Notes under the pieces: generated by a model
Databases searched by the model: none
The model's input: the letters and a program-made list of their open reading frames with translations, nothing else
Told to the model about the DNA's origin: nothing
Assembly (NCBI GenBank): GCA_002269645.1
Contig: NIVC01000210.1
Coordinates: 1-64,000, forward strand
Reading direction: 5' to 3'
Source of the DNA: Macrostomum lignano
Taxonomy: Eukaryota
DNA length: 64,000 bases
Shown here: positions 1 to 64,000 of the stretch, one piece after another
How positions within the stretch are numbered: the first letter of the stretch is position 1
Layout: each line of letters opens with the position of its first letter
Made by a program: the position numbers and the translations under genes

Positions 1-10394: not shown

Positions 10395-10662
10395 AGTAGT
10401 ATAGAAAAAGACGCTTCTAGATCAGACCTTATTTTAATGGCCGTTTGTAAGGTCTTAAGAGGGGGGACGCGAGGGGGGTGTTAGGGAGTGTTTGGAAGTG
10501 TTGGGAAGTGATTTTTATTGTTAGGGGTGATTATGGGTGATTAGATGTGTTAAGGGTGTTTAGATGTGTTTTTTTATTTACCCCCCGTGTCCCCCCTCTA
10601 GACCCTTAAAACGGTCATTAAAAAAGTGCTCTGGGTCTAGAAGCGTCTTTTTATATACTACT
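10395..10662. repeat. Polinton terminal region with an internal inverted copy of the terminus
   Basis: 10395 AGTAGTATAGAAAAGACGCTTCTAGA...GAGGGGGGACGCG versus reverse complement of the end AGTAGTATATAAAAAGACGCTTCTAGA...GAGGGGGGACACG. Confidence 0.85.
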
Positions 10663-12100
10663 ACGCTAGCAAAGTCGGATTGCAGCTTCGTAATCTCATG
10701 AGCTGCTGGCGCAGCCGCTGCCACCGCTGCCGCATCTTCATATTTGGCAGAGTCAGCAGCTGGCCTCAGCTTCTTTGAGGCCGCCACAGCAGCCTTACTA
10801 TCGCCGTATTCTTGAGCAGTTTTCAAAGCATCGGTATGAGCAGTTATATCGGCCTCTGAGAATTTCGGAGCTAACTCCGATTCAACAAGTTTACAAAGGT
10901 TTTCTAACTGCTGAAGCCGTTCGCCGTAAAACTCGTTCCAATCGGACAGAAGTTTTGCTTTCGTCTTCGCTAACCTTGCCGCCTTGCTTGCGGCTGCCTT
11001 CAGTGACTCAAGCTTGGCCTAACCAAAATGAAAGAGAAAATAGTTGTTGAAGTTTAGCTTCAGGACGTATCTATTCATGTGCAGAATGATTACGTAAATA
11101 ACTACCTATTTTTTAGCATATGTCAAACGTAGATTATATTCATCATTCGTCGGAAATTTACTACGAGAAATACAAAACTGATTGATTGTCGTTCCGCTAC
11201 GAAACGAGTAAAAACGGAGCAGAGGCTAAAGCCCACCCACCAAGCCACCAACATACGCACGCAGAGCCAAGCACCCCCTACCCAGCGCGGACAAGAGAGA
11301 GAGAGAACGTACGCAAAGCGACACAAGGCGTGGCAGAGGAGAGGGGTTTAAATTTGGATATTGACTAGTCAAGACCAATCACAAACCAACACATATATGT
11401 TTAAAGATCCTCGGCTAGCACCATTCTGACTAACATTTGTTTTAACGAAAGCTGCTTTCACATTGGAATTATACTTGGAGTACTGGAAAAAAAACAGCCA
11501 AACTTAATAATGTAAAACATGTTTCCAGATTAACTGGTTGTGAGGCACTGAGAAAATTTATTATTTATTATTCTTTGATTCTTTGATTCTTTTCTATGTC
11601 AGAATCAATTAAAATCACGCGAGACTATGCAGAATTTGAAATGTTGCGAAACAAGCTTTACCTGAAATTTACGTTGATCGTCGCTAAAATGTAAAGCGCA
11701 AAGATTCCGATCGCAGTGCTCGCAGAAGCCCATCGAAGGCTTCCCGCATGGTCTTTGAGCATCATTTTCCAAGGCTTCACATAGCAGTTTCTGTCTTTTT
11801 GTTTGACTTGTGACATCTTGTGGCGTAGCCTTAGCCACTTCAACCAGGGTGCGCAGATGGGAATTTTCAACCGGTCTTCGTCGCAAGTCCTCGAAGCACA
11901 GAGGGCATTTCGCACCACCGGATCCTGCCTCTTTTTTGACACTTTCGTAGCAGGCCAGGCACAGTGAATGGTGATTCGAGCACGCATAGTGTGGGTTATT
12001 AAAGTAATCGAGACACACCGGACAGGTAACATCGTTTATGTCGATTATAGAATTTCGTCTTCCAGCTAAAAGATACGAGCGTATAATGTATGATTATCAA

Positions 12101-12162
12101 GAGGTCACGCTTCACACACAGCTGCCATAGCGGTAAGGCAGTTGTGTGTGAAGCGTTACCTC
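12101..12162 (+). other. 26-bp-stem hairpin of pre-miRNA size within intron 1 of TRIM-like copy 1
   Basis: GAGGTCACGCTTCACACACAGCTGCC / 10-nt loop / GGCAGTTGTGTGTGAAGCGTTACCTC. Confidence 0.45.
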
Positions 12163-12459
12163 TCGATAGTGGAATTGTGTCTATTTTCGTCCAAAAACCA
12201 ATTCAAAACGGCTAGGACACAACTTCCCAGACGGGAATTGTTCACTAAGCGATTCTAGGGATTTGTGTCATAGGCATTTTCCACTTGGTGCAAGCCAAGT
12301 GATGGCCATAGACTAAACGTCTGGAACAAAAAGTTAAGCGGAACAGTCTGAAATTACCATAGACGAAACATGTTAAATGAAGTTGTGGTCTTATAAGCTG
12401 GAACTCTGCAGCAGAGGATAACATGTTCCTGTTTCCTCTGTTTGCCCTAACCTCTATTC

Positions 12460-12816
12460 ATGCGACTCATACGAATGATAAATTGGTCGAATTTGCCGAT
12501 TGAAAGCATTGACAGCTTGAATGGAAATGAGCTCAACTTTCTCAGCGACTTGAGTATGGGGGGACGTGACGAGGCGGATGACGAAGAGTTGATGGAGTTC
12601 ATCCGATTCATTGAATGCGATAACGATGATGCTCTGCCACCACTGCCAAGCAAAGAAGAGGCTTGCTCCGAGGATCCCATGCGGAACAAAACATGCAATT
12701 CGGCCGATGTGAGTGTAACGTCTAAAGACATTTCTTATATAAATAAGACATTTCTTATTATTTTACTTTTCTTACATGTATACAATCTGTTTATTCAGCT
12801 TTGTTGTATTGAATAA
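12460..12816 (+). CDS. Orphan acidic ORF or exon inside the intron, similar to ORF 61861-62106
   Basis: MINWSNLPIESIDSLNGNELNFLSD aligns with MLNYANLPDQLISGLSTEKLHWVSS; possible donor GTGAGT near 12710. Confidence 0.35.
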   Translation: MRLIRMINWSNLPIESIDSLNGNELNFLSDLSMGGRDEADDEELMEFIRFIECDNDDALPPLPSKEEACSEDPMRNKTCNSADVSVTSKDISYINKTFLIILLFLHVYNLFIQLCCIE

Positions 12817-13818
12817 AAAATATCCTCGCAAACGCATTGATACAGGAATATCAGATTGCTCATCTGCAAATGGGTATATCCAAATATAACCCGTTGGGAA
12901 TATTCAAAGATGGGGGCGGTTTGACCATAGACTATTCGCAGATAAGCAATCTGTTGTATTCCTGTTTCGATGCCTGAAAGGCGTGCAAAAATTTACTTAG
13001 TTCACAATTTCCGTCGACGCAATCGTTTGTGGCCCAAACGAAACTAGACACAATAAGACTGGCTAAAGTCAACTACAGCCAATAAATTTGCGTAAATTTT
13101 ATGATCACAAAATAATTACGCACAAAAACTGTGCGTAAAACTCAGTAACTTACCTCCGCTTGAAGAGCTCATTGCAGTGACAAGTTAGCTTATCGCGAGT
13201 TATCAGCTTTTGGGTAAAACACTCCGAAAAAACTTATTCGCCCACTGCGCCCACATTAAAGTATATACCGAAGTATCATGAAGTATATCCTTGGCCTATA
13301 TCCGACATTAAAACCTCGCGCAGCTCACAGCTCGCAAAAGCTCATACAAAATCTATTTTTAGCACAAGCAACTCCTCCCTTGGCAAGCAAAGCGAAACAT
13401 AGAATTCTGGCTTAATTTTAGCACAATCACATTGAAGCATCTTTCCAGTATTTTTTTGTATTATTTGCAGGCTCATTTTTGCTATAATTTCTTTTTGAGA
13501 AAGTCAACATTGAGTTGCTTTTTGGGTTTAGTCGACGAAATAATGAAGAGTAGCCATGCAGCATTCGCATTGATGCAAGTCAAACTGAAAATAAAAAGGG
13601 TCACTAGTACACCATTTTTCGTTCAATTCCAATCCAAGTCAGTAGTAGAGGATAACACAACTCTGCCGCAGGGAAAGCCATGGGAATTCCGTAGACTCCT
13701 ATGAGAGTACATAGGCGCATGTGTTTACATAGGAGATATTTGTATATAAGCCACAAAATTGTTCTCATAAAAAAGAATTTTTTAAAATTCTCGCTCCGTT
13801 ACATCGTAATAACTAATA

Positions 13819-14583
13819 ATGGTCGATATTGGAGAAGGCTATAAACTCCAAGTGCAAGAGTACGAAGGAGTACAGTTTATTGCGATTCGGAAATTTTATC
13901 GACATGGCAGCACAGCAAGTTTGAAACCTGGCGTTCCCGGATTTAACCTCAACATCCGACAATGGGAGAAGTTGAAAGAACTGAAGCGAACTCTCGTGAA
14001 GGCGGCCCTGGGCGAGCAACAGAGGGTCATCAAACTCGGTTTTGATAAGTTCGTTGAGGTAAAGAACGGCATCATCTGGCTAAGACGGCTTCCGGAAGAT
14101 TGTTGCGAAGAATTTTTGAAGCGAAACACTGTGGCGTTGGCACCAGCTCTGTGGCGGAAACTGTGGGAGCAGGCTGCATGGATCGACGAGCAGCTATCTG
14201 CCCCACTCCAAATGTCCGATGTGTATGAGCTGGAGTCGGGATCTTCCTCCGACAACATCGAAAATGAAGACGCGGAAGAGACCAAGCCGGTAGTGAAGAT
14301 GGAGGACTTGGAGGATGCTGCGCCTGCTGCTGCTGGCGATGTGGCTGGCATGCCATCCAATCTGCAAATCGACACAGCGTTTGCCACTTCAACGCCTCTG
14401 CAACTGAGCAAGCCTGCAGCTGGAGCGATTCCTCGGCAGGACACTGATCTGCAAGAGGACCCAGTCTGGTACCAGTTCCGAGCTCAAGCAGCCGCCGCTG
14501 AGAACGCCAGGAAACGCGAGCAGCCACCGTTCGCTCTGCGCAGATTGGTTGCCATGAAGCTGCCCAGGCCGTGCTTCGACTGA
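13819..14583 (+). CDS. Tandem PC4-like ssDNA-binding domain protein with low-complexity tail
   Basis: IGEGYKLQVQEYEGVQFIAIRKFY...PGVPGFNLNIRQWEKL fits the PC4 pattern; a second degenerate copy LGFDKFVEVKNG...LAPALWRKL follows. Confidence 0.75.
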   Translation: MVDIGEGYKLQVQEYEGVQFIAIRKFYRHGSTASLKPGVPGFNLNIRQWEKLKELKRTLVKAALGEQQRVIKLGFDKFVEVKNGIIWLRRLPEDCCEEFLKRNTVALAPALWRKLWEQAAWIDEQLSAPLQMSDVYELESGSSSDNIENEDAEETKPVVKMEDLEDAAPAAAGDVAGMPSNLQIDTAFATSTPLQLSKPAAGAIPRQDTDLQEDPVWYQFRAQAAAAENARKREQPPFALRRLVAMKLPRPCFD

Positions 14584-14743
14584 TTGCTGACCCTCTGACA
14601 TTGAGACAAACTCTGTGCTTTTTTTATCCAGACCTGCTTTCCATCTCTTTGTTTGAAAAAAATGCTTGTTTTCACATGCGCTATGCAATTTTCAATGTCT
14701 TAAGAAAAAACGAAAAATAAAATATGTTTCTTTGTTTCTGAAA

Positions 14744-15811
14744 ATGGAAAAAATTCATTTCAACCCAAATCAGCCTGCGAGCTGTTGCAGTTTTTCAAAA
14801 CTGCAACATGAACTGCGAAAAAGAGGCGAGCATATTGGAGTCAAGAGCATTGAGCAGTGTCTAAGTCAGCAGCCAGTACACACTCTGCATAAGCCAGCTA
14901 GAGTACGATTTCCAAGGGCGCCAATAATAGTGAGGGCCATTGATGATCAGTGGGAGATGGATGTGGTGAAAATGATTCCGTTTGCAAAGTATAATCGCGG
15001 GCATAAATACATTCTCACCTGCATTGATGTTTTATCTAAATTTGCAATGGCCCGAGCACTGAAGTCTAAAAGCGCGGCAGAAGTGAAATCTGCGTTTGAG
15101 AGCATGCTGAAGAGCTCAAAGCGGCAGCCGCGCACTGTCCGCACAGATCAGGGAAAGGAGTTTGTCAACGCAATTTTTCGCCAGTTCTGCATAGACCGGG
15201 GGATTCTGGCGTTTTCAACTAGCAGTGAGCACAAAGCAGCCATCATTTAAAGATGGAATCGAACTTTAAAAAGCAAGATGTGGCGTTACTTTACTCACAA
15301 CAGCACTCTACAATGGCTTGAAGTGCTGCCTAAACTGGTCAAGTCCTATAACAATACTTTCCACAGAAGCATCAAGACTACATCAATGAATGTCAGCAAA
15401 GCAAACGAGACTGAAGTGTGGATGAACCTTTATGATGGGAAAGCGATTGAGACAGTTGAGAAACTGAGAAAACCGAAGTTCTGTGAAAACCAATCAGTGC
15501 AGATTTCCAATGCACCCAGACTCTTCAGGAAGGGATACAAGGCGAACTGGAGCGAGGAGGTGTACACCATAGTGTTTAGGGCACCAAAGCATTATCCCTA
15601 CATGTACAGGATTCGAGACATGAAGGGGGAAGACATTAGAGGCCTCTTCCACGAGCATGAGCTGCAAGTTGTTCCGGACTCGCAGCGGCTGTATGTAATC
15701 GAGAAGGTTCTGAAGACTGAGAAGCGGAAGGGTAAGATCCGATATCTCGTCAAGTGGGCCGGCCACAAGTCCACTGACTGGGTGGATGAGAAGGACTTGA
15801 GAAAAGTGTAA
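14744..15811 (+). pseudogene. Polinton-type retroviral-like integrase with C-terminal chromodomain; one in-frame stop
   Basis: HTLHKP, DQWEMD, TDQGKEF, AII*RWNRTL (TAA at 15248-15250), KGYKANWSEE and chromodomain IEKVLK...YLVKWAG...WV. Confidence 0.93.
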
Positions 15812-15841
15812 GATACCGACATTGTGCAGCTATTCCCAACT

Positions 15842-16216
15842 ATGAGAAGCATAATCATTTGTAGCGAAAATGCTGAAGGTACTCCTAGTGACATTCATTT
15901 TCAACTGCCTTCACCTATTTACTTAGATCGAAATGTGGACTATGAGGCAGGTCTGGCTGAAATCCATCTGCCTGCTGCATGGTTCAATGTTGACGAGCCT
16001 TACTGCTTCACTGTCTCAGATGGAAGAGAGCATGAGACCCTGGTTCTTCAACCCGGACGCTTTGCTAGAGTGGAGGAACTGGTTGAGTGTGTTAATAAAA
16101 ACATAGCCGCTATGTTTTCAGCTTTGCTATGTTTACAGTCAGCCACCCAATGTCCAATGGTTTCATCAGCGCTTCCAGGTATTGAGCCCTTGTTGAATTC
16201 CCGCACGCTCCGCTAA
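15842..16216 (+). pseudogene. Truncated Polinton minor capsid (penton-like) protein N-terminus
   Basis: SDIHFQLPSPIYL...YEAGLAEIHLPAAWFNV matches the N-terminal pattern of Polinton minor capsid proteins; the ORF ends after about 125 aa. Confidence 0.7.
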
Positions 16217-16957
16217 ATTCTTTTGAATACGCCGCCAACTTTACCCCGCCCAGTCGAGGGTGGCAATAAAACTGATAACTGCTGAGCACTCTCTCCTTTC
16301 AGCAACAAAGCCACCGCCGCCAGCTCCCAGACAGCGGGAGAGAGAGGCTTGGCTACCACTATTTTTGTTTACAGAAATTTGTTATTACCGATAAAATTAT
16401 ATAATAAAGTATTAGTATAATACTGAATACAATAAAATATCGCTGATATTTGCCAATCGTTCAACACAATTTCTACAGATTCCCCTAGCTCGCCTCTGTG
16501 CATACTTGCGGATTCCCCCATGAGGCGCCTATGTACTCTCATTAGGAGTCTACGGAATTCCCATGGCTTTGCCTGCGGCAGAGTTGAGCTATGCAAACAC
16601 ATAGGCGCCTTCTGATCCGGGCCCACGGAATTTCCGTGGCTTTCCCTGCGGCAGAGTTGTGTTATCCTCTATTACTCAAGTCATATTCTCAATTTATAAA
16701 AAACAGACATTTAGTTTCGCAGTTCTGTATTAATCTTACCAAACCAACATTCATACTAGATGAACCGAAACTCAGTTTAAAAAAATCGTTTAAACTTAGA
16801 CACTCAACGAAAGTGGTTTAATTATGTCCATGGAAGGGCTTGATGATTCATGAATTTCTTCCATCGATTTGCCGGGTTTATATTCGAATAAGAAAAGTAA
16901 CATTACATTTTGACTATGGAATAAAAACTGTTTCCTAAAACTCTGTTTTTTAACTTC

Positions 16958-17739
16958 TGTTGTGCCGTAGTGTACTTTAATCGCTGCCTAGCGATCTCAG
17001 GCTTGCAGTTGATTGGCGCACTGGGGCACTGCACTTTCCCCTCCTCAGTTGTTTATGCACCACCCACCCCAGTCTGTCTGAGCCAGCCGGCTTTGGCTGG
17101 CTGCGCCACCCCTCTCAGCGCGTTCCCCCCCCCAAGTTTTCCGTCTCTTGCGCAGCTGCTGATTGGTACGGGTCGCCTCTCTCACGCGCCGGCCAATCAG
17201 CAGCTTTCTCGCTGTAATGTGCTAAGCTGGTTGTGTGGCTGGTCGGGTGGGCGCGGGGGGCGATACCCCGCGGCCTAGCCGGCCAATCCAAATATATATT
17301 TAGCGCGGTGTAGCGGCGGTGAGGGACCAACTGTGGCTGCTACCTTCCAACTCAACTCAGCTCTGAGATTCCACTACCCATATCGATTAGAACCGAAACG
17401 CCCCTACGGGTACACAACGTCTGAGAATCCGCGCTACCGGCTAGTCCTTCGCCGCCGCTCCCGCCGTGTTCGTTCCTCAGTAAGAACTTGAGTCTCGTTG
17501 TGTTATTCATTGTTCGGTACGGGACATACTGTATCGGGTACTACCGCAGGGACGAGCTGCTGGCTAGGAACGAGAAGCAATAGTACGCACCGCCCGACAC
17601 CGGCAGCTCGGTCAGAGTGTCGGACGCCATCACTGGCTCGCCACCCTGAAGGGGTACTTGTACTCTGGTATTAGTCTTAGGAGGCCGTAGCTGCTCGAGG
17701 ATCACGAGCCGCCCCCCGGAGATTTCGCATTTCACAACA
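16958..17739. mobile_element. Solo LTR (782 bp), probably Ty3/Gypsy
   Basis: TGTTGTG...CACAACA termini, 4-bp TSD CTTC on both sides, internal CCAAT/ATTGG boxes and a TATA-like run. Confidence 0.8.
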
Positions 17740-18454
17740 CTTCGGTGTTCAGTGTACAGTGTAATAAACTGATATAGTATTGCTAAGCGTTATTGTAATG
17801 ATTGCGAATAGTCTATGTGTCAACCTGCAAACCTGCAGCTTCACCCCCGCGTCTCTGCTTGTCCTCTGTTTGTTATCACCACTGGAGCCCATCTAAAATT
17901 CGTTAGGCCCGAAGCTCTCGACTTCCTAGTAAATGCGAGCCTAAATGCGAGCCTAAGTGCGAGCCTAAAAGTCAATCCAGCGTCTCGTCATAAACTAAAC
18001 AGTGCGTTTAAATTCGAATTAACTTATTGAAGAGTTGAAGGCTACTCATTAAGTTCATGCATTATAAAAACTCCATCCGTTGCGCAAATCAGCCGAGCTG
18101 ATTAGAAATCCCTTACAAGTTCTGTATTATATAATGTAATAAAGAAAAATAATATAGTATAATATAATAGTGATTCGAGTTACTTTTCAAAATGTGATGT
18201 AAATCTTAGGCAGATAAGATTGTTTTTAAGCATTAGAATTTACCTCCGTGATACGAGCGTTTTTGCGATGGATACACGCGTACACAATAAAGAAAGTTTA
18301 AGTTTTTTTGAGGCTTTGTGTTTGTCTTCAAGCCGAAAATATTGTGCTACTTCAAATAAAAAAGCTCCTTGCGACAAGTAAATGTGAAAAACTGTCTGAT
18401 AAGAATTTTTAGTTAATATGTATTACCGAGATTTTGGGCGAGTAGTACATAAGT

Positions 18455-18985
18455 GTAAGCATAAGAACTATACACCTATGAAAACGAACACGACAAGTAA
18501 AGTTTGTATGAATGTCTCCCGAACAGCTATCCAAGGTCAAGCGCACATTCACCACTGATGTCCTTCGTGACGTCAGATACATGGAAGAACTATGTTGTGT
18601 GTCACGGCTAATAAGCTACTCATTTGACCGTCCCTATACTATTCATCAAAATAGAATTCCAAGAAATGTTATATACTCGTACCGGTTATTGCTGTAGATT
18701 TTTTCAAGCTATTTCGAGGAGAAAAGTCCGACAACTTTAGTCATAAAATAGAATGCTATTCTATTCAGAGTAAAAAGTAACCATTTGTGTTGTTTTTGTT
18801 TTGTTTTGTCATTTTTAAACTACCTTAACCAGTAAACCAAGTAAACTAGTAACTATAGTAAACCAGTATCCTAGTAAGCGAAAAAGCACAATTTCTTGAG
18901 TTGTCAAGCAGAAGCTTATTTTTTTGTGTCACCATATATAGTGCACTTCAATCGCAGTGTAATAATATAATAACATAGTCGCCAA
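18455..18985 (+). repeat. Diverged dispersed repeat or segmental copy of 27130-27650
   Basis: Shared colinear blocks such as ACCTATGAAAACG, GTCCTTCGTGA, GGCTAATAAGCTAC and CACAATTTCTTGAGTTGTCAAGCAG. Confidence 0.75.
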
Positions 18986-20077
18986 ATTAATTCTCTCCCC
19001 AAAGGGGTTGGAGCACCCCCTGGCACCATTCTGCTTACGCCACTGGCATGCAGACCTGATAGTACCGTCTATAGGTCCCGAAAAATAGCAGATGTCCTTG
19101 CAAGCTTTCAAGTCCAGCTAGACCGCGCTGGCTGATCTGCCTTGGATTTTTATTTAGTCACGTTTTATCTTGTCTTATATAGCTAATTAATTAGGTATTC
19201 TCTCATTCTTACGATCCAATTGTAGTCACCACGTAGATAGTAATATTCACAGGATGGAGGAATAGGAAAAATTTAACGAAAAAAAGTTCGGCGACATCAT
19301 CCCACAACCAGCGCTGACTCCTGAGTACATAGAGGCACACCAATACTGTACGTAGGCACGCACTGATACAGACGCTAACACAGGGTGTACAGCGGCCCTG
19401 ACTTTCTGATCATCAGGCAGGTACACTCTCTGGTGGTGCCTTTTGAGTTGGCCCTCATGGACTAGCCAATTTTCGTGCACAAGCTCAAAATTAATGTGGC
19501 GCACTCCGTACGCTCGTAGTCTAATTTTGTCACGCGAGGTTTGTAATACGAGCGTATTCGGTTTTTTGATGGCCTCTGACGTAGAGGTTGCGATGACATA
19601 ACCATTTTGAGTTTTCCAAAAGTTGGATTAGGTTGAGTCTCACGTGATTTTACGGAGTGCCAGATTGCATCGCTCCTCATATTGGCCTTATTTGCCTGCC
19701 TATTCGATGCACTTTTGGCCGCGAAGAGAACGGGGGTAGGAATCTCTCCATACCGACTTTCTGTTCATTAAACTTGGATTGAAAGGCATTGAGATATACA
19801 AGCACGCAAAGCATCCAATATTTAGATGAAGCTTATTACTTTGAACCTAATGCCAATTTGCTTTATGTCTGCTTTGTTTCGAACGTCACGTCACTAGTGT
19901 TCATCGACAAGCGTCTCCCGAACAAATGAAATGTGTTCTCCGCTGATTGGTCAGTGTTCGACTTCAGAAGTATAGTTTTTTCCTACATGTCTCATTCTAT
20001 AAAGATTCTAGGCATGAAATTCTGCAATATTTAAGCTGACTTTGCTAATTAGCTAAGTTTTATTCGGAAAAAATAAC

Positions 20078-21052
20078 ATGGCCATTGAAAACGACTTCCG
20101 CTTTGCCCTAATCTCAATTGTGAGCGTGTCAACAGTCTTCAACGCCCTGTTTCTAATTTTTACAATTCAGAAAAAGATTGGCACCCGTCTCTGCACCGTC
20201 CTGTTGCGCAGTCAGTCAGCCATCGACTTGCTGCTCATCGGAGCAAACTTGCTGGTTATGCAGTTCAGTAGCTACCTGCCGGAACTCAGCCAGTCAATGC
20301 CAGACTTCATTTGGCAGCTCTACTGCAAACTGTACATGAGCCAGCTCCTCTATTGGGGTCTTGTCTGCATGAGCGTCTACAATATCCTGGCCATATCAAT
20401 TGAGCGCTGCATCTGTCTCTGCTGTCCGTTCTGGTATCGTTTAAACAAGCAAAAGCTGCTGGCAATGCTTGTCATGCTGATCATCGTTTCACCGTTTCTG
20501 GTTGAGGCACCGTACTGTCTGGCTGCGCGATCCGTTACTTACGTAGACAATGGAAACGGAACGTTTGTGACGGCTTGCCCGTACAATTTCGACCCAGAAG
20601 ACGAAAAAATCATTGGTATTTCCTATGTAACCTTGTTCTGGATTTTTCCTTTCTGTTTGATTGTACTGCTCTACTTGTTCATCATTTGCCAAATCCGAAA
20701 ATCGGTTGGCATGCGGGAGAGTGCAGCTGCTGGCAGCAGAAATGCCATCAGTGCCGCCGCAAAAAAACTGACCCTGACGACTGGCGTCACAGCGGCAGCC
20801 TTCGTGCTTCTATTCGCTATGGACAGCGTCACATTTCTGCTGTACAACATCGAGACAAGAATAGTCCTGCCACCGTTTTTTGGCGAACTGGACTCGTTCC
20901 TTGTGAGCATGAACAGCGCGGTAAATCCGCTAATCTACTTGATATTCATGCCGGAGTTTCGACGATTCTTGCTTTGCCGACGACGAGTTCAAAGCTCAAC
21001 TGGAAAAAACAGCGGCGCACAGCCAGGAGTCCCCGGTGCTGTGTCTGCTTAA
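20078..21052 (+). CDS. Class A (rhodopsin-like) GPCR, intronless, orphan
   Basis: Seven hydrophobic segments, ISIERC (DRY-equivalent), NSAVNPLIY (NPxxY), Cys in ECL1/TM3 and ECL2. Confidence 0.92.
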   Translation: MAIENDFRFALISIVSVSTVFNALFLIFTIQKKIGTRLCTVLLRSQSAIDLLLIGANLLVMQFSSYLPELSQSMPDFIWQLYCKLYMSQLLYWGLVCMSVYNILAISIERCICLCCPFWYRLNKQKLLAMLVMLIIVSPFLVEAPYCLAARSVTYVDNGNGTFVTACPYNFDPEDEKIIGISYVTLFWIFPFCLIVLLYLFIICQIRKSVGMRESAAAGSRNAISAAAKKLTLTTGVTAAAFVLLFAMDSVTFLLYNIETRIVLPPFFGELDSFLVSMNSAVNPLIYLIFMPEFRRFLLCRRRVQSSTGKNSGAQPGVPGAVSA

Positions 21053-23187
21053 AACTATCTGTGTCTGCAGACCATTGCGTTTGATCTAGACTGGGTTCTT
21101 AGAGTTCTTGGAGTAGTGCATGCACATTAGCTCTTTAGAGTCCACTTTTGTCTAATGAAACCAAAAAACAATTTTGTTATAACCGTAAAATGCAGTTCGA
21201 AGCAAATGAGTTATTTTCTACTTTATGAAATTTTCCACAAATTGCGATCGAACTTATAAAGCATTGTTCGTTTCTAATATTTTGTGAAATTTACTTTTTC
21301 AGCCTGAAAGCTCTCCGGAATCTTCGACTCGATGCGTCTAAACTTCATGTCCTGAAAAACGGGTAACGAAAATAGTTACATAGCTACATAGTTATTTAGT
21401 CTGATAATATATATCATTCCATAGCACGTTGTCAATCTACAAGAGCTATTAAGATTTCTGACTAGTAGCGTAATTGCTAAATGTTACTAAAATGGGACAT
21501 TTTTTGGTTCATGAAGCTGTATTAAGATCAATACGTCTTTTAATGCGCTTTTAATTGCAGTAACTTACAGATAGCTACTAGGAAATAAAAAACTTGTTCC
21601 ATTAAATGGATCGATGCACAAAAAGGCAATGCATTCGGGCACAATAGTCGGACCCGAAACATCAAATATCCCATCATATTTTCTTTTTTTCTTGTTATTG
21701 ATTGACTTCTTTACTGATAGACGTTAACTGAGACATCGATCGAAATGGATCTGGCCTAAGAATGAATCCAATTTATTTGTCTAGTTGCATCGCTGGACTA
21801 ACCACGCATTTTCCGGAGAAACTTAGTTGGGAAACAAAAAGGTTTATTTTCTTATTTATTTTCCGGAAATGAAAAACGCAAATGATTTTTTAAAAACTAC
21901 GGTTTTTTCTTGTGTAATTTGTTTTTTTCATTAATTTATTGGTTTCTATCAGTCGAACTTCGATTACTGTAAATGGGGCATCAATAATCCCGGAAAATTT
22001 TATGAAACAAATAACAAAGCATTGCTATTGCATTGGATTGTTCTAACTTTAAAAATTTCCCGAACAGTCACAAGGAAGAGAAAAGCAAAGAGCGTTCGGA
22101 GGAAATTTCAATTGTTCGTGTATACGAATTTCTACATGGCGAAACCCCATTTATCTTAGTGAGGCGAGAAAAGCAAAAAATATGAATAAATCTGTTGTGA
22201 AGACACAACTGTAGCCATGCTTATAATGTTCACTACCAAGTCTTTAATAATATGAGCTGTTTTTTCAAAGTACGAGTATTTTATGGACAAACTTTGCTGC
22301 ATTTGAAATCCGGAAGTCGAGAAGGCGAGAATCGTCATCAGTGCTGAGAAGCAGACAAATTCCTAACCGACCTCTGGTGAAACTTCTTCTAACTTAGTTG
22401 CCAGTCATGTTCTGCAATATTTCCACATTCTTATTTCAAGTGACGGGTCGAAGTTCTGAAAATAAAAATTCTAGGCCATGAAGATGAACAACAAAGACCA
22501 GGAACAAACCCAAATCGAAGAGTTATAACTTGATGAAGCTTTATTTAATATTCATTTAGGGTTAGGTTCTCCAAAAATGTGTAGCTAAACCAAACTAAAG
22601 AAGTAAATCTTGCCCGCAAACTGGAAGAGTTGTACATTTTCCAAAGATTTAAGGGGAGGAGGGCGCTATAGAAAAAGACAAGGCACGGCTTGAATTTAAA
22701 GCTCGTACAGTACATTCAAACAAAATAGCCAAAATGGTTCGAAAATCTACTTATGCAATTACTTTCGTTGAAATCTATGCAATATACAAAAATAAAAAGT
22801 CAAATATAGAAGTCTGTTTATTTTAAAGCCGTTTACGCTCGTGTGATTACCGATCAAGTATGGCTTACGTTTGATCATTTAGGGTAAAATTAAGAAATCT
22901 TAAAAGATTAAAAAAGTACACAAAACAAAAACAATGCGCAGAACGGAAGAGGAATCGATAAAATTCGATCTAGCTTATTGATTATTGACTTTTAGAAGCC
23001 ATATGCAATAAAAAATAGAAAAAAAAGAATTTTGTCGCCATTCACTTCACCAATACGCGGAACAGACGAATTCAGCCTTCATTCAGAGATGCTTGAACAC
23101 CAGCGCTACCGGTTGAGAAGTGAGCAACCTCTCGAACTCCACTATTTTGAGCCAAAACGGTGCGCGCAACGCTAGGGATATTGGTGC

Positions 23188-24988
23188 TCAACTTGATTGA
23201 TCCGAATGTTTGCTTATCCTGCTCCACTGAAATAAGAAAGATAGTGTTATAAAAGAAACTGCCAGTGGTAGGCCTGTAAAATTATTGCATTCAATCATTT
23301 CATCGTTATGCTTACGTTTGAAAGTTTTATCCTTGATGTCACCCTGAGCAAAGTGCTCGCCGAGATTTATCACAGTATTGCAGAAGGGCACTTTTAATGG
23401 TGAACTATCTGAGCAGCACAGCCGAATCGCTACATGCAGCTCTTTGTCGGGCAATTTCTGAAAGCTGTAGTTAAATGTTGCCATGTAGTTGAACTGGATT
23501 TCTAGTTCATCGCCACTGCGCTTGCACTTGTTAGAATTCGACAATTCTACTTTTGCTGAGTAGTTCCAGTTCCAGTCAGAGTTCATTTTAAATCCGACGG
23601 AACAGTTCGTTGCATCCGAGGGGAGAATTTCCTTCTGAAACTTTACGCTGACGATATTCAGATTGCAAGTTTTTGTTCGCGCAGCTCGAATGTAGAGCTG
23701 CATCATTTCGTCAGTGACGCTAGCAAACTCGGATTGCAGCCGTGTCGTTTCATGAGCTGCTGGCACAGCCGCTGCCACCGCTGCCGCATCTTCATATTTG
23801 GCAGAGTCAGCAGCCGGCCCCAGCTTCTTTGAGGCCGCTGCAGCAGCTTGAATATCGTCGAAGTCTAGAGCCGTTTTCAACGCGTCGATTTGACCAGTTA
23901 TATCGGCCTCTGAGAATTTCTGAGCTAATTCCGATTCAACAAATTTACTAAGGCTTTCCAACTGCTTTAACCGTTTGCCGTAAAAGTCTTTCCAATCGGA
24001 CAGAAGTTTTGCTTTCGTCTTCGCTAACACTGCCGCCTTGCTTGCGGCTGCCATCAGCGACTCGAACTCGGCCTAAATGAGAATTTTAGTTCAAGTTTGA
24101 ATTCTAGCTTCGGGACGCATCATTTTATGTGTAGAATATTTAAATAGCCGTTTAAAGGCTTTTGTCACTCCTCCGGTAGTAACAAAAAAAATATTGATTT
24201 TTTATGCAACGATTAAGAAAGCTTATTAATAAAAAAATAATAATAAACTAAATTTTGTTTTAACAAACTGCTTTAATATCGGAGTAATATCGGAGTAACG
24301 TCGTACTTGGAGTACTAGAAAAACAGTCAGTACTAGAACAGTTAATTTGAAACGTGTTTATAGATTTACGTGTGAGACGCTGAGAAATCCATAAACGAGC
24401 GTACTAAAAATGGTTTGTCGGTATCTAGCTCTAGGTATGCGATCGATTTCGAAGCAAACTTACTTGAAATAGAAGTCGATCGTCGCTATAATGTAAACCG
24501 CAAAGATTCCGATCGCAGTGCTCGCAGAAGCGCATCGAAGGTTTCCCGCATGGTCGCTGTTGAGCACCATTTTCTAAGGCTTCACATGGAGGCTTCTGGC
24601 TGTTTGTTTGTCCTGTCAAATCCTTTGGCGCAGCCTTGGCCGCCGCAACCAGGATGCGCAGCTGGGAATTCTCAACAGGTCTTCGCAAGTTCTCCTTGCA
24701 CAGCGGGCATTTCGCCTCCCTGGGTCCTGAGCTGCTAACAAAACCTTTGTAGCAGGCCAGGCACAGTGAATGGTGATTCGCGCACACATAGTGGGGGTTA
24801 TTAAAGAAGTCGAGACACACCGGACAGGTAACATCGTTCCTGTCGATTTTGGAATTTTGACTGCCAGCTGAAAAACAGATAATAAGATAAGCTAAAGTTA
24901 ATCCCACAGAGAATTAATATTATGCTGCAAGCTAAACTGCATTTAAAATTTTGAAACTCCGTAACTTACCTCCGCCTGAACCGCTCAT
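23188..24988 (-). CDS. TRIM-like copy 2: RING + B-box-like + coiled coil + C2-like domain, apparently intact (about 435 aa)
   Basis: Exons 24970-24988, 24464-24867 and 23188-24072 join in frame via GT-AG. RING CPVC...CANHHSLCLAC...CPLC; B-box-like CGKPSMRFCEHCDRNLCGLH; tail FNYMATFNYSFQKLPDKELHVAI...FCNTVINL is C2-like. Confidence 0.82.
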
Positions 24989-25347
24989 TGCAGTGTCAGT
25001 TAACTCAGCTCTTAGGTAAAACACTTCGAAAGAACTGCTTTGCCGGCTCTATATGTATTATTCTAGCCGCATGTACATCAAACCTCACACAGCCTACACA
25101 CAATTTATTTTTAACGCAAGCACTCTTCTCCTTGGGCAAGCTTTTCATTTTAAACACAATTGCATTGAGGCATCATTCAGACGTGCTTTTCTGCGCATGC
25201 AAATTTGTGCTATTATGCTTTCTTTTTGAGTAAGAATGGCCTTTCACATTGATGCGAGACAAACTGAAAATGAAATGGGTTATTGGCATCTAGTAGCTGG
25301 CTAAAAATAAACCTGTGGTCTGAAAGAACACTAGAAAATTCAAGAAA

Positions 25348-25348
<1 letters not shown>

Positions 25349-25390
<42 letters not shown>
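25349..25390. repeat. (TG)n microsatellite
   Basis: Direct reading. Confidence 0.98.
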
Positions 25391-25396
<6 letters not shown>

Positions 25397-25930
25397 ACGA
25401 ATTAAATTCGGTAATTTAGGCAATGCATTGCAAATTTATTAAATATTTATTAGACTCATAATTATAATTTCGGATAGCAACCGATATATTGAATACAGAT
25501 TAAGCAGTAACGAGGCAAAGATTACTAAAGTAGCGCTCGAAATTTATGGAAATGTTTTGAAGGCCACTTTTCGTCAAAAAATACACTAGTTTTCATTTTT
25601 CAATCGGGCATTAAAATCTCTTAACTTCTCTGAAAATGAAAACTTCCTATCTCCGTAGTGTATTTTTCGGCGAAAAGTGGCCTTCAAAACTTTTTCCATG
25701 AAACATGAGTGTTGCGTCCTGTGTATAGGTTGCTTTAGTTGTCCTTGTTACGAGGCTCCAGAGCGAGGGTGAGGAAATTATAATTTCCCCCAACATAAGG
25801 AAACTTAAAAATTTTGGAATTTAACATAAATGTACAAAATAAATACTACTTCAACGCGCATGGTAAGTAGTACGGTATACTGTACGTAATTTGATAAAAT
25901 TTTAATAACGCCTCACTATTTATCAGTATC

Positions 25931-26700
25931 GTATCGACAGTATCGACAGTATCGACAGTACCGACAGTATGGACAGTACCGACAGTATCGACAGTACCGA
26001 CAGTACCGACAGTACCGACAGTACCGACAGTACCGACAGTATCGACAGTACCGACAGTACCGACAGTACCGACAGTATCGACAGTACCGACAGTACCGAC
26101 AGTACCGACAGTATCGACAGTACCGACAGTACCGACAGTACCGACAGTATCGACAGTACCGACAGTACCGACAGTACCGACAGTATCGACAGTACCGACA
26201 GTACCGACAGTATCGACAGTACCGACAGTACCGACAGTACCGACAGTACCGACAGTACCGACAGTACCGACAGTATCGACAGCACCGACAGTATCGACAG
26301 TACCGACAGTACCGACAGTATCGACAGTATCGACAGTATCGACAGTACCGACAGTATCGACAGTATCGACAGTACCGACAGTATCGACAGTACCGACAGT
26401 ACCGACAGTACCGACAGTATCGACAGTATCGACAGTACCGACAGTACCGACAGTATCGACAGTACCGACAGTACCGACAGTACCGACAGTACCGACAGTA
26501 CCGACAGTATCGACAGTACCGACAGTATCGACAGTACCGACAGTACCGACAGTATCGACAGTATCGACAGTACCGACAGTACCGACAGTACCGACAGTAT
26601 CGACAGTACCGACAGTACCGACAGTATCGACAGTATCGACAGTACCGACAGTACCGACAGTATCGACAGTATCGACAGTACTGACAGTACCGACAGTATC
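25931..26700. repeat. 9-bp tandem array (CGACAGTAY)n, about 85 units, mixed T/C variants
   Basis: Direct reading; both AGTATCGAC and AGTACCGAC units are interleaved. Confidence 0.97.
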
Positions 26701-27129
26701 TAGTAGCTACTTTAATAATACTCATGTTAATACATAAAAATGCCAGGCGACCGCTATTTTAAAAGCTAAAGCTTTTAAATTACATGTCTGAATTACATGT
26801 TCATTTTACACGTTACACGTTTCTGAATTACAGGTTCCAGGACGCCCTTGGAAACCTTAGAGCTCTTGTAGACATATTTCGCGACAGTAAGATACCATAA
26901 AAAAAAAATTCTCGCGAACCAGCTCTACAAGAGCTCGAAGGTTTCCAAGGGCGTCCTGGAACCTGCAGTAAGCGTACCATAGTCTTTGTACATTTACTTC
27001 TGAATTTCTTTGAATTAGACTCATTCATTGACAGAATCTCAGTCGCCACCTGGAGACTAGACCCAGCAAATCTATCGGTCTTTCCGTTAGTCTCTCTCTT
27101 ATTTACCACCAATCAACAAAAGAAGAGCA

Positions 27130-27650
27130 TGATAACGATATACCTATGAAAACGATATCACAACAAATGAAGTTTGTTTGAATGTTTCCCTTCCAGCAAT
27201 CCGAGTTCAAGCGCCTATTCGCCAGTGGACGTCCTTCGTGATGTCATATACGTCGGCGAACTATGGAATGTGTCATGGCTAATAAGCTACGAACGCATTC
27301 GAACGTAACTAAACGCATCAAGAGAGTGTTCCACAAAATACTCGTATTATTCTAAATAGTTACTGTAGACTTTAAAGCAATTTTAAAGATCCTTGGAAGT
27401 GAAAAGTCTCAAAACTTCAGTCATAGAATAGACTGATATACTACTCAAAGTAAAAAGTAAACACTGAGGCTGCTCAGCAGCAGAAAGAGCTCTTTTGTCT
27501 ATTTGAGTTCAGTTAAAAATCGTAAGCTTAAAGTAAGCTTGTATCCTTAGTGAGCGAAACAACACAATTTCTTGAGTTGTCAAGCAGCAATTTATTGTTC
27601 TTGTGTCCCTACATAGTGCGCATAAAATCGCAGTAATAACATAACGCTAC
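27130..27650 (+). repeat. Diverged copy of 18455-18985
   Basis: Colinear shared blocks, same orientation. Confidence 0.75.
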
Positions 27651-28182
27651 GGGTCCCTCGGCATGCGAAACGCGCGGAACATTTACACAAGTGTTTTGCA
27701 GCTGCTTCGGGTTGGCTGGCATAGTCGCATAGAAACTGTTTGCTCTGGAACTGCTGGCGACGGCTCAAATTTTGGTCCATGAAGATGTTTGCTCTGCGCC
27801 CGACTACAGGAGTTTCTGGTGTTACATATGCATGCCTAAATTGGTTTACAGCCCACCCAGACTTTTCTGGAATTGGCAATCAAGAAAAGCAGAGAAACCA
27901 TGTTAGCTTTCTTCTGCGGAATTTCCTGACATTCTCGGTCGCCTAAGCGATGCTGAATGTTTTTTGCCAGGAAATTCATTTTGCAGCTCACTTACAAGAG
28001 AACTTTCTAATACTGGCGAACCCTTTGTCGGCGTCTTGAGGCGTTGAAATTTCAACAAACTTGTAATAATTTTCTCGCCTTGCAGTCGCTATGGTGATAT
28101 AAAATTTTTTACACAGAAAGCTGTTTTTTCTTTCTAGAGCTGTATTAACTTTTTATTAGTATTGATTTTTACGTAGTTTCAA

Positions 28183-28874
28183 CGACAGTATCGACAGTAT
28201 CGACAGTATCGACAGTATCGACAGTATCGACAGTATCGACAGTATCGACAGTATCGACAGTATCGATAGTATCGACAGTATCGACAGTATCGACAGTATC
28301 GACAGTATCGACAGTATCGACAGTATCGACAGTATCGACAGTATCGACAGTATCGACAGTATCGACAGTATCGACAGTATCGACAGTATCGACAGTATCG
28401 ACAGTATCGACAGTATCGACAGTATCGACAGTATCGACAGTATCGACAGTATCGACAGTATCGACAGTATCGATAGTATCGACAGTATCGACAGTACCGA
28501 CAGTATCGACAGTATCGACAGTATCGACAGTATCGACAGTATCGACAGTATCGACAGTATCGACAGTATCGACAGTATCGACAGTATCGACAGTATCGAC
28601 AGTATCGACAGTATCGACAGTATCGACAGTATCGACAGTATCGACAGTATCGATAGTATCGACAGTATCGACAATATCGACAGTATCGACAGTATCGATA
28701 GTATCGACAGTATCGACAGTATCGACAATACCGACAGTACCGACAGTATCGACAGTATCGACAGTACCGACAGTACCGACAGTATCGACAGTATCGACAG
28801 TACCGACAGTACCGACAGTATCGACAGTATCGACAGTATCGACAGTAACGACAGTACCGCCAGTACCGACAGTA
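28183..28874. repeat. 9-bp tandem array (CGACAGTAT)n, about 77 units, mostly the T variant
   Basis: Direct reading; same unit and orientation as 25931-26700. Confidence 0.97.
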
Positions 28875-28970
28875 TAGATACTCAACAGTAGATACTCAAC
28901 AGTATTATAGTTTTAGTTCATTAGTCAGAGTACTTCAATTCAGTGTGCAAGTCGATGCAGTGGAAGTCCT

Positions 28971-29861
28971 CTACCGGACCAGAATCGCCAGGTAGTCGGC
29001 AACCCGACCGTGATCTTTCCACGTAGCGTTGATACCCAAATTGTAGAGGATCGTTGGAAAAGTAGTAAAATTAAAAAACGTGCACCAATCGCTGGGGGTG
29101 TCAATGATCACCATGGAGCCAGTATCCGTCGGGCATAGCTGGGAAAATATGTTTATGAAAAAACGTCGCCTAACCAGGGAGCCAGACACGGAACCTTCGA
29201 GGCTGAATTCGTTGAACTTTTCGTTTTTCAGATTCGTTATGGGGGCCGTCTCGATAAGTCTCTGACGGGTGAACCAACTGGTCTGGTTCACTCGCTCAGC
29301 AGCGGTTCCAACATCGAACACCCATCGCATCACAACAGATGAGTTTCTGTAGACCTGCACAATGAACTGCTTGTAGACTAGGCTAGAAATCAATCGCTGC
29401 ATGTCATTGAGCAGACTCGACCTGAATGCGGCGGGCAGGGTTGCAGCCTCCGGGTGAGCCGGCTGGATCACGTAGTCGAATTCGGCAGCAACAGAATTGA
29501 ACAGCTCCCAGGCTTTTTGACCGCTGCCGCTCTTGATGCTGAAGACGACGTGCTCAAGAGCGATGCGGCTAAGAGGCATTTTCAGAGTGTAGCTGCAGCT
29601 GCTTGAGCAGAGCTTGTATCGAGGGCACAGTGACGCAATCAACTGACACGACTTTCCGGAGTTCTCGAAAACTATGGCTGAAGGGTCGGTGGACATGGCA
29701 GCCGCGATTGAGCATTGCAGTTTGTCTCTGGTGACCAAGGTGGCAGTCACTGAGCAGTTCGGGTACAAGGCGTACTGCTTAAACTCAACTCTCTTAGTTG
29801 GACACGTCAGCAAAGTTGCGGCTGCACTCTGTGCCAACAGAAGCAATACAAGCAGAATCAT
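28971..29861 (-). CDS. Secreted protein family member 1 (signal peptide + Cys-rich PAN-like N-terminus + uncharacterised C-terminal domain)
   Basis: MILLVLLLLAQSAAA signal peptide; shares CPRYxLCS, FRSxxLxDMQRLIS, RRFFIN and LAILVR with 30398 and 35792. Confidence 0.85.
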   Translation of the reverse strand: MILLVLLLLAQSAAATLLTCPTKRVEFKQYALYPNCSVTATLVTRDKLQCSIAAAMSTDPSAIVFENSGKSCQLIASLCPRYKLCSSSCSYTLKMPLSRIALEHVVFSIKSGSGQKAWELFNSVAAEFDYVIQPAHPEAATLPAAFRSSLLNDMQRLISSLVYKQFIVQVYRNSSVVMRWVFDVGTAAERVNQTSWFTRQRLIETAPITNLKNEKFNEFSLEGSVSGSLVRRRFFINIFSQLCPTDTGSMVIIDTPSDWCTFFNFTTFPTILYNLGINATWKDHGRVADYLAILVR

Positions 29862-30397
29862 GGTGTCTTGAAGAGCCTTGAACTTAACTTGAGAAATTTT
29901 TCAATAGCTTGGCTTCGTTGCTGTGAATTGATTTCTGAGAGCGAGATAGCTTAAATATTTCTATCCATAGCCAATCAGATGCCAGAGTCGACAGCCCAGA
30001 CTTCATGCTAATCAATGGCCAATTCGCCATCTAAGTCAAGGACTTTTACTGCATAGGTAATTTTTCCCCCGCTCAATATTTTATCTTGGATTACTCAAAA
30101 TCCTGAAAAATCCTTTCGCTCTACTTTAGTAGGCACAAGTGGGTATGTTGAAAGTAATTACGAAAGAATGCGATATTTTGGACTCAGCTTCTCTACGGAG
30201 CATGAGACGACGTCTTCCAATAACATGACTAAGTTAGGCTTAGCCAATACGGAGAAGGTAAAGGGAGTAAATATACTTGGAGAACATCGTAAAAGGCTTT
30301 TTAATCCACATACACTGCCGAACAACCGATCGACCAAGCTTAAGGGATCAAAGATAATTTTCAAACAAGTTTTTATACAGACCATTAAACTAAAACT

Positions 30398-31309
30398 ATG
30401 AATAACTTTCTCCCACTAATTGTACTGCTCTATAACGTCATCTTCAATTTTCATTTTGCAACATTAACTGCCTGTAGCTCTAAAAGGCTTCAGTACAGAA
30501 AGTATGGCTTCCTGCCCAACTGCTCCGAGTCCCTCACGCTGAGCACCGGACGCGCTCACGATTGCGTTATGGCTGCAGCTTTGTCACCCGCCCTGTCTGC
30601 TGCGATCGTGTCTACTTCCGAGGCCGAATGTCACGTGACCACCGCCCAGTGTCCTCGCTACCTGTTGTGTTCCACTGACTGTCCCTACACCGTGCTCATT
30701 CCTGCCAGTGTGCTTAACAGCTTCGAGCACATCGTGATGAGCGTGAAGGGCGGCTGCGGTTTCAAAGTGTGGAACGTGCTGACTGGGTCGGCACTGCGCC
30801 CTGACCCTGCCGTTCAGCCAGCTCACCAAGACGCCGCCGACCTACCGGACGCCTTCCGCTCGAACGTTCTCGACGACATGCAGCGCCTGATCTCCGGCCT
30901 GACCTTCAAGCAGCTCATCGTGCAGCTGTACAAGAACTCCGCTGTGGTTGTGAGGCTCGTGTTTGAAGTCGGGACGAACTCCTCCAGTGTCAACCTGATG
31001 AACTGGTTCAGCAAGGAGCGTCTCGTACAGAGCTGGCCGGTGACCAACCTCGCCAACATGAGCACGAACTTCTTCAGCATCAAAGGAGAAAATAGAGGCT
31101 TGTTTCAGAGACGCTTTTTTGTCAACTTTAACTATGGTGGCTGCAATAATGACCGCGGGCTCATGGCAGTCTTGGATTCCAACGATGACGATTGCGCAGC
31201 ATACCAATACTCACAGCCGATTCCTCGAATCGTGTTTAGTTCGGATCCCAGTCGCACAATGGCGACGACAATTCAGGATGCCGAACATTTTGCCATTTTG
31301 GCGCGCTAA
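30398..31309 (+). CDS. Secreted protein family member 2
   Basis: 303-aa intronless ORF with signal peptide and RRFFVNFNYGGCNNDRG motif. Confidence 0.88.
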   Translation: MNNFLPLIVLLYNVIFNFHFATLTACSSKRLQYRKYGFLPNCSESLTLSTGRAHDCVMAAALSPALSAAIVSTSEAECHVTTAQCPRYLLCSTDCPYTVLIPASVLNSFEHIVMSVKGGCGFKVWNVLTGSALRPDPAVQPAHQDAADLPDAFRSNVLDDMQRLISGLTFKQLIVQLYKNSAVVVRLVFEVGTNSSSVNLMNWFSKERLVQSWPVTNLANMSTNFFSIKGENRGLFQRRFFVNFNYGGCNNDRGLMAVLDSNDDDCAAYQYSQPIPRIVFSSDPSRTMATTIQDAEHFAILAR

Positions 31310-31511
31310 AGTTGAAAAATTATTAGACTACATATAACCAACGTTGGGATCAATGATACATATTTTTGCATATTACCATTTGTTTGCACGACATTAATTG
31401 TCTAATGGTTTACTCGTAGATATTTTTCGTTATCGAGTTTTGCTATCTTTCAGTGTCATAATTATATAATAGTTAATTAATCTTATTAATCTTTATTGAT
31501 AGTAAATAAAA

Positions 31512-31800
31512 ATTGATTACACCTGCCCTAATGGGCAGATGCGTAACCGACAGCTCAGCCGCTGCTATTGCCTGGCGCATTTGAAGGCTGCGTACGGCTG
31601 TTCAGTCCAAGGAACGAGGGGTCACCATGCACACACACCCTCAATTACCCCAGCTACATGAAAGGATGGCACCAAATTTACAGATGGGTGAGCTGAAGCA
31701 ATTGCTCAACGACACAAACTGTTTCAAGGGGGTCGAGAATCGAACCCCCAACCTTTCAAACCTGAGTCCGACATTCTTACCACTCAGATACACGAGCCTC
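31512..31800 (-). mobile_element. tRNA-derived CORE-like SINE (diverged copy)
   Basis: Homologous to 41455-41716 and 63396-63755. Confidence 0.8.
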
Positions 31801-32797
31801 ACAACCAAAATCCCCAAGATATTGGGTAACTTTTAAAAATGCTGCATTGAACTATTATTGAAAAGGTATCCTTTTTAATGCTGTAGGTAGTAAGCCTATA
31901 CATAATTTGTCAATAAAGTCAAGCGTAATGCATGACTAGTTTGTTGAGCTGCTAATTTTTGTGTCAAATAAAGTAAAAATTGATAGACTAATAAACCGAC
32001 TCAATTCATTTACATCTTGTCAAGTGCGATTTTTTGTTTGGCTTTTGAAATGGAAGTCTTCTTTAACGATCAATGCAGAATTTTAGTCAAACACAAAGGA
32101 AATTTCTCTGTATCTTAAATAGGAACACAAATTGCCGGAAGCAGTGAGATGCATAGACATGTTATGATAAAATTTGATTGACATTGATAAGCCGACATTC
32201 ACTGTGTCGTGAATAGGGTCATTGAGCGAGAACCGGCGACCACTTTTAGCAGCAATAAAACACGCTTTTAGTTTTAACTAAGTGTTGCATTTGACTACAT
32301 GAGCCCAGCTTTGTCAGCCTTTGCCTAAAAGCATTGTAAAACGCATTTATGTATTTACGTTGTTGCATGAAAGCTCCTAACACGTCTGTATCTACTCTGG
32401 TTTAGAGTCAAATGTCTCTGAGATGCAAAGCAAATACTCTATATTAAGCAGTTCACACCTAATGGCTGGCACGACACCGCCAGTGGTGTTCGCATATAAT
32501 TTTGATGGTATTCACAGACACAAGAATTCTAGATAACTCACTAGTATGGTTCGGAGTTGGTAATTCTGTTAAACTACTTCTAAATAGCTCGTAAGTAGTG
32601 TAATGCGACAATTATGCGTTATTTACGAAAAATTGCTTTTGAAAATCTGCTTGGATATAAATAAAATTTATCTTCTTCAAAGCTGACAAACGTCTTATTT
32701 ATCCAGTTTATTATCTGTGCGCTATTTTTGACTTGGGATGCCTCCGCTTTCCCGTCATATAAGTAAAAGTAAGTCTTGAGTAAAAATTATCTTCGAA

Positions 32798-33969
32798 CAC
32801 CAAGCACCAAGCACCAAGGGGCTTTAGCACCAAGGGGCTTTAGCACCAAGAGGCTTTAGCACCAAGGGGCTTTAGCACCAAGGGGCTTTAGCACCAAGAG
32901 GCTTTAGCACCAAGGGGCTTTAGCACCAAGGGGCTTTAGCACCAAGAGGCTTTAGCACCAAGGGGCTTTAGCACCAAGGGGCTTTAGCACCAAGGGGCTT
33001 TAGCACCAAGGGGCTTTAGCACCAAGGGGCTTTAGCACCAAGGGGCTTTAGCACCAAGGGGCTTTAGCACCAAGGGGCTTTAGCACCAAGGGGCTTTAGC
33101 ACCAAGAGGCTTTAGCACCAAGGGGCTTTAGCACCAAGGGGCTTTAGCACCAAGGGGCTTTAGCACCAAGGGGCTTTAGCACCAAGGGGCTTTAGCACCA
33201 AGGGGCTTTAGCACCAAGGGGCTTTAGCACCAAGGGGCTTTAGCACCAAGGGGCTTTAGCACCAAGGGGCTTTAGCACCAAGGGGCTTTAGCACCAAGGG
33301 GCTTTAGCACCAAGGGGCTTTAGCACCAAGGGGCTTTAGCACCAAGGGGCTTTAGCACCAAGGGGCTTTAGCACCAAGGGGCTTTAGCACCAAGGGGCTT
33401 TAGCACCAAGGGGCTTTAGCACCAAGGGGCTTTAGCACCAAGGGGCTTTAGCACCAAGGGGCTTTAGCACCAAGGGGCTTTAGCACCAAGGGGCTTTAGC
33501 ACCAAGGGGCTTTAGCACCAAGGGGCTTTAGCACCAAGGGGCTTTAGCACCAAGGGGCTTTAGCACCAAGGGGCTTTAGCACCAAGGGGCTTTAGCACCA
33601 AGGGGCTTTAGCACCAAGGGGCTTTAGCACCAAGGGGCTTTAGCACCAAGGGGCTTTAGCACCAAGGGGCTTTAGCACCAAGGGGCTTTAGCACCAAGGG
33701 GCTTTAGCACCAAGGGGCTTTAGCACCAAGGGGCTTTAGCACCAAGGGGCTTTAGCACCAAGGGGCTTTAGCACCAAGGGGCTTTAGCACCAAGGGGCTT
33801 TAGCACCAAGGGGCTTTAGCACCAAGGGGCTTTAGCACCAAGGGGCTTTAGCACCAAGGGGCTTGAGCACCAAGGGGCTTTAGCACCAAGGGGCTTTAGC
33901 ACCAAGGGGCTTTAGCACCAAGGGGCTTTAGCACCAAGGGGCTTTAGCACCAAGGGGCTTTAGCACCAA
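32798..33969. repeat. 16-bp tandem array (GCACCAAGGGGCTTTA)n, about 72 units
   Basis: Direct reading; near-homogeneous, with a few AAGAGGC variants. Confidence 0.98.
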
Positions 33970-35791
33970 AAGTCCAAGCTCTGACTCATATCTACTATCA
34001 GTTCCCTTTTATATTTCCCTATTAGACAAAAGGGCAAAAGAAGATTCTCAGAATATTTGTTTGGATAGCCAATTCATCTGGATCCCATTTAGCTCCACTC
34101 TGCCACAAGTATTCCATGAGTTTATATGCTATCGTGATATGATTCCGCTATCTTCCGAACGGAAAGTTGCAAAAGTCAAAATTCCATGTCACCTACATGT
34201 AGCTCTTCCTGCCATTCACAAATCCAATTCGAGGATAGCATGGAGGATTCGAGGATAAAGCTGGACAGTCAGAAAAAATCATGCAGTTTAGATGGAATTT
34301 CTACATCTACCTCATAAATTGTATGCATTGAGAAGTCCCTTATTTAATTAAATTCTGTCAGCCATCGCAAATATGTAACAATTGTTTCCAGATTCATTTG
34401 CCAGCCCGAAAGATTATTCGGCTCAGGTATAACATTGATTTTTTCAGAGCGGGGCAGTAGTGCTTGCGCTGGTCTCTTTCCTGTATTTTCTTTTCCGCTC
34501 TCCTCATGGGCGCGCTGGATTAAGCGAGAACCGCAGCACGAAAGAAGATCTCTAACATTTTTGGTAGCTACAGCTACCAAATCCTCAGTGGCCACCCTTT
34601 GTATAACAAAGGAATGTGGAGGGCAGGTGGGTTAAGCAAAAAAAGCATTCTTGTTTTCCCACCGTGTGTCTGGGCTTCAATGCAGCGAAGTCAAGCAGGT
34701 CCAACATGTTCAATGAGGAGGTCCAAAGCTTGGATGAAAAAAATCGATATTACTCGGCTCTGCATGATACAATATCGATTTTTTCAGAGCGGGTGGCTGC
34801 AGTAGTGTTTGCCCCGATCTCTTTCCGGCCTTATCTTCTCTCTTTTCTCCTCGTGGGTACCCTGGAGAGAGCGTCTCCAGCATTTTTCAGCAGTTATCCA
34901 GACAGCACAGCTTCAGTGTAGTGGATTTTTTACCTTTGTCAGAAGCCAGGTCTTGAGACAAGAATTTGGCCTCCAGGGTCTTCAGGTGCATACGCGTAGA
35001 ATATTTTGAGTTTCTATAGAAGCCTTCTAATTTCAGCAAAGTTACTGTAAATTTAAAGTGCCATGAAATTTATTTATTAGCTACCTTGTACAGTTGATTC
35101 AATGTAGTTAATTCGGCATTTTAATTTCGACTTGGGACAGAACTTTTGCATGCACTGGAGCTCCTTCGGGCAACTGGCACTTGGAGTTCTACGAGCTAAT
35201 TAGACTCGTGCTGTTTATAATATAAATTTACTGAGACAGCTAGGAACATTTTTATGATACCTTATTTTTTAGGACGGACAGGACCATGTGCTGATGTTGA
35301 ATTACGTTGGGCAGCATAAGAGATAAAATACTTCTAATCCTTCTTTAGGAACAATGAACATGGAATTAATCGGATTATGGTGGCAGGGGAAAATTCTCTT
35401 AAGTATTATGTTGGAAGATATTCGAGCTCATTCGAAACCCGCATACTACCGATATCTGTAGTAATAACGAATATAGAATCCACGCAATTACGAAGGAAGC
35501 GAATTATTCCCCATTATGCTTACCACTTGTCTACCCAATCAAGTAACCCGAATTGAAGCAGGAGTTGATGAGCAGGTTGCAGCAGCCGGAGGCTTTTTGT
35601 TAGATTTCCTCATTCGCTGCGTCAATCTTCGCCAATGAATGCCAAGGCATCACAGGAGAGTCTACTGATACAGATAAATACCAAAGTCCACAGTAAGCTA
35701 CAACATCCCGCGTTTTCGCTCCCACAGCGGCAAAAAGAACGATTTCTGCATGTAAAGCTTTGCTGTTTTGCTTATCTATTCAGAAATAAAA

Positions 35792-36703
35792 ATGGGAACT
35801 CTACGTCTCATAACGCTAGTATTATATGCGATCGTGAGTACATTCTCTTCGAAAGTGATTGCTGATTGCACCCATAAGCAATTGCAGTACAAGCGACACG
35901 CATTTCGTCCGAACTGCTCTGACCTGATGACGCTGAGCACAGGAAGTGCTCAAGATTGCGTTATGGCTGCAGCTGTGTCTCCCGTCCAGTCTGCCGCGGT
36001 CGTGTCTACTTCCGAAGCCGAATGTCACGTGACCACCGCCCAGTGTCCTCGCTACCTGCTATGCTCCACCGACTGTCCCTACACTGTGCTCATGCCTGCC
36101 AGTGTACTCAACAGCCTCGAGCACATCGTGATGAGCGTGAAGGGCGGCTGTGGTTACAAGATATGGGACGTGCTGACTGGGTCGGCATTGCCACCTGACC
36201 CTGTTGTCCAGCTGGCCCCTCCCAGCGCAGCTGCCCTGCCGAACGTCTTCCGCTCGAGCGTGCTGGACGACATGCAGCGCCTGATCTCCGGTCTGACCTT
36301 CAAGCATCTCATCGTGCAGCTGTACAAGAGCTCCACCGTGGTTGTGAGGCTTGTGTTCGATGTCCGGACGAACTCCGCCAGTGTCAACCTGACGAACTGG
36401 TTCAGAAAGGAGCGTCTCGTACAGAACTTGCCGGTCACCAACCTCGCCAACATAAGCACGAACTTCTTCAGCATCGAGGGCGCCACTGACTATACAAACT
36501 TGAGAAGATTTTTCATTAACTATAGCTACGGCGGATGCGACATTGACAAAGGGTTTATGGCTATTCTAGATTCGAAAAATGATGTTTGCTCCATGTACCA
36601 GTTTTCAGAGCCGATTCCTCGCATTGTCTTCAGTTCAGATCCGACAAAGTCGATGGCCTCAACACTTCAAATTGCCGACTACATGGCTATTCTAGTGCGC
36701 TAG
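35792..36703 (+). CDS. Secreted protein family member 3 (close paralog of 30398-31309)
   Basis: Start MGTLRLITLV at 35792; long near-identical stretches with member 2 (STSEAECHVTTAQCPRYLLCSTDCPYTVL). Confidence 0.88.
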   Translation: MGTLRLITLVLYAIVSTFSSKVIADCTHKQLQYKRHAFRPNCSDLMTLSTGSAQDCVMAAAVSPVQSAAVVSTSEAECHVTTAQCPRYLLCSTDCPYTVLMPASVLNSLEHIVMSVKGGCGYKIWDVLTGSALPPDPVVQLAPPSAAALPNVFRSSVLDDMQRLISGLTFKHLIVQLYKSSTVVVRLVFDVRTNSASVNLTNWFRKERLVQNLPVTNLANISTNFFSIEGATDYTNLRRFFINYSYGGCDIDKGFMAILDSKNDVCSMYQFSEPIPRIVFSSDPTKSMASTLQIADYMAILVR

Positions 36704-37698
36704 TTTGATCTGTGCGTTCAGAATTGGTCACAATGCTGCTTTGACGGGCGAGTTATTGACACAAGTGATGTCGTCGGTGATCACTATGTGGCACTACTGA
36801 AAACTTTTTACTAAACCTCAAAGCTAACGTAATTTTCATTTTTGTTGCTGTTAAAGGTCAAAAAGTCTAATTTGGGTGTCAAATTTCTTGTCTCGTATCT
36901 ATAGTCAAGTATTTTATATAGATTTCTATACTTCTATCATTTTGTATCTCAAACTTGTTTATTGGGGGATATTAATCGCACGAACACCCCCGGCCCTACC
37001 GCGTTGGGAAACACACTAGGGGTCTTGTCGCGAGAGTTATAAGCTTAGGAGAAAAAAGCTGTGTTTCCAACAAAGAACTAATTTTTGCGTTTTTTGAACA
37101 GATCTGTTGTAAGCCGTTTCTATTTTTGTTTATTAGCTACTGAGAACGATCACATGTAACGTTATATTCGTCCATTGTTAATAAATTTTCTCTGCATTAT
37201 ATTCAGTGACAGCAATTTTAAAGAAGTCCCTTAAAGTAGCTAGCTTTCCTCTTCAAATACACTTATTGCCTCCCTTTGAGCTCTTTGCAAACAGAAAAGT
37301 AACGACTCTAAACTTTTTAAATTCACACCTTTTCAAGGCTTTGTATTGGAGCTCCTTAAAAAAAGAAAGTAAAGAGGTGCCTCAAACTTATGATTGGCAC
37401 ATAACTTTAAAATTAGCTAAACCTTTTTCACCTGTAAGAAATTCGTCAAAGAATGAGCAGCCATTTAGCACATATGGATTTAATTGCAATTTGCATCAGC
37501 AGATGCTGCAACTTAACAAGAAGATTCAGAATTGAAATCTGAAGTGCTACAAAAATTCTCATTGCAATTCTACCAGCTGCATAACTCTCATATTCGTATC
37601 TGCAATGTTATGATAGTTGCCTATTCTCACTACGTATTGACGAAGAAAAATATTCTAAGCAAAATTACAGGTGTATATACAATGCCTGTTTGTCTGCC

Positions 37699-37699
37699 C

Positions 37700-37767
<68 letters not shown>

Positions 37768-38230
37768 GCTTCAGGTCTGAATTTGGTGGCTACTGGTCTT
37801 CAGTCAGGCGAAACTCCTGGATTTTCAACAAGTGGCACCAGTTAACAAAGGACATCTACGAGTAGTTGGGAATTTTTACAGTGCCAATGGCCCAGCATCA
37901 ACAGTAGGGATTGGTCTCTCACGAATTTATACGTCATCGTGAAGCTATCGACATCGACGTCTTCAACACGTAGCACCGACACACTGTTGTGAATATGTCA
38001 GACTCGTTTTTATCATAGACCCTGTTGTGAACTTTAATGATATATAATACAATTTTCAATTCACCATGCGATACGAGTACCTCAGACGCAAGAAAATCTT
38101 TTAGACTGAATATTTGTTCACCAAGTGACACAGTCCATGTGGGTGTGCAACTCCTAAGTGCACACCGCTGACAAAAACCTGCGGATGAATGCCGTGCAGA
38201 TTTACGCGGACGGGGCAGTACTCAAGCATC
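37699..38230 (-). mobile_element. Degenerate LINE (CR1/L2-like) 3' end with (CAGA)n tail
   Basis: (TCTG)n at 37699-37768; the minus-strand remnant QIFSL...YIIK...YD...IF is weakly CR1-like. Confidence 0.4.
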
Positions 38231-38820
38231 CTATTTACCAAAATTTGAGCTCATTAGATCGATGAGACCAACAAAGACGGCGGCTTGCACCAGTGCAGTA
38301 GGATCAGTGTAGGCCGAATTGAGAGCAAAGCAAAACAGTTTATTTGTGAAAATTAATTTGAGTTGGTACGCTAGTAATACAAAATTTGACGTTATTAAAA
38401 ACAGTTAAACAGTTAAAAACAGATAAATTTGTCTGTTACTATGTCTGAATGATATTAGCAAAAGCACATTCACATAGTTTAAAACAGTAATAATGTAAAT
38501 TTATCGATAACAATATTAAAATATTATTTGTTACAATACTTCGTTCGTTATAACTAAAACACATCCACATTATTACAAATAGCTAGTCATAATTCATAAA
38601 ATAAAACTGTTTTCTACAATCTACAATACTGGATTTGTAACAAAACACTGCTTATTTTTCACATTGAGAAACAGCTTGCAGAGATGATTCCGTCTCAAAT
38701 TTTTTTCAAACGTACTTAGGCTTGAAGAGCCTAAACGATCTATGTAGAAGTACTGTTAAGTAATTTATAACGTATGAAAATGTAAAAGTATGGCCAAGTT
38801 AAAAACCAACTGCTTCTATG

Positions 38821-40110
38821 TCACTCGCAGACAGCGTACACGTCGAACTCGTCGTCATAAACGCCGATGAGGTCGTCAATGCCGCCGCAAGTGCCCACCA
38901 TCGTGCCAACAATGGTATCGATAGCACTTTTCGCCTTGTCAATTTCTCTCCTTTGTTCGTCAGTCGGCGGAGGTCCGACATTCTCAAGGCCGAAGGTCGC
39001 TTTGGAGGCCTCTACCAGACCCCGCAGCTGGTCAAATTTGGCTCTGGCGGCTCTCTGGTCATCAGAAGCGAGCGCTGCTTGCAGGGCGGCCGCCTCCGCC
39101 CGCTTGCGAACTGCCAAAGCGGCCCAGTCGGCCTTCGGTGTGGCGGAGTTCAACAGGTCCTGAAGGCGCTTCTTCTCCATGTCGAGAAACTCAATCAGAC
39201 CCACGATGAGGCTGTTCCAGGGCTGCAGTGAAGCGTTGACTCGGTCAGCCTCTGCAGTTTGTTGCTGCACCCGATCGACCAGATTCGTACAATCGGCCTT
39301 GCGTTGAATTGATTTATTAAAGTTTGAAATATTGTATAAAAAGTGTAAATAAAGACTACTTCTGAAATTCAAAATTGCTAACTGTTGAGTCGACGTAAAA
39401 AATTCCAGTATTTGCAGCGGCAGAATGCTCTCGTACTTGACGTTTCATGCAAAGCAAGCAGAACAGGGAATAAACGTCAAACATTCCACTAGAGGCAAAT
39501 TGAAACGACTTTAATGCTGACTTTTACCTCGAACTGCATCCAATGAATGCTGAAGTGCCGGCTGCACAGCCGCCTGTCGCAGTGCCTGCACTTGACGAAG
39601 ACAGGGATGGTGCACTGGCCAGCTTCGTCCTTCCACCGGCAGGTGGCGCCCTCTTGGGGTATCAGGTGAGAGGAACTGATGAGCCTCTCCATTGTGCTGT
39701 TCTGTAGCGGTTTGGTGCTAAGCTGGCTCCTGCATATTGGACAAGTGCTGGCTTCCCGAAGAAGCCGCTCGTAGCAGGGACGGCAGAGCGTGTGATGACT
39801 CGCACACACGTAGAGAGGGTCAGTGAAAGTTCCCAAACACACAGGGCATTCTAGGTCTTTGTTAGTTTCTTCACCTGATTAAGATTGGATCGAATTGTAG
39901 AATGAGAAAAATCTTTTGAAAAGCACCAATTATTCCACAATAAAACGACTAATCTTATATATTATATTATAGCAGTGCATTGTAATACATAGTAGGGCCT
40001 TAATATAGTGCAAACCAATTTGAAAACTAACAAATCAGCATAAAAAATTTACCTGCATCGGTTTCATATTGACTGTAACAAAGGTTCAAATATACTCTTG
40101 AATCAGCCAT
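38821..40110 (-). CDS. TRIM-like copy 3: RING + B-box-like + coiled coil, intact (293 aa)
   Basis: Exons 40053-40110, 39528-39874 and 38821-39297 sum to 882 nt in frame; intron phases match copies 1 and 2. Confidence 0.82.
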
Positions 40111-41454
40111 GCCGTAATTTCTCAAACACCAACAAATTGGAGATTAAAAAGTCGTTTTCAATTTTTAACCAAAAGTTTAAACGGCCTAAAACACTTATGT
40201 AGAAATAAAAAGCAAGCAGTCCACAGGATGTACCGTCTTTATTATTCTTGCACTTTTCAGAAGCTTTTTTTCTTTTGATAGATTGTACGTACGAGAAAAT
40301 AACAAAACTCGTTTTTTAGTTTCTATTTTTAGAAGCAGATAAAATAGCTTAGTTATTAATGTTTCTTTCGCCAACTCAGTACTGTATGCATACTGCATGT
40401 AAATCCAGATTCAGTGGCTGCAATGCATTGGAAAAATAAAAGAAGCATCCTTAAGCATTTTACCACCATATAACTTCATTGCCAAAGTAGCCTCGAGGTG
40501 GCCTCGTGTCAGCCAGCGATACGGTAATACCTGCAGTTATCGCTGAAGATGGGTTGGATAGAAAACTGTTAATGCGAAGTAGAGGCTGCGGTAAAAAAGA
40601 TGCTTGAGAAGGCAGTGCGACCTTGTTGAGAATTCCGTTTCTTTTAATGCAGTGCTGTTGTCATTTAAAGATATTTTATGCATTCAGAGTACATTTTTGT
40701 GCAGCGGAGGGCAGTTGCAATAGCATCTGTTTTTATCGGAGAGGTACTTTATTTTACATCTGCCTTTTATTCCTACAATTTACGAGCGTATTATCTTAGC
40801 CTTGAAGAAACGCTTCTCATCGTACAATCAAACTCTGTAGCTGCCACTTTTGGCTTTCTGATTTTTGGTGCTAATTACGGAGGAGCAATGCTTTTGGCTT
40901 TGCCAAAGCTAGTTCTGTTTAGCTAATCTCTCCAGTTCACGGTGGGCTCTTCTTTGAGCCTGAAGTTGAACGTAAAAAGGCTTAGTGTCAAAAATAAAAG
41001 AAGCGTGCTGTCAAACATAAGACCAATGAGTTATTGCTGAGCTGTAAGGGCTCATGGGGGAATATCTGAAATGCCGTGACTTTCAGCAACTTACGGTTAA
41101 AGATAGGGTTAAAGTTAGGATTAGGAACCCTTAGGGTTAAAAAATGAAACGATGTCAAGACTCATGAGGGAATTTCTGAAATGCTGTGGCTCGTAGGGGT
41201 TGCTCAGATGCCAAAGGTCAATTGCGAGTTGTTGGTAGGCCAAGCCAAAGGTATAGATCAACGGGAGAGTTGAGATGAAGCCATGGCCTTAAGGGAGGCT
41301 TTGAAAGCTGCTTTGATATATAGGTCGCCTTTTCTGCATTAGAAAGCATATGAGAAGCTTCTGCAAAGCTTCGCTTTTGTGAAATGAAATCAAACGATTA
41401 ACATAATTTATAATTTAAATTAGACAAGATGTTTTACTTTCTAATAATAATAAT

Positions 41455-41716
41455 AATTATTGATTACACCTGCCAGATGTGCAACCGACAGCTCAGCCGC
41501 AGCTATTGCGCGGCGCATCTGAAGGCTGAGTACGGCTGTTCAGTCCAAGGACTGGGGCAGCTAATACTGGCACCCATTTTACAGCTTGCGTGAACTGAAG
41601 CAGTGCAGAGTTTAAGTATCTTGCTCAAGGACACAAATTGTTCCAGGGGATCAGAAATGGAACCCCCGACCTTCAGGTCGTGGGTCCGACGCTCTAACCA
41701 CTAGGCTACTATACCC
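41455..41716 (-). mobile_element. tRNA-derived CORE-like SINE
   Basis: Minus strand: A box TAGCCTAGTGG, B-box-like GGTTCCATTTC, CORE-like GAGCAAGATACTTAAACTCT...CTGTAAAATGGG. Confidence 0.85.
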
Positions 41717-43569
41717 TTTTTATTGAATATACTTTCAAGAAAAAAGAATATTTAATATCTATTTTTGTATTCTCCACCAGCCTTTATTCTCCACTAGATT
41801 TACTTGATCTTGATGGAACTTGATCTGGATACTGCAGTTGACACCCATGCAGCTTTACATGTACAGCCAGAATTGTAACGAAAATGTTGCAAATTTTTGT
41901 AAGATTTATTTGTTTCCAGTTTAAAGCTATAGGCTCGGTTCATTATTTGAATTCAGATTCAGATCCGGTTGTGAAACTCAAATAAGAAATCTACATGTGG
42001 CAGCTGCTTTACTTGTGAGAGTTTGCATTCGGCATCGTGTTGGTGCGACAGGCAAACGTTTATATTAGCAACTGCTAACCCTGCTATTTAACACCGATCC
42101 AGACGGGCTAACTAAAATTTTTCCCAGCACGCTCAGTTTTTTTGTGGATGCTGCAAAATGGAGGTTCTATCCTATATTGAGTTTCGATGGGGAGGCGGCT
42201 TGCTGAGATACCAAGGGCCAATTGGTATTTGTTGTTAGGTCAAGCATAAAGGGAGAGTTATAGGGGAGGGGCAAAGGGAGTCTTTGATGGCAAAGCTCGC
42301 GTGGGTGATGCTTTATTGCCCAAAGCATCATTTCCCTAAAATACTAACAATAGCGACTGTACAAGATCATGGGGAAACTTCTAAAATTCTAAAATCCATT
42401 CTTTGTTGCCTCATCAATATAAGCGCTGATTGCTAGTATATCTTTCTAATAATTAGCAAGGCCATGCAAAGCTCAATTTAAAGATTTTAATGATCAAAAG
42501 AACCAGTTTTTGTCATGTCTAAATTATCTGTTACGAATATTGTGAAATATCTGCCCTGTCTTAACAGAAAGGAGACAGAAAAACTAATAATGGTGCTACT
42601 TTCGCAGATCCTTGTAAGTAGTATGATAGATATCACTACATTTACGCATCCAAAGCATTAAACTTGAAAGTGGAGCAAATCTTCATTGTCCAGTCAGAGG
42701 AAAAAATAGAAGAGGTCAGAGGTGAGAGATGCATTTAAAAGAGGTAAGAGAGAGAGAAGAGAGACCGAATGAAATTTATATGCAACATTCAGCTTTTATG
42801 ATTAGTTTATAATTTATAGTTTCACTAAATTAAGAGTTGACGTCACCAAGAACTGATACTGATACCTGCAATAATTTTGCGATTTCAGGGCCGGTTTTAC
42901 TGGCTCTGTAATCGGTTTTAGTGACCGGGGCCGGTGCCTCTGCCAAAGCTCATAGAGGTGAGGTTTGGGTGGGGGTGAGGGTGCGGTGTGTGCAGTGTGC
43001 GTTGTGTGGGGTGGTGGGGGTTGGGGTCACGCTGGCCCTTTTATTCGCGCCTTCTGCCCCTCAGTGTTGGCATGCTTGGCTAAATCTTTTTTCTGTGTGC
43101 TTGCCTTTGCATTTATCCTCTGCTTTTATCCCTCTGATTTTACCCGTTTGCTTGTACGAGCTAACACGTTGATTTCGAGTCAAATACACTCGCTTCGCTG
43201 GGTTCGTTTCGCCCGCTTTTTCGTCTTCTCCTTGTTCCTTTCGGCCCGGTTGGCTAAATTTTATCTTTTCACACCTTGACTGTTTTCATCTATCTACGAG
43301 CGTACTATCGTAGTATCTGAGAATAATCTAATCAAAAAGACGAAACATATACATGTAGGAAAAATAGGCAATGCACGAGGTTAAGACAAGCATATGTAGT
43401 TTCTTTGTCACATGTGAAAACTGCTTTCCATGCGCACACTTACGCTTCTTTTTTCGTCCAGTGTTGCCTAAACGAATCTTAAAACAGAAACGATGCCCCG
43501 GTATGACCACAGCAGCGCCCTCAACGCGTCCTTGAAGCCGTAGCCGTCCTGCAGGTGCGTCTACAGGCC

Positions 43570-44900
43570 GACGACTTTCAGTAATGGTTGAAGCGCTCGA
43601 ATGCAGCGTTGCCTTGCGGGTGGTAGTGCCGCGACTGGCGGTGCTGGGTGCCGCAGCGCTGGAGGAAGTTTTTGAAATCATCGGGCATGAACTGCGACCC
43701 GCCGTCCGTGCTGATGCTCTTTGGGAGTCCCCAGCGGCTGAACCACGTCGTTGGGGCGTTGATCACATCAGCTGTGGTCCCTGGGGACATGCAGGCTGCT
43801 TCTGGCCACTTCGAATGCGGGTCGTACAGCACCAGAATGAAGCGACATGAGTTCGGCGCCGAATGCAGCTCCCCGAAGATGTCGAGCTGAAGCTCCTCCC
43901 AAGGTCGCGTCGGCCACTTCGTCGGAGTCATCAGCCAGCACCGTTTTGGATGTCTTGAAGTTTTTCTCGCTGAGCAGGCAGGCCTCGCAGTGCCGCACGA
44001 ACTCCTCGATTTGGCTGTCGATCTGCAGCCACCAGACCGAGTCCCCGCAGTGCTGCTTCATTCTGCTCACTCCGAGGTGCTCAAAGTGGGCCAGCTGCAA
44101 CGTCGTCTTTCTCAACAACGCGGGGATCACCGCGCGCAACCCATTCGCCAGGCACTTGCCTTCGTTCCAGACTGTGAGCTGCTCCTTGATCCGCCAGAAC
44201 GGCTGCAGCTCCGGCCTAAAGCTGCTTGATGGAACTCGGCCAGCCCTCAAGCGTCATCTCGATCGCCTGGCTGATCACCGGGTCCTGTAGAGATGCCTCA
44301 GCCAGTTCGCTTGGGCTCACGATCTGCAGCGCGCCAGACCGCAGGACGGCGTTCACCTGGAGCTTCGCTGGGTCCTCCTCGCTGCTGTCGTTGCGCGCGC
44401 CGTGTTGCGACAAAAAGTCCGGAACGGTGTTCTTTTCCCCGGAACGTGGCAGACCTGGAAGTCGTACGCGTGCAGGCGGTCGGCCCACCGGTGCAGTCTT
44501 AATGGCAGGTGCCCGCTGCCCTGAGCCGTCAGCGACGTAGTCTGCGCTTGATGGTCCGTGTGCGACTCAAATCTCCGGCCGAACAGGAAATAGTGCCACC
44601 TCTCATAACTCTCATGCCTCTCGCATGCCAATGCCTCTCTTTCAGACGCGGAGTCGCTGACAGGGTTCGGGATGCAAACGCAACTGGTCTCCGGACGCCG
44701 GCGCAGTCTTCTTGAAGCAAAACTGAGGTCATTGCAGATTCGGATCTTACCGTCAGGATTTGGGACGACCACCAGATTCGAGATCCACTCGGATGCCTGG
44801 ATCTCCACGACGATCCTGTTGAGAGCCCCGTCCTCCAGAGCGACGCCTACAGCTGAACCCTGTTGGGAAGCTGCGACCCCCAGGTCCCCAGTAGAGCTCC
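43570..44900 (-). pseudogene. Ty3/Gypsy pol relic (RT fragment, RNase H, integrase) with deletions and frameshifts
   Basis: SEWISNLVVVP..DGKIRICND (RT); RPVAFASRTL, TDHQ, RLHRWADRL (RNase H); HLGVSRMK...WW...CEAC and PWEELQLDIFG...TDGGSQF...HPQGNAAFERFN (integrase). Confidence 0.92.
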
Positions 44901-46561
44901 CGTCCCGTGTCCCAGGGAGACGCAGGAAAATGACAGAGCAGAACTCACGAGCTTCCGTGAAAAAGCCGATGCAGTTCGCACTTTGCTATGGTAGACAAGT
45001 AAGTTTGTTTTGAAGTAGCCAACGATAGGACCAAGAAAACGCAAGGCCGCGGCTGCCCACTAGACAGCAAATTTATTATATTATATTAACTGATATATAA
45101 TATATATAATATATTATTAATTAATAATAATATATTATTAATAAATAAGCTCCATAATAATATATTATGGAGCTTATTTATTATATCAGTTATATCAGTT
45201 ATAATATATACTTTCTTTATAATATTATAATATATATATATAAGTTATAATATATTTAAGGTACTTTCTAATGTATTTAAAAAGGTAAACTAACTCAGCT
45301 AGAGGCTGGATGTTTTTAAAGTATCTCACAGTTAAAAATATAAATTTCGGCACCCTTCTCTACTGCAAGTCGTCTCCGCTGCACATACATAAACTCTTAC
45401 TCTTCTTGAACTTTTAAATTTGTCATTTATTCTTACCATTTTGCATCTTTGTCTTGATGAGATGATTTCACCTTACATCATCTAGCCTCTACAAGAGTTA
45501 TTTTACCTTTTTAAATTTCATTACAAATTTCGGAGAACTGCCTTTGGTTGCGCGTGTGCAGTGTTTGCTTTTGCTAGTTCTCCTAGTCCTAGCTAATGCC
45601 TCTTAGCTAAAATGGGCTTTTCTCTGAGCCTGAAGGTAAACGGAGGGAGCTAGTTAATAAACAAGCTGTATCACTTTGTACGCCTGCTCACTCTTACGCT
45701 TTATACTGGGCCTCTTCATCTCCACGCTGCATCCGTCTTTTCAGGGCTACTCTAAGACAGATTGAGTTCAACAAAGTTCAACATTGTTTAAGAAAAATGG
45801 TTAATGCCTACACAGCCTGGGGATCATCGTTTTACGCACAGACTTTCAAATCAAGAGAAGAGTACGAGTGCTCTTACAAGCAGACATTTAGTTCGTATTT
45901 AGTCTTGCAGTCCATCTTATAGCTACGCTTTTTAGAAACACAGAATCGAAGGCAGAATAGATAGAAAAAGACAAATAGTGGTTGGTACTTTTGCATATCC
46001 TTGTAAGTAGCATGATAGATGCTTTCTCTGGGTTTCGTAGTAGATTTGCTCACGTATGCGTGAGGAAAATGTTTTGTATTTATATTTTAGAATTTTAAAC
46101 GTACTAAAAGTGGAATATTCAATCATATATTTCAGCAGTATAGTTAAAATATGGAAGAGCAGGGCAGCTATTGAAACAGTGAACTACACTGGAATAAATA
46201 ATTTACGGGTTTATAATAAGTGTTTTATATGCATAAATTAGTTTTACCTGTGTGCAGTTGCAGCTACACTCATACAAAAACTAGCTACTTAGGAAGTTTA
46301 CAAGTTAAAATTTTATTTGCTTCAAAAAGTGAGCTTGAGTTTAGGAACTGAGGAGCCTTTTGCGTTTCTAAATATCATTGAAGTCATTGTGGAAATAACA
46401 GACAAACTGCTAAATGGTGCTGGGGTTAGTGATAGTGAAGAAAAAATCTACATTCTTCAAACTCCGACTTCATCGGGAATGCTGTAAGTTGTATGTCCTG
46501 AGTTAACTTTTTGCTTTTTTGTCATGGCTTTGAGACATAGCAATTGTTTGCTGCAAAAAGA

Positions 46562-47200
46562 TTATTCTGGAATGCCACCGCAAGTTCTAGTTGCAGTGTC
46601 GATTACGGTGTCCAGCTTTGATTTACAAGCTTCAATTTCCTTTTTCTGCTCACTGGTTTGAGGCAACCCGAAAGCTTTCGATTCCAGCTTGGGCGCTTCA
46701 GCAGTAGCAGCTTTCAGCCGGTCTGCGATGGCTTTGGCTTCCTGCATTTGGAAAGATTGAAGGGATTTTTGCAGGCCCTCCGTCTCAGCCCCTCGGGAAG
46801 ACCCAGCAGCTGCCTGCTCCAGCCTCTGCTCTGTGGTTCTCAGCAGCTTCTCCAGGTGCTCTTTTTTCTTACCGATAAATTCGATAAGATTTTTTGATTT
46901 GAGCTTTCCAAGGCTGCAGTGTAGCGCTGACTTGTGCGCATTCCTTTGCGTCCTTCTCCACTGTGTTCAACAGGTTCAGGCATTCAGTCTAAAATATAAG
47001 CGTTCCGTCTTATTAATTTGAATTCGAATAAATCTTAAATACTTCAGGTTCCATTACCTGAAACTTCGATCGATGATCGCTGAAGTGCACATCACAAAGA
47101 TTCTTGTCGCAGTGACCGCACTTGACGAGGATCGAGTAGGAGCATTGGCTTTCGCCTTCGCCTGCGCTAAAATAAGTGCCTGCGGCGCTAAAGTCAGTGC
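46562..47200 (-). pseudogene. TRIM-like copy 4: RING deleted, B-box remnant + frameshifted coiled-coil exon
   Basis: QCSYSILVKCGHCDKNLCDVHFSDHRSKFQ then GT...TTTTAG then TECLNLLNTVEKDAKEC; one extra A in a poly-A run shifts the frame. Confidence 0.8.
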
Positions 47201-47539
47201 TAAAGTTTGATGGGGCTTGGAGTTCTTAGTTCAAAAACCAGTTTCACGCGAGCTCGCATAGATTTATTTTTATGTTTTAAAACTCCCTCCCCAGATGCAG
47301 TGAATTCTAAGCAAAAAAGGAAATAAAAAGCGCACTTAAAGCATTTCACCACCTTTTAACTTCATTGGCAAGAACATATTGGATTTTCACTTATTTGCAG
47401 ACAGTTTCAGATAATAAAGCCTGCAGGAGTATCTTAGCTACCTTTGGGAAGTGACGTTGTGCAAGCTGATGATACCGTTTTGTCTTTGTTGTCGCGGTGA
47501 CCAGATGGTTTACTTGCCAGAAAGCTTTAGTGCGAAGCA

Positions 47540-47850
47540 GAGCTGGAACTCACTGGAACTCCGCCCCTTGAGTGCCATACTGCGCCGGCGCCGCCAGATG
47601 CTGCTGGGCCACTGCCTACGGACCCTGGGTCGCGGCACGCCCGTCCCTCTGGCCCTGACCATGCTGCACCGGCCGACCGAGCAATTGCGCCGTGGCCAGG
47701 CTCGCACTGCCACCTAACGAACTGCCTCATCGCTGACTTGCAGGCGCTTGAGCTGACCCCTCAGGCTGCTGCTGCCTGCCCCTCCCGCCTGTTCTGCGAA
47801 CGCGTGCGCGCAAGGACCTCCCCTCTGCGTCTTATTATATATATACTCGT
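47540..47850 (+). mobile_element. RTE-like LINE 3' fragment
   Basis: LELRPLSAILRRRRQMLLGHCLR...PTEQLRRG typical of RTE RT C-termini; (TA)n-rich tail. Confidence 0.7.
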
Positions 47851-48429
47851 ATATTTACCGCAGCCTAATTCCGCTGCGCCTTAAATGTTTTCTTCAAAAT
47901 AACCCAGCTATTCCCCGCAACAACTTGGGCTGCAGACAAAAACCATATGATTGGCTTGCACAACGCCATTTCTTAAAGGTAATTAAAACACTTCTACGAG
48001 CTGTATTAAATACAATCAGTTAGCTTTGTCTGCCAGTTAATGACATTACATTATGCTCTTGGTGAGTAAGTAAAGAGGTGGTGAAATTCTCAAGGTGCCA
48101 TTCCTTTATTCCTTCTGCATCTCCATGTATTGTTGCCTAAACGAATGGAGTTTAATTTGAGTTTAAACTCCCTTCGAAATTTAGTTTTTACGCATGTAAA
48201 TTTGCTTGAAACGGACTTCGACCCTAGAACTCAAAGCCCTTCCCAACTTTCATCTACAACACACTCACCCCTACTACTACTGGCCCCACTATGTTTTTCT
48301 GACCAATCACGTTACTGTTCGACAGGTGGCATCACTTGATTGCTTGGCGAGGAGGTCGAAGACAGCTCATACTCATATCGAAGAATATTTTATGTATCCT
48401 GTCAAGCATTTAATGTGTGCCACCTAGCT

Positions 48430-48680
48430 TAGATGGGCCTCCTACCCCCGCAATGGACGCCCAAACAGTACTAGCAGCCCACTGAGCGCCTGCGCCGTGG
48501 CCAAGGCCGAACTGTGACGCTAAATGATACGTTTCTGACTGACTTACAGGCCATCGGACTCAGCCCCCAGTCCGCCATGACTTGCCCTTATCGGTTGTTC
48601 TGCGAACGCGTCCTTGCAAAGACTAGCTAGATGTCTTTTTGTCTGTGCTTCTCTCTGCATCGCTATATATATACGAGTAT
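48430..48680 (+). mobile_element. Shorter RTE-like LINE 3' fragment, same family
   Basis: Shares TGCGCCGTGGCCA and GTTCTGCGAACGCGT with 47540-47850. Confidence 0.65.
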
Positions 48681-48928
48681 ATACCTAGCTTAGATACGAG
48701 ATAATTTGTGTCTCCAGGGTTTCTGTTTACCGGCTCGGTCCCTCTTTAGGAACTGGACTCGCTTTAGCACCGCTCAATAATACTCATCATCTACGTCTTT
48801 TTCCGTTTCTACTCGTACGTAGTAACGTAGTATATTTTAAAGTAGAAACATGGATTCTAAATATCATTATTAGAATGTTAGAATGATACTAGAATGTTAT
48901 TCGACAGATAAACCCTGAAATTTTAGAT

Positions 48929-49700
48929 ATGAGCTCAAGAGACGACGAAGACCTGAAGTGCCCGGTGTGCAAATACATCTTTACTGATCCGTGCTTCATG
49001 TGCCCAAACCACTACACTCTGTGCCGCAAATGTCACAAACGCGTTTTGGAGATGTCCCTTTTTGGACCCGCAAAGTGTCCGGTGTGCCGAAAGATGCTTT
49101 CCACACCAACAGAGCACGCCTCCATGGCCAGGATCGTCAAAAAATCCAACTCAAAACCGCCGCCCAGCGCCACCTACCAGGTACGCGAACAGAGATCCCG
49201 GTGCTTCAACTCAGTCTTTGTCAAGTGCGGCCACTGCGACCTGAATGTTTCCAATCTGCACTTCGTTGAAAATCGGATGCAGTTTCAGGTCATTTAAGCT
49301 TAAGTATTTAGCAGGTATTAACTCGAAAACACATAATACGGAACGCTTGCCTTGCCAGACTGAATGCGAGAACTTGTTAAAATCTGTGGGGAATGACGCG
49401 AAGTAATGCGACAAAGTCAGCGCTAAACTGCAGCCTTAGAAAGCTCAGATCACTAACCTTAGCAAATTTATCGATCTAGAAAAAAGCGCTTAGAGCAGCT
49501 CTAGAGAACCACAGAGCAGAGGCTGGAGCAGGCAGCGGCTGGGTCCTCCCGCCGAGCTGAGGCAGACAGCCTCAGCGCCGAAGCTGGAGTCGCAAGATTT
49601 CGGACCGCCTCCAACCGATGAGCAGAAGAATGAAATCGAAGCTTGCAAAGCAAGGCTGGTCTCCATAATCGGGACTGCAACACGAACTTTGGGTGGTGTC
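48929..49700 (+). pseudogene. TRIM-like copy 5: intact RING/B-box exon, coiled-coil exon with nonsense mutations
   Basis: Exon 48929-49288; the next exon starts at 49359 (ACT GAA TGC) and hits TAA after 15 codons, with further stops downstream. Confidence 0.82.
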
Positions 49701-51962
49701 AAAGAACAATTTCAATCACCGCGTCGCAGCAAAACAGCCAGATATTCTGGACCACATACAACATTTATGACGGAGTCGGAATGTAAATGCGATGGATGCC
49801 GTAGATCCCGTAGATTAGGTTTTAGTTCCCCAGTGCCACCAATGTTTGAACTACTTTTATTTTTAGAAGCTTTTGAAAGCTTTCTTTTTAGAAGAAATTC
49901 GAAATAATTTGAACTGAACAAATTCATGGCATGTAGAGGAGCACCAGGCTCCTCAGTTTCTAAACTGAAGTGGAATTTTCAATCCAAGTAGCTAGTTTTT
50001 ATAACCATTGTAACTGCACCGAATTACGAAGCATCTACGAGCTATGCATATGTAACCATTATGGCCCAACTTTCAAGTTAAATGCGCTGGCTGCATAAAT
50101 GCAACAATAGTTTTATACTACTTACAAGAATCCGCGAAAGTAGTACCAACTATTTGTCTTTATCTGTCTCCTTTCTGTCCAATACAAAGCAGATATTTCA
50201 CAATCCTTCGTAACAGATATTTTTAGACATGGCAGAAAGAAAATGTGTGCTACGAATGCTTTTTATCAACACTCCTTACTATTTTGCCTATCTACGAGTA
50301 TTAGTATAGAAGATTAGTAGATTTGGATGGATAAAAATTCAAGCCTGTAGATCCGCAAGGCCACCTCTCCGGCGCTTTTGCGTTTCTAAAAAGCGTAGCC
50401 ACAAGATGGACAGACAAAGAGACAAAGTGTTTGCCAATTTCTACCGGCAGGAGTGCTCTTACAAGCAAAATTCTCTGGATTCAATCAGTCTCTACATGTA
50501 TTTGAAACGATGCTCGACAAGGCTGGAGGCATTGAACACATTGTTGCTAAACTTGTCTTTTTCTAAGACTGGTTTTATTTAGTCTGGCTGACATGAAATA
50601 ATTGATCGTTTTCGTTGAACTTAACCTGTAATGGAGTAACCCTGAAGGTAAAGATGCAGAGGGAATATGAGGAGGTGTACGGACAGATGCAGCTCGAATA
50701 TATTGACTAACCCCACCGCTTAACTTTAGGCTTCGAGAGGAGCCCACCCTAAAGTTGAGAAATTAGCTAAGAGAAATACAATAGCTAGCTAAACCAAACA
50801 CAAGCACAACCAAAGCCAGTGCTCCACTGTAATTTGTACTCGAAAAGTTGAGAATGTGATAAATATCTGTTTCAGGCTGTAAGATAACAAATTGGCTCTT
50901 CAAGGCTAAGATTCCGAAATGAAAATTATAAAAGAAAGATGTAAAATAAGGTACCTCACAGATAAAATAAGTATTTCATCACACTTCTGAGCTGCAAACT
51001 CGTCTCTGCTGTACATACATGCACATGAACTCTGAATGCATAAAATAGTTTGAAGCGACAATAGCAATACTGGACGCAGAATTGGAATTCTAAACAGGGC
51101 TGCACCACTTTCTCAGGCATTTTATTTACCGCAGCCTCTGCTTCGCACTACGTAAAGCTTTCTAGCAAATAACCCATCTGGTCTTCGCGACAACTTGTGC
51201 CGCAGAAAAAAACGGTATCATCAGCTTACACAACGTCACTTCCCAAAGGTAGCTAAGACACTCCTGCAGGCTGTATTATCTGAAATTTTGTCTGCAATTA
51301 AGTGAAAGTACAGTATGTTCTTGCCAATGAAGTTAAAAGGTGGTGAAATGCTTTTAGTGCGCTTTTTATTTCATTTATTTCATAGAATTCACTGCATCTG
51401 TGAGGGGAGTTTTAAAGATTAAAATATTTTTTATGTAGCTCGTATGCGGGCCAGCGTGAAACTGATTTCGACCTGAGAACTCCAAGCCCCATTATACTTT
51501 TGCACCAGATTAACCTCTACAGCAACTCCAACTTCAACCTTAGATTAAACCGATTGATGCGTGACGGTTTTTTCTTTCTATGAGTATCCCCCAATTAGTT
51601 ATTTTTCACCTTTACTGAGACATGCTTTCATTGCTGACCCCACTAAGTTTTTCTGATCAATCCTGGTACCTTCCGGTAGATGTCTATCACTTGGTTGCTT
51701 GGCGGCGAGGTCAAGAATACCTCAAGACCATTTATATCGCGTGCCACGCACGTACTTTGTGCCACCAAACTCAGAGAACACAGTGCTGCCAGCGTTTTTA
51801 TCAACTGTCTTGGTAATTGCTTCTCTTGCTTCTCCAGACCACTCAGTAATCTTCATCTTTTTCTTTTATCGTTTCAACATTCCAATAGTGTATGAATATT
51901 TTATAAATTGTTAAGAGGGACATAAAATTGCTGTTTATCAGCTAAATCATTAAGTTTTAGAT

Positions 51963-52986
51963 ATGAGCTCAATAGAATACGAAGACCTGCTGTGCCCAGT
52001 GTGCAAAGACATCTTTACCGATCCGTGCTTCGTATGCCCGAACCATCACATCCTGTGCCGCGAATGCCACAAAGGCCTTTTGGAGACGTCCCCTTACACT
52101 GCAAAGTGTCCGGAATGCAGAGAAAAGCTGTCCACACCGAAGCAGGACGCTATCAGAGCCAAGCTCGTCCAGACTTTCACCACCAGCGCCACCTGCCAGG
52201 TGCGCGAAGACGAAACCCAGTGCTGCAACTCAGTCTTTGTCAAGTGCGGTCACTGCAACCTGAATGTTTGCGATCTTCACTTCAGTGAGCATCGACTGAA
52301 GTTTAAGGTAATGTAAGCTGAAGTATTTATTAGGAAGGATTCAAAAGCAAACTAACAGAACGGAACGCTTGCCTTCCCAGACTGAATGCGAGAACCTGTT
52401 AGAATCTGTGGAAAATGACGCGACTGAATGCGAACGAGTCAGCGCTACACTGCAGCCTTGGAAAGCTCAGATCGCCAGTCTTATCGAATTTATCGATATA
52501 GAAAAAGAGCGCCTCGAAGAGCTGCTGAGAGCCACAGAGCAGAGGCTGGAGCAGGCAGCTGCCGGGTCCTCCCGCCGAGCTGAGGCAGACGGTCTGCGAG
52601 CCTCCATTCGATCTGGCCAACTGCAGCAAGCCAAAGCCATCGCAGATCAACTGCAAGCTGCTGCTACTGAAGCGCCAAAGCTGGACTCGCAAGATTTCGG
52701 GTTGCCTCCAACCGATGAGCAGAAAAATGAGATTGAAGCTGGTAAAGCAAAGCTGGAAACCATAATCAGGACTGCTGCAGAAATTTGCGGTGCTTTTAGC
52801 GGTAGCAATGAGTTTCATGTTCCTTCTTATGATTCTTCGTCCTTGAGCCCTGCAGAACTCTCGAGCCCAATCTATGCTGAACACCTCTTGCAAAGTGAGG
52901 TAGTCTATAACCCAATGGCCCTTAATACAGATCCCCATGAATTCGATGCGGATGACTATTCTGCTTTTTTAGTGAGACTAGATTAA
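51963..52986 (+). CDS. TRIM-like copy 6: RING + B-box-like + coiled coil + acidic tail, intact (about 316 aa)
   Basis: Exons 51963-52307 and 52381-52986 joined by a 73-nt phase-0 GT-AG intron. Confidence 0.85.
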
Positions 52987-53793
52987 TAATTGGAGTATTA
53001 ATCTGGTCGGTTACTCTTCGCTGCAGCCGGGTGCCCGGAACTTCTATTCAAGTCAAGTTACTTCTATTCGACATTAACTCCCATATGCTAGACGCAACCC
53101 ATAAACTCAAAACTGTACAATGGTTGGTTGTGTATGGTTTAAAGGTCGACAATGATTAATTTCGTCACGAGTGACTAAAATTAATCACAATATCAGTAAA
53201 TCTCTAAGATCTTCATTGTCTTTGATAAAACCATGCACACAATAACATTGTCTTTTTAAAAGTATTTTTAAAAGCCTCAAATAATGACTTTGAAGCTGTG
53301 ATGTTGTCGGTTTAAGTGGCTCCGCAAAGGGCTGTTTTGACATACAGTTTCTCACTTAATATTTTCCATTTTTTGTATGCGCACGTTTACTTGTAGTAGT
53401 GCCCAACGAATCTTTATCAATTGCTAATCATTGCGTACATTGTAATTTTTGCGTACATCTGTAGGGTCTACGCGCGATCAATACCTTCTGTATTTGCTTT
53501 TCCCTCGCCAGCCAATGAAAACTCCGCGCATATATTATGCTAATTTTCCTGCGCTCCTTTATTAACCCCTCCTGACGGCAAGCGGGGGTTTTCACCTTCT
53601 CTCCTCGGCTCGCGCGCTCTCAGTTTGTTATCTCCTTATCTCTCGCCCCGGCCCCACCCCGAGTGGACCAGACATGTTTACGCCTTCTCGGCTCTCTCGC
53701 TCTCTCTGCCTCACTCCGCCACGGGTAGCCACGCCTCCGCTAGGCCCAATCATACCACTCCTGTCTGCCTGCTGCCTGTACGAGCTCTTTGAG

Positions 53794-53867
53794 CACCGCC
53801 ATCACTGTATACTCACCGCCATCACTGTATACTCACCGCCATCACTGTATACTCACCGCCATCACTC
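53794..53867. repeat. 20-bp minisatellite (CACCGCCATCACTGTATACT), about 3.7 copies
   Basis: Direct reading. Confidence 0.9.
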
Positions 53868-55945
53868 TGTTAATTTGCTTCATCCCCATCCTCAATATAC
53901 TCAATCTACTCAATTCAAACCCATTGTTGCAGCCGCCAGTGCCCCCGCGCCATAAGCCTCTGTATTGACATTAATAATTATAATAAACCAGTTGGCGTCC
54001 TTGGTTTGTTTACCGCCATTGCCAAGTGCTACCGCTACAAATCCACTCCGCCATTGTTGAGTTCCCCATTATTTTGGAAAACTGCAACTAAAACGTCACA
54101 AAGCGTTAAGTAATGAGCGTACAGCATGGGACATGAGTTGCGTCGAATGGCTCGTATGACATCCATAGTTATATGAGAAACAGAACGGTCCCTGATTTTT
54201 TTCTTTGACTTTTTTCCGCTTTTCTTCTCACTGTATGTTCACCTGTTTTTCTATAGATTTTAGTCTGGATTTTTTAAAACATTTCCTTGGACTGAAGATA
54301 ATCCTTTAGTTGACATCATTACCTAAATTTTCTTTGTTGTTTTAGCTGAATTTGTATGCCTCTCTACGAGTTCACTTGGAGGCATTAGAAAAGTATTTCT
54401 AGGTTTTTTAAGGTCTAACAGGGACTGTGTCATTTCTATTTTGGGGCCTAACTTAAATTGGGCGTCGGTTGTCACAGCTAATGAAACGCTCAATTTGATA
54501 TACAGCAGTAAATTTGTTTGCATATTCATGCGCTCCATTTTCGCTCTGAACTATGTGTACTGAACTGAACAATAGCAGGATAATTGGTGCGCTTGATATA
54601 ATAGTTGCTTCAAGAGGGGATAGAGTGTACGAGAACAAAAGTATTTGCAAAAAGTTAGGAAAACAACGCGTTTTTAAGGCTAATCATTTCAATCTGAAAT
54701 AAAAAATTACTTACTCTTCATTTCGATGCTAATGCTTTTATCACTAATGGTACATCTAGATCGTTAAATCATCGCTGCCCAAACACTGTATTTCAGTCGC
54801 AAAGAGACTTGAGACTGTAAATTGTTGTTATCGAAATTTTTATAATGATAAAAAGAATAATGTCTGAAAAAGTGGCAGGTTTTTTTATATCGCAAGTTAT
54901 AGTGATTTGCTTGTGACTAATATCTGGTCCGAGTTCGCGTGCTAACAGGCTGCTATTAGAGTAACGAGTAAACACACAACGAATTAGTGGCAACCGATGA
55001 CTTATGGATTATTCGCTTATGAATACTTGTTTTTTTCACAGACACTAATGGTACATGTGGTTAGTAAACTATCTGATGCTAAGCAGATAATTGGCAACGA
55101 AACAGCTATAAGTTTCGATGGTACGCTCGTATGACTTCGAAGATGGCCTTAGTGGGAAACACTACTTAACAGTAGAAAGACCACGCTGTTTTTCTCCATG
55201 GGAAATACCACGGGGTGTATTACAAATACGCCTGATCTCTCTGGCCTTAAGTTCTCTATATCTGTCTGGCCCTCTTCATATTCCCACTGTATTCGTCTCT
55301 TCAGGACTTGTTCTAGGCAAGTTAAGTTTAATAAATGGGAGAATTTATTTCAAATTTGCCGGACTAGATAACACCAGTTCTCGTTTTTAGTAACAATGGT
55401 TAAAAGTAGCAACTATCTACTAGAGACCACGCTGTTTTTCTCCATGGGGAAATACCACGAGGTGTATTACAAATACACACGACCGATTCCACGATAGCTC
55501 GCAAACCGAATTACTGATTTTCGTAAAAGTCCACGATATGGATAGAAATTTTCCGCCCTTTCCGACGAACTAACTTTCAAAGTCATCCGACGTCAGCATC
55601 GTCAAGATATTCAACGATTCTTGTCGAAGACACTGGGGGCAAGAACATCCAACACTACACTGTATAAACCTTTATGGTAAATCCATATTGGCTCAATAAT
55701 CTGGGTCCATTTGTTATCAACATCCCAGGCACCAGGGCCCCTTTCATCACCGTCTGGAGCATCGGCGGCGACCGTCGGGACCTTCAACAAAAGCACCCGA
55801 TCGGCATCTCAGAGACGGCTGCGTTCTCAAATCTGAAATGGAAGAACCCTCTTCTGCATGCAGGATTCAGCCAGTAGACATAATCAGTGAATTGAAATGG
55901 ACGATGGCGATCCTCTAGGTTGACAAACAGGCGACTTTCGGGACC

Positions 55946-56050
55946 TTCAACGGAGTGCTACCATGCGGCCCTGACGAGCTTTCACCTCAACATTGTGTTT
56001 TTTACAAGGTACCAAACCAGGTATGTATACATATTATACAATGGTCGTGC
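55946..56050 (+). repeat. About 105-bp direct repeat, copy 1 (possible transposase fragment)
   Basis: TTCAACGGAGTGCTACCAYGCGGCCCTGACGAGCTTTCACC also present at 58085. Confidence 0.75.
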
Positions 56051-56096
56051 ACCATTTTCAGCATTCAGCTCTGTCTGGACGACATTTGGGACATTT

Positions 56097-57650
56097 GATG
56101 GGTTCGGCCTTTTTAAGCCTACAGCTTCAGGCCTCAGAACTCAGAAATGAATCACTTAGAACTCTGGCCTCTCACTCCTGTCAGATGGTCAGCCCCATGG
56201 TAGCTAGATTGTGGGCGAGCAGCAAGGTCCTATAGCTAAGAGAAGACAGCGAGAGACAAGCAGGGAGAATTTGAAAGGTAGAAATTAGCTAATCCGCAGA
56301 TTAACTAACTCGCTGCCAGTCCGTGCGCCCCGGCTCACCAAACCGGAGCTATCGAAATCGGACTTCCGACTAGAGGGGCACTGCACTTACCTGCCATCTA
56401 GTGTCTTTTAGCTGTCTAAATCTCGAAGTCATAGTCGAATAGAAGGGACGCTGCTGGGACTAAGATCGCATTGCCATGCAGGGACAGAGAGGACTTCTGC
56501 AGGGGGTTCTTGCGCTGGCGAGCCTTTATACACTACTGAAACTGAAAATACTATTTCATTACCAAATTCCCAGAAGTAAATGTACAAGTACACGTAATTG
56601 CACGCTTTTTGGCACTAAATGTGTTAACACGTCGGCAGATAGCGATGATGTAGATGTATTGTCGCCTTTGGAGATCTTCAGACAAATATTTAACTTGTCC
56701 GAGCCGCCCGAGACTGCGCGATAGCACCAGTCTGGCTCTGAATTTGCATGCTCAACATAATGATTTCTTAGATCGACTGATTGACTGGGAACTGTGCCGC
56801 TTCCGGTTCACTGTGACCCCTGCCTCTAGATTTAGACGCTCATCTCAGCTGGCATTGCGAAAAAGAAAGAAAACGCTAAGTCTAACTTCCAGATTTGACT
56901 TTCTCACTTAATCCGCAATCCTAAACACCTTAGATTGGGTCAGAGCTAATGGCTAATTTTAATATTAATTGACACTTCTGCCTCGAGATTGGCACGCAAA
57001 ATAGCAAGTAAGCAAAATTGCAAATCCTATCAGACTACCTAGAAAGGGGTCAGACAAAGGGCGCACCCAGTTAAGCAGGTCAAGAAAGCCTCTCACCAAA
57101 ACAATCAGAGGACCTAACTGCCGGTAGCCAAAGAATCCACGGAGACCGAGCCGCCCGGACGAAATGCTGCTGCTGATCTTAACTGACGAGTGCCGCCGCT
57201 ACTCTTCGCTTGCCGGTTGTTGTTGCTGCTCTTAGTTCGCGGTCGGGAAGTACTGACGATGCTTCTCAGGGGGAGTTTAGCTGCAGAAGCCGAAACTGCC
57301 GGGGGGAGGGAGACCAGAAGTCGACAGGGATCAGACTGGCAGGACCGGCCAAGGCCAAGGTCAGGGCGTGCCAGAAAGTTGTCGAGCGCGGGCCGAGTTG
57401 CCGCCTTTTATAGCTCTCGCGCGGCCGATTTGTTATAATGCACGCCGAATTTTCTGATTGGCTGAGAGCATTTGTTAAAATAGGCGCCGAATTTTCTGAT
57501 TGGTCGAGCCGGAGGCAGTCAGGTCGACTCTGATTAGCTGAGCTCAAGACCCCAACACCTACCCCACCAGGTGGCCTTCGGACCCCAGGGAAGTTGACAG
57601 GTGCGGTCATAAATCATGGGCAAAACGCAATAAAAGCCCCTTGTCTAGAC
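56097..57650 (-). repeat. Long promoter-bearing repeat, copy A (LTR-like, non-coding)
   Basis: Reverse complement aligns with 59050-60545; repeated CCAATCAGAAAATTCGGCG and CTATAAAA on the minus strand. Confidence 0.75.
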
Positions 57651-58084
57651 ATCCGGGCGCCAAAAGTGACAGCAAAACGCCCATAAATAAAAGGAGAAAG
57701 TAACAGAGCGAGTGGGGAGAAAGCTGGAAAGACCTCTTTGACCCAGACAGGCTGGAGCCAAAAGTGACAGCTAGACGGCCATAAATCACCGAAAACAGTG
57801 AAAAAGCCGCAAATCTGGGGGTCAGAATGGGGTCGAAAACACTCCTCCCAGACTTGGTGTCGCCTGTCTAGACTGTTGGAGGTCAATCCGTCTCAAACCC
57901 AGACAGTCTGACCCTTACATTAAGTCCTTAGTATAATTAATAGTAATGCTATAACATAGTATAAAGTTCAGCCCAGATGAGGGAATTTGAGAGAAAAACC
58001 AAACCTAGCCTACTGACAGTAAGGGAAAAGCGCATCGAAGCCAACTGCGCTGTTTTAAGATTGAAAAAAGGTGCGTCCTCATCA

Positions 58085-58190
58085 CATTCAACGGAGTGCT
58101 ACCACGCGGCCCTGACGAGCTTTCACCCCCAACATCGTGATTTTTCTGTCAAGGCACCAAGCCAGGCATGTGTGCATATTATACAATGCT
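58085..58190 (+). repeat. About 105-bp direct repeat, copy 2
   Basis: Matches 55946-56050. Confidence 0.75.
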
Positions 58191-59049
58191 TTTTACCATG
58201 TTAAATTGGAGAGTTACAAATTTAACTTGCGACTGAAAACTATAAAATATTTAATTTGTCTAAAATGATATTACTGTGACTTCACGGTCTTTCTGAATGA
58301 AAAGCCCGGTCGCAATGGTGTCAAGCTGTTCCTGCTGACATCGGCTGGGAATCCAGAAGAGATTCAGGATGACATGGACATCCGCTGTGTTCAATGCGGA
58401 AATCTGCACTGGCAAAGGAACACTGCTGTCCACTACTTGAAAGAAGTATAAAAATATTTTTGCATTTATGCAGCCAGTGCATTTAACCTGAAAGTGAAGC
58501 CGAATGTACTATTGTTCGGTGAAAGAAAAACATAGGAGAGATGAGAGATGCATTTAAGTGAGACTTTATGGTGTGCTTAAAATCTATAGTTTTGATTAAT
58601 GAAGAGTTGACCCACCAACTGCAGAAAATGCTAAGTTGGCACTTTGTAATAAGTTTTACTCTTTTAAGCTCTTAATGCTTCGTATAGGCCATCATATTAT
58701 CTAAAAAAATGTAGGCAAACTAAACAATGATATACTCGTACACTATAAGGTAAATAGTGACAGCCACCTGCGCCTCACTCAGTGCTGGGGCTGGCGCCAG
58801 ATGGTCTGAGAGGATGCGGGCGGTAGCTTTTTTTCTCATCATTTTGACAGTCCATCAAGATTTATGAGGTCAGGGCCTATTGTTCGTGTTCACTCAAGCG
58901 TGTGACAGCTTTGGCAGCTATGCGTTTTACCTCTAAAAGTACGATGGGATTAGCGATTAGCGATTTCTCTTCATTATCTTCACTTTCTAATTAATAAGAG
59001 CTTTCTAATGTATATTTTTTCATTAATTTCTGCCAATCCTACGCGGAAA

Positions 59050-60545
59050 GTCATAAATCATTTTGTTGCGATTTTTATTGATTTATGGCCGCATCTGTCA
59101 TATATTTACGACCCCGAGGGAACTGATAGGATCTCTTGGTCACGTGACTTTGGGTGGCAGCAAGCTCAGCCGATCAGAAAATTCGACGTGCGTTGTAACA
59201 AATCGGCTCAGCCAATCAGAATCGAGGTGTTCCATTATAACAAATTGCGGTCCAGTTGGTGGCTATTTAAACCGGCGTTTTTGGACGGCGCGGACCTCAA
59301 CTGGCTCGGAACTTCCTGCTACTTGCTCGGGCCCAGTACACGACCGTCGTTTCTTGATCCCCGGATTGCGACTTCCCCCATCATCATCAAGGATGAGTCC
59401 CCCTGGTCGTCAGCAGTAAACATCAAAGTTAAGAGCATCACCTGCTAGCTATCAGCGAAGATTGGGACATCAGCATCATCCCGGGTCTACAGCTGCGAAG
59501 CACTAAGCCGATTCGGTCGCTGTGGATTTCCTGGTCTCCGCCTGTTGAGTTTCTGATTGGTTGGGTGAGAGGCTACCTAGACTTGCTTGATTGGGTGATT
59601 CCTCATCTGTCCCCTGTTTCAGTAGCTGGATTAGGCGCACACTTTTGCTCATTTTGTTCAGTAGTGCTGTTACTGAGGCAGAAATCATTCAATAATACTG
59701 ATAGTAGTCTGAAACTCCAATTCAATCTGAAGTGTGAGGAGATCTAAGGAGAAGGTTAGATCTAACAGTAATTTTTATCGGTTTTATTTCTTTGTTCGCC
59801 GATGGCTCAGATGAGTAGCTAAGCTAGTAGGCGCCGGTCACAGTGGACCAATGGCAAGGCAGTTCTCAATCGATCAATCTATCAAATCAGTTAGCGAAAC
59901 TGCCAGTAGTGCAGAATCGGCGCCAGAGATGTACTTTGTGCACTCTAGGTTCGCCAAGCGGCTCGGGTAATGAATCATGCGGTCTCCGAGGTTCGAGTTA
60001 GCCTATCATCAGCACTAGGAGAGGCTGGTTGGCGCGTTGAAGGCCAAAAGTACAATTCTTCGTATTTAGCAATGTAATAGTACATGTAGCTACCCCATAG
60101 TCTCGCCACTGCAAGAATCCCCTGCACAAGTCCCCTCTGTACCTGCATGGCCAATGCGATCAAGTCCCAGCAGTGTCTCTTAACATCGGCTATGACTTCG
60201 AGATTGACAGCAAAAAGACACTAGTTGGCAGGCAAGTGCAAAGCCCCTTCTAGTCGGAAGCCCGATTTCGAGAGTCCCGGTGTGGTGAGCCAGGACGTAC
60301 GGGCTGGTGGCAGCGAGTTAGTTGATCTGCGGATTAGCTAATTTCTACTTTCAAAATTCTCCCTGCTCGTCTCTCGCTGTCCCTCTCTTAGCTATAGGAC
60401 CTAGACTGCTCGCCACACGATCAAGCTACCATGGGGCTGACCATCTGACAGGAGTGGGGGGGGCAGGACTCTAATTGATTTATTTCTGAGACCTGAGGCC
60501 CAAAGGCTTCCCCACAAGGGAGCTGAAAGGCCGAAACCCATCCTA
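59050..60545 (+). repeat. Long promoter-bearing repeat, copy B (inverted relative to copy A)
   Basis: Shared blocks such as CACTCCTGTCAGATGGTCAGCCCCATGGTAGCT and GTAGAAATTAGCTAATCCGCAGAT in opposite orientation. Confidence 0.75.
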
Positions 60546-61860
60546 TATACTAAAAATGATCACAGCTAAAAATGTCCAAAAACGATTTTATCGAAATGAT
60601 TAAACCTAATTGTCGGTTAAAACCTAATTGTTCAAGTGAAACAGTGCTGTACACGAGTTCATGGGCATGAAACTTTAACTTAACTTCTGCTAGTGTAATA
60701 ATCTAGGGATTTCAGATATGGACTTATCAGGGACTTAGAATAATACGAGAATAAGGGTTTATGTTAAAAAGTATCTAGACAAAAATTTCAAAATAATTAT
60801 TGAACTCATAACTCGCTATCGTCGTTAACTTTTCTTAGCTCAAGTGTCCCTTTTCGGGGTATCAATGAATGAAATTTCGTACCACTTTAAAGCTCACTTT
60901 CAGGGAGGTTATTGACATAGATTTGATTTTGCGGGATTTAATCGATCACTTTCCCGGATATATTGCAAGGATTATTGTATGTATCTAAATAAGCGAGCTT
61001 CTCTCTTCTCTTCCATCGTGACTCGAAAAATTTCTTAATGAAATTTTGTCTATGGTAAGAATGTGGGGGCTTCGCCCCCACACCCCCAGCAGGGGCTTCG
61101 CCCCCACACCCCAATCCCCAACTTCAACCATAGACATACAAGTATGGCTCCGGGATTTATCTGAATACATCCCGCAAAATTAAAGTAGTTTAAATAAGAT
61201 ATTCTATGGATTTTTCGGTCGGTATTTCACTTAAATCCCGAGAGCCGATACAAATCCCTCGGGCCTCAGGCCCTCGTGATTTATACAAATAACTCCCTCA
61301 AAAGGCATGTTTAATCTGATACTTAAACCCCAAAAGACTAACGCAGAATAAAAGCAAGTGGCACAAAAGACCGGCAGACGCGGCCCAGAAAGGGAAAACG
61401 AACCCCTTAAGCGACGAAATATATTGATTTGGTAATTTAAAAGAGAAAAAATTTTTTTGCCAAATTACGCCGACTCAGCGGCCGCGACGCGTGACTAAAT
61501 AGCACAGAGGCGGAGGGGGAGGCTGCCCTAAGCCCTGCACGCACGCAGAACACCAGCGCCCCACCAACCCACCAAAGCGAGGCCAGGCCGGCGCGGGGGG
61601 TTTAAAACCAGTTAGAGTCAGATACCTGCCTCAAACTGACGTATTATACTTTTATAGGATAATTATGATTTAGTTTTCTTCTACGCTTTCGTACTTTTAT
61701 AATTTCGTAACAGTAACGCAACAATTTTCGGCTTTTTATTTCAGTTCATTCAATCAGACGACGTTTTACTTTTTCCAAGCTACTGATTATACCTTGTATT
61801 TTTGGACCATGGACACTAGCATCCGATTGGCAGCGGTAAACACGGGATCTCCGATAATGT

Positions 61861-62106
61861 TTACCTCCTCACAGCGTCCGCCATCTGTCTTTCAGAGGAC
61901 TTCGGGATTCCTTCTCGTTCAATTTCTTTAAGTTCCTCGAGCGCATCTTCGCTTAGGTCCTGAATCTCTTCAGCGTCTAGTTGTCGAGCGAACTCGCCAC
62001 TCAATTCTTCCAAATAGCGGGTTGCTGACTCTGACGACACCCAATGCAACTTCTCTGTTGACAGACCACTGATAAGTTGGTCGGGAAGATTCGCATAGTT
62101 CAACAT
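61861..62106 (-). CDS. Orphan exon-like ORF, possibly the N-terminus of a Crypton/tyrosine-recombinase-type protein
   Basis: ELKEIEREGIPKSSERQMADAVRR followed by AG/GTAAAC donor; N-terminus similar to ORF 12460. Confidence 0.35.
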   Translation of the reverse strand: MLNYANLPDQLISGLSTEKLHWVSSESATRYLEELSGEFARQLDAEEIQDLSEDALEELKEIEREGIPKSSERQMADAVRR

Positions 62107-62772
62107 TCTTAGTCAGTAGTTGATTCGACAGACAGAACTTTCTAGAATCGTTGCTTCAAAACGCGGCTCCATAGCCCCGTCCTCTCGATTAATCCGAGTG
62201 TTAGTCTATGGCACAAAGATTTGCCTATCCACCGAAAAAAAGCCTTCGACCATGGACTTTCTCAACTTTCTGCCTATCTCTAACATAGTGCCCGCAAATT
62301 TCCACATTGTTACCCGCAAATTTCTTGCATTGATTAAGTTAGTGACAATCTTATTGACATAGAATTTTGCTAGTTGTCAATGCGGAATTCTATGTTAATG
62401 TTATATTGTTGCGATGCATGCATCATTCGGGGCTCAAGAATGATCATACAAGAAAAAGATATTATATGTTTTATGCTTTTAAAAAGCTCATTAAAACAAA
62501 TTTTAAAAAGCATCTTGTTCATGCTCTATAGAAGTTAAAAATTCCTACTATATTATCAGGTTGAAATGTTGCATAATCATCATATTGGCATATAATTTAA
62601 TCGAACTATATTTTAAGCACGGCCGTGCTGATGCAAATTTCACACTGCAGGTAAAAATAGTTAAATATTTTCTTTCAAGTATTCGCTGGCTGCATTCGAA
62701 ATGGCAGTTGTCATATATATCGAAGTTTCATTAGTTCGCATTGCTTTTGGCTTGTCTCTCAAGTCTCCATAG

Positions 62773-63315
62773 TCAGGGTACAAAGCGACGCAGAATCTGC
62801 CTGAACGGCTCCTCAGGATGGCCTCTACCAGCGGCCGAGAACCTCCCAGTCGGTCGAAGGACGCCGCTAGGCGTGAGTATCGTCGAGTCGCCGTGCACCG
62901 CCTCTAGAAACGGTCGCTCCATCTCGTGTCCCAACTCTGTCGCTTTTAGATCGAATTCCTGACCGGATTTTACCGGCGGAGACACCTTCGGCGTCTTAGT
63001 CAACGAATTCAAGTTGTGAAGTCCTCGACGATTAAGTCTGTTGAAGGCGACGCTGGCCACTTTTAAGTCGCCAGTGTCCAGAGCTTCGCGCAACTCGACA
63101 GCATCGGCAGCCGCGGAAGTTGACAGGGCAGCTCCGCGCGAGGAATCCGCCATCTCGGCGGCCATAGCGGAGAGCGCATCAAATCGCTGCCGCTGATGCT
63201 CCAGGGCATCGCGACAGTCGGCAAAGAGGCGACTCCACTGCTGCAGAGCCGACTGGCGCTGCTTGGCTGACTGGTTTGCCGACTCTGCCGCTCTAATTAA
63301 AGTGCTGGACTCCTC
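62773..63315 (-). CDS. TRIM-like copy 7, coiled-coil exon (RING exon presumably beyond the window)
   Basis: Acceptor TTTTCTTTCAG then phase-0 EESSTLIRAAES...SALQQW...ELREAL, which aligns with TECENLLESVE...ATLQPW...GLRASI of copy 6. Confidence 0.6.
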   Translation of the reverse strand, partial: EESSTLIRAAESANQSAKQRQSALQQWSRLFADCRDALEHQRQRFDALSAMAAEMADSSRGAALSTSAAADAVELREALDTGDLKVASVAFNRLNRRGLHNLNSLTKTPKVSPPVKSGQEFDLKATELGHEMERPFLEAVHGDSTILTPSGVLRPTGRFSAAGRGHPEEPFRQILRRFVP

Positions 63316-63395
63316 CTGAAAGAAAATTTGACAAGTTGACATGTAGAACATGAACACTAATTGCAGCAATATCCGTTGTAAACCGTTGCTTTGTT

Positions 63396-63755
63396 AAAAT
63401 TTGAGCGAAAAATGTTAGTTTTAGTTTTAGAACTTTAGTTTTATGTAATAATAATTAATTACCTCGTTCACCTGCCCAAATAGGCAGATGTGCAACCGAC
63501 AGCTCAGCCGCAGCTATTGCGCGGCGCATCTGAAGGCTGCGTACGGCTGTTCAGTCCAAGGACTGGGGAGGGGGGGGTCGCCACACGCACCCTCAATTAC
63601 CCCAGCTAATGCTGGCACCCATTTTACAGCTGGGTGAACTGAAGCAATGCAGAGTTAAGTGCCTTGCTCAACGACACAAATTGTTCCGAGTGGGTTGAGA
63701 ATCGAATCGAGGATCGACCTTTCAGTCGTGAGTTTCGACGCTGTAACCATTAGGC
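63396..63755 (-). mobile_element. tRNA-derived CORE-like SINE
   Basis: Minus strand: A box TAGCCTAATGG, B-box-like GATTCGATTC, CORE-like GAGCAAGGCACTTAACTCT...CTGTAAAATGGG. Confidence 0.85.
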
Positions 63756-64000
63756 TACAACCCCTTTGTTGCAGTTTATTAATATTTGTTGTTACTTTGG
63801 TAAAACAATAGGAATCGGAAATCCTATTATAGTTTAGAATTTATAGCTTTGCATACGAGTATAAGTAGCAAACTACGAGCATAAGGTATAAATACGGTAT
63901 TCCACCCAAATAATTTTTATTGTCAAAGCTGTCAATCAGTTATAATTGTGTTCCCCGTGTAAAGTCAACAGATCATCAAGTACTCGTAAAAAATATATGT

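Follow-up and report, generated by a model that had tools for sequence, protein, structure and literature searches.

Gene content and insertion site

The first 10,662 bases of the window (the whole stretch of DNA that was analysed, 64 kb) belong to a mobile element that, judged by its sequence, is a Polinton/Maverick. This assignment is based on the protein-primed family B polymerase (pPolB), on the end motif (AGT)2//(ACT)2, which is common at Maverick ends (PMC8097293), and on integration into a host gene; a 6-bp target-site duplication is likely, with a candidate on the right-hand side only. The element and the adjoining host sequence hold the following features:

1 to 5024, plus strand: remainder of the element, which runs past the left edge of the window; protease fragment, fibre-like pieces and small ORFs.
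5065 to 8707, minus strand: protein-primed family B polymerase that includes an endonuclease VII domain, its gene broken over three frames; called from motifs, PF02945 (E = 4.7e-7) and homologs.
8777 to 10343, minus strand: two ORFs adjoining the end, one of which (8777-9763) has adenovirus protein X-like GGxLP segments (Adeno_PX, E = 0.01, below the Pfam cut-off).
10663 to 10668, plus strand: first six host bases, ACGCTA, the candidate right-hand target-site duplication, common to the paralog (23717-23722).
10663 to 11087, minus strand: interrupted host coding stretch, downstream of a RING-finger exon (11644-12071); 84% identical to 23717-24137, with RING matches.

The polymerase motifs were read in the translations of 5065-7919. 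Among 8000 candidates scored, 5789 were homologs (the best at 54%), named DNA-directed DNA polymerase and in some cases carrying PF03175, and the enzyme is 34% identical to that of a Polinton contig from IMG/VR (L016); the piece in the window itself had no Pfam polymerase match. The endonuclease VII domain also occurs in distant polymerase homologs. One homolog of the protein X-like ORF carries PF05829. Towards the left edge, 176-394 is probably a cysteine-protease fragment, on the sole basis of a pairwise match (E = 0.001) to an ORF of the L016 Polinton, and the fibre-like gene pieces at 476-2369 contain an F5/8 type C domain and a 57-bp repeat in 7.5 copies. The scanned ORFs of 1-10662, a range beyond which the element extends, gave no match to an rve integrase, and no HUH/Rep nicking enzyme was found among the ORFs scanned of this element, which is incomplete in the window. 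No ATPase or capsid gene was recognised in the part of the element within the window, NCBIfam had no match for the element's own ORFs, and single-protein scans of IMG/VR returned no relatives for either the polymerase piece or the protein X-like ORF. A second element of the window carries an rve gene at 14657-15811.

The right boundary is set by an empty-site paralog. The match between 23717-24137 and the interrupted host stretch halts exactly at 10663, and since the reading frame is continuous in the paralog, the element has inserted into a duplicated host gene and ends at 10662, where ACTACT abuts the host junction exactly. The Polinton-type end with an (AGT)2 motif that the earlier note had proposed is supported. 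As the remaining host gene has no match in 1-10662, the left end lies outside the window and the element is longer than 10.6 kb. The duplicated host gene with its RING-finger exon occupies 10663-13601 and 23188-25280, in pieces that are 74-87% identical, and the Polinton interrupts one copy. 7TM and RING genes, together with animal homologs of the polymerase, suggest that the host is an animal. A 74-bp imperfect palindrome (12095-12168, 86%) adjoins the RING exon. Further to the right, the window contains tandem arrays at 25931-26698, 28183-28875 and 32810-33969, in which two related 9-mers recur 85 and 77 times and a 16-mer 72 times, and large dispersed inverted repeat pairs that are 80-96% complementary (46576-47481 / 51209-52792 and 56168-56461 / 60163-60461).

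Geometry and predicted folding of the nested inverted end

The last 268 bp of the element (10395-10662) begin with the letters AGTAGTAT and end with ATACTACT. This unit and the sequence just inside it are organised as follows:

10203 to 10354, no strand assigned: variable block of 152 bp with a perfect 30-bp inverted repeat (10212-10241 / 10280-10309), missing from some family copies.
10357 to 10384, plus strand: short GC-rich hairpin that lies 10 nt inward of the inner arm (-11.6 kcal/mol, z = -2.3, 5/200 shuffles as good; weak).
10395 to 10479, plus strand: inverted inner repeat of the last ~85 bp of the element, with AGTAGTAT at its start; 82% over 90 columns, tip 26/27.
10479 to 10580, plus strand: loop of 102 nt with zero C (A20 G35 T47), in G/T-rich tandem units of about 10 bp.
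10580 to 10662, minus strand: outer arm, the true right terminus, whose inward reading starts AGTAGTAT; recognised by the empty-site paralog, the fall in depth, other flanks in run X5 and the (AGT)2 motif.

A search against the window aligned 10389-10476 with 10581-10668 (82.2% complementary over 90 columns, E = 1e-17), and neither arms nor loop have a second copy elsewhere in the 64 kb. In a global alignment of 10395-10479 with the reverse complement of 10580-10662, 75/89 columns are identical, and the differences consist of 4 substitutions and 10 gap columns. The arms match at 26/27 positions in the tip and at 49/62 further in (Fisher p = 0.056, not significant). Three of the 4 substitutions give G-T wobbles on the plus strand, which has its 3' end at the terminus; the chance of 3/3 transitions favouring one strand is 1 in 8. 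The alignment, the predicted fold and the paralog agree with the earlier description of an outer ~85 bp, including AGTAGT, that recurs in inverted form about 270 bp inside: coordinates, arm length and spacing were correct.

An extra AGT (10392-10394) directly precedes the inner copy. The six letters before this copy, TAGAGT, agree at 5/6 positions with TAGCGT, the reverse complement of the host flank, an agreement due in part to this third AGT repeat. No direct repeat of 4-9 bp was found around the unit (left boundaries 10386-10397, right boundaries 10660-10669), and the inner copy, having no target-site duplication, is therefore part of the element's end and not a separate insertion.

The loop units (e.g. 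TTAGGGAGTG, TTTGGAAGTG and TTAGATGTG) lie in a C-free run of 110 nt, the longest of the window (the runner-up is 65 nt), and the period-10 match of the loop is 0.62 vs 0.36, equalled in 0/500 shuffles. The probability of such a run under independent bases (1e-7 to 1e-3) was not used as evidence, the loop being a tandem repeat, and the telomere-like TTAGGG, with two occurrences only, was given no weight. No G-quadruplex pattern with loops of up to 12 nt was found. Rfam models over 9700-11300 gave sub-threshold microRNA-model matches on the hairpin 10212-10309 only and none on the 268-bp unit, a bacterial promoter scan stayed at chance level, and a PDB sequence search had 0 matches.

Folded as single-stranded DNA, the unit has a predicted energy of -62.0 kcal/mol on the plus and -57.6 kcal/mol on the minus strand (z = -12.0 and -12.5, respectively; 0/200 shuffles as good), while the loop has a fold energy of 0.0, that is, no predicted structure, on both strands. 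The last nine bases of the unit pair with 10395-10403 at a predicted probability of 0.88-0.99. A fold from one end alone, as had been suggested, is thus predicted to be possible. With a perfect partner the end-to-end pairing would reach -345 kcal/mol for the whole unit and -108 kcal/mol for the outer arm, against -62 kcal/mol for the local fold; the end-to-end panhandle would therefore be far stronger at equilibrium, and the local fold would be a fast and transient form, or kinetic short cut. The hairpin 10357-10384 would sit on the template just ahead of the folded 3' end.

Occurrence of the nested end in public sequencing runs

The region 8700-10662 is present wholly or partly in 16/19 listed public runs (6 studies), and four of these 16, each from a different study, were compared (X2, X14, X5 and X10); the window itself may derive from one of them. 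In the comparison of contigs, the rows considered were 40 of the 331 substitutions, 15 of the 16 joints and 24 of the 226 loose ends. Contigs of all four runs cover the inner arm and the loop. In the bin 10440-10526, which comprises the distal half of the inner arm and the start of the loop, the summed contig depth, which is not a copy number, is 38,879 in X2, 1,304 in X14, 406 in X5 and 5.9 in X10, against 82-109, 0-9, 0-7 and 0, respectively, in unique host bins (11049-11222). Contigs that fit two places are few (13/1588 in X2, 2/377 in X14, 0/230 in X5 and 0/38 in X10), so that cross-mapping from the outer arm does not explain the depth of the inner arm. Depth falls past 10662, where X5 shows other flanks (6 contigs after 10662 and 4 after 10663). 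In X10, which carries a second species label, one contig joins the G-run of the inner arm to loop sequence; among the contigs listed, none spans the whole unit. The best-supported 12 of 30 indel rows include no indel inside 10395-10662, which makes the bulges between the arms unlike errors of this assembly.

Several copies deviate from the window. The joints 10433 to 10569 and 10434 to 10564 represent copies deleted inside the unit. An X14 joint from 10388 to 10570 marks a copy that differs at the inner arm and may lack this arm or carry a diverged one, and an X2 loose end after 10392 likewise marks a copy differing there; its letters resemble those before the inner tip, and it may reflect a longer spacer only. 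Loose ends after 10601 (3 contigs in X2 and 5 in X14) point to a subfamily with diverged arms, of two kinds when judged by eye, one nearer to the outer and one nearer to the inner arm. The variable block 10203-10354, of which no other copy occurs in the window, is skipped by joints from 10202 to 10355 in X2 and X14 and replaced by other sequence in X10. Loose ends before 10355 (X14) and 10183 (X5) could be the inner border of a left-end repeat and equally variants of this block. Unit-to-body depth ratios of 1.37, 1.26, 1.02 and 0.62 were discarded as a measure of terminal-repeat length and are silent on whether the left end has the unit.

The 268-bp unit forms the right end of a Polinton/Maverick that exists in multiple copies; its geometry, its terminus and, within the limits of contig data, its presence in many copies are observed. 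The nested inverted end is very probably a multi-copy family trait and not an artefact, as far as sequence and contigs allow.

Comparison with other Polinton ends

Eleven other ends of 7 elements were compared, namely those of the second Polinton of the window and of six of 102 fetched loci with a polymerase alignment. These loci came from alignment-based scans (22 viral loci and at least 80 metagenome loci, 80 of 543), with polymerases 29-54% identical. An inverted copy of its own tip was found in 0/11 of these ends, so that such a copy is evidently not required in Polintons. Direct repeats inside the end, duplications of 40-90 bp that exceed the shuffle maximum, occur in 4/11, the second Polinton of the window included. 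The end sequence of the unit recurs in none of the 102 loci, the best matches being 24-29 nt long with E values of 0.025 or worse. A motif screen for an AG-type start with its first 25 nt inverted within 800 bases, applied to 803 starts in 794,423 bases of these loci and the window, found the 10395-10662 unit only, and the exact 27-nt tip pattern had 0 matches in IMG/VR. As the relatives are distant, the nested end would be specific at least to a narrow clade.

Two candidates were rejected. The spaced pattern AGTAGTATA-N236-266-TATACTACT matched 27 times in IMG/VR, and 27/27 matches are attributed to chance, the arms not extending. A locus with an inverted score of 44 (null maximum 31; L040) excludes the tip from the repeat and may not be a Polinton end.

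The second Polinton (13641-16676) is internally deleted to 3,036 bp, is flanked by CAAGTC on both sides, and has the ends AGTAGTAG and AGTAATAG. Its ORFs encode a PC4-like protein, an rve and chromodomain integrase in two pieces, and one further product. At its right end, ~70-85 subterminal bases are duplicated in direct orientation, which shows that terminal segments of ~70-90 bp become duplicated in Polintons of this host. On the L016 contig, an inverted repeat with outward ACTACT...AGTAGT bounds lies between integrase and polymerase (4657-4840), and an ORF at 2740-4251 apparently fuses a protease to the integrase. Two further loci, L059 (4291-11474) and L037 (1237-3155), are Polinton derivatives with AGTAG ends, 6-bp duplications (CGTCGC and GCGCAT, respectively) and internal direct repeats within their terminal repeats.

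Relation to known terminal structures

Animal Polintons/Mavericks share with this element the (AGT)2//(ACT)2 motif, the protein-primed polymerase, host integration, a likely 6-bp duplication and the multi-copy family (PMC8097293, 10.1101/2023.08.22.554363). In the available parts of these descriptions, however, each end has one inverted repeat that pairs with the other end, whereas here a copy of the tip lies inside the same end. Supplementary tables aside, the open literature in its accessible parts yielded no description of a nested inverted tip in an animal Polinton, and the portions available of 10.1101/2023.08.22.554363, PMC11296320 and 10.64898/2026.10.13.758929 do not describe one.

The closest published case appears to be that of protist viruses. 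The virophages of Halocafeteria (Halocafeteria seosinensis) and one PLV subtype (subtype 4), likewise integrated Polinton-related viruses, have fold-backs at the tip beside the target-site duplication, in the form of 52-nt palindromes that occur preferentially without pPolB and for which hairpin priming has been proposed (10.64898/2026.07.28.741278). Those palindromes are near-perfect with a gap of at most 10 nt and go with a non-pPolB replicase; the present unit has imperfect 85-bp arms (82%), a gap of 104 nt, a second (AGT)2 tip and pPolB. With its gap limit of 10, the screen of that preprint would miss the 10395-10662 geometry. The claim in the earlier note that the structure goes beyond the two-ended TIR model was overstated, since hairpin-priming palindromes, though of other geometry and mostly without pPolB, had already been published for protist virophages and PLVs.

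For pPolB replicons in general, origins formed by two-ended panhandles are the standard model, for which direct evidence is said to be lacking (PMC11886824, PMC4046053). In adenovirus and PRD1 a displaced strand regains a duplex origin through inverted repeats, as it would here (PMC11886824); the natural panhandles described there join two ends, whereas here one end holds both arms. Casposons are also pPolB-type self-synthesising elements with fold-backs in their terminal repeats, but they are unrelated by descent, and the sections available describe no duplicate of the tip (PMC4046053). Bidnavirus ends reportedly form no hairpins (PMC4061559). In vaccinia, the flip-flop telomeres resemble the unit as imperfect terminal fold-backs with bulges, and the hairpin mismatches are functional, but the loops are short and two orientations exist (PMC8956199). 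Compared with these telomeres and with the ends of parvoviruses, the loop of the unit is long, none of the joints listed points to two orientations, and the scanned ORFs include no HUH endonuclease.

Parvovirus terminal hairpins are imperfect and bulged, with short loops and two orientations. Embedded-ITR copies in adenovirus are laboratory constructs or mutants and are not known as a fixed trait of a natural family, and they illustrate that an internal inverted copy can serve; work by Wang et al. from 1991 is said to concern end repair in adenovirus minichromosomes.

Possible origin and role of the nested end

The nested inverted end is real, very probably family-wide and absent from the 11 other ends examined, and a role of the kind proposed below is plausible. 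We tentatively favour the reading that the end was duplicated by template switching and was retained for the one-ended panhandle origin that forms when the displaced strand folds back. In the founder, a putative template switch would have copied the terminal ~85 bp once, in inverted orientation, into a G/T-rich subterminal repeat tract, and the family would have carried this copy ever since. Protein-primed strand-displacement synthesis from the far end would release a strand with the 3' end ...ATACTACT, which could pair with the inner copy 268 nt away and so immediately create a duplex origin of ~85 bp whose loop stays single-stranded. Such an origin would shield the 3' end, would allow the polymerase and terminal protein to re-initiate, and could template repair of the tip, and it would not need the distant partner end more than 10 kb off. 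In favour of this reading are the predicted fold, with its last nine bases paired and its loop unstructured, the full AGTAGTAT tip retained in the inner copy next to weaker matching further in, the wobble-making substitutions on the strand with the terminal 3' end, the high depth of inner arm and loop together with the X10 contig and the unit free of indel rows, and the standing of panhandle origins as the standard for pPolB replicons. Several points count against it: selection acting only at the outer tip would produce part of the contrast between tip and rest, the C-free loop may follow from tandem expansion of a C-free 10-mer, 10-bp phasing is more in keeping with protein binding to duplex DNA than with a loop, the ten gap columns between the arms suggest drift, copies exist that differ at the inner arm (the X14 joint and the X2 loose end), the nested copy is confined to this element among the ends compared, and the polymerase of this copy is broken.

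A bolder version, which we hold to be rather doubtful, is that each end of this family is a self-contained fold-back module that serves excision and re-initiation without the pairing of distant ends. A 268-nt hairpin would form on single strands, at a replication fork of the host or following strand displacement; a branch-cutting nuclease (the integrase or the endonuclease VII domain) could then cut at the foot of the stem, where the host-element junction would lie, and the freed end would act as a ready duplex origin. The arms would then co-evolve within each subfamily, of which the diverged arms after 10601 may be a faint hint.

Neutral hitch-hiking is possible and ranks close behind the one-ended origin: a one-off inverted duplication of the end in the founder would have been spread by transposition and would now be decaying, without a role. 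The differences between the arms, mostly gaps, the copies deleted inside the unit, and the common occurrence of end-proximal duplications of 40-90 bp, direct in 4/11 other ends, are what such a history predicts. It accounts less well for an inner tip that is nearly intact while the rest has drifted, for substitutions leaning to G-T on one strand, and for the presence of the structure in a run under a second species label, each of these points being weak alone. The inner copy and the 10-bp repeats might instead act as duplex DNA, without folding, by binding the integrase, the polymerase-terminal protein or a host factor, which we regard as unlikely. In the IR/DR ends of Tc1 elements, inner repeats, there not inverted, are extra binding sites, and the period-10 repeats of the loop, conservation that peaks at the tip and the G-run box, and the internal direct repeats of other Polinton ends fit a function of this sort; the complementarity, however, runs along the whole 85 bp and not through boxes only, and a wobble bias is meaningless on duplex DNA.

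The remaining readings are less probable still. Rolling-hairpin replication, in which the folded 3' end would be extended directly and a later nick, perhaps by the endonuclease VII domain, would resolve the product, appears improbable. The predicted fold does leave a paired 3' end beside a template, the endonuclease VII domain is encoded, imperfect stems are functional in vaccinia telomeres (PMC8956199), and the same model has been proposed for the protist virophage and PLV palindromes (10.64898/2026.07.28.741278). After resolution, however, roughly one copy in two should carry the unit inverted, and 0/15 listed joints (of 16) change strand, which leaves the hairpin-primed flip-flop replication of the earlier note unsupported, though on short contigs this is a weak argument; the element moreover retains the (AGT)2 motif and pPolB, and the endonuclease VII domain, being present in distant homologs, is not tied to the nested end. 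Very improbable is a 268-bp non-autonomous mini-Polinton that the unit is or yields, with the large element a composite using its outer end. The two arms do face each other like the ends of a mini-element, but no 4-9 bp direct repeat occurs at any unit boundary tried, there is no second copy of the unit in the window, the depth of the unit is just 0.6-1.4x that of the element body, and no loose ends before 10392-10395 are found among 24 of 226 listed. The free mini-elements of ~270 bp once envisaged thus found no support in flanking duplications, loose ends or excess depth. That the structure is a local rearrangement after insertion or an assembly artefact, unique to this copy, is largely refuted and now hardly credible. 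The agreement of TAGAGT with TAGCGT might speak for it, but the third AGT accounts for part of this agreement, the arms at 82% fall short of the near-identity expected of a local copy, and inner arm and loop occur at high depth in runs from three studies; with contigs of all four runs covering them, uniqueness to this copy, named beforehand as the outcome that would speak against the structure, is very probably not the case.

Implications for Polinton replication

The exit of Polintons from the chromosome and the start of their replication are still described by a model, according to which a racket or panhandle forms by pairing of the two ends. This model could be tested directly on sequence in a family whose single end can fold back by itself: should single-stranded intermediates matter, the two arms would be expected to co-vary from copy to copy within the family. 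If the inner copy is neutral, it is merely another example of the duplication-prone ends of Polintons. If the nested end functions as we tentatively propose, it would link the hairpin-ended virophages of protists to the protein-primed Polintons of animals.

What the first reader, a model, noticed from the sequence alone, without database searches (positions are those of the whole stretch)
10578..11018. Polinton inserted into a TRIM-like exon, creating an open host-virus chimeric frame
Comparison with copy 2 fixes the junction: host ...GCT AGC GT|C ACT versus here ...GCT AGC GT|A GTA GTA. All three exons and splice sites appear intact, and the frame reads about 27 codons into the element end (VVYKKTLL...GGHGG*). 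The product would be RING/B-box/coiled-coil lacking the C2-like tail, potentially a dominant-negative form of a possible antiviral E3 ligase. The predicted TSD is ACGCTA at the unseen left end.
Basis: partly seen in the sequence, partly recalled or inferred. Interest (0 to 1): 0.85.

Follow-up and report, generated by a model that had tools for sequence, protein, structure and literature searches.

The report
Maverick element interrupting a RING gene
One end of a Maverick/Polinton-type virus-like element lies inside the third coding exon of a flatworm-specific RING-finger gene and removes its last 184 residues; this is an ordinary gene-disrupting insertion, and the 27-codon host-virus read-through is about as long as chance would give.

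Summary
On the minus strand, a Macrostomum lignano-type RING gene ("copy 1": exons 13172-13154, 12065-11662, 11018-10663) is identical in register to its paralogue (copy 2, 24988-23072) and to the published gene BOX15_Mlig013468g1 up to ...GCTAGCGT. It then runs into AGTAGTATATAAAAAG. That is the terminus of a low-GC element (1-10662) encoding a protein-primed DNA polymerase. The terminus carries the published Maverick end motif (AGT)2/(ACT)2, which relatives with integrase, double-jelly-roll capsid and packaging ATPase also have. The frame stays open for 27 element codons, then meets TAA.

The read-through is chance-level: 16-30% of controls are as long, and the same frame closes after 3 codons in the element's own inner repeat arm and at four of the six related terminal arms read. 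Only the RING resembles TRIM proteins. No B-box was detected, and the lost C-terminal domain is an orphan, not a demonstrable C2 domain. The left end, the target-site duplication, an empty allele and expression could not be reached. The dominant-negative antiviral reading has no evidence.

The most likely consequence is a null or truncated allele of one paralogue. Interest is low to moderate.

The parts
1..10662 (.). Visible part of the integrated Maverick/Polinton-type element. It runs off the window at the left. GC is 27-34% against about 44% in the host.
   Evidence: Composition step; compact ORFs; pPolB homologues in invertebrate genomes and metagenomes; relatives carry rve, DJR capsid and an A32-like ATPase.
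5065..7898 (-). [quoted passage not shown] As assembled it carries one frame change relative to single-ORF relatives and has no in-frame stops otherwise.
   Evidence: Best homologue E = 9e-150 at 54% identity; Pfam PF02945; both halves map head-to-tail on P0009.
7895..8692 (-). Conserved ORF immediately upstream of pPolB; function unknown.
   Evidence: 37% identity to the ORF in the same position in L003.
479..2369 (+). Fibre-like gene region: a 57-bp (19-residue) repeat array at 647-1072 and an F5/8 type C (discoidin) domain. There is at least one frame change along the array.
   Evidence: TRF; Pfam PF00754 E = 1.5e-12; frame count.
10392..10662 (.). Terminal foldback unit of the element, 5'-(AGT)3ATAG...TATAT(ACT)2-3'. 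The inner arm is 10392-10476, a G/T-rich loop follows, and the outer arm is 10581-10662.
   Evidence: Inverted repeat of 90 bp at 82%; DNA hairpin -62 kcal/mol, z = -13.8; equivalent units at element edges in L002.
10657..10662 (+). Element terminus ACTACT-3', the Maverick end motif.
   Evidence: Sequence; motif 5'-(AGT)2//(ACT)2-3' reported for Mavericks (PMC8097293); AGTAGTATA also at the termini of L002 and L003.
10663..10668 (+). First six host bases, ACGCTA: the candidate target-site duplication. The second copy is unseen. GT microhomology leaves a 2-nt ambiguity.
   Evidence: Homology with copy 2 and L001 starts here.
10578..10662 (-). Element-derived tail of the chimeric reading frame: the last base of the split codon, 27 codons and TAA.
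   Evidence: Translation.
10573..10578 (-). AATAAA hexamer overlapping the stop codon. It is a possible poly(A) signal; this is inferred and is expected often in AT-rich DNA.
   Evidence: Sequence read directly.
10663..11018 (-). Copy 1 exon 3, the host part that remains (coiled-coil-like region).
   Evidence: 84% identity to copy 2 and 88% to L001; splice acceptor.
11662..12065 (-). Copy 1 exon 2: C3HC4 RING and a Cys/His-rich segment, with all zinc ligands kept.
   Evidence: RING hits to TRIM RING structures.
13154..13172 (-). Copy 1 exon 1 (ATG...GAG|gtaagtta).
   Evidence: Approximate search, 3 mismatches to copy 2 exon 1, phase 1; flanking homology 13138-13242 <-> 24954-25044.
23072..24988 (-). 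Copy 2, the uninterrupted paralogue (4 exons, 444 aa). The site equivalent to the insertion lies between 23716 and 23717.
   Evidence: Gene model; 95% identity to BOX15_Mlig013468g1; alignment.

Best explanation
A Maverick/Polinton-type integrating dsDNA virus-like element has inserted into the third coding exon of one of two tandem paralogues of a Macrostomum-specific RING/helical gene, after codon 259 of about 444.

Shown:
- The host reading frame and its homology to two uninterrupted genes stop exactly at the element's terminal ACTACT.
- The upstream three exons are intact.
- The frame runs on by chance for 27 codons in the terminal repeat and stops.

Inferred:
- Integration was made by the element's retroviral-type integrase, with a 6-bp duplication (ACGCTA).
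- The rest of exon 3 and exon 4 lie beyond the unseen left end.
- The insertion is younger than the gene duplication, because 259 codons carry no disabling change.
- The functional outcome is loss of the orphan C-terminal domain, that is a null or truncated allele, buffered by the intact paralogue 11 kb away.
For: - Junction defined against two empty-site sequences.
- The terminus matches the published Maverick end motif and the termini of relatives.
- The relatives of the pPolB carry rve integrase, DJR capsid and an A32-like ATPase.
- Sharp GC step and compact viral-style ORFs.
- The 3' part of copy 1 is nowhere else in the window.
- Copy 1 versus copy 2: dS 0.23, dN/dS 0.64, no stop or frameshift, and all RING ligands kept.
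- The read-through is chance-level and not conserved in paralogous or orthologous termini.
Against: - Only one end of the element is visible, so TIR, TSD and the continuation of the exon are unverified.
- No integrase or capsid gene lies in the visible 10.6 kb.
- The source assembly is not in the searchable collections, so neither read support nor an empty allele could be examined.
- No expression data were available, so 'null allele' is inference.
- dN/dS of 0.64 leaves open that copy 1 was already under relaxed constraint.
Confidence: 0.78

Rival explanations
1. The truncated gene is expressed as a stable RING/coiled-coil protein with a 27-residue element-encoded tail. It acts on the paralogue's complex as a dominant-negative or new-function form.
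For: - Promoter-proximal exons and splice sites are intact.
- The stop lies in the last exon, with an AATAAA overlapping it, so nonsense-mediated decay need not apply.
- The RING ligands are intact.
- The paralogue shares 74% identity in the helical region.
Against: - The tail is chance-length and not conserved.
- No copy 1-type protein, with or without the tail, exists among 5.8 billion clustered proteins that include transcript-derived ones; only 4 hits were found, all copy 2-type.
- Nothing shows that the family is antiviral or that it dimerises.
- The B-box and coiled coil are not demonstrated.
Confidence: 0.08
2. The junction is an assembly artefact: a free linear viral genome end, or a chimeric read, joined to host sequence. 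On this reading there is no germline insertion in the exon.
For: - The element runs off the window.
- Only one junction is seen.
- The element's genes are nearly intact and of foreign composition.
- A relative (L002) appears with repeated gene blocks that could be read as episomal concatemers.
Against: - The host side stops mid-exon at exactly the element's last base, next to a plausible 6-bp target, as integrase-made junctions do.
- A random misjoin would have to hit the precise terminus.
- The 3' part of copy 1 is missing from the window, as expected if it was displaced by the insert.
Confidence: 0.05
3. The insertion is real but was accompanied or followed by deletion or rearrangement, or it hit a copy that was already a decaying partial duplicate. 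In that case no exon continuation or TSD exists at the left end.
For: - dN/dS of 0.64 between the copies.
- Intron 1 of copy 1 is swollen to 1088 nt by palindromic insertions, and a TIR-bounded integrase element lies 470 bp upstream.
- The collinear Mlig_3_7 contig diverges before reaching copy 1.
Against: - There are no stops or frameshifts in 259 codons at dS 0.23, and indels are in multiples of three.
- A roughly 150-bp tract of the Mlig_3_7 gene is identical to copy 1, which indicates recent exchange between functional-looking copies.
Confidence: 0.09

Closest known systems
Maverick/Polinton elements of animals (for example the vertebrate Mavericks of PMC8097293 and the nematode Polintons of PMC10748475)
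   Same: - Protein-primed PolB.
- Terminal motif 5'-(AGT)2...(ACT)2-3'.
- Integration into host DNA.
- Foreign base composition.
- The nearest pPolB relatives carry rve integrase, DJR major capsid protein and an A32-type ATPase.
- An HNH-type nuclease insert in pPolB has been described for some Polinton lineages.
   Different: - Only the polymerase-proximal 10.6 kb is visible.
- Integrase, capsid, protease and ATPase are unseen.
- Instead of demonstrable long TIRs between the two ends, this end carries a local 271-bp foldback, also seen in relative L002.
- It has fibre-like genes with a discoidin domain.
- No Polinton has been described from Macrostomum in the searchable literature.
Adintoviruses (exogenous Polinton-like animal viruses)
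   Same: Same gene kit in the relatives (pPolB, integrase, DJR capsid); compact overlapping ORFs; a weak match to the adenovirus pX core protein.
   Different: Here one end is joined to host DNA at a precise terminus, so this copy is integrated. No evidence of virions or of an episomal form was sought or found.
TRIM (tripartite motif) E3 ligases
   Same: An N-terminal C3HC4 RING whose best solved-structure matches are the RINGs of TRIM31, TRIM30, TRIM5 and TRIM21 (E = 3e-6 to 1e-3). It is followed by a Cys/His-rich stretch and a long helical region.
   Different: - No B-box was detected by profile or sequence search.
- The coiled coil is not confidently modelled.
- The C-terminal domain is not one of the known TRIM domains and has no homologue outside M. 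lignano.
- The family has only four database members.
Exonic transposon insertions that truncate a host gene and terminate it inside the element
   Same: The host frame runs into the element end until the first stop, which gives a short element-encoded tail and a possible element-provided poly(A) signal.
   Different: Nothing distinguishes this case from the generic one. The tail length is chance-level and expression is untested.

Membership tests
Polinton/Maverick | [quoted passage not shown] | tested here: met
   Gene at 5065-7898(-). Homologues reach E = 9e-150, some with PF03175. Pol motifs are readable in the ORF. Head-to-tail match to the 793-aa P0009. One frame change as assembled.
Polinton/Maverick | Retrovirus-like (rve) integrase | tested here: inconclusive
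   No rve was found among the ten largest ORFs of 1-10662 put through Pfam; the smaller ORFs listed were not scanned. The element continues beyond the window. The relatives L002 and L003 encode PF00665 next to the same pPolB.
Polinton/Maverick | Morphogenesis module (DJR major capsid, minor capsid, A32/FtsK ATPase, adenain-type protease) | tested here: inconclusive
   Not in the visible part. The relatives have PF21738 DJR and a weak PF04665.
Polinton/Maverick | Characteristic termini (5'-AG..., (AGT)2//(ACT)2 end motif) | tested here: met
   The element ends ...TATATACTACT at 10662. The motif is as published and is shared by the L002 and L003 termini.
Polinton/Maverick | Terminal inverted repeats between the two ends | not testable with these tools
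   The left end is outside the window. Only a local inverted copy of the terminus (10392-10476) is seen.
Polinton/Maverick | Target-site duplication of 6 bp (range 5-8) | not testable with these tools
   One flank only. The candidate is ACGCTA at 10663-10668. The source contig is not retrievable.
TRIM proteins | N-terminal RING finger | tested here: met
   C3HC4 pattern. PDB phmmer hits TRIM31/30/5/21/34 RINGs at E = 2.8e-6 to 7e-4. Pfam RING models match at E = 8e-5 or weaker, but below their gathering scores.
TRIM proteins | B-box zinc finger after the RING | tested here: inconclusive
   A Cys/His pattern is present (C-x11-C-x7-C-x2-C-x4-C-x2-H). There is no zf-B_box match at E <= 10 and no TRIM hit once the RING is removed.
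TRIM proteins | Coiled-coil dimerisation region | tested here: inconclusive
   Helices are predicted at 135-274, but the model has mean pLDDT 31.6. The only match is a weak one to a myosin coiled-coil chimera, E = 0.33.
TRIM proteins | Recognised C-terminal domain (PRY-SPRY, NHL, COS-FN3 and others) | tested here: not met
   No Pfam family at E <= 10. phmmer against 1.84 billion representatives finds only two M. lignano paralogues.
   No Pfam C2 match. The structure model is too poor to search, so fold-level resemblance remains untested.

The most novel reading that the evidence does not exclude
The insertion allele is transcribed from the host promoter. It is terminated by the stop and AATAAA that the element's terminal repeat supplies. 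The result is a stable RING-plus-helical protein lacking the orphan C-terminal domain, which pairs with the intact paralogue and alters its E3 activity. That would be a host-virus chimeric regulator created in one step by a Maverick integration.
Probability: 0.06. Interest if true: 0.6.

Novelty: new member of a known kind. Interest (0 to 1): 0.3.

Why it matters
If confirmed at both ends, this is a clean, probably recent Maverick/Polinton integration in a coding exon of the model flatworm Macrostomum lignano or a close relative. The searchable literature describes no such element from this group.

It would provide three things:
- a natural knock-out or truncation allele of a lineage-specific RING gene;
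- a presence/absence marker for population and subgenome studies;
- a nearly intact reference copy for describing this pPolB clade, including its unusual terminal foldback.

It does not in itself reveal a new mechanism. Exonic insertions that end a host frame inside the element are routine.

Tried and rejected
1. Retrieving the source contig or an empty allele failed.
   - Exact look-ups of window-encoded proteins (a pPolB ORF and the GPCR) found nothing.
   - The last homology search, meant to walk further along NIVC01002920.1 through a GPCR paralogue, returned no hit.
   - The one retrievable M. lignano contig (L001) is collinear with window 35772-19286 only and diverges before copy 1.
2. 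An AlphaFold2 model of the full-length paralogue from a 4-sequence alignment had mean pLDDT 31.6 and was unusable, so no fold search was run.
3. Looking for remote homologues of the lost C-terminal domain gave only M. lignano paralogues.
4. I considered that the 271-bp TIR-loop-TIR unit is an independent MITE that hit the exon, with the large element merely adjacent. I rejected this for two reasons.
   - Its left flank (TTATAG) is neither the exon continuation nor a copy of ACGCTA.
   - Equivalent units sit at three element edges in relative L002.
5. I considered that the 5-of-6 match between the host flank (TAGCGT) and the bases before the inner arm (TAGAGT) is meaningful. Most of it is the (AGT) repeat itself, and the remainder is about a 1/64 coincidence, so I did not pursue it.
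6. I searched the literature for Polintons or Mavericks in Macrostomum and found nothing relevant.

Full report
**What is at the coordinates**

Read on the minus strand, 11018-10578 is an exon. It opens after a canonical acceptor (ttttggttag|GCC), encodes an Ala/Lys/Glu-rich helical segment, and ends ...CAA TCC GAC TTT GCT AGC GT|A GTA GTA TAT AAA AAG ... GGG GGG TAA. The ORF list gives the same frame (10578..10826).

A self-BLAST of 10200-12700 finds a second copy of the gene at 23717-24873. Homology ends at 10663 <-> 23717.

**Gene models**

- Copy 2 has four exons (24988-24970, 24867-24464, 24072-23316, 23226-23072) and encodes 444 aa.
- Copy 1 has exon 2 at 12065-11662 and exon 3 from 11018.
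- Exon 1 of copy 1, which BLAST missed, is at 13172-13154 (ATGAGCTCTTCAAGCGGAG|gtaagtta). It has 3 mismatches to copy 2, the same phase and the same donor, with flanking similarity.
- The predicted product is 287 aa. Residues 261-444 of the full-length protein are missing.

**Host and empty site**

The copy 2 protein is 95% identical to Macrostomum lignano BOX15_Mlig013468g1. It has only three other database relatives, all from M. lignano.

The contig carrying that gene (NIVC01002920.1, locus L001) is collinear with window 35772-19286 at about 96% identity. The window therefore comes from M. lignano (another haplotype, subgenome copy or assembly) or from a sibling species.

The three-way alignment gives two independent uninterrupted versions of the target. 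Copy 2 and L001 read GCTAGCGT-CAC..., while copy 1 reads GCTAGCGT-AGTAGTATATAAAAAG. The missing 3' part of copy 1 is nowhere else in the window.

**The inserted element**

- Positions 1-10662 have 27-34% GC against about 44% in the host and are packed with ORFs.
- The gene at 5065-7898(-) is a protein-primed family B polymerase with an Endonuclease VII/HNH insert (Pfam PF02945).
- Its best homologues (54% identity, E = 9e-150) come from metagenome assemblies and from mussel, crinoid, spider and aphid genomes.
- Two relatives fetched with their neighbourhoods encode an rve integrase, a DJR-type capsid protein, a phospholipase A2-like protein and, in one of them, a weak A32-type ATPase beside the same polymerase. 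The ORF just upstream of pPolB is conserved too. The clade is therefore of the Maverick/Polinton/adintovirus kind.
- In the window itself no integrase or capsid gene is visible, because the element runs off the left edge.
- As assembled, pPolB carries one frame change relative to single-ORF relatives such as P0009. The repeat-bearing fibre-like gene carries at least one. Either could be a real mutation or a long-read homopolymer error.

**The terminus**

The element ends ...TATATACTACT at 10662. The end motif 5'-(AGT)2//(ACT)2-3' with 6-bp TSDs is the one reported for Mavericks (PMC8097293). Polintons are described as 13-25 kb with 5-8-bp TSDs (PMC10748475).

The relatives show the same AGTAGTATA at their edges. 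In L003 it lies at 7493, exactly at a GC step. In L002 it lies at 17445, 19626 and their inverted partners.

This makes 10662 a genuine terminus and the junction an integrase-type junction. The candidate duplication is ACGCTA (10663-10668). Because the host GT could equally be the element's, GCTAGC is the alternative.

The terminal 88 bp are repeated in inverted orientation 104 bp further in, at 10392-10476, beginning with (AGT)3. The last 271 bp therefore form a hairpin of -62 kcal/mol, z = -13.8.

It is not an independent MITE inserted in the exon, because its left flank is neither exon nor TSD. L002 has three comparable AGTAGTA...TACTACT foldback units (129, 92 and 262 bp) at the edges of its gene blocks.

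I therefore read it as part of the end structure of this clade. Its role is unexplained; a local substitute for the panhandle used in protein-primed replication is one idea.

**Is the open chimeric frame meaningful?**

No.

- Any exonic insertion is read until the first stop. A run of at least 27 codons occurs at 16% of start points in the terminal 300 nt, at 30% across the element's minus strand, and in 27% of shuffles of the terminal 200 nt.
- Entered in the same register, the element's own inner arm and four of the six related terminal arms read (the L003 end and both arms of L002 unit c) stop after three codons. The difference is a single base, TAT versus TAG.
- The tail is thus an accident of this copy.
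- An AATAAA overlaps the stop (10578-10573), which could end a transcript there. That hexamer is common in AT-rich DNA, and no expression data were available.

**What the gene is**

- The RING is real. Its nearest solved relatives are TRIM RINGs: TRIM31 at E = 2.8e-6, followed by TRIM30, TRIM5 and TRIM21. Pfam RING models score below their gathering thresholds.
- With the RING removed, neither Pfam nor PDB sequence search finds a B-box or any TRIM.
- The C-terminal 184 residues removed by the insertion have no Pfam family and no homologue outside M. lignano among 1.84 billion representatives.
- The AlphaFold2 model is useless (pLDDT 31.6).
- 'TRIM-like' is therefore a resemblance limited to the RING and the general layout. 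'C2-like' and 'antiviral' are unsupported.

**History of copy 1**

Against copy 2, copy 1 shows dS 0.23, dN 0.15 and dN/dS 0.64. There are two one-codon indels, no stops, and every zinc ligand is conserved.

Introns are unalignable, and intron 1 has grown from 102 to 1088 nt. The duplication is therefore old, copy 1 was kept open for most of that time, and the insertion is likely recent.

The L001 gene carries a roughly 150-bp tract identical to copy 1 inside an otherwise copy 2-like exon 3. This indicates gene conversion between the paralogues.

**Verdict**

The insertion reading is well supported at the one visible junction. The functional story is not supported.

The most likely state is a truncated or null allele of one of two paralogues, caused by a young Maverick-type integration. 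The main uncertainty is everything to the left of the window: the other terminus, the TSD, the exon continuation and the integrase. Read-level and expression support are also lacking. None of these could be reached with the collections at hand.

It is a new member of a known kind. Interest is low to moderate, mostly as a resource for flatworm genomics and for describing this pPolB clade.

Noticed in passing
window 10392-10662; L002 820-948, 17445-17536, 19626-19887; L003 7493: The element end is a 271-bp foldback: an inner inverted copy of the terminal 88 bp, both arms starting with (AGT)n, and a G/T-rich loop with short direct repeats. Relative L002 has three similar AGTAGTA...TACTACT units at the edges of its gene blocks, and the two edges of one block are not inverted repeats of each other beyond about 7 bp. 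This may be a clade-specific end architecture that replaces long TIRs.
   Followed up: partly
window 10212-10309: A perfect 30-nt-arm palindrome with tandem TTTAGACCA(G/A)AT units lies between the foldback and the first minus-strand ORF. A TATAAATA/TATTTATA box is at about 10333-10340. It is possibly the promoter or origin region of the polymerase-side genes.
   Followed up: no
window 5065-7898 (-); L002, L003: The pPolB carries an Endonuclease VII/HNH insert. It is in two frames in the window and also in the metagenomic relatives L002 and L003, while other relatives (P0002, P0009, P0011) have one ORF. Whether the split is decay, assembly error or a shared feature is open.
   Followed up: partly
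window 479-2369 (+): Fibre-like genes in the element: a 57-bp (19-residue) repeat array of 7.5 units at 647-1072, followed by an F5/8 type C (discoidin) domain ORF and a 259-aa ORF without matches. A carbohydrate-binding head on a repeat shaft would be unusual cargo for a Maverick.
   Followed up: partly
window 8777-9763 (-) and 9774-10214 (-): Two ORFs nearest the terminus have Gly/Ala-rich hydrophobic stretches. One has a weak match to the adenovirus pX/mu core protein (E = 0.01, below threshold).
   Followed up: no
L001 about 10970-11125 versus window 10830-10985: The exon 3 of the Mlig_3_7 gene contains a roughly 150-bp tract identical to copy 1 inside an otherwise copy 2-like gene. This points to gene conversion between the paralogues.
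   Followed up: partly
window 12066-13153: Intron 1 of copy 1 is 1088 nt against 102 nt in copy 2. It contains palindromic inserts (12095-12168 and 12834-12973) that look like small foldback or MITE elements.
   Followed up: no
window 13641-16676: An element bounded by inverted repeats (13641-13706 / 16611-16676) carries ORFs with an integrase-core-like sequence and a chromodomain-like tail (14666-15811). It may be a Ginger-like DNA transposon or a retroelement fragment and lies 470 bp upstream of copy 1.
   Followed up: no
window 25931-26698, 28183-28875, 32810-33969: There are large microsatellite-like arrays: two 9-bp arrays (85 and 77 copies) and a 16-bp array (72.5 copies, 99% matches). 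In L001 the span matching the 16-bp array is only about 220 bp.
   Followed up: no
window 20078-21052 (+); L001 19382-20323 (-): A rhodopsin-type GPCR gene lies between the two RING paralogues. The Mlig_3_7 contig has an extra inverted paralogue (70% nucleotide identity) at the point where collinearity with the window ends.
   Followed up: no
window 46300-52800 and 56170-60460: Two sets of long inverted repeats (arms up to 314 nt at 82-96%, 2-5.6 kb apart) suggest further TIR-bounded elements or palindromic duplications.
   Followed up: no

Follow-up and report, generated by a model that had tools for sequence, protein, structure and literature searches.

The TRIM proteins used here for comparison (TRIM25, TRIM39-like and fish finTRIM/bloodthirsty-type proteins) contain a RING, B-box1, B-box2, a coiled coil and a PRY/SPRY domain, and the TRIM5/6/22/34-type loci are clustered and fast-evolving. 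We analysed bases 1-64000 of the Macrostomum lignano contig NIVC01000210.1 (hereafter the window, a 64-kb stretch in which window numbering equals contig numbering) and observed seven paralogs, A to G, which match each other in BLASTP with E values from 1e-17 to 1e-68. At least two further family members are present on the same contig past the window. The cluster consists of fast-turning-over, flatworm-specific TRIM-like ubiquitin-ligase genes and, like vertebrate TRIM clusters, shows tandem genes, pseudogenes and copy-number differences. The best explanation of the locus as a whole, which we consider probable, is a tandemly duplicated, Macrostomum-specific family of genes for TRIM-like RING E3 ubiquitin ligases that would be under weak purifying selection and change by duplication, inversion, deletion, gene conversion and pseudogenisation.

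The seven paralogs listed in the earlier note are all real and in the states given there, with copy G, cut by the end of the window, being intact. Copy B (23072..24988, minus strand) is intact, with four exons coding for 444 aa in the order RING, B-box-like motif, coiled coil and a beta-rich C-terminal domain of about 170 aa; an annotated M. lignano protein matches this model with 95% identity. Copy C (38821..40110, minus strand; P0129) is also intact; a short first exon is followed by the RING/B-box-like exon and by a coiled-coil exon whose tail is acidic. Copy F (51963..52986, plus strand; P0005), intact and with a 73-nt phase-0 intron, is 100% identical to BOX15_Mlig033057g1 (316 aa) and ends in an acidic tail as well. 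Copy G (62773..64000, minus strand) is represented in the window by its coiled-coil exon (62773-63315) and part of an intron; it is a full member (P0131, 319 aa), whose gene extends to contig base 65314 and whose RING exon is located at contig positions 64693-65067, outside the window. Between copies C and D lies a fragment of an LTR-retrotransposon pol gene (43768..44808, minus strand; RNase H and integrase H2C2). Since the GenBank gene models of M. lignano are transcript-based (PMC5730564), it follows that the annotated copies C, F and G are transcribed, as are the D fragment, the B counterpart and a 446-aa member.

Five RINGs are found in the window, on the minus strand at 11896-12024, 24698-24826 and 39732-39848 and on the plus strand at 48959-49087 and 51993-52118. 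All have the form CPVC..C-x-[NS]-H-[HY]..C..C..CP.C, in agreement with the CxNHH/CxSHH spacing noted earlier, and in all five a single exon encodes both the RING and a second Cys/His motif, C-x7-C-x-H-C-x4-C-x2-H, whose 7-8 ligands within about 35 residues resemble a two-zinc B-box. The conserved phase-0 intron before the coiled-coil exon was likewise confirmed: the zinc exon of every copy ends with F[QKE] followed by GT, and the transcript-based annotation joins the exons as FQ/AEF (B type), FE/ADC (C), FK/TEC (F) and FK/EES (G), where the slash marks the junction.

The order RING, zinc domain and long coiled coil is that of vertebrate TRIMs, and the RING of the family is nearest to TRIM RINGs by both sequence and fold. 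The best sequence matches in the PDB are the RINGs of TRIM31, 30, 5, 34 and 21, and a match to the RING-B-box stretch of TRIM3 spans query residues 7-132. A profile search of 1.84 billion proteins gave just 7 clusters at E<=1e-30, and their members, where traced or source-named, are M. lignano proteins. The next match, and best non-cluster relative (E 1e-12), is BOX15_Mlig005321 (P0137), an M. lignano protein whose RING is followed by the same second zinc motif (CEHCDADLCSRH); unlike the family, it is encoded outside the cluster and carries C-terminal NHL-like repeats (a borderline match) and an alanine/arginine-rich stretch. Its three near-identical copies are expected from assembly redundancy. 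The following matches, which are the nearest relatives outside M. lignano, are vertebrate TRIM25/TRIM39-like proteins aligned over the RING and the second motif. The aligned stretch in these distant TRIMs is the B-box1 position, with an identical C-x-H-C-x4-C-x2-H pattern, and Pfam finds a B-box in 28 and TRIM_CC in 11 of 95 distant matches. When profiles were compared, the match to B-box1 spanned only 22 columns with a probability of 79%, against a TRIM set chosen partly by the motif itself.

In the family proteins themselves, Pfam detects the RINGs but no B-box, TRIM_CC or PRY/SPRY domain, which distinguishes them from vertebrate TRIMs. They also differ in having a single zinc domain after the RING, with a long first loop replacing the first C-x2-C pair, and in their C-termini, where either a short acidic tail or a beta-rich domain, possibly C2-like, is found. 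The reduced B-box-like motif of the earlier note is thus upheld by alignment with the B-box1 of TRIM25/TRIM39-like proteins, whereas the Pfam B-box model is silent. Its claim of differing C-termini holds for B (beta-rich), C and F (acidic) and G (another tail); the C2-like assignment, however, is weak and comes from a low-confidence model.

The AlphaFold model of F has a mean pLDDT of 81.6, with values >90 over residues 11-210, and shows a RING, a small beta domain (77-103), a helix (104-192) and a hairpin. The best Foldseek matches of this model are the RINGs of TRIM69, TRIM21 and TRIM25; the matches are confined to the RING, and RING-zinc-finger structures of SIAH1 and TRAF5/6 are also listed. 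The label TRIM-like stands on the RING, on the alignment of the second motif with B-box1 and on the helix of about 90 residues followed by a hairpin. An intact protein would comprise a RING in which all eight zinc ligands are present, a small zinc domain with the B-box1-like Cys/His pattern, a ~90-residue helix plus helical hairpin resembling the antiparallel coiled coil of TRIMs, and a subfamily-specific C-terminus that would determine the target or the place in the cell. From this architecture we infer E3 ligase function and a dimeric coiled coil.

TRAFs and SIAH proteins also start with a RING followed by zinc finger(s), to which TRAFs add a coiled coil and a beta-sandwich, and the family might consist of adaptors of this kind. 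The Pfam Sina_RING model is near or over its cut-off in the family (31.2 vs 29.3 bits for copy C), the NHH motif permits a C-x3-H-x2-C spacing, the Foldseek alignments with SIAH1 RING-ZnF1 and TRAF5/6 RING-ZnF are longer than those with TRIM RINGs, and B-type copies end in a beta-rich domain. However, zf-TRAF, Sina_ZnF and MATH have no Pfam match in the family, and among the distant profile matches B-box occurs 28 times vs 5 for zf-TRAF and 4 for Sina_ZnF. The ligand pattern of the second motif is of the B-box kind, the hairpin after the long helix is TRIM-like, and the beta domain of the B type, whose model is poor (pLDDT 41), gives weak fold-search matches to C2 domains and not to MATH. We consider the adaptor assignment improbable and retain the TRIM-like one.

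Three copies in the window are damaged. Copy A (10663..13172, minus strand) retains exon 1 (ATG at 13172) and the RING/B-box-like exon intact and has an intron 1 larger by about 1 kb, but its coiled-coil exon is interrupted after about 118 codons by the terminus of a mobile element. Copy D (46565..47162, minus strand) is a fragment: a rearrangement with its breakpoint near 47167 removed the RING and left the second zinc motif and a coiled-coil exon that has one frame change. Its counterpart H4 on contig NIVC01002920.1 has a RING. Copy E (48929..49904, plus strand) is a pseudogene with two in-frame stops, a frame-shifting 74-bp deletion, more indels in the coiled-coil exon and substitutions of conserved Cys/His residues in the zinc motifs.

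The redundant assembly contains two other colinear versions of the cluster, with flanks 93-99% identical, and the three versions are unlike in copy number, orientation and integrity. In place of the D, E and F of the window, which are differently oriented, the other two carry four open E/F-type copies, and the counterpart of B contains an A-like gene-conversion tract. The damaged copies, the differing versions and this tract bear out the rapid turnover proposed in the earlier note. Allelism, an origin on the extra large chromosomes of the DV1 line or older duplication could each account for the three versions, and the redundancy of the DV1 genome probably aids the change of the cluster.

The M. 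lignano assembly holds 180 Mb in duplicated blocks that are >=95% identical, and DV1 has extra large chromosomes (PMC5730564). For this reason, the differences among copies and versions might mostly reflect the decay of redundant genes after the recent DV1 duplication, and not a long-running, family-specific birth-and-death process. The single intact E/F-type copy in the window version, as compared to more in the other two, and the intermediate dN/dS throughout would fit this view. Nevertheless, the family forms at least 5 clusters at 50% identity within one species, and its subfamilies share 33-42% protein identity. Synonymous divergence ranges from 0.02-0.13 between versions through 0.2-0.3 for A vs B to >1 for C vs F-type copies. 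Since the subfamilies are so distant and synonymous divergence is so varied, the duplications span a long period, and decay as the main cause appears possible but doubtful; we favour continued birth and death.

The dN/dS ratio, from pairwise Nei-Gojobori counts on paralogs undergoing gene conversion, was 0.3-0.8 for whole pairs and 0.2-0.9 in 30-codon sliding windows, and it exceeded 1 in no 30-codon window of the alignment. The selection check suggested in the earlier note thus gave elevated values but no support for positive selection, of which the family, unlike the TRIM5/6/22/34-type loci, bears no sign.

Two mobile elements are found at copy A. The first (1..10662) is the polymerase-side part of a Polinton/adintovirus-like element, AT-rich (27-34% GC, 10-15 points under the host) and cut on its left side by the start of the contig. 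As in Polintons/Mavericks and Alpha adintoviruses, it encodes a PolB that is protein-primed and belongs to the animal Polinton class. Homologs of this polymerase that carry PF03175/PF02945 number in the thousands in animal genomes, and contigs with relatives 48-54% identical also hold rve, a double-jelly-roll (DJR)-like capsid domain, an A32-type ATPase (Pox_A32) and a gene resembling PLA2. The element shares with them, in addition, fibre-like and lectin-like genes and a 5'-AG terminus. Polintons/Mavericks measure 13-25 kb and have terminal repeats of 100-1500 nt (PMC4028283, PMC10748475, PMC8502044); in contrast, this element is visible for about 10.7 kb, and neither its second end nor any integrase, capsid, ATPase or protease gene is in view.

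The second element (13641..16676; 3,036 bp) is a non-autonomous Polinton derivative lying about 470 bp upstream of the ATG of A. The flanking 6-bp target-site duplication, CAAGTC, is perfect (13635-13640 and 16677-16682), and the terminal inverted repeats start with 5'-AGTA[GA]TAGAGG. The rve integrase with a chromodomain-like tail, the inverted repeats and the 6-bp duplication are shared with Polintons/Mavericks; the 3.0-kb size, the repeats of only about 66 nt and the absence of polymerase and capsid genes are not. The two Polintons of the earlier note are both Polinton-related, but one is a partial pPolB-bearing element and the other a 3-kb integrase-only derivative. The claim that viral elements hit the cluster holds in part: one element ends exactly at the break in A and the derivative lies upstream, both at one cluster edge.

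The right terminus of the large element (5'-AGTAGTAT... reading inward) adjoins copy A, and the homology between A and B ends abruptly at 10662/10663, within the coiled-coil exon. The boundary is an odd 280-bp foldback (10389..10668), with arms of about 90 nt that begin 5'-AGTAGTA and are 82% complementary overall and 94% in the first 33 nt. This foldback, the position of the element at the very start of the contig and its low GC might suggest a chimeric contig end, with no copy truly interrupted. Such an artefact is highly improbable, considering that the A/B homology ends exactly at the 5'-AGTAGTA terminus, that the nearby small element, whose 6-bp duplication is clean, has termini of the same type, and that the missing 3' part of A is found nowhere else in the 64-kb window. 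This edge copy is interrupted by a Polinton/adintovirus-like terminus; insertion into A and insertion followed by deletion are indistinguishable, the second junction of the large element being outside the contig.

A rival reading, that of the earlier note, takes the family to be an antiviral or anti-mobile-element restriction cluster, like TRIM5/22 or finTRIMs, and the locus to be the record of its conflict with Polinton-like viruses. The architecture is TRIM-like, the family is lineage-specific and includes pseudogenes, its C-termini vary, dN/dS is well over that of typical conserved genes, and two Polinton-related elements touch one copy. The large element may moreover be recent, because its reading frames are mostly open and its base composition is foreign. 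However, dN/dS never exceeds 1, Pfam finds no SPRY or other known virus-binding domain, and both elements sit at one cluster edge, with no Polinton genes in about 86 kb of other cluster sequence (loci L001, L002, L006 and L007). Insertions beside genes are expected in M. lignano, since more than half of its genome is repetitive (PMC5730564), and the destruction of a gene by an insertion is not evidence of any action of that gene on the element. Neither an antiviral role nor the conflict proposed in the earlier note is therefore supported, and we regard this reading as very improbable; both elements would be ordinary insertions in a repeat-rich genome, with no special relation to the family.

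As for the other genes of the elements, the fibre-like gene of the large one (479..1587, plus strand; one frame change) contains a 57-bp coding repeat present 7.5 times and a C-terminal F5/8 type C (discoidin, lectin-like) domain. A broken reading frame on the minus strand (5065..8692) consists of three pieces without internal stops, separated by two frame changes that could be long-read indel errors. In the small element, a PC4-like ORF (13819..14583, plus strand) precedes the integrase gene (14666..15811, plus strand), which has an rve core, a chromodomain-like C-terminus and one in-frame stop, and whose product is 36-38% identical to the integrases of pPolB/capsid-bearing elements.

The spliced model of copy F was 100% identical to the Macrostomum lignano gene BOX15_Mlig033057g1, whose coordinates on contig NIVC01000210.1 (89,468 bp, assembly Mlig_3_7) are those of the window. 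Since the window comprises bases 1-64000 of this contig, the features at its left edge are truncated where the contig begins. The GenBank gene models of Mlig_3_7 derive from a genome-guided transcriptome (PMC5730564). A pattern scan of the window found five RINGs that follow CPVC..C-x-[NS]-H-[HY]..C..C..CP.C, in agreement with the CxNHH/CxSHH spacing reported in the earlier note, and each of them shares one exon with a second Cys/His motif, C-x7-C-x-H-C-x4-C-x2-H. This exon ends with F[QKE] followed by GT, which corresponds to the conserved phase-0 intron described before the coiled-coil exon. When stop-to-stop ORFs were compared all against all by BLAST, the RING exons were linked to each other at E values from 1e-17 to 1e-68, and the same comparison joined the downstream coiled-coil exons and added one RING-less copy. 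The coiled-coil exon of copy G was not linked to the family by BLAST; it was tied to it by a profile search and by an annotated protein of 319 aa (P0131). Taken together, the pattern scan, BLAST, the gene models and the annotated proteins bear out the inventory of seven copies and the state originally assigned to each.

Copy B has four exons encoding 444 aa and shares 95% identity with a protein annotated on another contig, while copies C and F correspond to the annotated proteins P0129 and P0005, respectively, the latter with a 73-nt intron. In copy A the first exon and the RING exon are intact and the coiled-coil exon is cut about 118 codons in; similarity to copy B ends abruptly at 10662/10663, and the remainder of the gene is absent from the whole window. 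Copy D is reduced to the second zinc motif plus a coiled-coil exon, in which the frame changes once. Copy E is interrupted by two in-frame stops and by a deletion of 74 bp that shifts the frame; it has other indels as well, and conserved Cys/His residues are replaced. Copy G, described as partial, does lack a RING exon within the window, but this reflects the window edge only: the exon lies just outside, and P0131 unites the coiled-coil exon with a typical RING/zinc-motif exon at contig positions 64693-65067. Counting the window and the sequence beyond it, the contig carries at least nine members. The continuation in contig bases 64001-75314 (L006) comprises the G RING exon, a G-like copy without annotation at about 66681-67837(-) and, at 69465-72007(+), a member of 446 aa whose tail resembles that of copy B. 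The first intron of copy A holds about 1 kb of extra sequence (12094-13137), with a near-perfect 35-nt palindrome at 12095-12168; the same intron measures about 100 bp in copy B.

The relation of the family to TRIM proteins was analyzed starting from the RING. Pfam RING models match copies B and C, and all eight ligands of this N-terminal C3HC4 RING are invariant in the family alignment. Beyond the RING, Pfam detected no B-box, TRIM_CC, SPRY, C2, MATH or TRAF finger in the family, nor any C-terminal domain. The closest PDB sequences were the RINGs of TRIM31, 30, 5, 34 and 21, and TRIM3 aligned over residues 7-132, which cover the RING and the next domain. The RING-exon profile, searched against 1.84 billion representative proteins, retrieved 7 clusters at E<=1e-30 and 15 at E<=1e-10, and the strong clusters that were traced, or named by a source, are M. 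lignano proteins. The next relative, again from M. lignano, combines a RING and the same zinc motif with a borderline match to NHL repeats; beyond it come fish and frog TRIM25/TRIM39-like proteins, in which the match spans from the RING through the second motif. Among 95 distant matches, Pfam recognised a B-box in 28, TRIM_CC and PRY in 11 each, zf-TRAF in 5 and Sina_ZnF in 4. The family shows neither orthology to a named TRIM subfamily nor one of the canonical C-terminal classes (SPRY, NHL, COS-FN3). It is probably a very divergent TRIM derivative, and its architecture suggests that it works like a TRIM, in which a coiled coil would serve as the scaffold of a RING E3 ligase whose tail varies.

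Formal TRIM membership hinges on the B-box, which is only partly demonstrated. The family motif, in its full form C-x7-C-x-H-C-x4-C-x2-H-x3-[HD], aligns at the B-box1 position of the TRIM25/39-like proteins; the aligned TRIM stretch has the C-x-H-C-x4-C-x2-H pattern too, and it is weakly recognised by an ANCHR-like B-box model. A comparison of the motif with TRIM B-box1 by hhalign gave 79% probability over 22 columns, a modest value from a TRIM set chosen partly by the motif itself. The reduced B-box-like motif of the earlier note finds partial support in this pattern and position; Pfam zf-B_box gave nothing against the family at E<=0.1. The AlphaFold model of copy F, built with 48 aligned sequences, had a mean pLDDT of 81.6, with values above 90 for residues 11-210. 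In this model helices flank the RING, and a small beta-rich domain (residues 77-103, pLDDT >90) precedes a long helix at 104-192 (block-mean pLDDT about 89-97); two shorter helices, 196-212 and 227-255, then fold back in the manner of TRIM coiled coils. The model therefore predicts the long coiled coil with a back-folding helical hairpin that is expected of a TRIM. A Foldseek search with the same model returned first the RINGs of TRIM69, TRIM21 and TRIM25, and also listed RING-finger structures of SIAH1 and TRAF5/6; only the RING was matched, and no B-box structure or coiled coil was retrieved.

As regards the C-terminal tails, the B-type sequence gave an AlphaFold model with a pLDDT of 41 from a 10-row alignment. 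C2 domains dominated the fold search made with this low-confidence model, the best match being 1wfj (E 5e-3, TM 0.58), and a profile of the beta-rich C-terminal domain shared by copy B and the 446-aa member found nothing among PDB sequences. The tail had been called C2-like; many C2 domains are indeed among the top fold matches, but the model is poor and Pfam finds no C2, and the C2-like identity of the predicted B-type tail is to be taken as a lead only.

Colinear versions of the cluster were found on two other contigs, NIVC01002920.1 (L001 and L002) and NIVC01001491.1 (L007), with flanks 93-99% identical to the window. In the interval corresponding to window positions 58758 to 47167, the E/F-type copies of the other versions all lie in one orientation, and NIVC01002920.1 has four of them with open frames. 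The window has in the same interval the intact copy F, the pseudogene E and the fragment D, E and F being inverted relative to D. High identity to the other version begins at 47167, inside the D RING exon, and H4, the counterpart of D among the four E/F-type copies H1-H4, has a RING, which indicates that the D RING was removed by an inversion or a similar rearrangement. On NIVC01001491.1 the counterpart of H2 (L002 6680-8834) is reduced to a coiled-coil-exon fragment (L007 13515-13880); here a RING exon was lost for the second time, and independently. To the left of window position 19286, in the covered part of the other version, two further GPCR paralogs (L001 19430-21925) occupy the place of copy A and the two mobile elements; the window itself has a rhodopsin-type GPCR gene at 20078-21052(+). 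The counterpart of copy B contains a stretch identical to copy A, that is, a gene-conversion tract. The segment encoding EQRLEQAAAGSSRRAEA (window 52540-52590, and also in H1-H4) is almost invariant among E/F-type copies in variable surroundings; this could reflect either gene conversion or a functional site.

The Nei-Gojobori estimates of dN/dS were 0.6 for A versus B, 0.3-0.8 among the E, F and H copies and 0.14-0.30 for B versus its counterpart. For the five open E/F-type copies the overall value was 0.52; sliding windows of 30 codons ranged from 0.2 in the RING core to 0.9 in the hairpin, and none exceeded 1. Values of 1.1-1.2 were obtained in the coiled-coil exon for two pairs including H3. 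Since no window rises above 1, constraint on the family is weak but present, with no demonstrated positive selection. Synonymous divergence extends from 0.02 between versions to more than 1 between subfamilies, which indicates that duplication has long been ongoing. The cluster thus comprises tandem paralogs of different age, copies A, D and E are damaged, and the three versions differ in copy number, orientation and integrity. This pattern fits birth-and-death evolution with some gene conversion, and the turnover previously attributed to the cluster is therefore well founded. Duplicated blocks with an identity of at least 95% add up to 180 Mb in the DV1-line assembly (PMC5730564), and part of the decay in the window version may reflect this genome redundancy.

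The large element occupies positions 1-10662 and ends at copy A. Its GC content is 27-34%, as compared to 39-49% in the rest of the window, and it encodes a protein-primed family B polymerase (pPolB) of the Polinton/Maverick type with an Endonuclease VII-like insert, matched by Pfam as Endonuclease_7. The polymerase has 5,789 homologs at E<=1e-3, many of them from the genomes of molluscs, echinoderms, spiders and aphids; PF03175 or PF02945 is present in some. PDB sequence searches with pieces of the polymerase were uninformative, and its ORF corresponds to no annotated gene in the collection searched. The closest pPolB relatives (48-54% identity) lie on contigs that are weakly colinear with the window and also encode an rve integrase, a double-jelly-roll capsid domain, an A32-type ATPase (Pox_A32) and a PLA2-like protein. 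PLA2-like genes are a mark of the Alpha adintovirus virion module, and lectin-like and fibre-like genes have been described in related midsize linear dsDNA viruses (PMC8502044). A repeat-bearing fibre-like gene with a discoidin domain at its end is present in the large element. The reading frame of the polymerase is interrupted by frame changes twice and that of the fibre-like gene once, which could be indel errors of the long-read assembly; the other ORFs are open. Because the contig starts inside the element, we call it Polinton/adintovirus-like on the basis of its polymerase and relatives and not of a full gene set, and the integrase and capsid module would be in the part that the contig lacks. 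Only one terminus is visible; it starts with 5'-AGTAGTAT (5'-AG) and belongs to a 280-bp foldback. The six bases outside the two arms of this foldback (10389-10668), TAGAGT and ACGCTA, are mutual reverse complements, the outer one being host sequence. We rejected a reading of the foldback as a separate miniature element that had made a target-site duplication of its own, since the flanks are reverse complements and not direct repeats.

The small element (13641-16676) lies about 470 bp upstream of the start codon of copy A. Over 3,036 bp it has inverted termini of about 66 nt starting 5'-AGTA[GA]TAGAGG, a perfect 6-bp target-site duplication (CAAGTC) and ORFs for a PC4-like protein, an integrase and one unknown protein. 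The integrase (rve, E 2e-16), broken by one in-frame stop, has a chromodomain-like tail (Chromo, sub-threshold at 3e-4) and is 36-38% identical to integrases of contigs bearing pPolB and capsid genes. An rve integrase, terminal inverted repeats with 5'-AG and a 6-bp duplication, as in Polintons, are thus all present. Polintons measure 13-25 kb, with 100-1500-bp repeats and 5-8-bp duplications (PMC10748475), whereas the small element, besides its size, is without pPolB and capsid genes; on these grounds it is a non-autonomous derivative. Two Polintons had been placed in or next to copy A: two Polinton-related elements are indeed there, but the small one is only such a derivative. Our literature search returned no paper linking Macrostomum with Polintons. 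The locus thereby documents, in a free-living flatworm, both a Polinton/adintovirus-like element whose frames are mostly open and a small derivative flanked by a perfect target-site duplication.

Both elements stand at one edge of the cluster, beside the same copy, and the earlier note had read the region as a possible host-Polintovirus conflict locus. We found no support for this reading: polymerase or integrase fragments of the Polinton kind are absent from the remainder of the window and from some 86 kb of additional cluster sequence on three contigs, and the genome is rich in repeats. The rest of the window has an LTR-retrotransposon fragment, dispersed repeats, microsatellite-like arrays and the insertion of about 1 kb in the first intron of copy A; such repeats and insertions are as expected, considering that repeats make up more than half of the M. 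lignano genome (PMC5730564). Moreover, a gene-truncating insertion says nothing about the function of that gene. An antiviral role, which would be drawn by analogy with vertebrate TRIM clusters, appears very improbable, and we give hardly any credence to the fuller proposal that the family, some members with a C2-like membrane-targeting tail, would serve flatworm innate defence against Polinton/adintovirus-like viruses and that the recent-looking AT-rich element ending within copy A would record the conflict. Searches of the literature and of the supplements of M. lignano expression papers returned neither the family gene identifiers nor any record of the tissue, stage or condition of expression. 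The locus alone has no bearing on flatworm antiviral immunity, and would acquire one only if expression and distribution data tied the family to viruses. The best-supported reading is a species-restricted cluster of TRIM-like RING ligases with ordinary but lively turnover and two Polinton-related insertions at one end. As such, this divergent family joins the lineage-specific RING ligase expansions of invertebrates, and clearly exemplifies, for a genome that was duplicated recently, the reshaping of such a cluster through inversion, deletion and gene conversion.

Three paralogs of about 300 aa (42-68% identical), with a signal-peptide-like start, conserved cysteines and no Pfam match, lie between copies B and C at 28974-29900(-), 30389-31306(+) and 35756-36700(+); this putatively secreted family and the GPCRs were set aside as neighbours of the cluster. 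The LTR-retrotransposon pol fragment, with RNase H and an integrase zinc-binding domain, is at 43768-44808(-), between copies C and D. A dispersed repeat of about 250 bp is present in three copies, 75-83% identical (31505-31744, 41452-41719 and 63447-63767), one of them inside the intron of copy G. Three arrays occupy 25931-26698, 28183-28875 and 32810-33969: two have a 9-bp unit, in 85 and 77 copies, and the other a 16-bp unit in 72 copies with 99% matches. The 9-bp arrays translate to long CRY repeats that mimic RING patterns in a regex scan.

Follow-up and report, generated by a model that had tools for sequence, protein, structure and literature searches.

Whether a C2 domain can form the C-terminal part of a TRIM-like protein, and of which kind such a C2 would be, is the question raised by a gene on contig NIVC01000210.1 of Macrostomum lignano. 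TRIM-type ligases take their specificity from a C-terminal domain, and the list of such domains is short, comprising the PRY-SPRY, NHL, COS-FN3, PHD-bromo, filamin, MATH and ARF classes. To our knowledge no C2 is found among the standard TRIM C-terminal classes, C-I to C-XI. The gene lies in a repeat- and transposon-rich stretch, within the 64,000 nucleotides that were analysed here as a whole (the window). A preliminary description of this DNA had proposed a RING, a B-box and a coiled coil fused to a C2-like domain at 23188-23720, had placed C2 outside the usual TRIM C-terminal domains, a statement that agrees with general knowledge of the family, and had suggested a membrane-sensing E3 ligase able to detect membrane damage.

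Using splice models, sequence and structure searches, structure prediction and a comparison with an allelic contig, we re-examined the gene and its tail. It probably codes for a TRIM-like (RING, B-box-like, coiled-coil) protein of the E3 type, whose tail would be a C2 of the RID class and bind protein.

Gene structure and allelic copy

The strings on which the C2 proposal was founded (NLNIVSV, YSAKV, FNYMATFNY, LHVAI and FCNTVINL), together with ASVTDEM, are all held by an open reading frame on the minus strand (23188-24054), and they sit downstream of the RING exon and the helical region of one and the same gene. Between 25300 and 22900 the minus strand reads as four exons with canonical GT-AG borders, which splice to a product of 444 aa (Table 1). 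Exon 1 is followed by a GT-AG intron of 102 nt; its 19 nt are identical in the allelic contig NIVC01002920.1, and the N-terminus obtained equals that of protein PAA54387.1.

Table 1. Positions in the window of the parts of the gene, of its truncated paralog (copy 1) and of the adjacent insert
Feature	Position	Strand	Basis
Exon 1 (ATG + 6 codons)	24970..24988	-	sequence read and splice model
Exon 2: RING and B-box-like Cys/His cluster	24464..24867	-	Pfam, PDB matches, paralogs
Exon 3, whole	24072-23316	-	splice model
Exon 3, first part: predicted long helical (coiled-coil-type) region, residues 142-273	23677..24072	-	AlphaFold
Exon 3, second part: N-terminal ~120 residues of the probable C2/RID-like domain, residues 274-393	23316..23676	-	
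Intron 3, 89 nt, GTAAGC...TTTCAG	23227..23315	-	splice model
Exon 4: last predicted C2 strands, C-terminal helix and stop	23072..23226	-	
Copy 1 (paralog)	10665..12066	-	tblastn, sequence read
Copy 1, RING/B-box-like exon	12066-11647	-	tblastn
Copy 1, coiled-coil exon	11081 to about 10665	-	tblastn
280-bp insert with 33-nt inverted repeats (94% complementary)	10389..10668	.	repeat search

A correction concerns the 3' end of the gene. The donor GTAAGC stands directly after ..DKTFK, and the exon 3/4 junction reads ..DKTFK/LEQDKQ.., from where the exon 4 frame, which differs from that of the earlier open reading frame, continues as LEQDKQTFGSIKLSTNIPSVARTV.. to a stop at 23074-23072. The interval first given for the tail does contain the strings, but its 128 nt at 23188-23315 are intron and exon 4 read out of frame. 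As a result some 50 residues that belong to the tail were absent from the earlier reading frame. Exon 4 supplies residues 394-420, with which the domain extends to about 23147, and then a C-terminal stretch of 24 residues predicted with low confidence. Exclusion of the tail by splicing, which would have spoken against the first proposal, was not what we found: exon 3 ends at 23316, exon 4 carries the C2 further, and the same junction occurs in PAA54387.1.

This protein (BOX15_Mlig013468g1, M. lignano), found in a word-index search with the spliced product, has 444 aa, is 95% identical and shares the exon junctions. Contig NIVC01002920.1 (Mlig_3_7) is collinear with positions 35772-19286 of the window at ~96% identity, and the two are alternative haplotypes or else copies of a duplicated block; in this assembly, duplicated blocks with at least 95% identity add up to about 180 Mb (PMC5730564). 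The window copy and the NIVC01002920.1 copy can be aligned gap-free in every exon, and intron 3 has 89 nt in both, with 97.8% identity. Furthermore, the GenBank gene models of Mlig_3_7 were built from RNA-seq transcript assemblies (PMC5730564), so that the exon 3/4 junction is supported by transcripts for the allelic copy. No mention of Mlig013468 expression was found in the literature searched or in two supplementary data sets, and Rfam gave nothing on either strand of 19000-27000.

RING, Cys/His cluster and predicted helical region

The RING is of the C3HC4 type and occupies residues 21-63 (24826-24698, minus strand), with eight of its eight ligands present (C21, C24, C35, H38, C42, C45, C60 and C63). 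Its matches to the Pfam RING models range from E 8e-5 to 7e-4, all below the curated cut-offs, and the best PDB matches are the RINGs of TRIM31, TRIM30, TRIM5, TRIM34 and TRIM21, at E 1.3e-6 to 3e-4. A second Cys/His cluster lies at residues 101-132 (24586-24491, minus strand), and its pattern, C-x7-C-x2-C-x4-C-x2-H, is conserved in five paralogs of the window. In layout this cluster is like the latter half of a B-box2, the first pair of ligands being absent; Pfam zf-B_box does not match the protein even at E<=10, and a weak alignment with TRIM3 in the PDB search (E 0.064) covers the region from the RING to the cluster. Judged on these resemblances, its identity as a B-box is unproven, and we refer to it as B-box-like.

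In the single-sequence AlphaFold prediction, as in the exhaustive search described below, the 95% identical PAA54387.1 stood in for the window protein. The full-length model has a pLDDT of 40 and places helices at residues 132-190, 196-210, 212-230 and 234-272, with low confidence (pLDDT about 45-52). These helices make a coiled coil after the B-box-like cluster a candidate feature. The architecture first proposed thus held for the RING and for a C2-fold tail (see below), but the B-box could be kept only as B-box-like, for want of a Pfam match, and the coiled coil only as low-confidence helices.

Fold of the tail

For the tail, AlphaFold was given an alignment of six rows, consisting of the tail, an allele and M. 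lignano RID domains. The resulting model is of moderate confidence (pLDDT 64, pTM 0.62) and consists of a beta-sandwich core with a C-terminal helix, the block encoded by exon 4 reaching pLDDT 82-83. Both AlphaFold models place beta strands in the second part of exon 3, and about eight strands of the tail were already present in the single-sequence model, which was made without RID input.

When the model was compared with the PDB by Foldseek, C2 domains made up 48 of the 50 best matches (probability 0.97-1.00; best E 5e-5, with 1wfj; target-normalised TM 0.5-0.61). These 50 include the C2 domains of MCTP2 (TM 0.61) and Ci-VSP/PTEN, dysferlin C2A and extended synaptotagmin; the RPGRIP1 RID structure 4qam_B is absent from them. 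The fold comparison therefore went the way the preliminary description had expected, towards C2 and not towards another fold, and on the strength of these models the tail is very probably a C2-fold domain. An NT-C2 (EEIG1/EHBP1) was considered and rejected: it has no Pfam match, the domain of this protein is C-terminal, and no NT-C2 structure stands among the 50 best Foldseek matches.

Relationship of the tail to RPGR1_C/RID domains

By itself the tail matches no Pfam family at E<=10, and the gathering score of PF18111 (RPGR1_C) is consequently not reached; a word-index search with the tail led back to this gene in M. lignano and to nothing else. The PDB sequence search matched only a caspase, at E 0.85, which we regard as chance. 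An exhaustive phmmer search with the tail of PAA54387.1 as query against 1.84 billion representatives gave three matches besides the gene itself. One of them was A0A1I8J8Y7 of M. lignano, at E 8.5e-4. Two repeat proteins, one of them bacterial, scored better and were rejected as spurious, their scores being summed over 7-12 weak stretches; because of such matches, library E-values near 1e-3 need added controls.

In A0A1I8J8Y7, Pfam recognises RPGR1_C (PF18111) twice in tandem (E 1.4e-17), and the protein matches PDB entry 4qam_B, the RID of RPGRIP1, at E 7e-7. Compared directly by BLASTP, the window tail and this protein align at E 1e-12, collinearly through the entire domain and past the exon 3/4 junction. 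They have in common the C-terminal motif G-S-I-x-x-S-T-N-x-P-S (GSIKLSTNIPS in the tail, GSITISTNLPS in A0A1I8J8Y7), which comes from a separate exon. The sequence ..QTFGSIKLSTNIPSVARTV, encoded by exon 4, aligns with the ends of the second domain of A0A1I8J8Y7 and of the human RID in 4qam_B, and the second part of exon 3 can be aligned to the M. lignano RPGR1_C proteins and to the human RPGRIP1 RID.

We also built a RID profile from the 4qam_B segment and three M. lignano RID domains, with the tail excluded. Against this profile the tail gave an hhalign probability of 95.3% (E 2e-8, 156 columns), and the corresponding HMM scored 26.8 bits on the tail and at best 7.5 bits on 5000 shuffles. The human RID alone gave no signal with the tail, and the family link therefore depends on the M. 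lignano intermediates. A profile word-index search added only M. lignano RID proteins, and the depth of the alignment stayed low.

These matches, like the Foldseek result, bear out the C2-like character that had been attributed to the tail. They could nevertheless be chance matches of compositionally similar, beta-rich segments, the tail then being some other beta-sandwich that is neither C2 nor RID. The tail has no direct Pfam match, spurious repeat proteins had better E-values in the exhaustive search, and the AlphaFold model, moderate in confidence, was steered by an alignment containing RID proteins, all of which would fit such an explanation. We nevertheless consider it quite unlikely, given that the match to A0A1I8J8Y7 is collinear from end to end, including the C-terminal motif on its separate exon, that the best of the 5000 shuffles falls 19 bits short, that hhalign assigns 95% probability, and that about eight tail strands are found in the single-sequence model, made without RID input. 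From its sequence relationships, the tail is probably a diverged member of the RPGRIP1 RID (RPGR1_C) class, which is a type II C2.

The nearest relatives of the tail are four M. lignano RPGR1_C proteins, A0A1I8J8Y7, A0A1I8H1D6, A0A1I8GPY1 and A0A1I8H3X0 (BLASTP 1e-12), which share about 25% identity and the C-terminal motif with it but possess neither RING nor B-box and carry the RID domain once or twice. With a divergence this deep, the tail did not arise from them by recent copying.

Binding properties suggested for the tail

The RID of RPGRIP1 is a type II C2 with the canonical sandwich, reported not to bind Ca2+ and/or phospholipid and acting as a protein-protein interaction module that binds RPGR (PMC4519163). 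The RID of Rpgrip1l also binds the proteasome subunit Psmd2 (PMC4494006).

When the tail was inspected by eye for Ca2+-binding loops, two candidates were seen, ..LPSDATNC.. after strand 1 and ..CCSDSSPLK.., which precedes ..VPFCNTVINL. Each has one Asp, and the canonical acidic positions are mostly Cys, Ser or Asn. C2 domains that bind Ca2+ and phospholipid, as those of the synaptotagmin/PKC type, cluster about five acidic residues in their top loops.

A classical Ca2+/phospholipid-binding C2 would make the protein a membrane-sensing E3 ligase, in line with the role in membrane damage first suggested. The fold is that of a C2, its structural neighbours include the lipid-binding MCTP2, dysferlin C2A, extended synaptotagmin and PTEN/Ci-VSP, and it is generally known that membrane-targeted C2 domains are combined with E3 activities, as in the NEDD4-type C2-WW-HECT ligases. 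Foldseek likeness, however, tells the fold and not the ligand; each candidate loop offers a single Asp (by eye) where Ca2+-binding C2 domains have clusters; and the tail has no detectable sequence relatives other than RPGR1_C/RID domains, for which binding of Ca2+ or phospholipid is reported to be absent (PMC4519163). We regard this reading as unlikely, and the membrane-damage role loses its footing with it. Since the RID family is reported not to bind Ca2+ or lipid and the acidic positions seem to be unoccupied, we read the tail, by analogy, as a predicted protein-binding specificity module of a TRIM-like E3.

Paralogs, truncated copy 1 and constraint

A tblastn search of the window with the protein of this gene (copy 2) found the RING exon five times and, in addition, one fragment; the tail was found a single time in the window. 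The RING, the Cys/His cluster and the helical region, but no beta tail, are present in paralogs at 39860-38821, 48929-49297 and 51963-52986. Copy 1 shares 68-69% protein identity with copy 2 and is covered by tblastn only over copy-2 residues 7-146 and 123-261. It stops at the residue equivalent to V260 (..FASV), directly before the tail region, and no tail of copy 1 was found in the window. The 280-bp insert abuts this breakpoint, and the sequence of its arms occurs in the window at those two places only. Beyond it, some 80 bp of unrelated sequence lead to an element of low GC content (27-34%), which fills positions 1 to about 10310 and continues past the edge of the window. The earlier account of copy 1 as interrupted by inserted DNA at the coiled-coil/C2 boundary is in agreement with this arrangement, but its naming of the element as a Polinton was not confirmed by Pfam, PHROGs or PDB sequence searches, in which the matches of the element were limited to an endonuclease VII domain and to fibre-like F5/8 type C hits.

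In the helical region of PAA54387.1 the first half is closer to copy 1 than to copy 2, which, as far as sequence can indicate, suggests gene conversion between the tandem copies.

We compared the window copy with the NIVC01002920.1 copy, as two haplotypes, by dN/dS. The tail has 18 substitutions in all, 10 synonymous and 8 non-synonymous, and a dN/dS of 0.20; the values are 0.16 for the C2 core, 0.14 for the RING/B-box-like exon and 0.50 for the helical region. Although based on small numbers, they indicate a maintained domain under purifying selection. Alternatively, the locus could belong to a tandem family that evolves fast and be in decay, its tail without function or the copy itself a pseudogene, as the repeat- and transposon-rich setting, the truncation of the neighbouring copy 1 and the lack of any tail in the other paralogs of the window might suggest. 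Against this, the frame is open and the splice sites canonical in two haplotypes whose flanking DNA differs by ~4%, the tail dN/dS is 0.20, and the allelic gene model is derived from transcripts (PMC5730564); decay is very improbable.

Discussion

The protein with its probable RID-type tail combines features of several known systems. It has in common with TRIM/RBCC proteins the order of RING, second Cys/His cluster, long (here predicted) helical region and C-terminal, here putative, specificity domain, a RING closest to those of TRIM31, TRIM30, TRIM5 and TRIM21, and membership of a tandem family, as is the case for many TRIMs. It differs from them in a B-box that Pfam does not recognise and that lacks the first ligand pair, and in a C-terminal domain that, as far as general knowledge goes, lies outside the known TRIM classes. 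With the RPGRIP1 RID, the tail shares a homologous C2-type beta-sandwich (by profile-profile comparison, 95% probability), its length class, a C-terminal helix after the last strand and the C-terminal position in a protein with a long coiled coil, predicted in the present case. Identity is limited to 17-25%, however, and the tail has a shortened helical insert between its middle strands and fails the Pfam model by itself. RPGRIP1 and RPGRIP1L are scaffolds of the ciliary transition zone made of N-terminal coiled coils, two central C2 domains and a C-terminal RID, whereas the window protein carries a RING and a Cys/His cluster N-terminally and a single C2-type domain. The NEDD4 family (C2-WW-HECT) also unites a C2 fold with a ubiquitin-ligase module, as is generally known, but there the C2 is N-terminal, binds Ca2+/lipid and is joined to a HECT, in contrast to the C-terminal RID-type C2 and the RING described here, and no homology extends beyond the fold.

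By analogy with TRIM proteins, the RING would recruit E2~ubiquitin, the helical region would dimerise the protein and the C-terminal RID-type C2 would pick a protein target. To judge from the RID family, the tail would bind a protein partner and not Ca2+ or phospholipid. Precedents for the target are only the RCC1-like propellers (RPGR, whose RCC1-like domain is a reported RID partner) and the proteasome subunit Psmd2 of the lid, and at 17-25% identity to those RIDs the tail does not disclose its partner.

The gene is already in public databases, where its tail carries no annotation, and the literature searched does not describe any RING/coiled-coil protein with a domain of the RPGR1_C type. 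The present analysis provides a domain assignment for M. lignano proteins that are named only 'hypothetical' or 'RING-type domain-containing', corrects the exon structure and removes the basis for reading the protein as a sensor of membrane damage. An RBCC scaffold ending in a RID-type C2 would be an additional TRIM class, and would show that a 'ciliary' protein-binding C2 has been reused outside the scaffolds of the transition zone. A further step, to which we give an outside chance, is that these proteins form an undescribed, flatworm-lineage class of TRIM-like proteins in which a RID of the ciliary type was recruited for substrate recognition. If true, RING-dependent ubiquitination would be coupled with a partner that is RPGR-like (an RCC1 propeller) or belongs to the proteasome lid, with, for example, a role at the bases of cilia in this heavily ciliated animal; alternatively, the gene would be one arm of an expanding, possibly immune, cluster of TRIM-like genes.

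Mobile elements around the tailless copy

The preliminary description had attributed the separation of copy 1, the tailless TRIM-like paralog, from its tail region to a Polinton. Searches of the low-GC, virus-like element at the left end against Pfam, PHROGs and PDB sequences gave no match to polymerase, capsid, ATPase, protease or integrase families, and consequently we could not confirm that label. The large gene of this element occupies two reading frames instead of one, which reflects either a single frame change or an intron that escaped recognition, and the perfect inverted repeat at the element's right edge may be a terminal hairpin-like structure. The breakpoint of copy 1 coincides exactly with the MITE-like segment, beyond which we found no resumption of the copy-1 sequence. 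The plus-strand ORF group at 13819-16216, of about 48% GC, is a separate integrase-bearing mobile element, located between copy 1 and copy 2, the TRIM-like gene with the C2 tail.

Features located in the window
Feature	Position	Strand	Details
Low-GC virus-like element	1-10310		GC 27-34%; exits the window on the left
Fibre-like ORFs, low-GC element	479-2369	plus	F5/8 type C domain
Large gene, low-GC element	5065-7898	minus	Family-B DNA polymerase motifs (by eye); endonuclease VII domain
Perfect 30-nt inverted repeat	10212-10241, 10280-10309		38-nt spacer; right edge of low-GC element
MITE-like segment, 280 bp	10389-10668		33-nt inverted repeats at ends (94% complementary)
PC4-like domain ORF	13819-14583	plus	Within ORF group 13819-16216
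rve integrase core	14666-15250	plus	E 2e-16
Chromodomain	15278-15811	plus	Weak match
Rhodopsin-family GPCR	20078-21052	plus	Single exon; 7tm_1, E 4e-16
Micro-/minisatellite arrays	25916-26725, 28156-28885, 32855-33969		Long
Three paralogous ORFs	28971-29861 (-), 30398-31309 (+), 35768-36703 (+)		About 300 aa each; hydrophobic N-termini
Additional TRIM-like family members	39860-38821 (-), 46562-47162 (-), 48929-49297 (+), 51963-52986 (+)		RING, Cys-His cluster, helical region

Other genes and repeats

Paralogs of the GPCR, of about 70% identity, are present in the allelic contig at the point where its collinearity with the window stops. The three paralogous ORFs, for which no Pfam family was found, are probably secreted, judging from their N-termini. 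Array units of 6 and 9 nt generate artificial ORFs of 190-270 aa in several frames, and the rightmost array, with a 16-nt period, has a copy number unlike that in the allelic contig.

A tandem TRIM-like cluster

At this locus, TRIM-like genes form a tandem cluster. The RING exons of the four additional family members show 32-37% identity, and the C2 tail is absent from all four. When positions 10862-11282 of the allelic locus were compared with window positions 11087-10663 (copy 1) and 24072-23650 (copy 2), the allelic protein PAA54387.1 proved to be a mosaic, in which the first half of the helical region matches copy 1 and the remainder matches copy 2. The pattern points to gene conversion involving the two tandem copies and explains the raised dS and dN of the protein's mosaic helical region.
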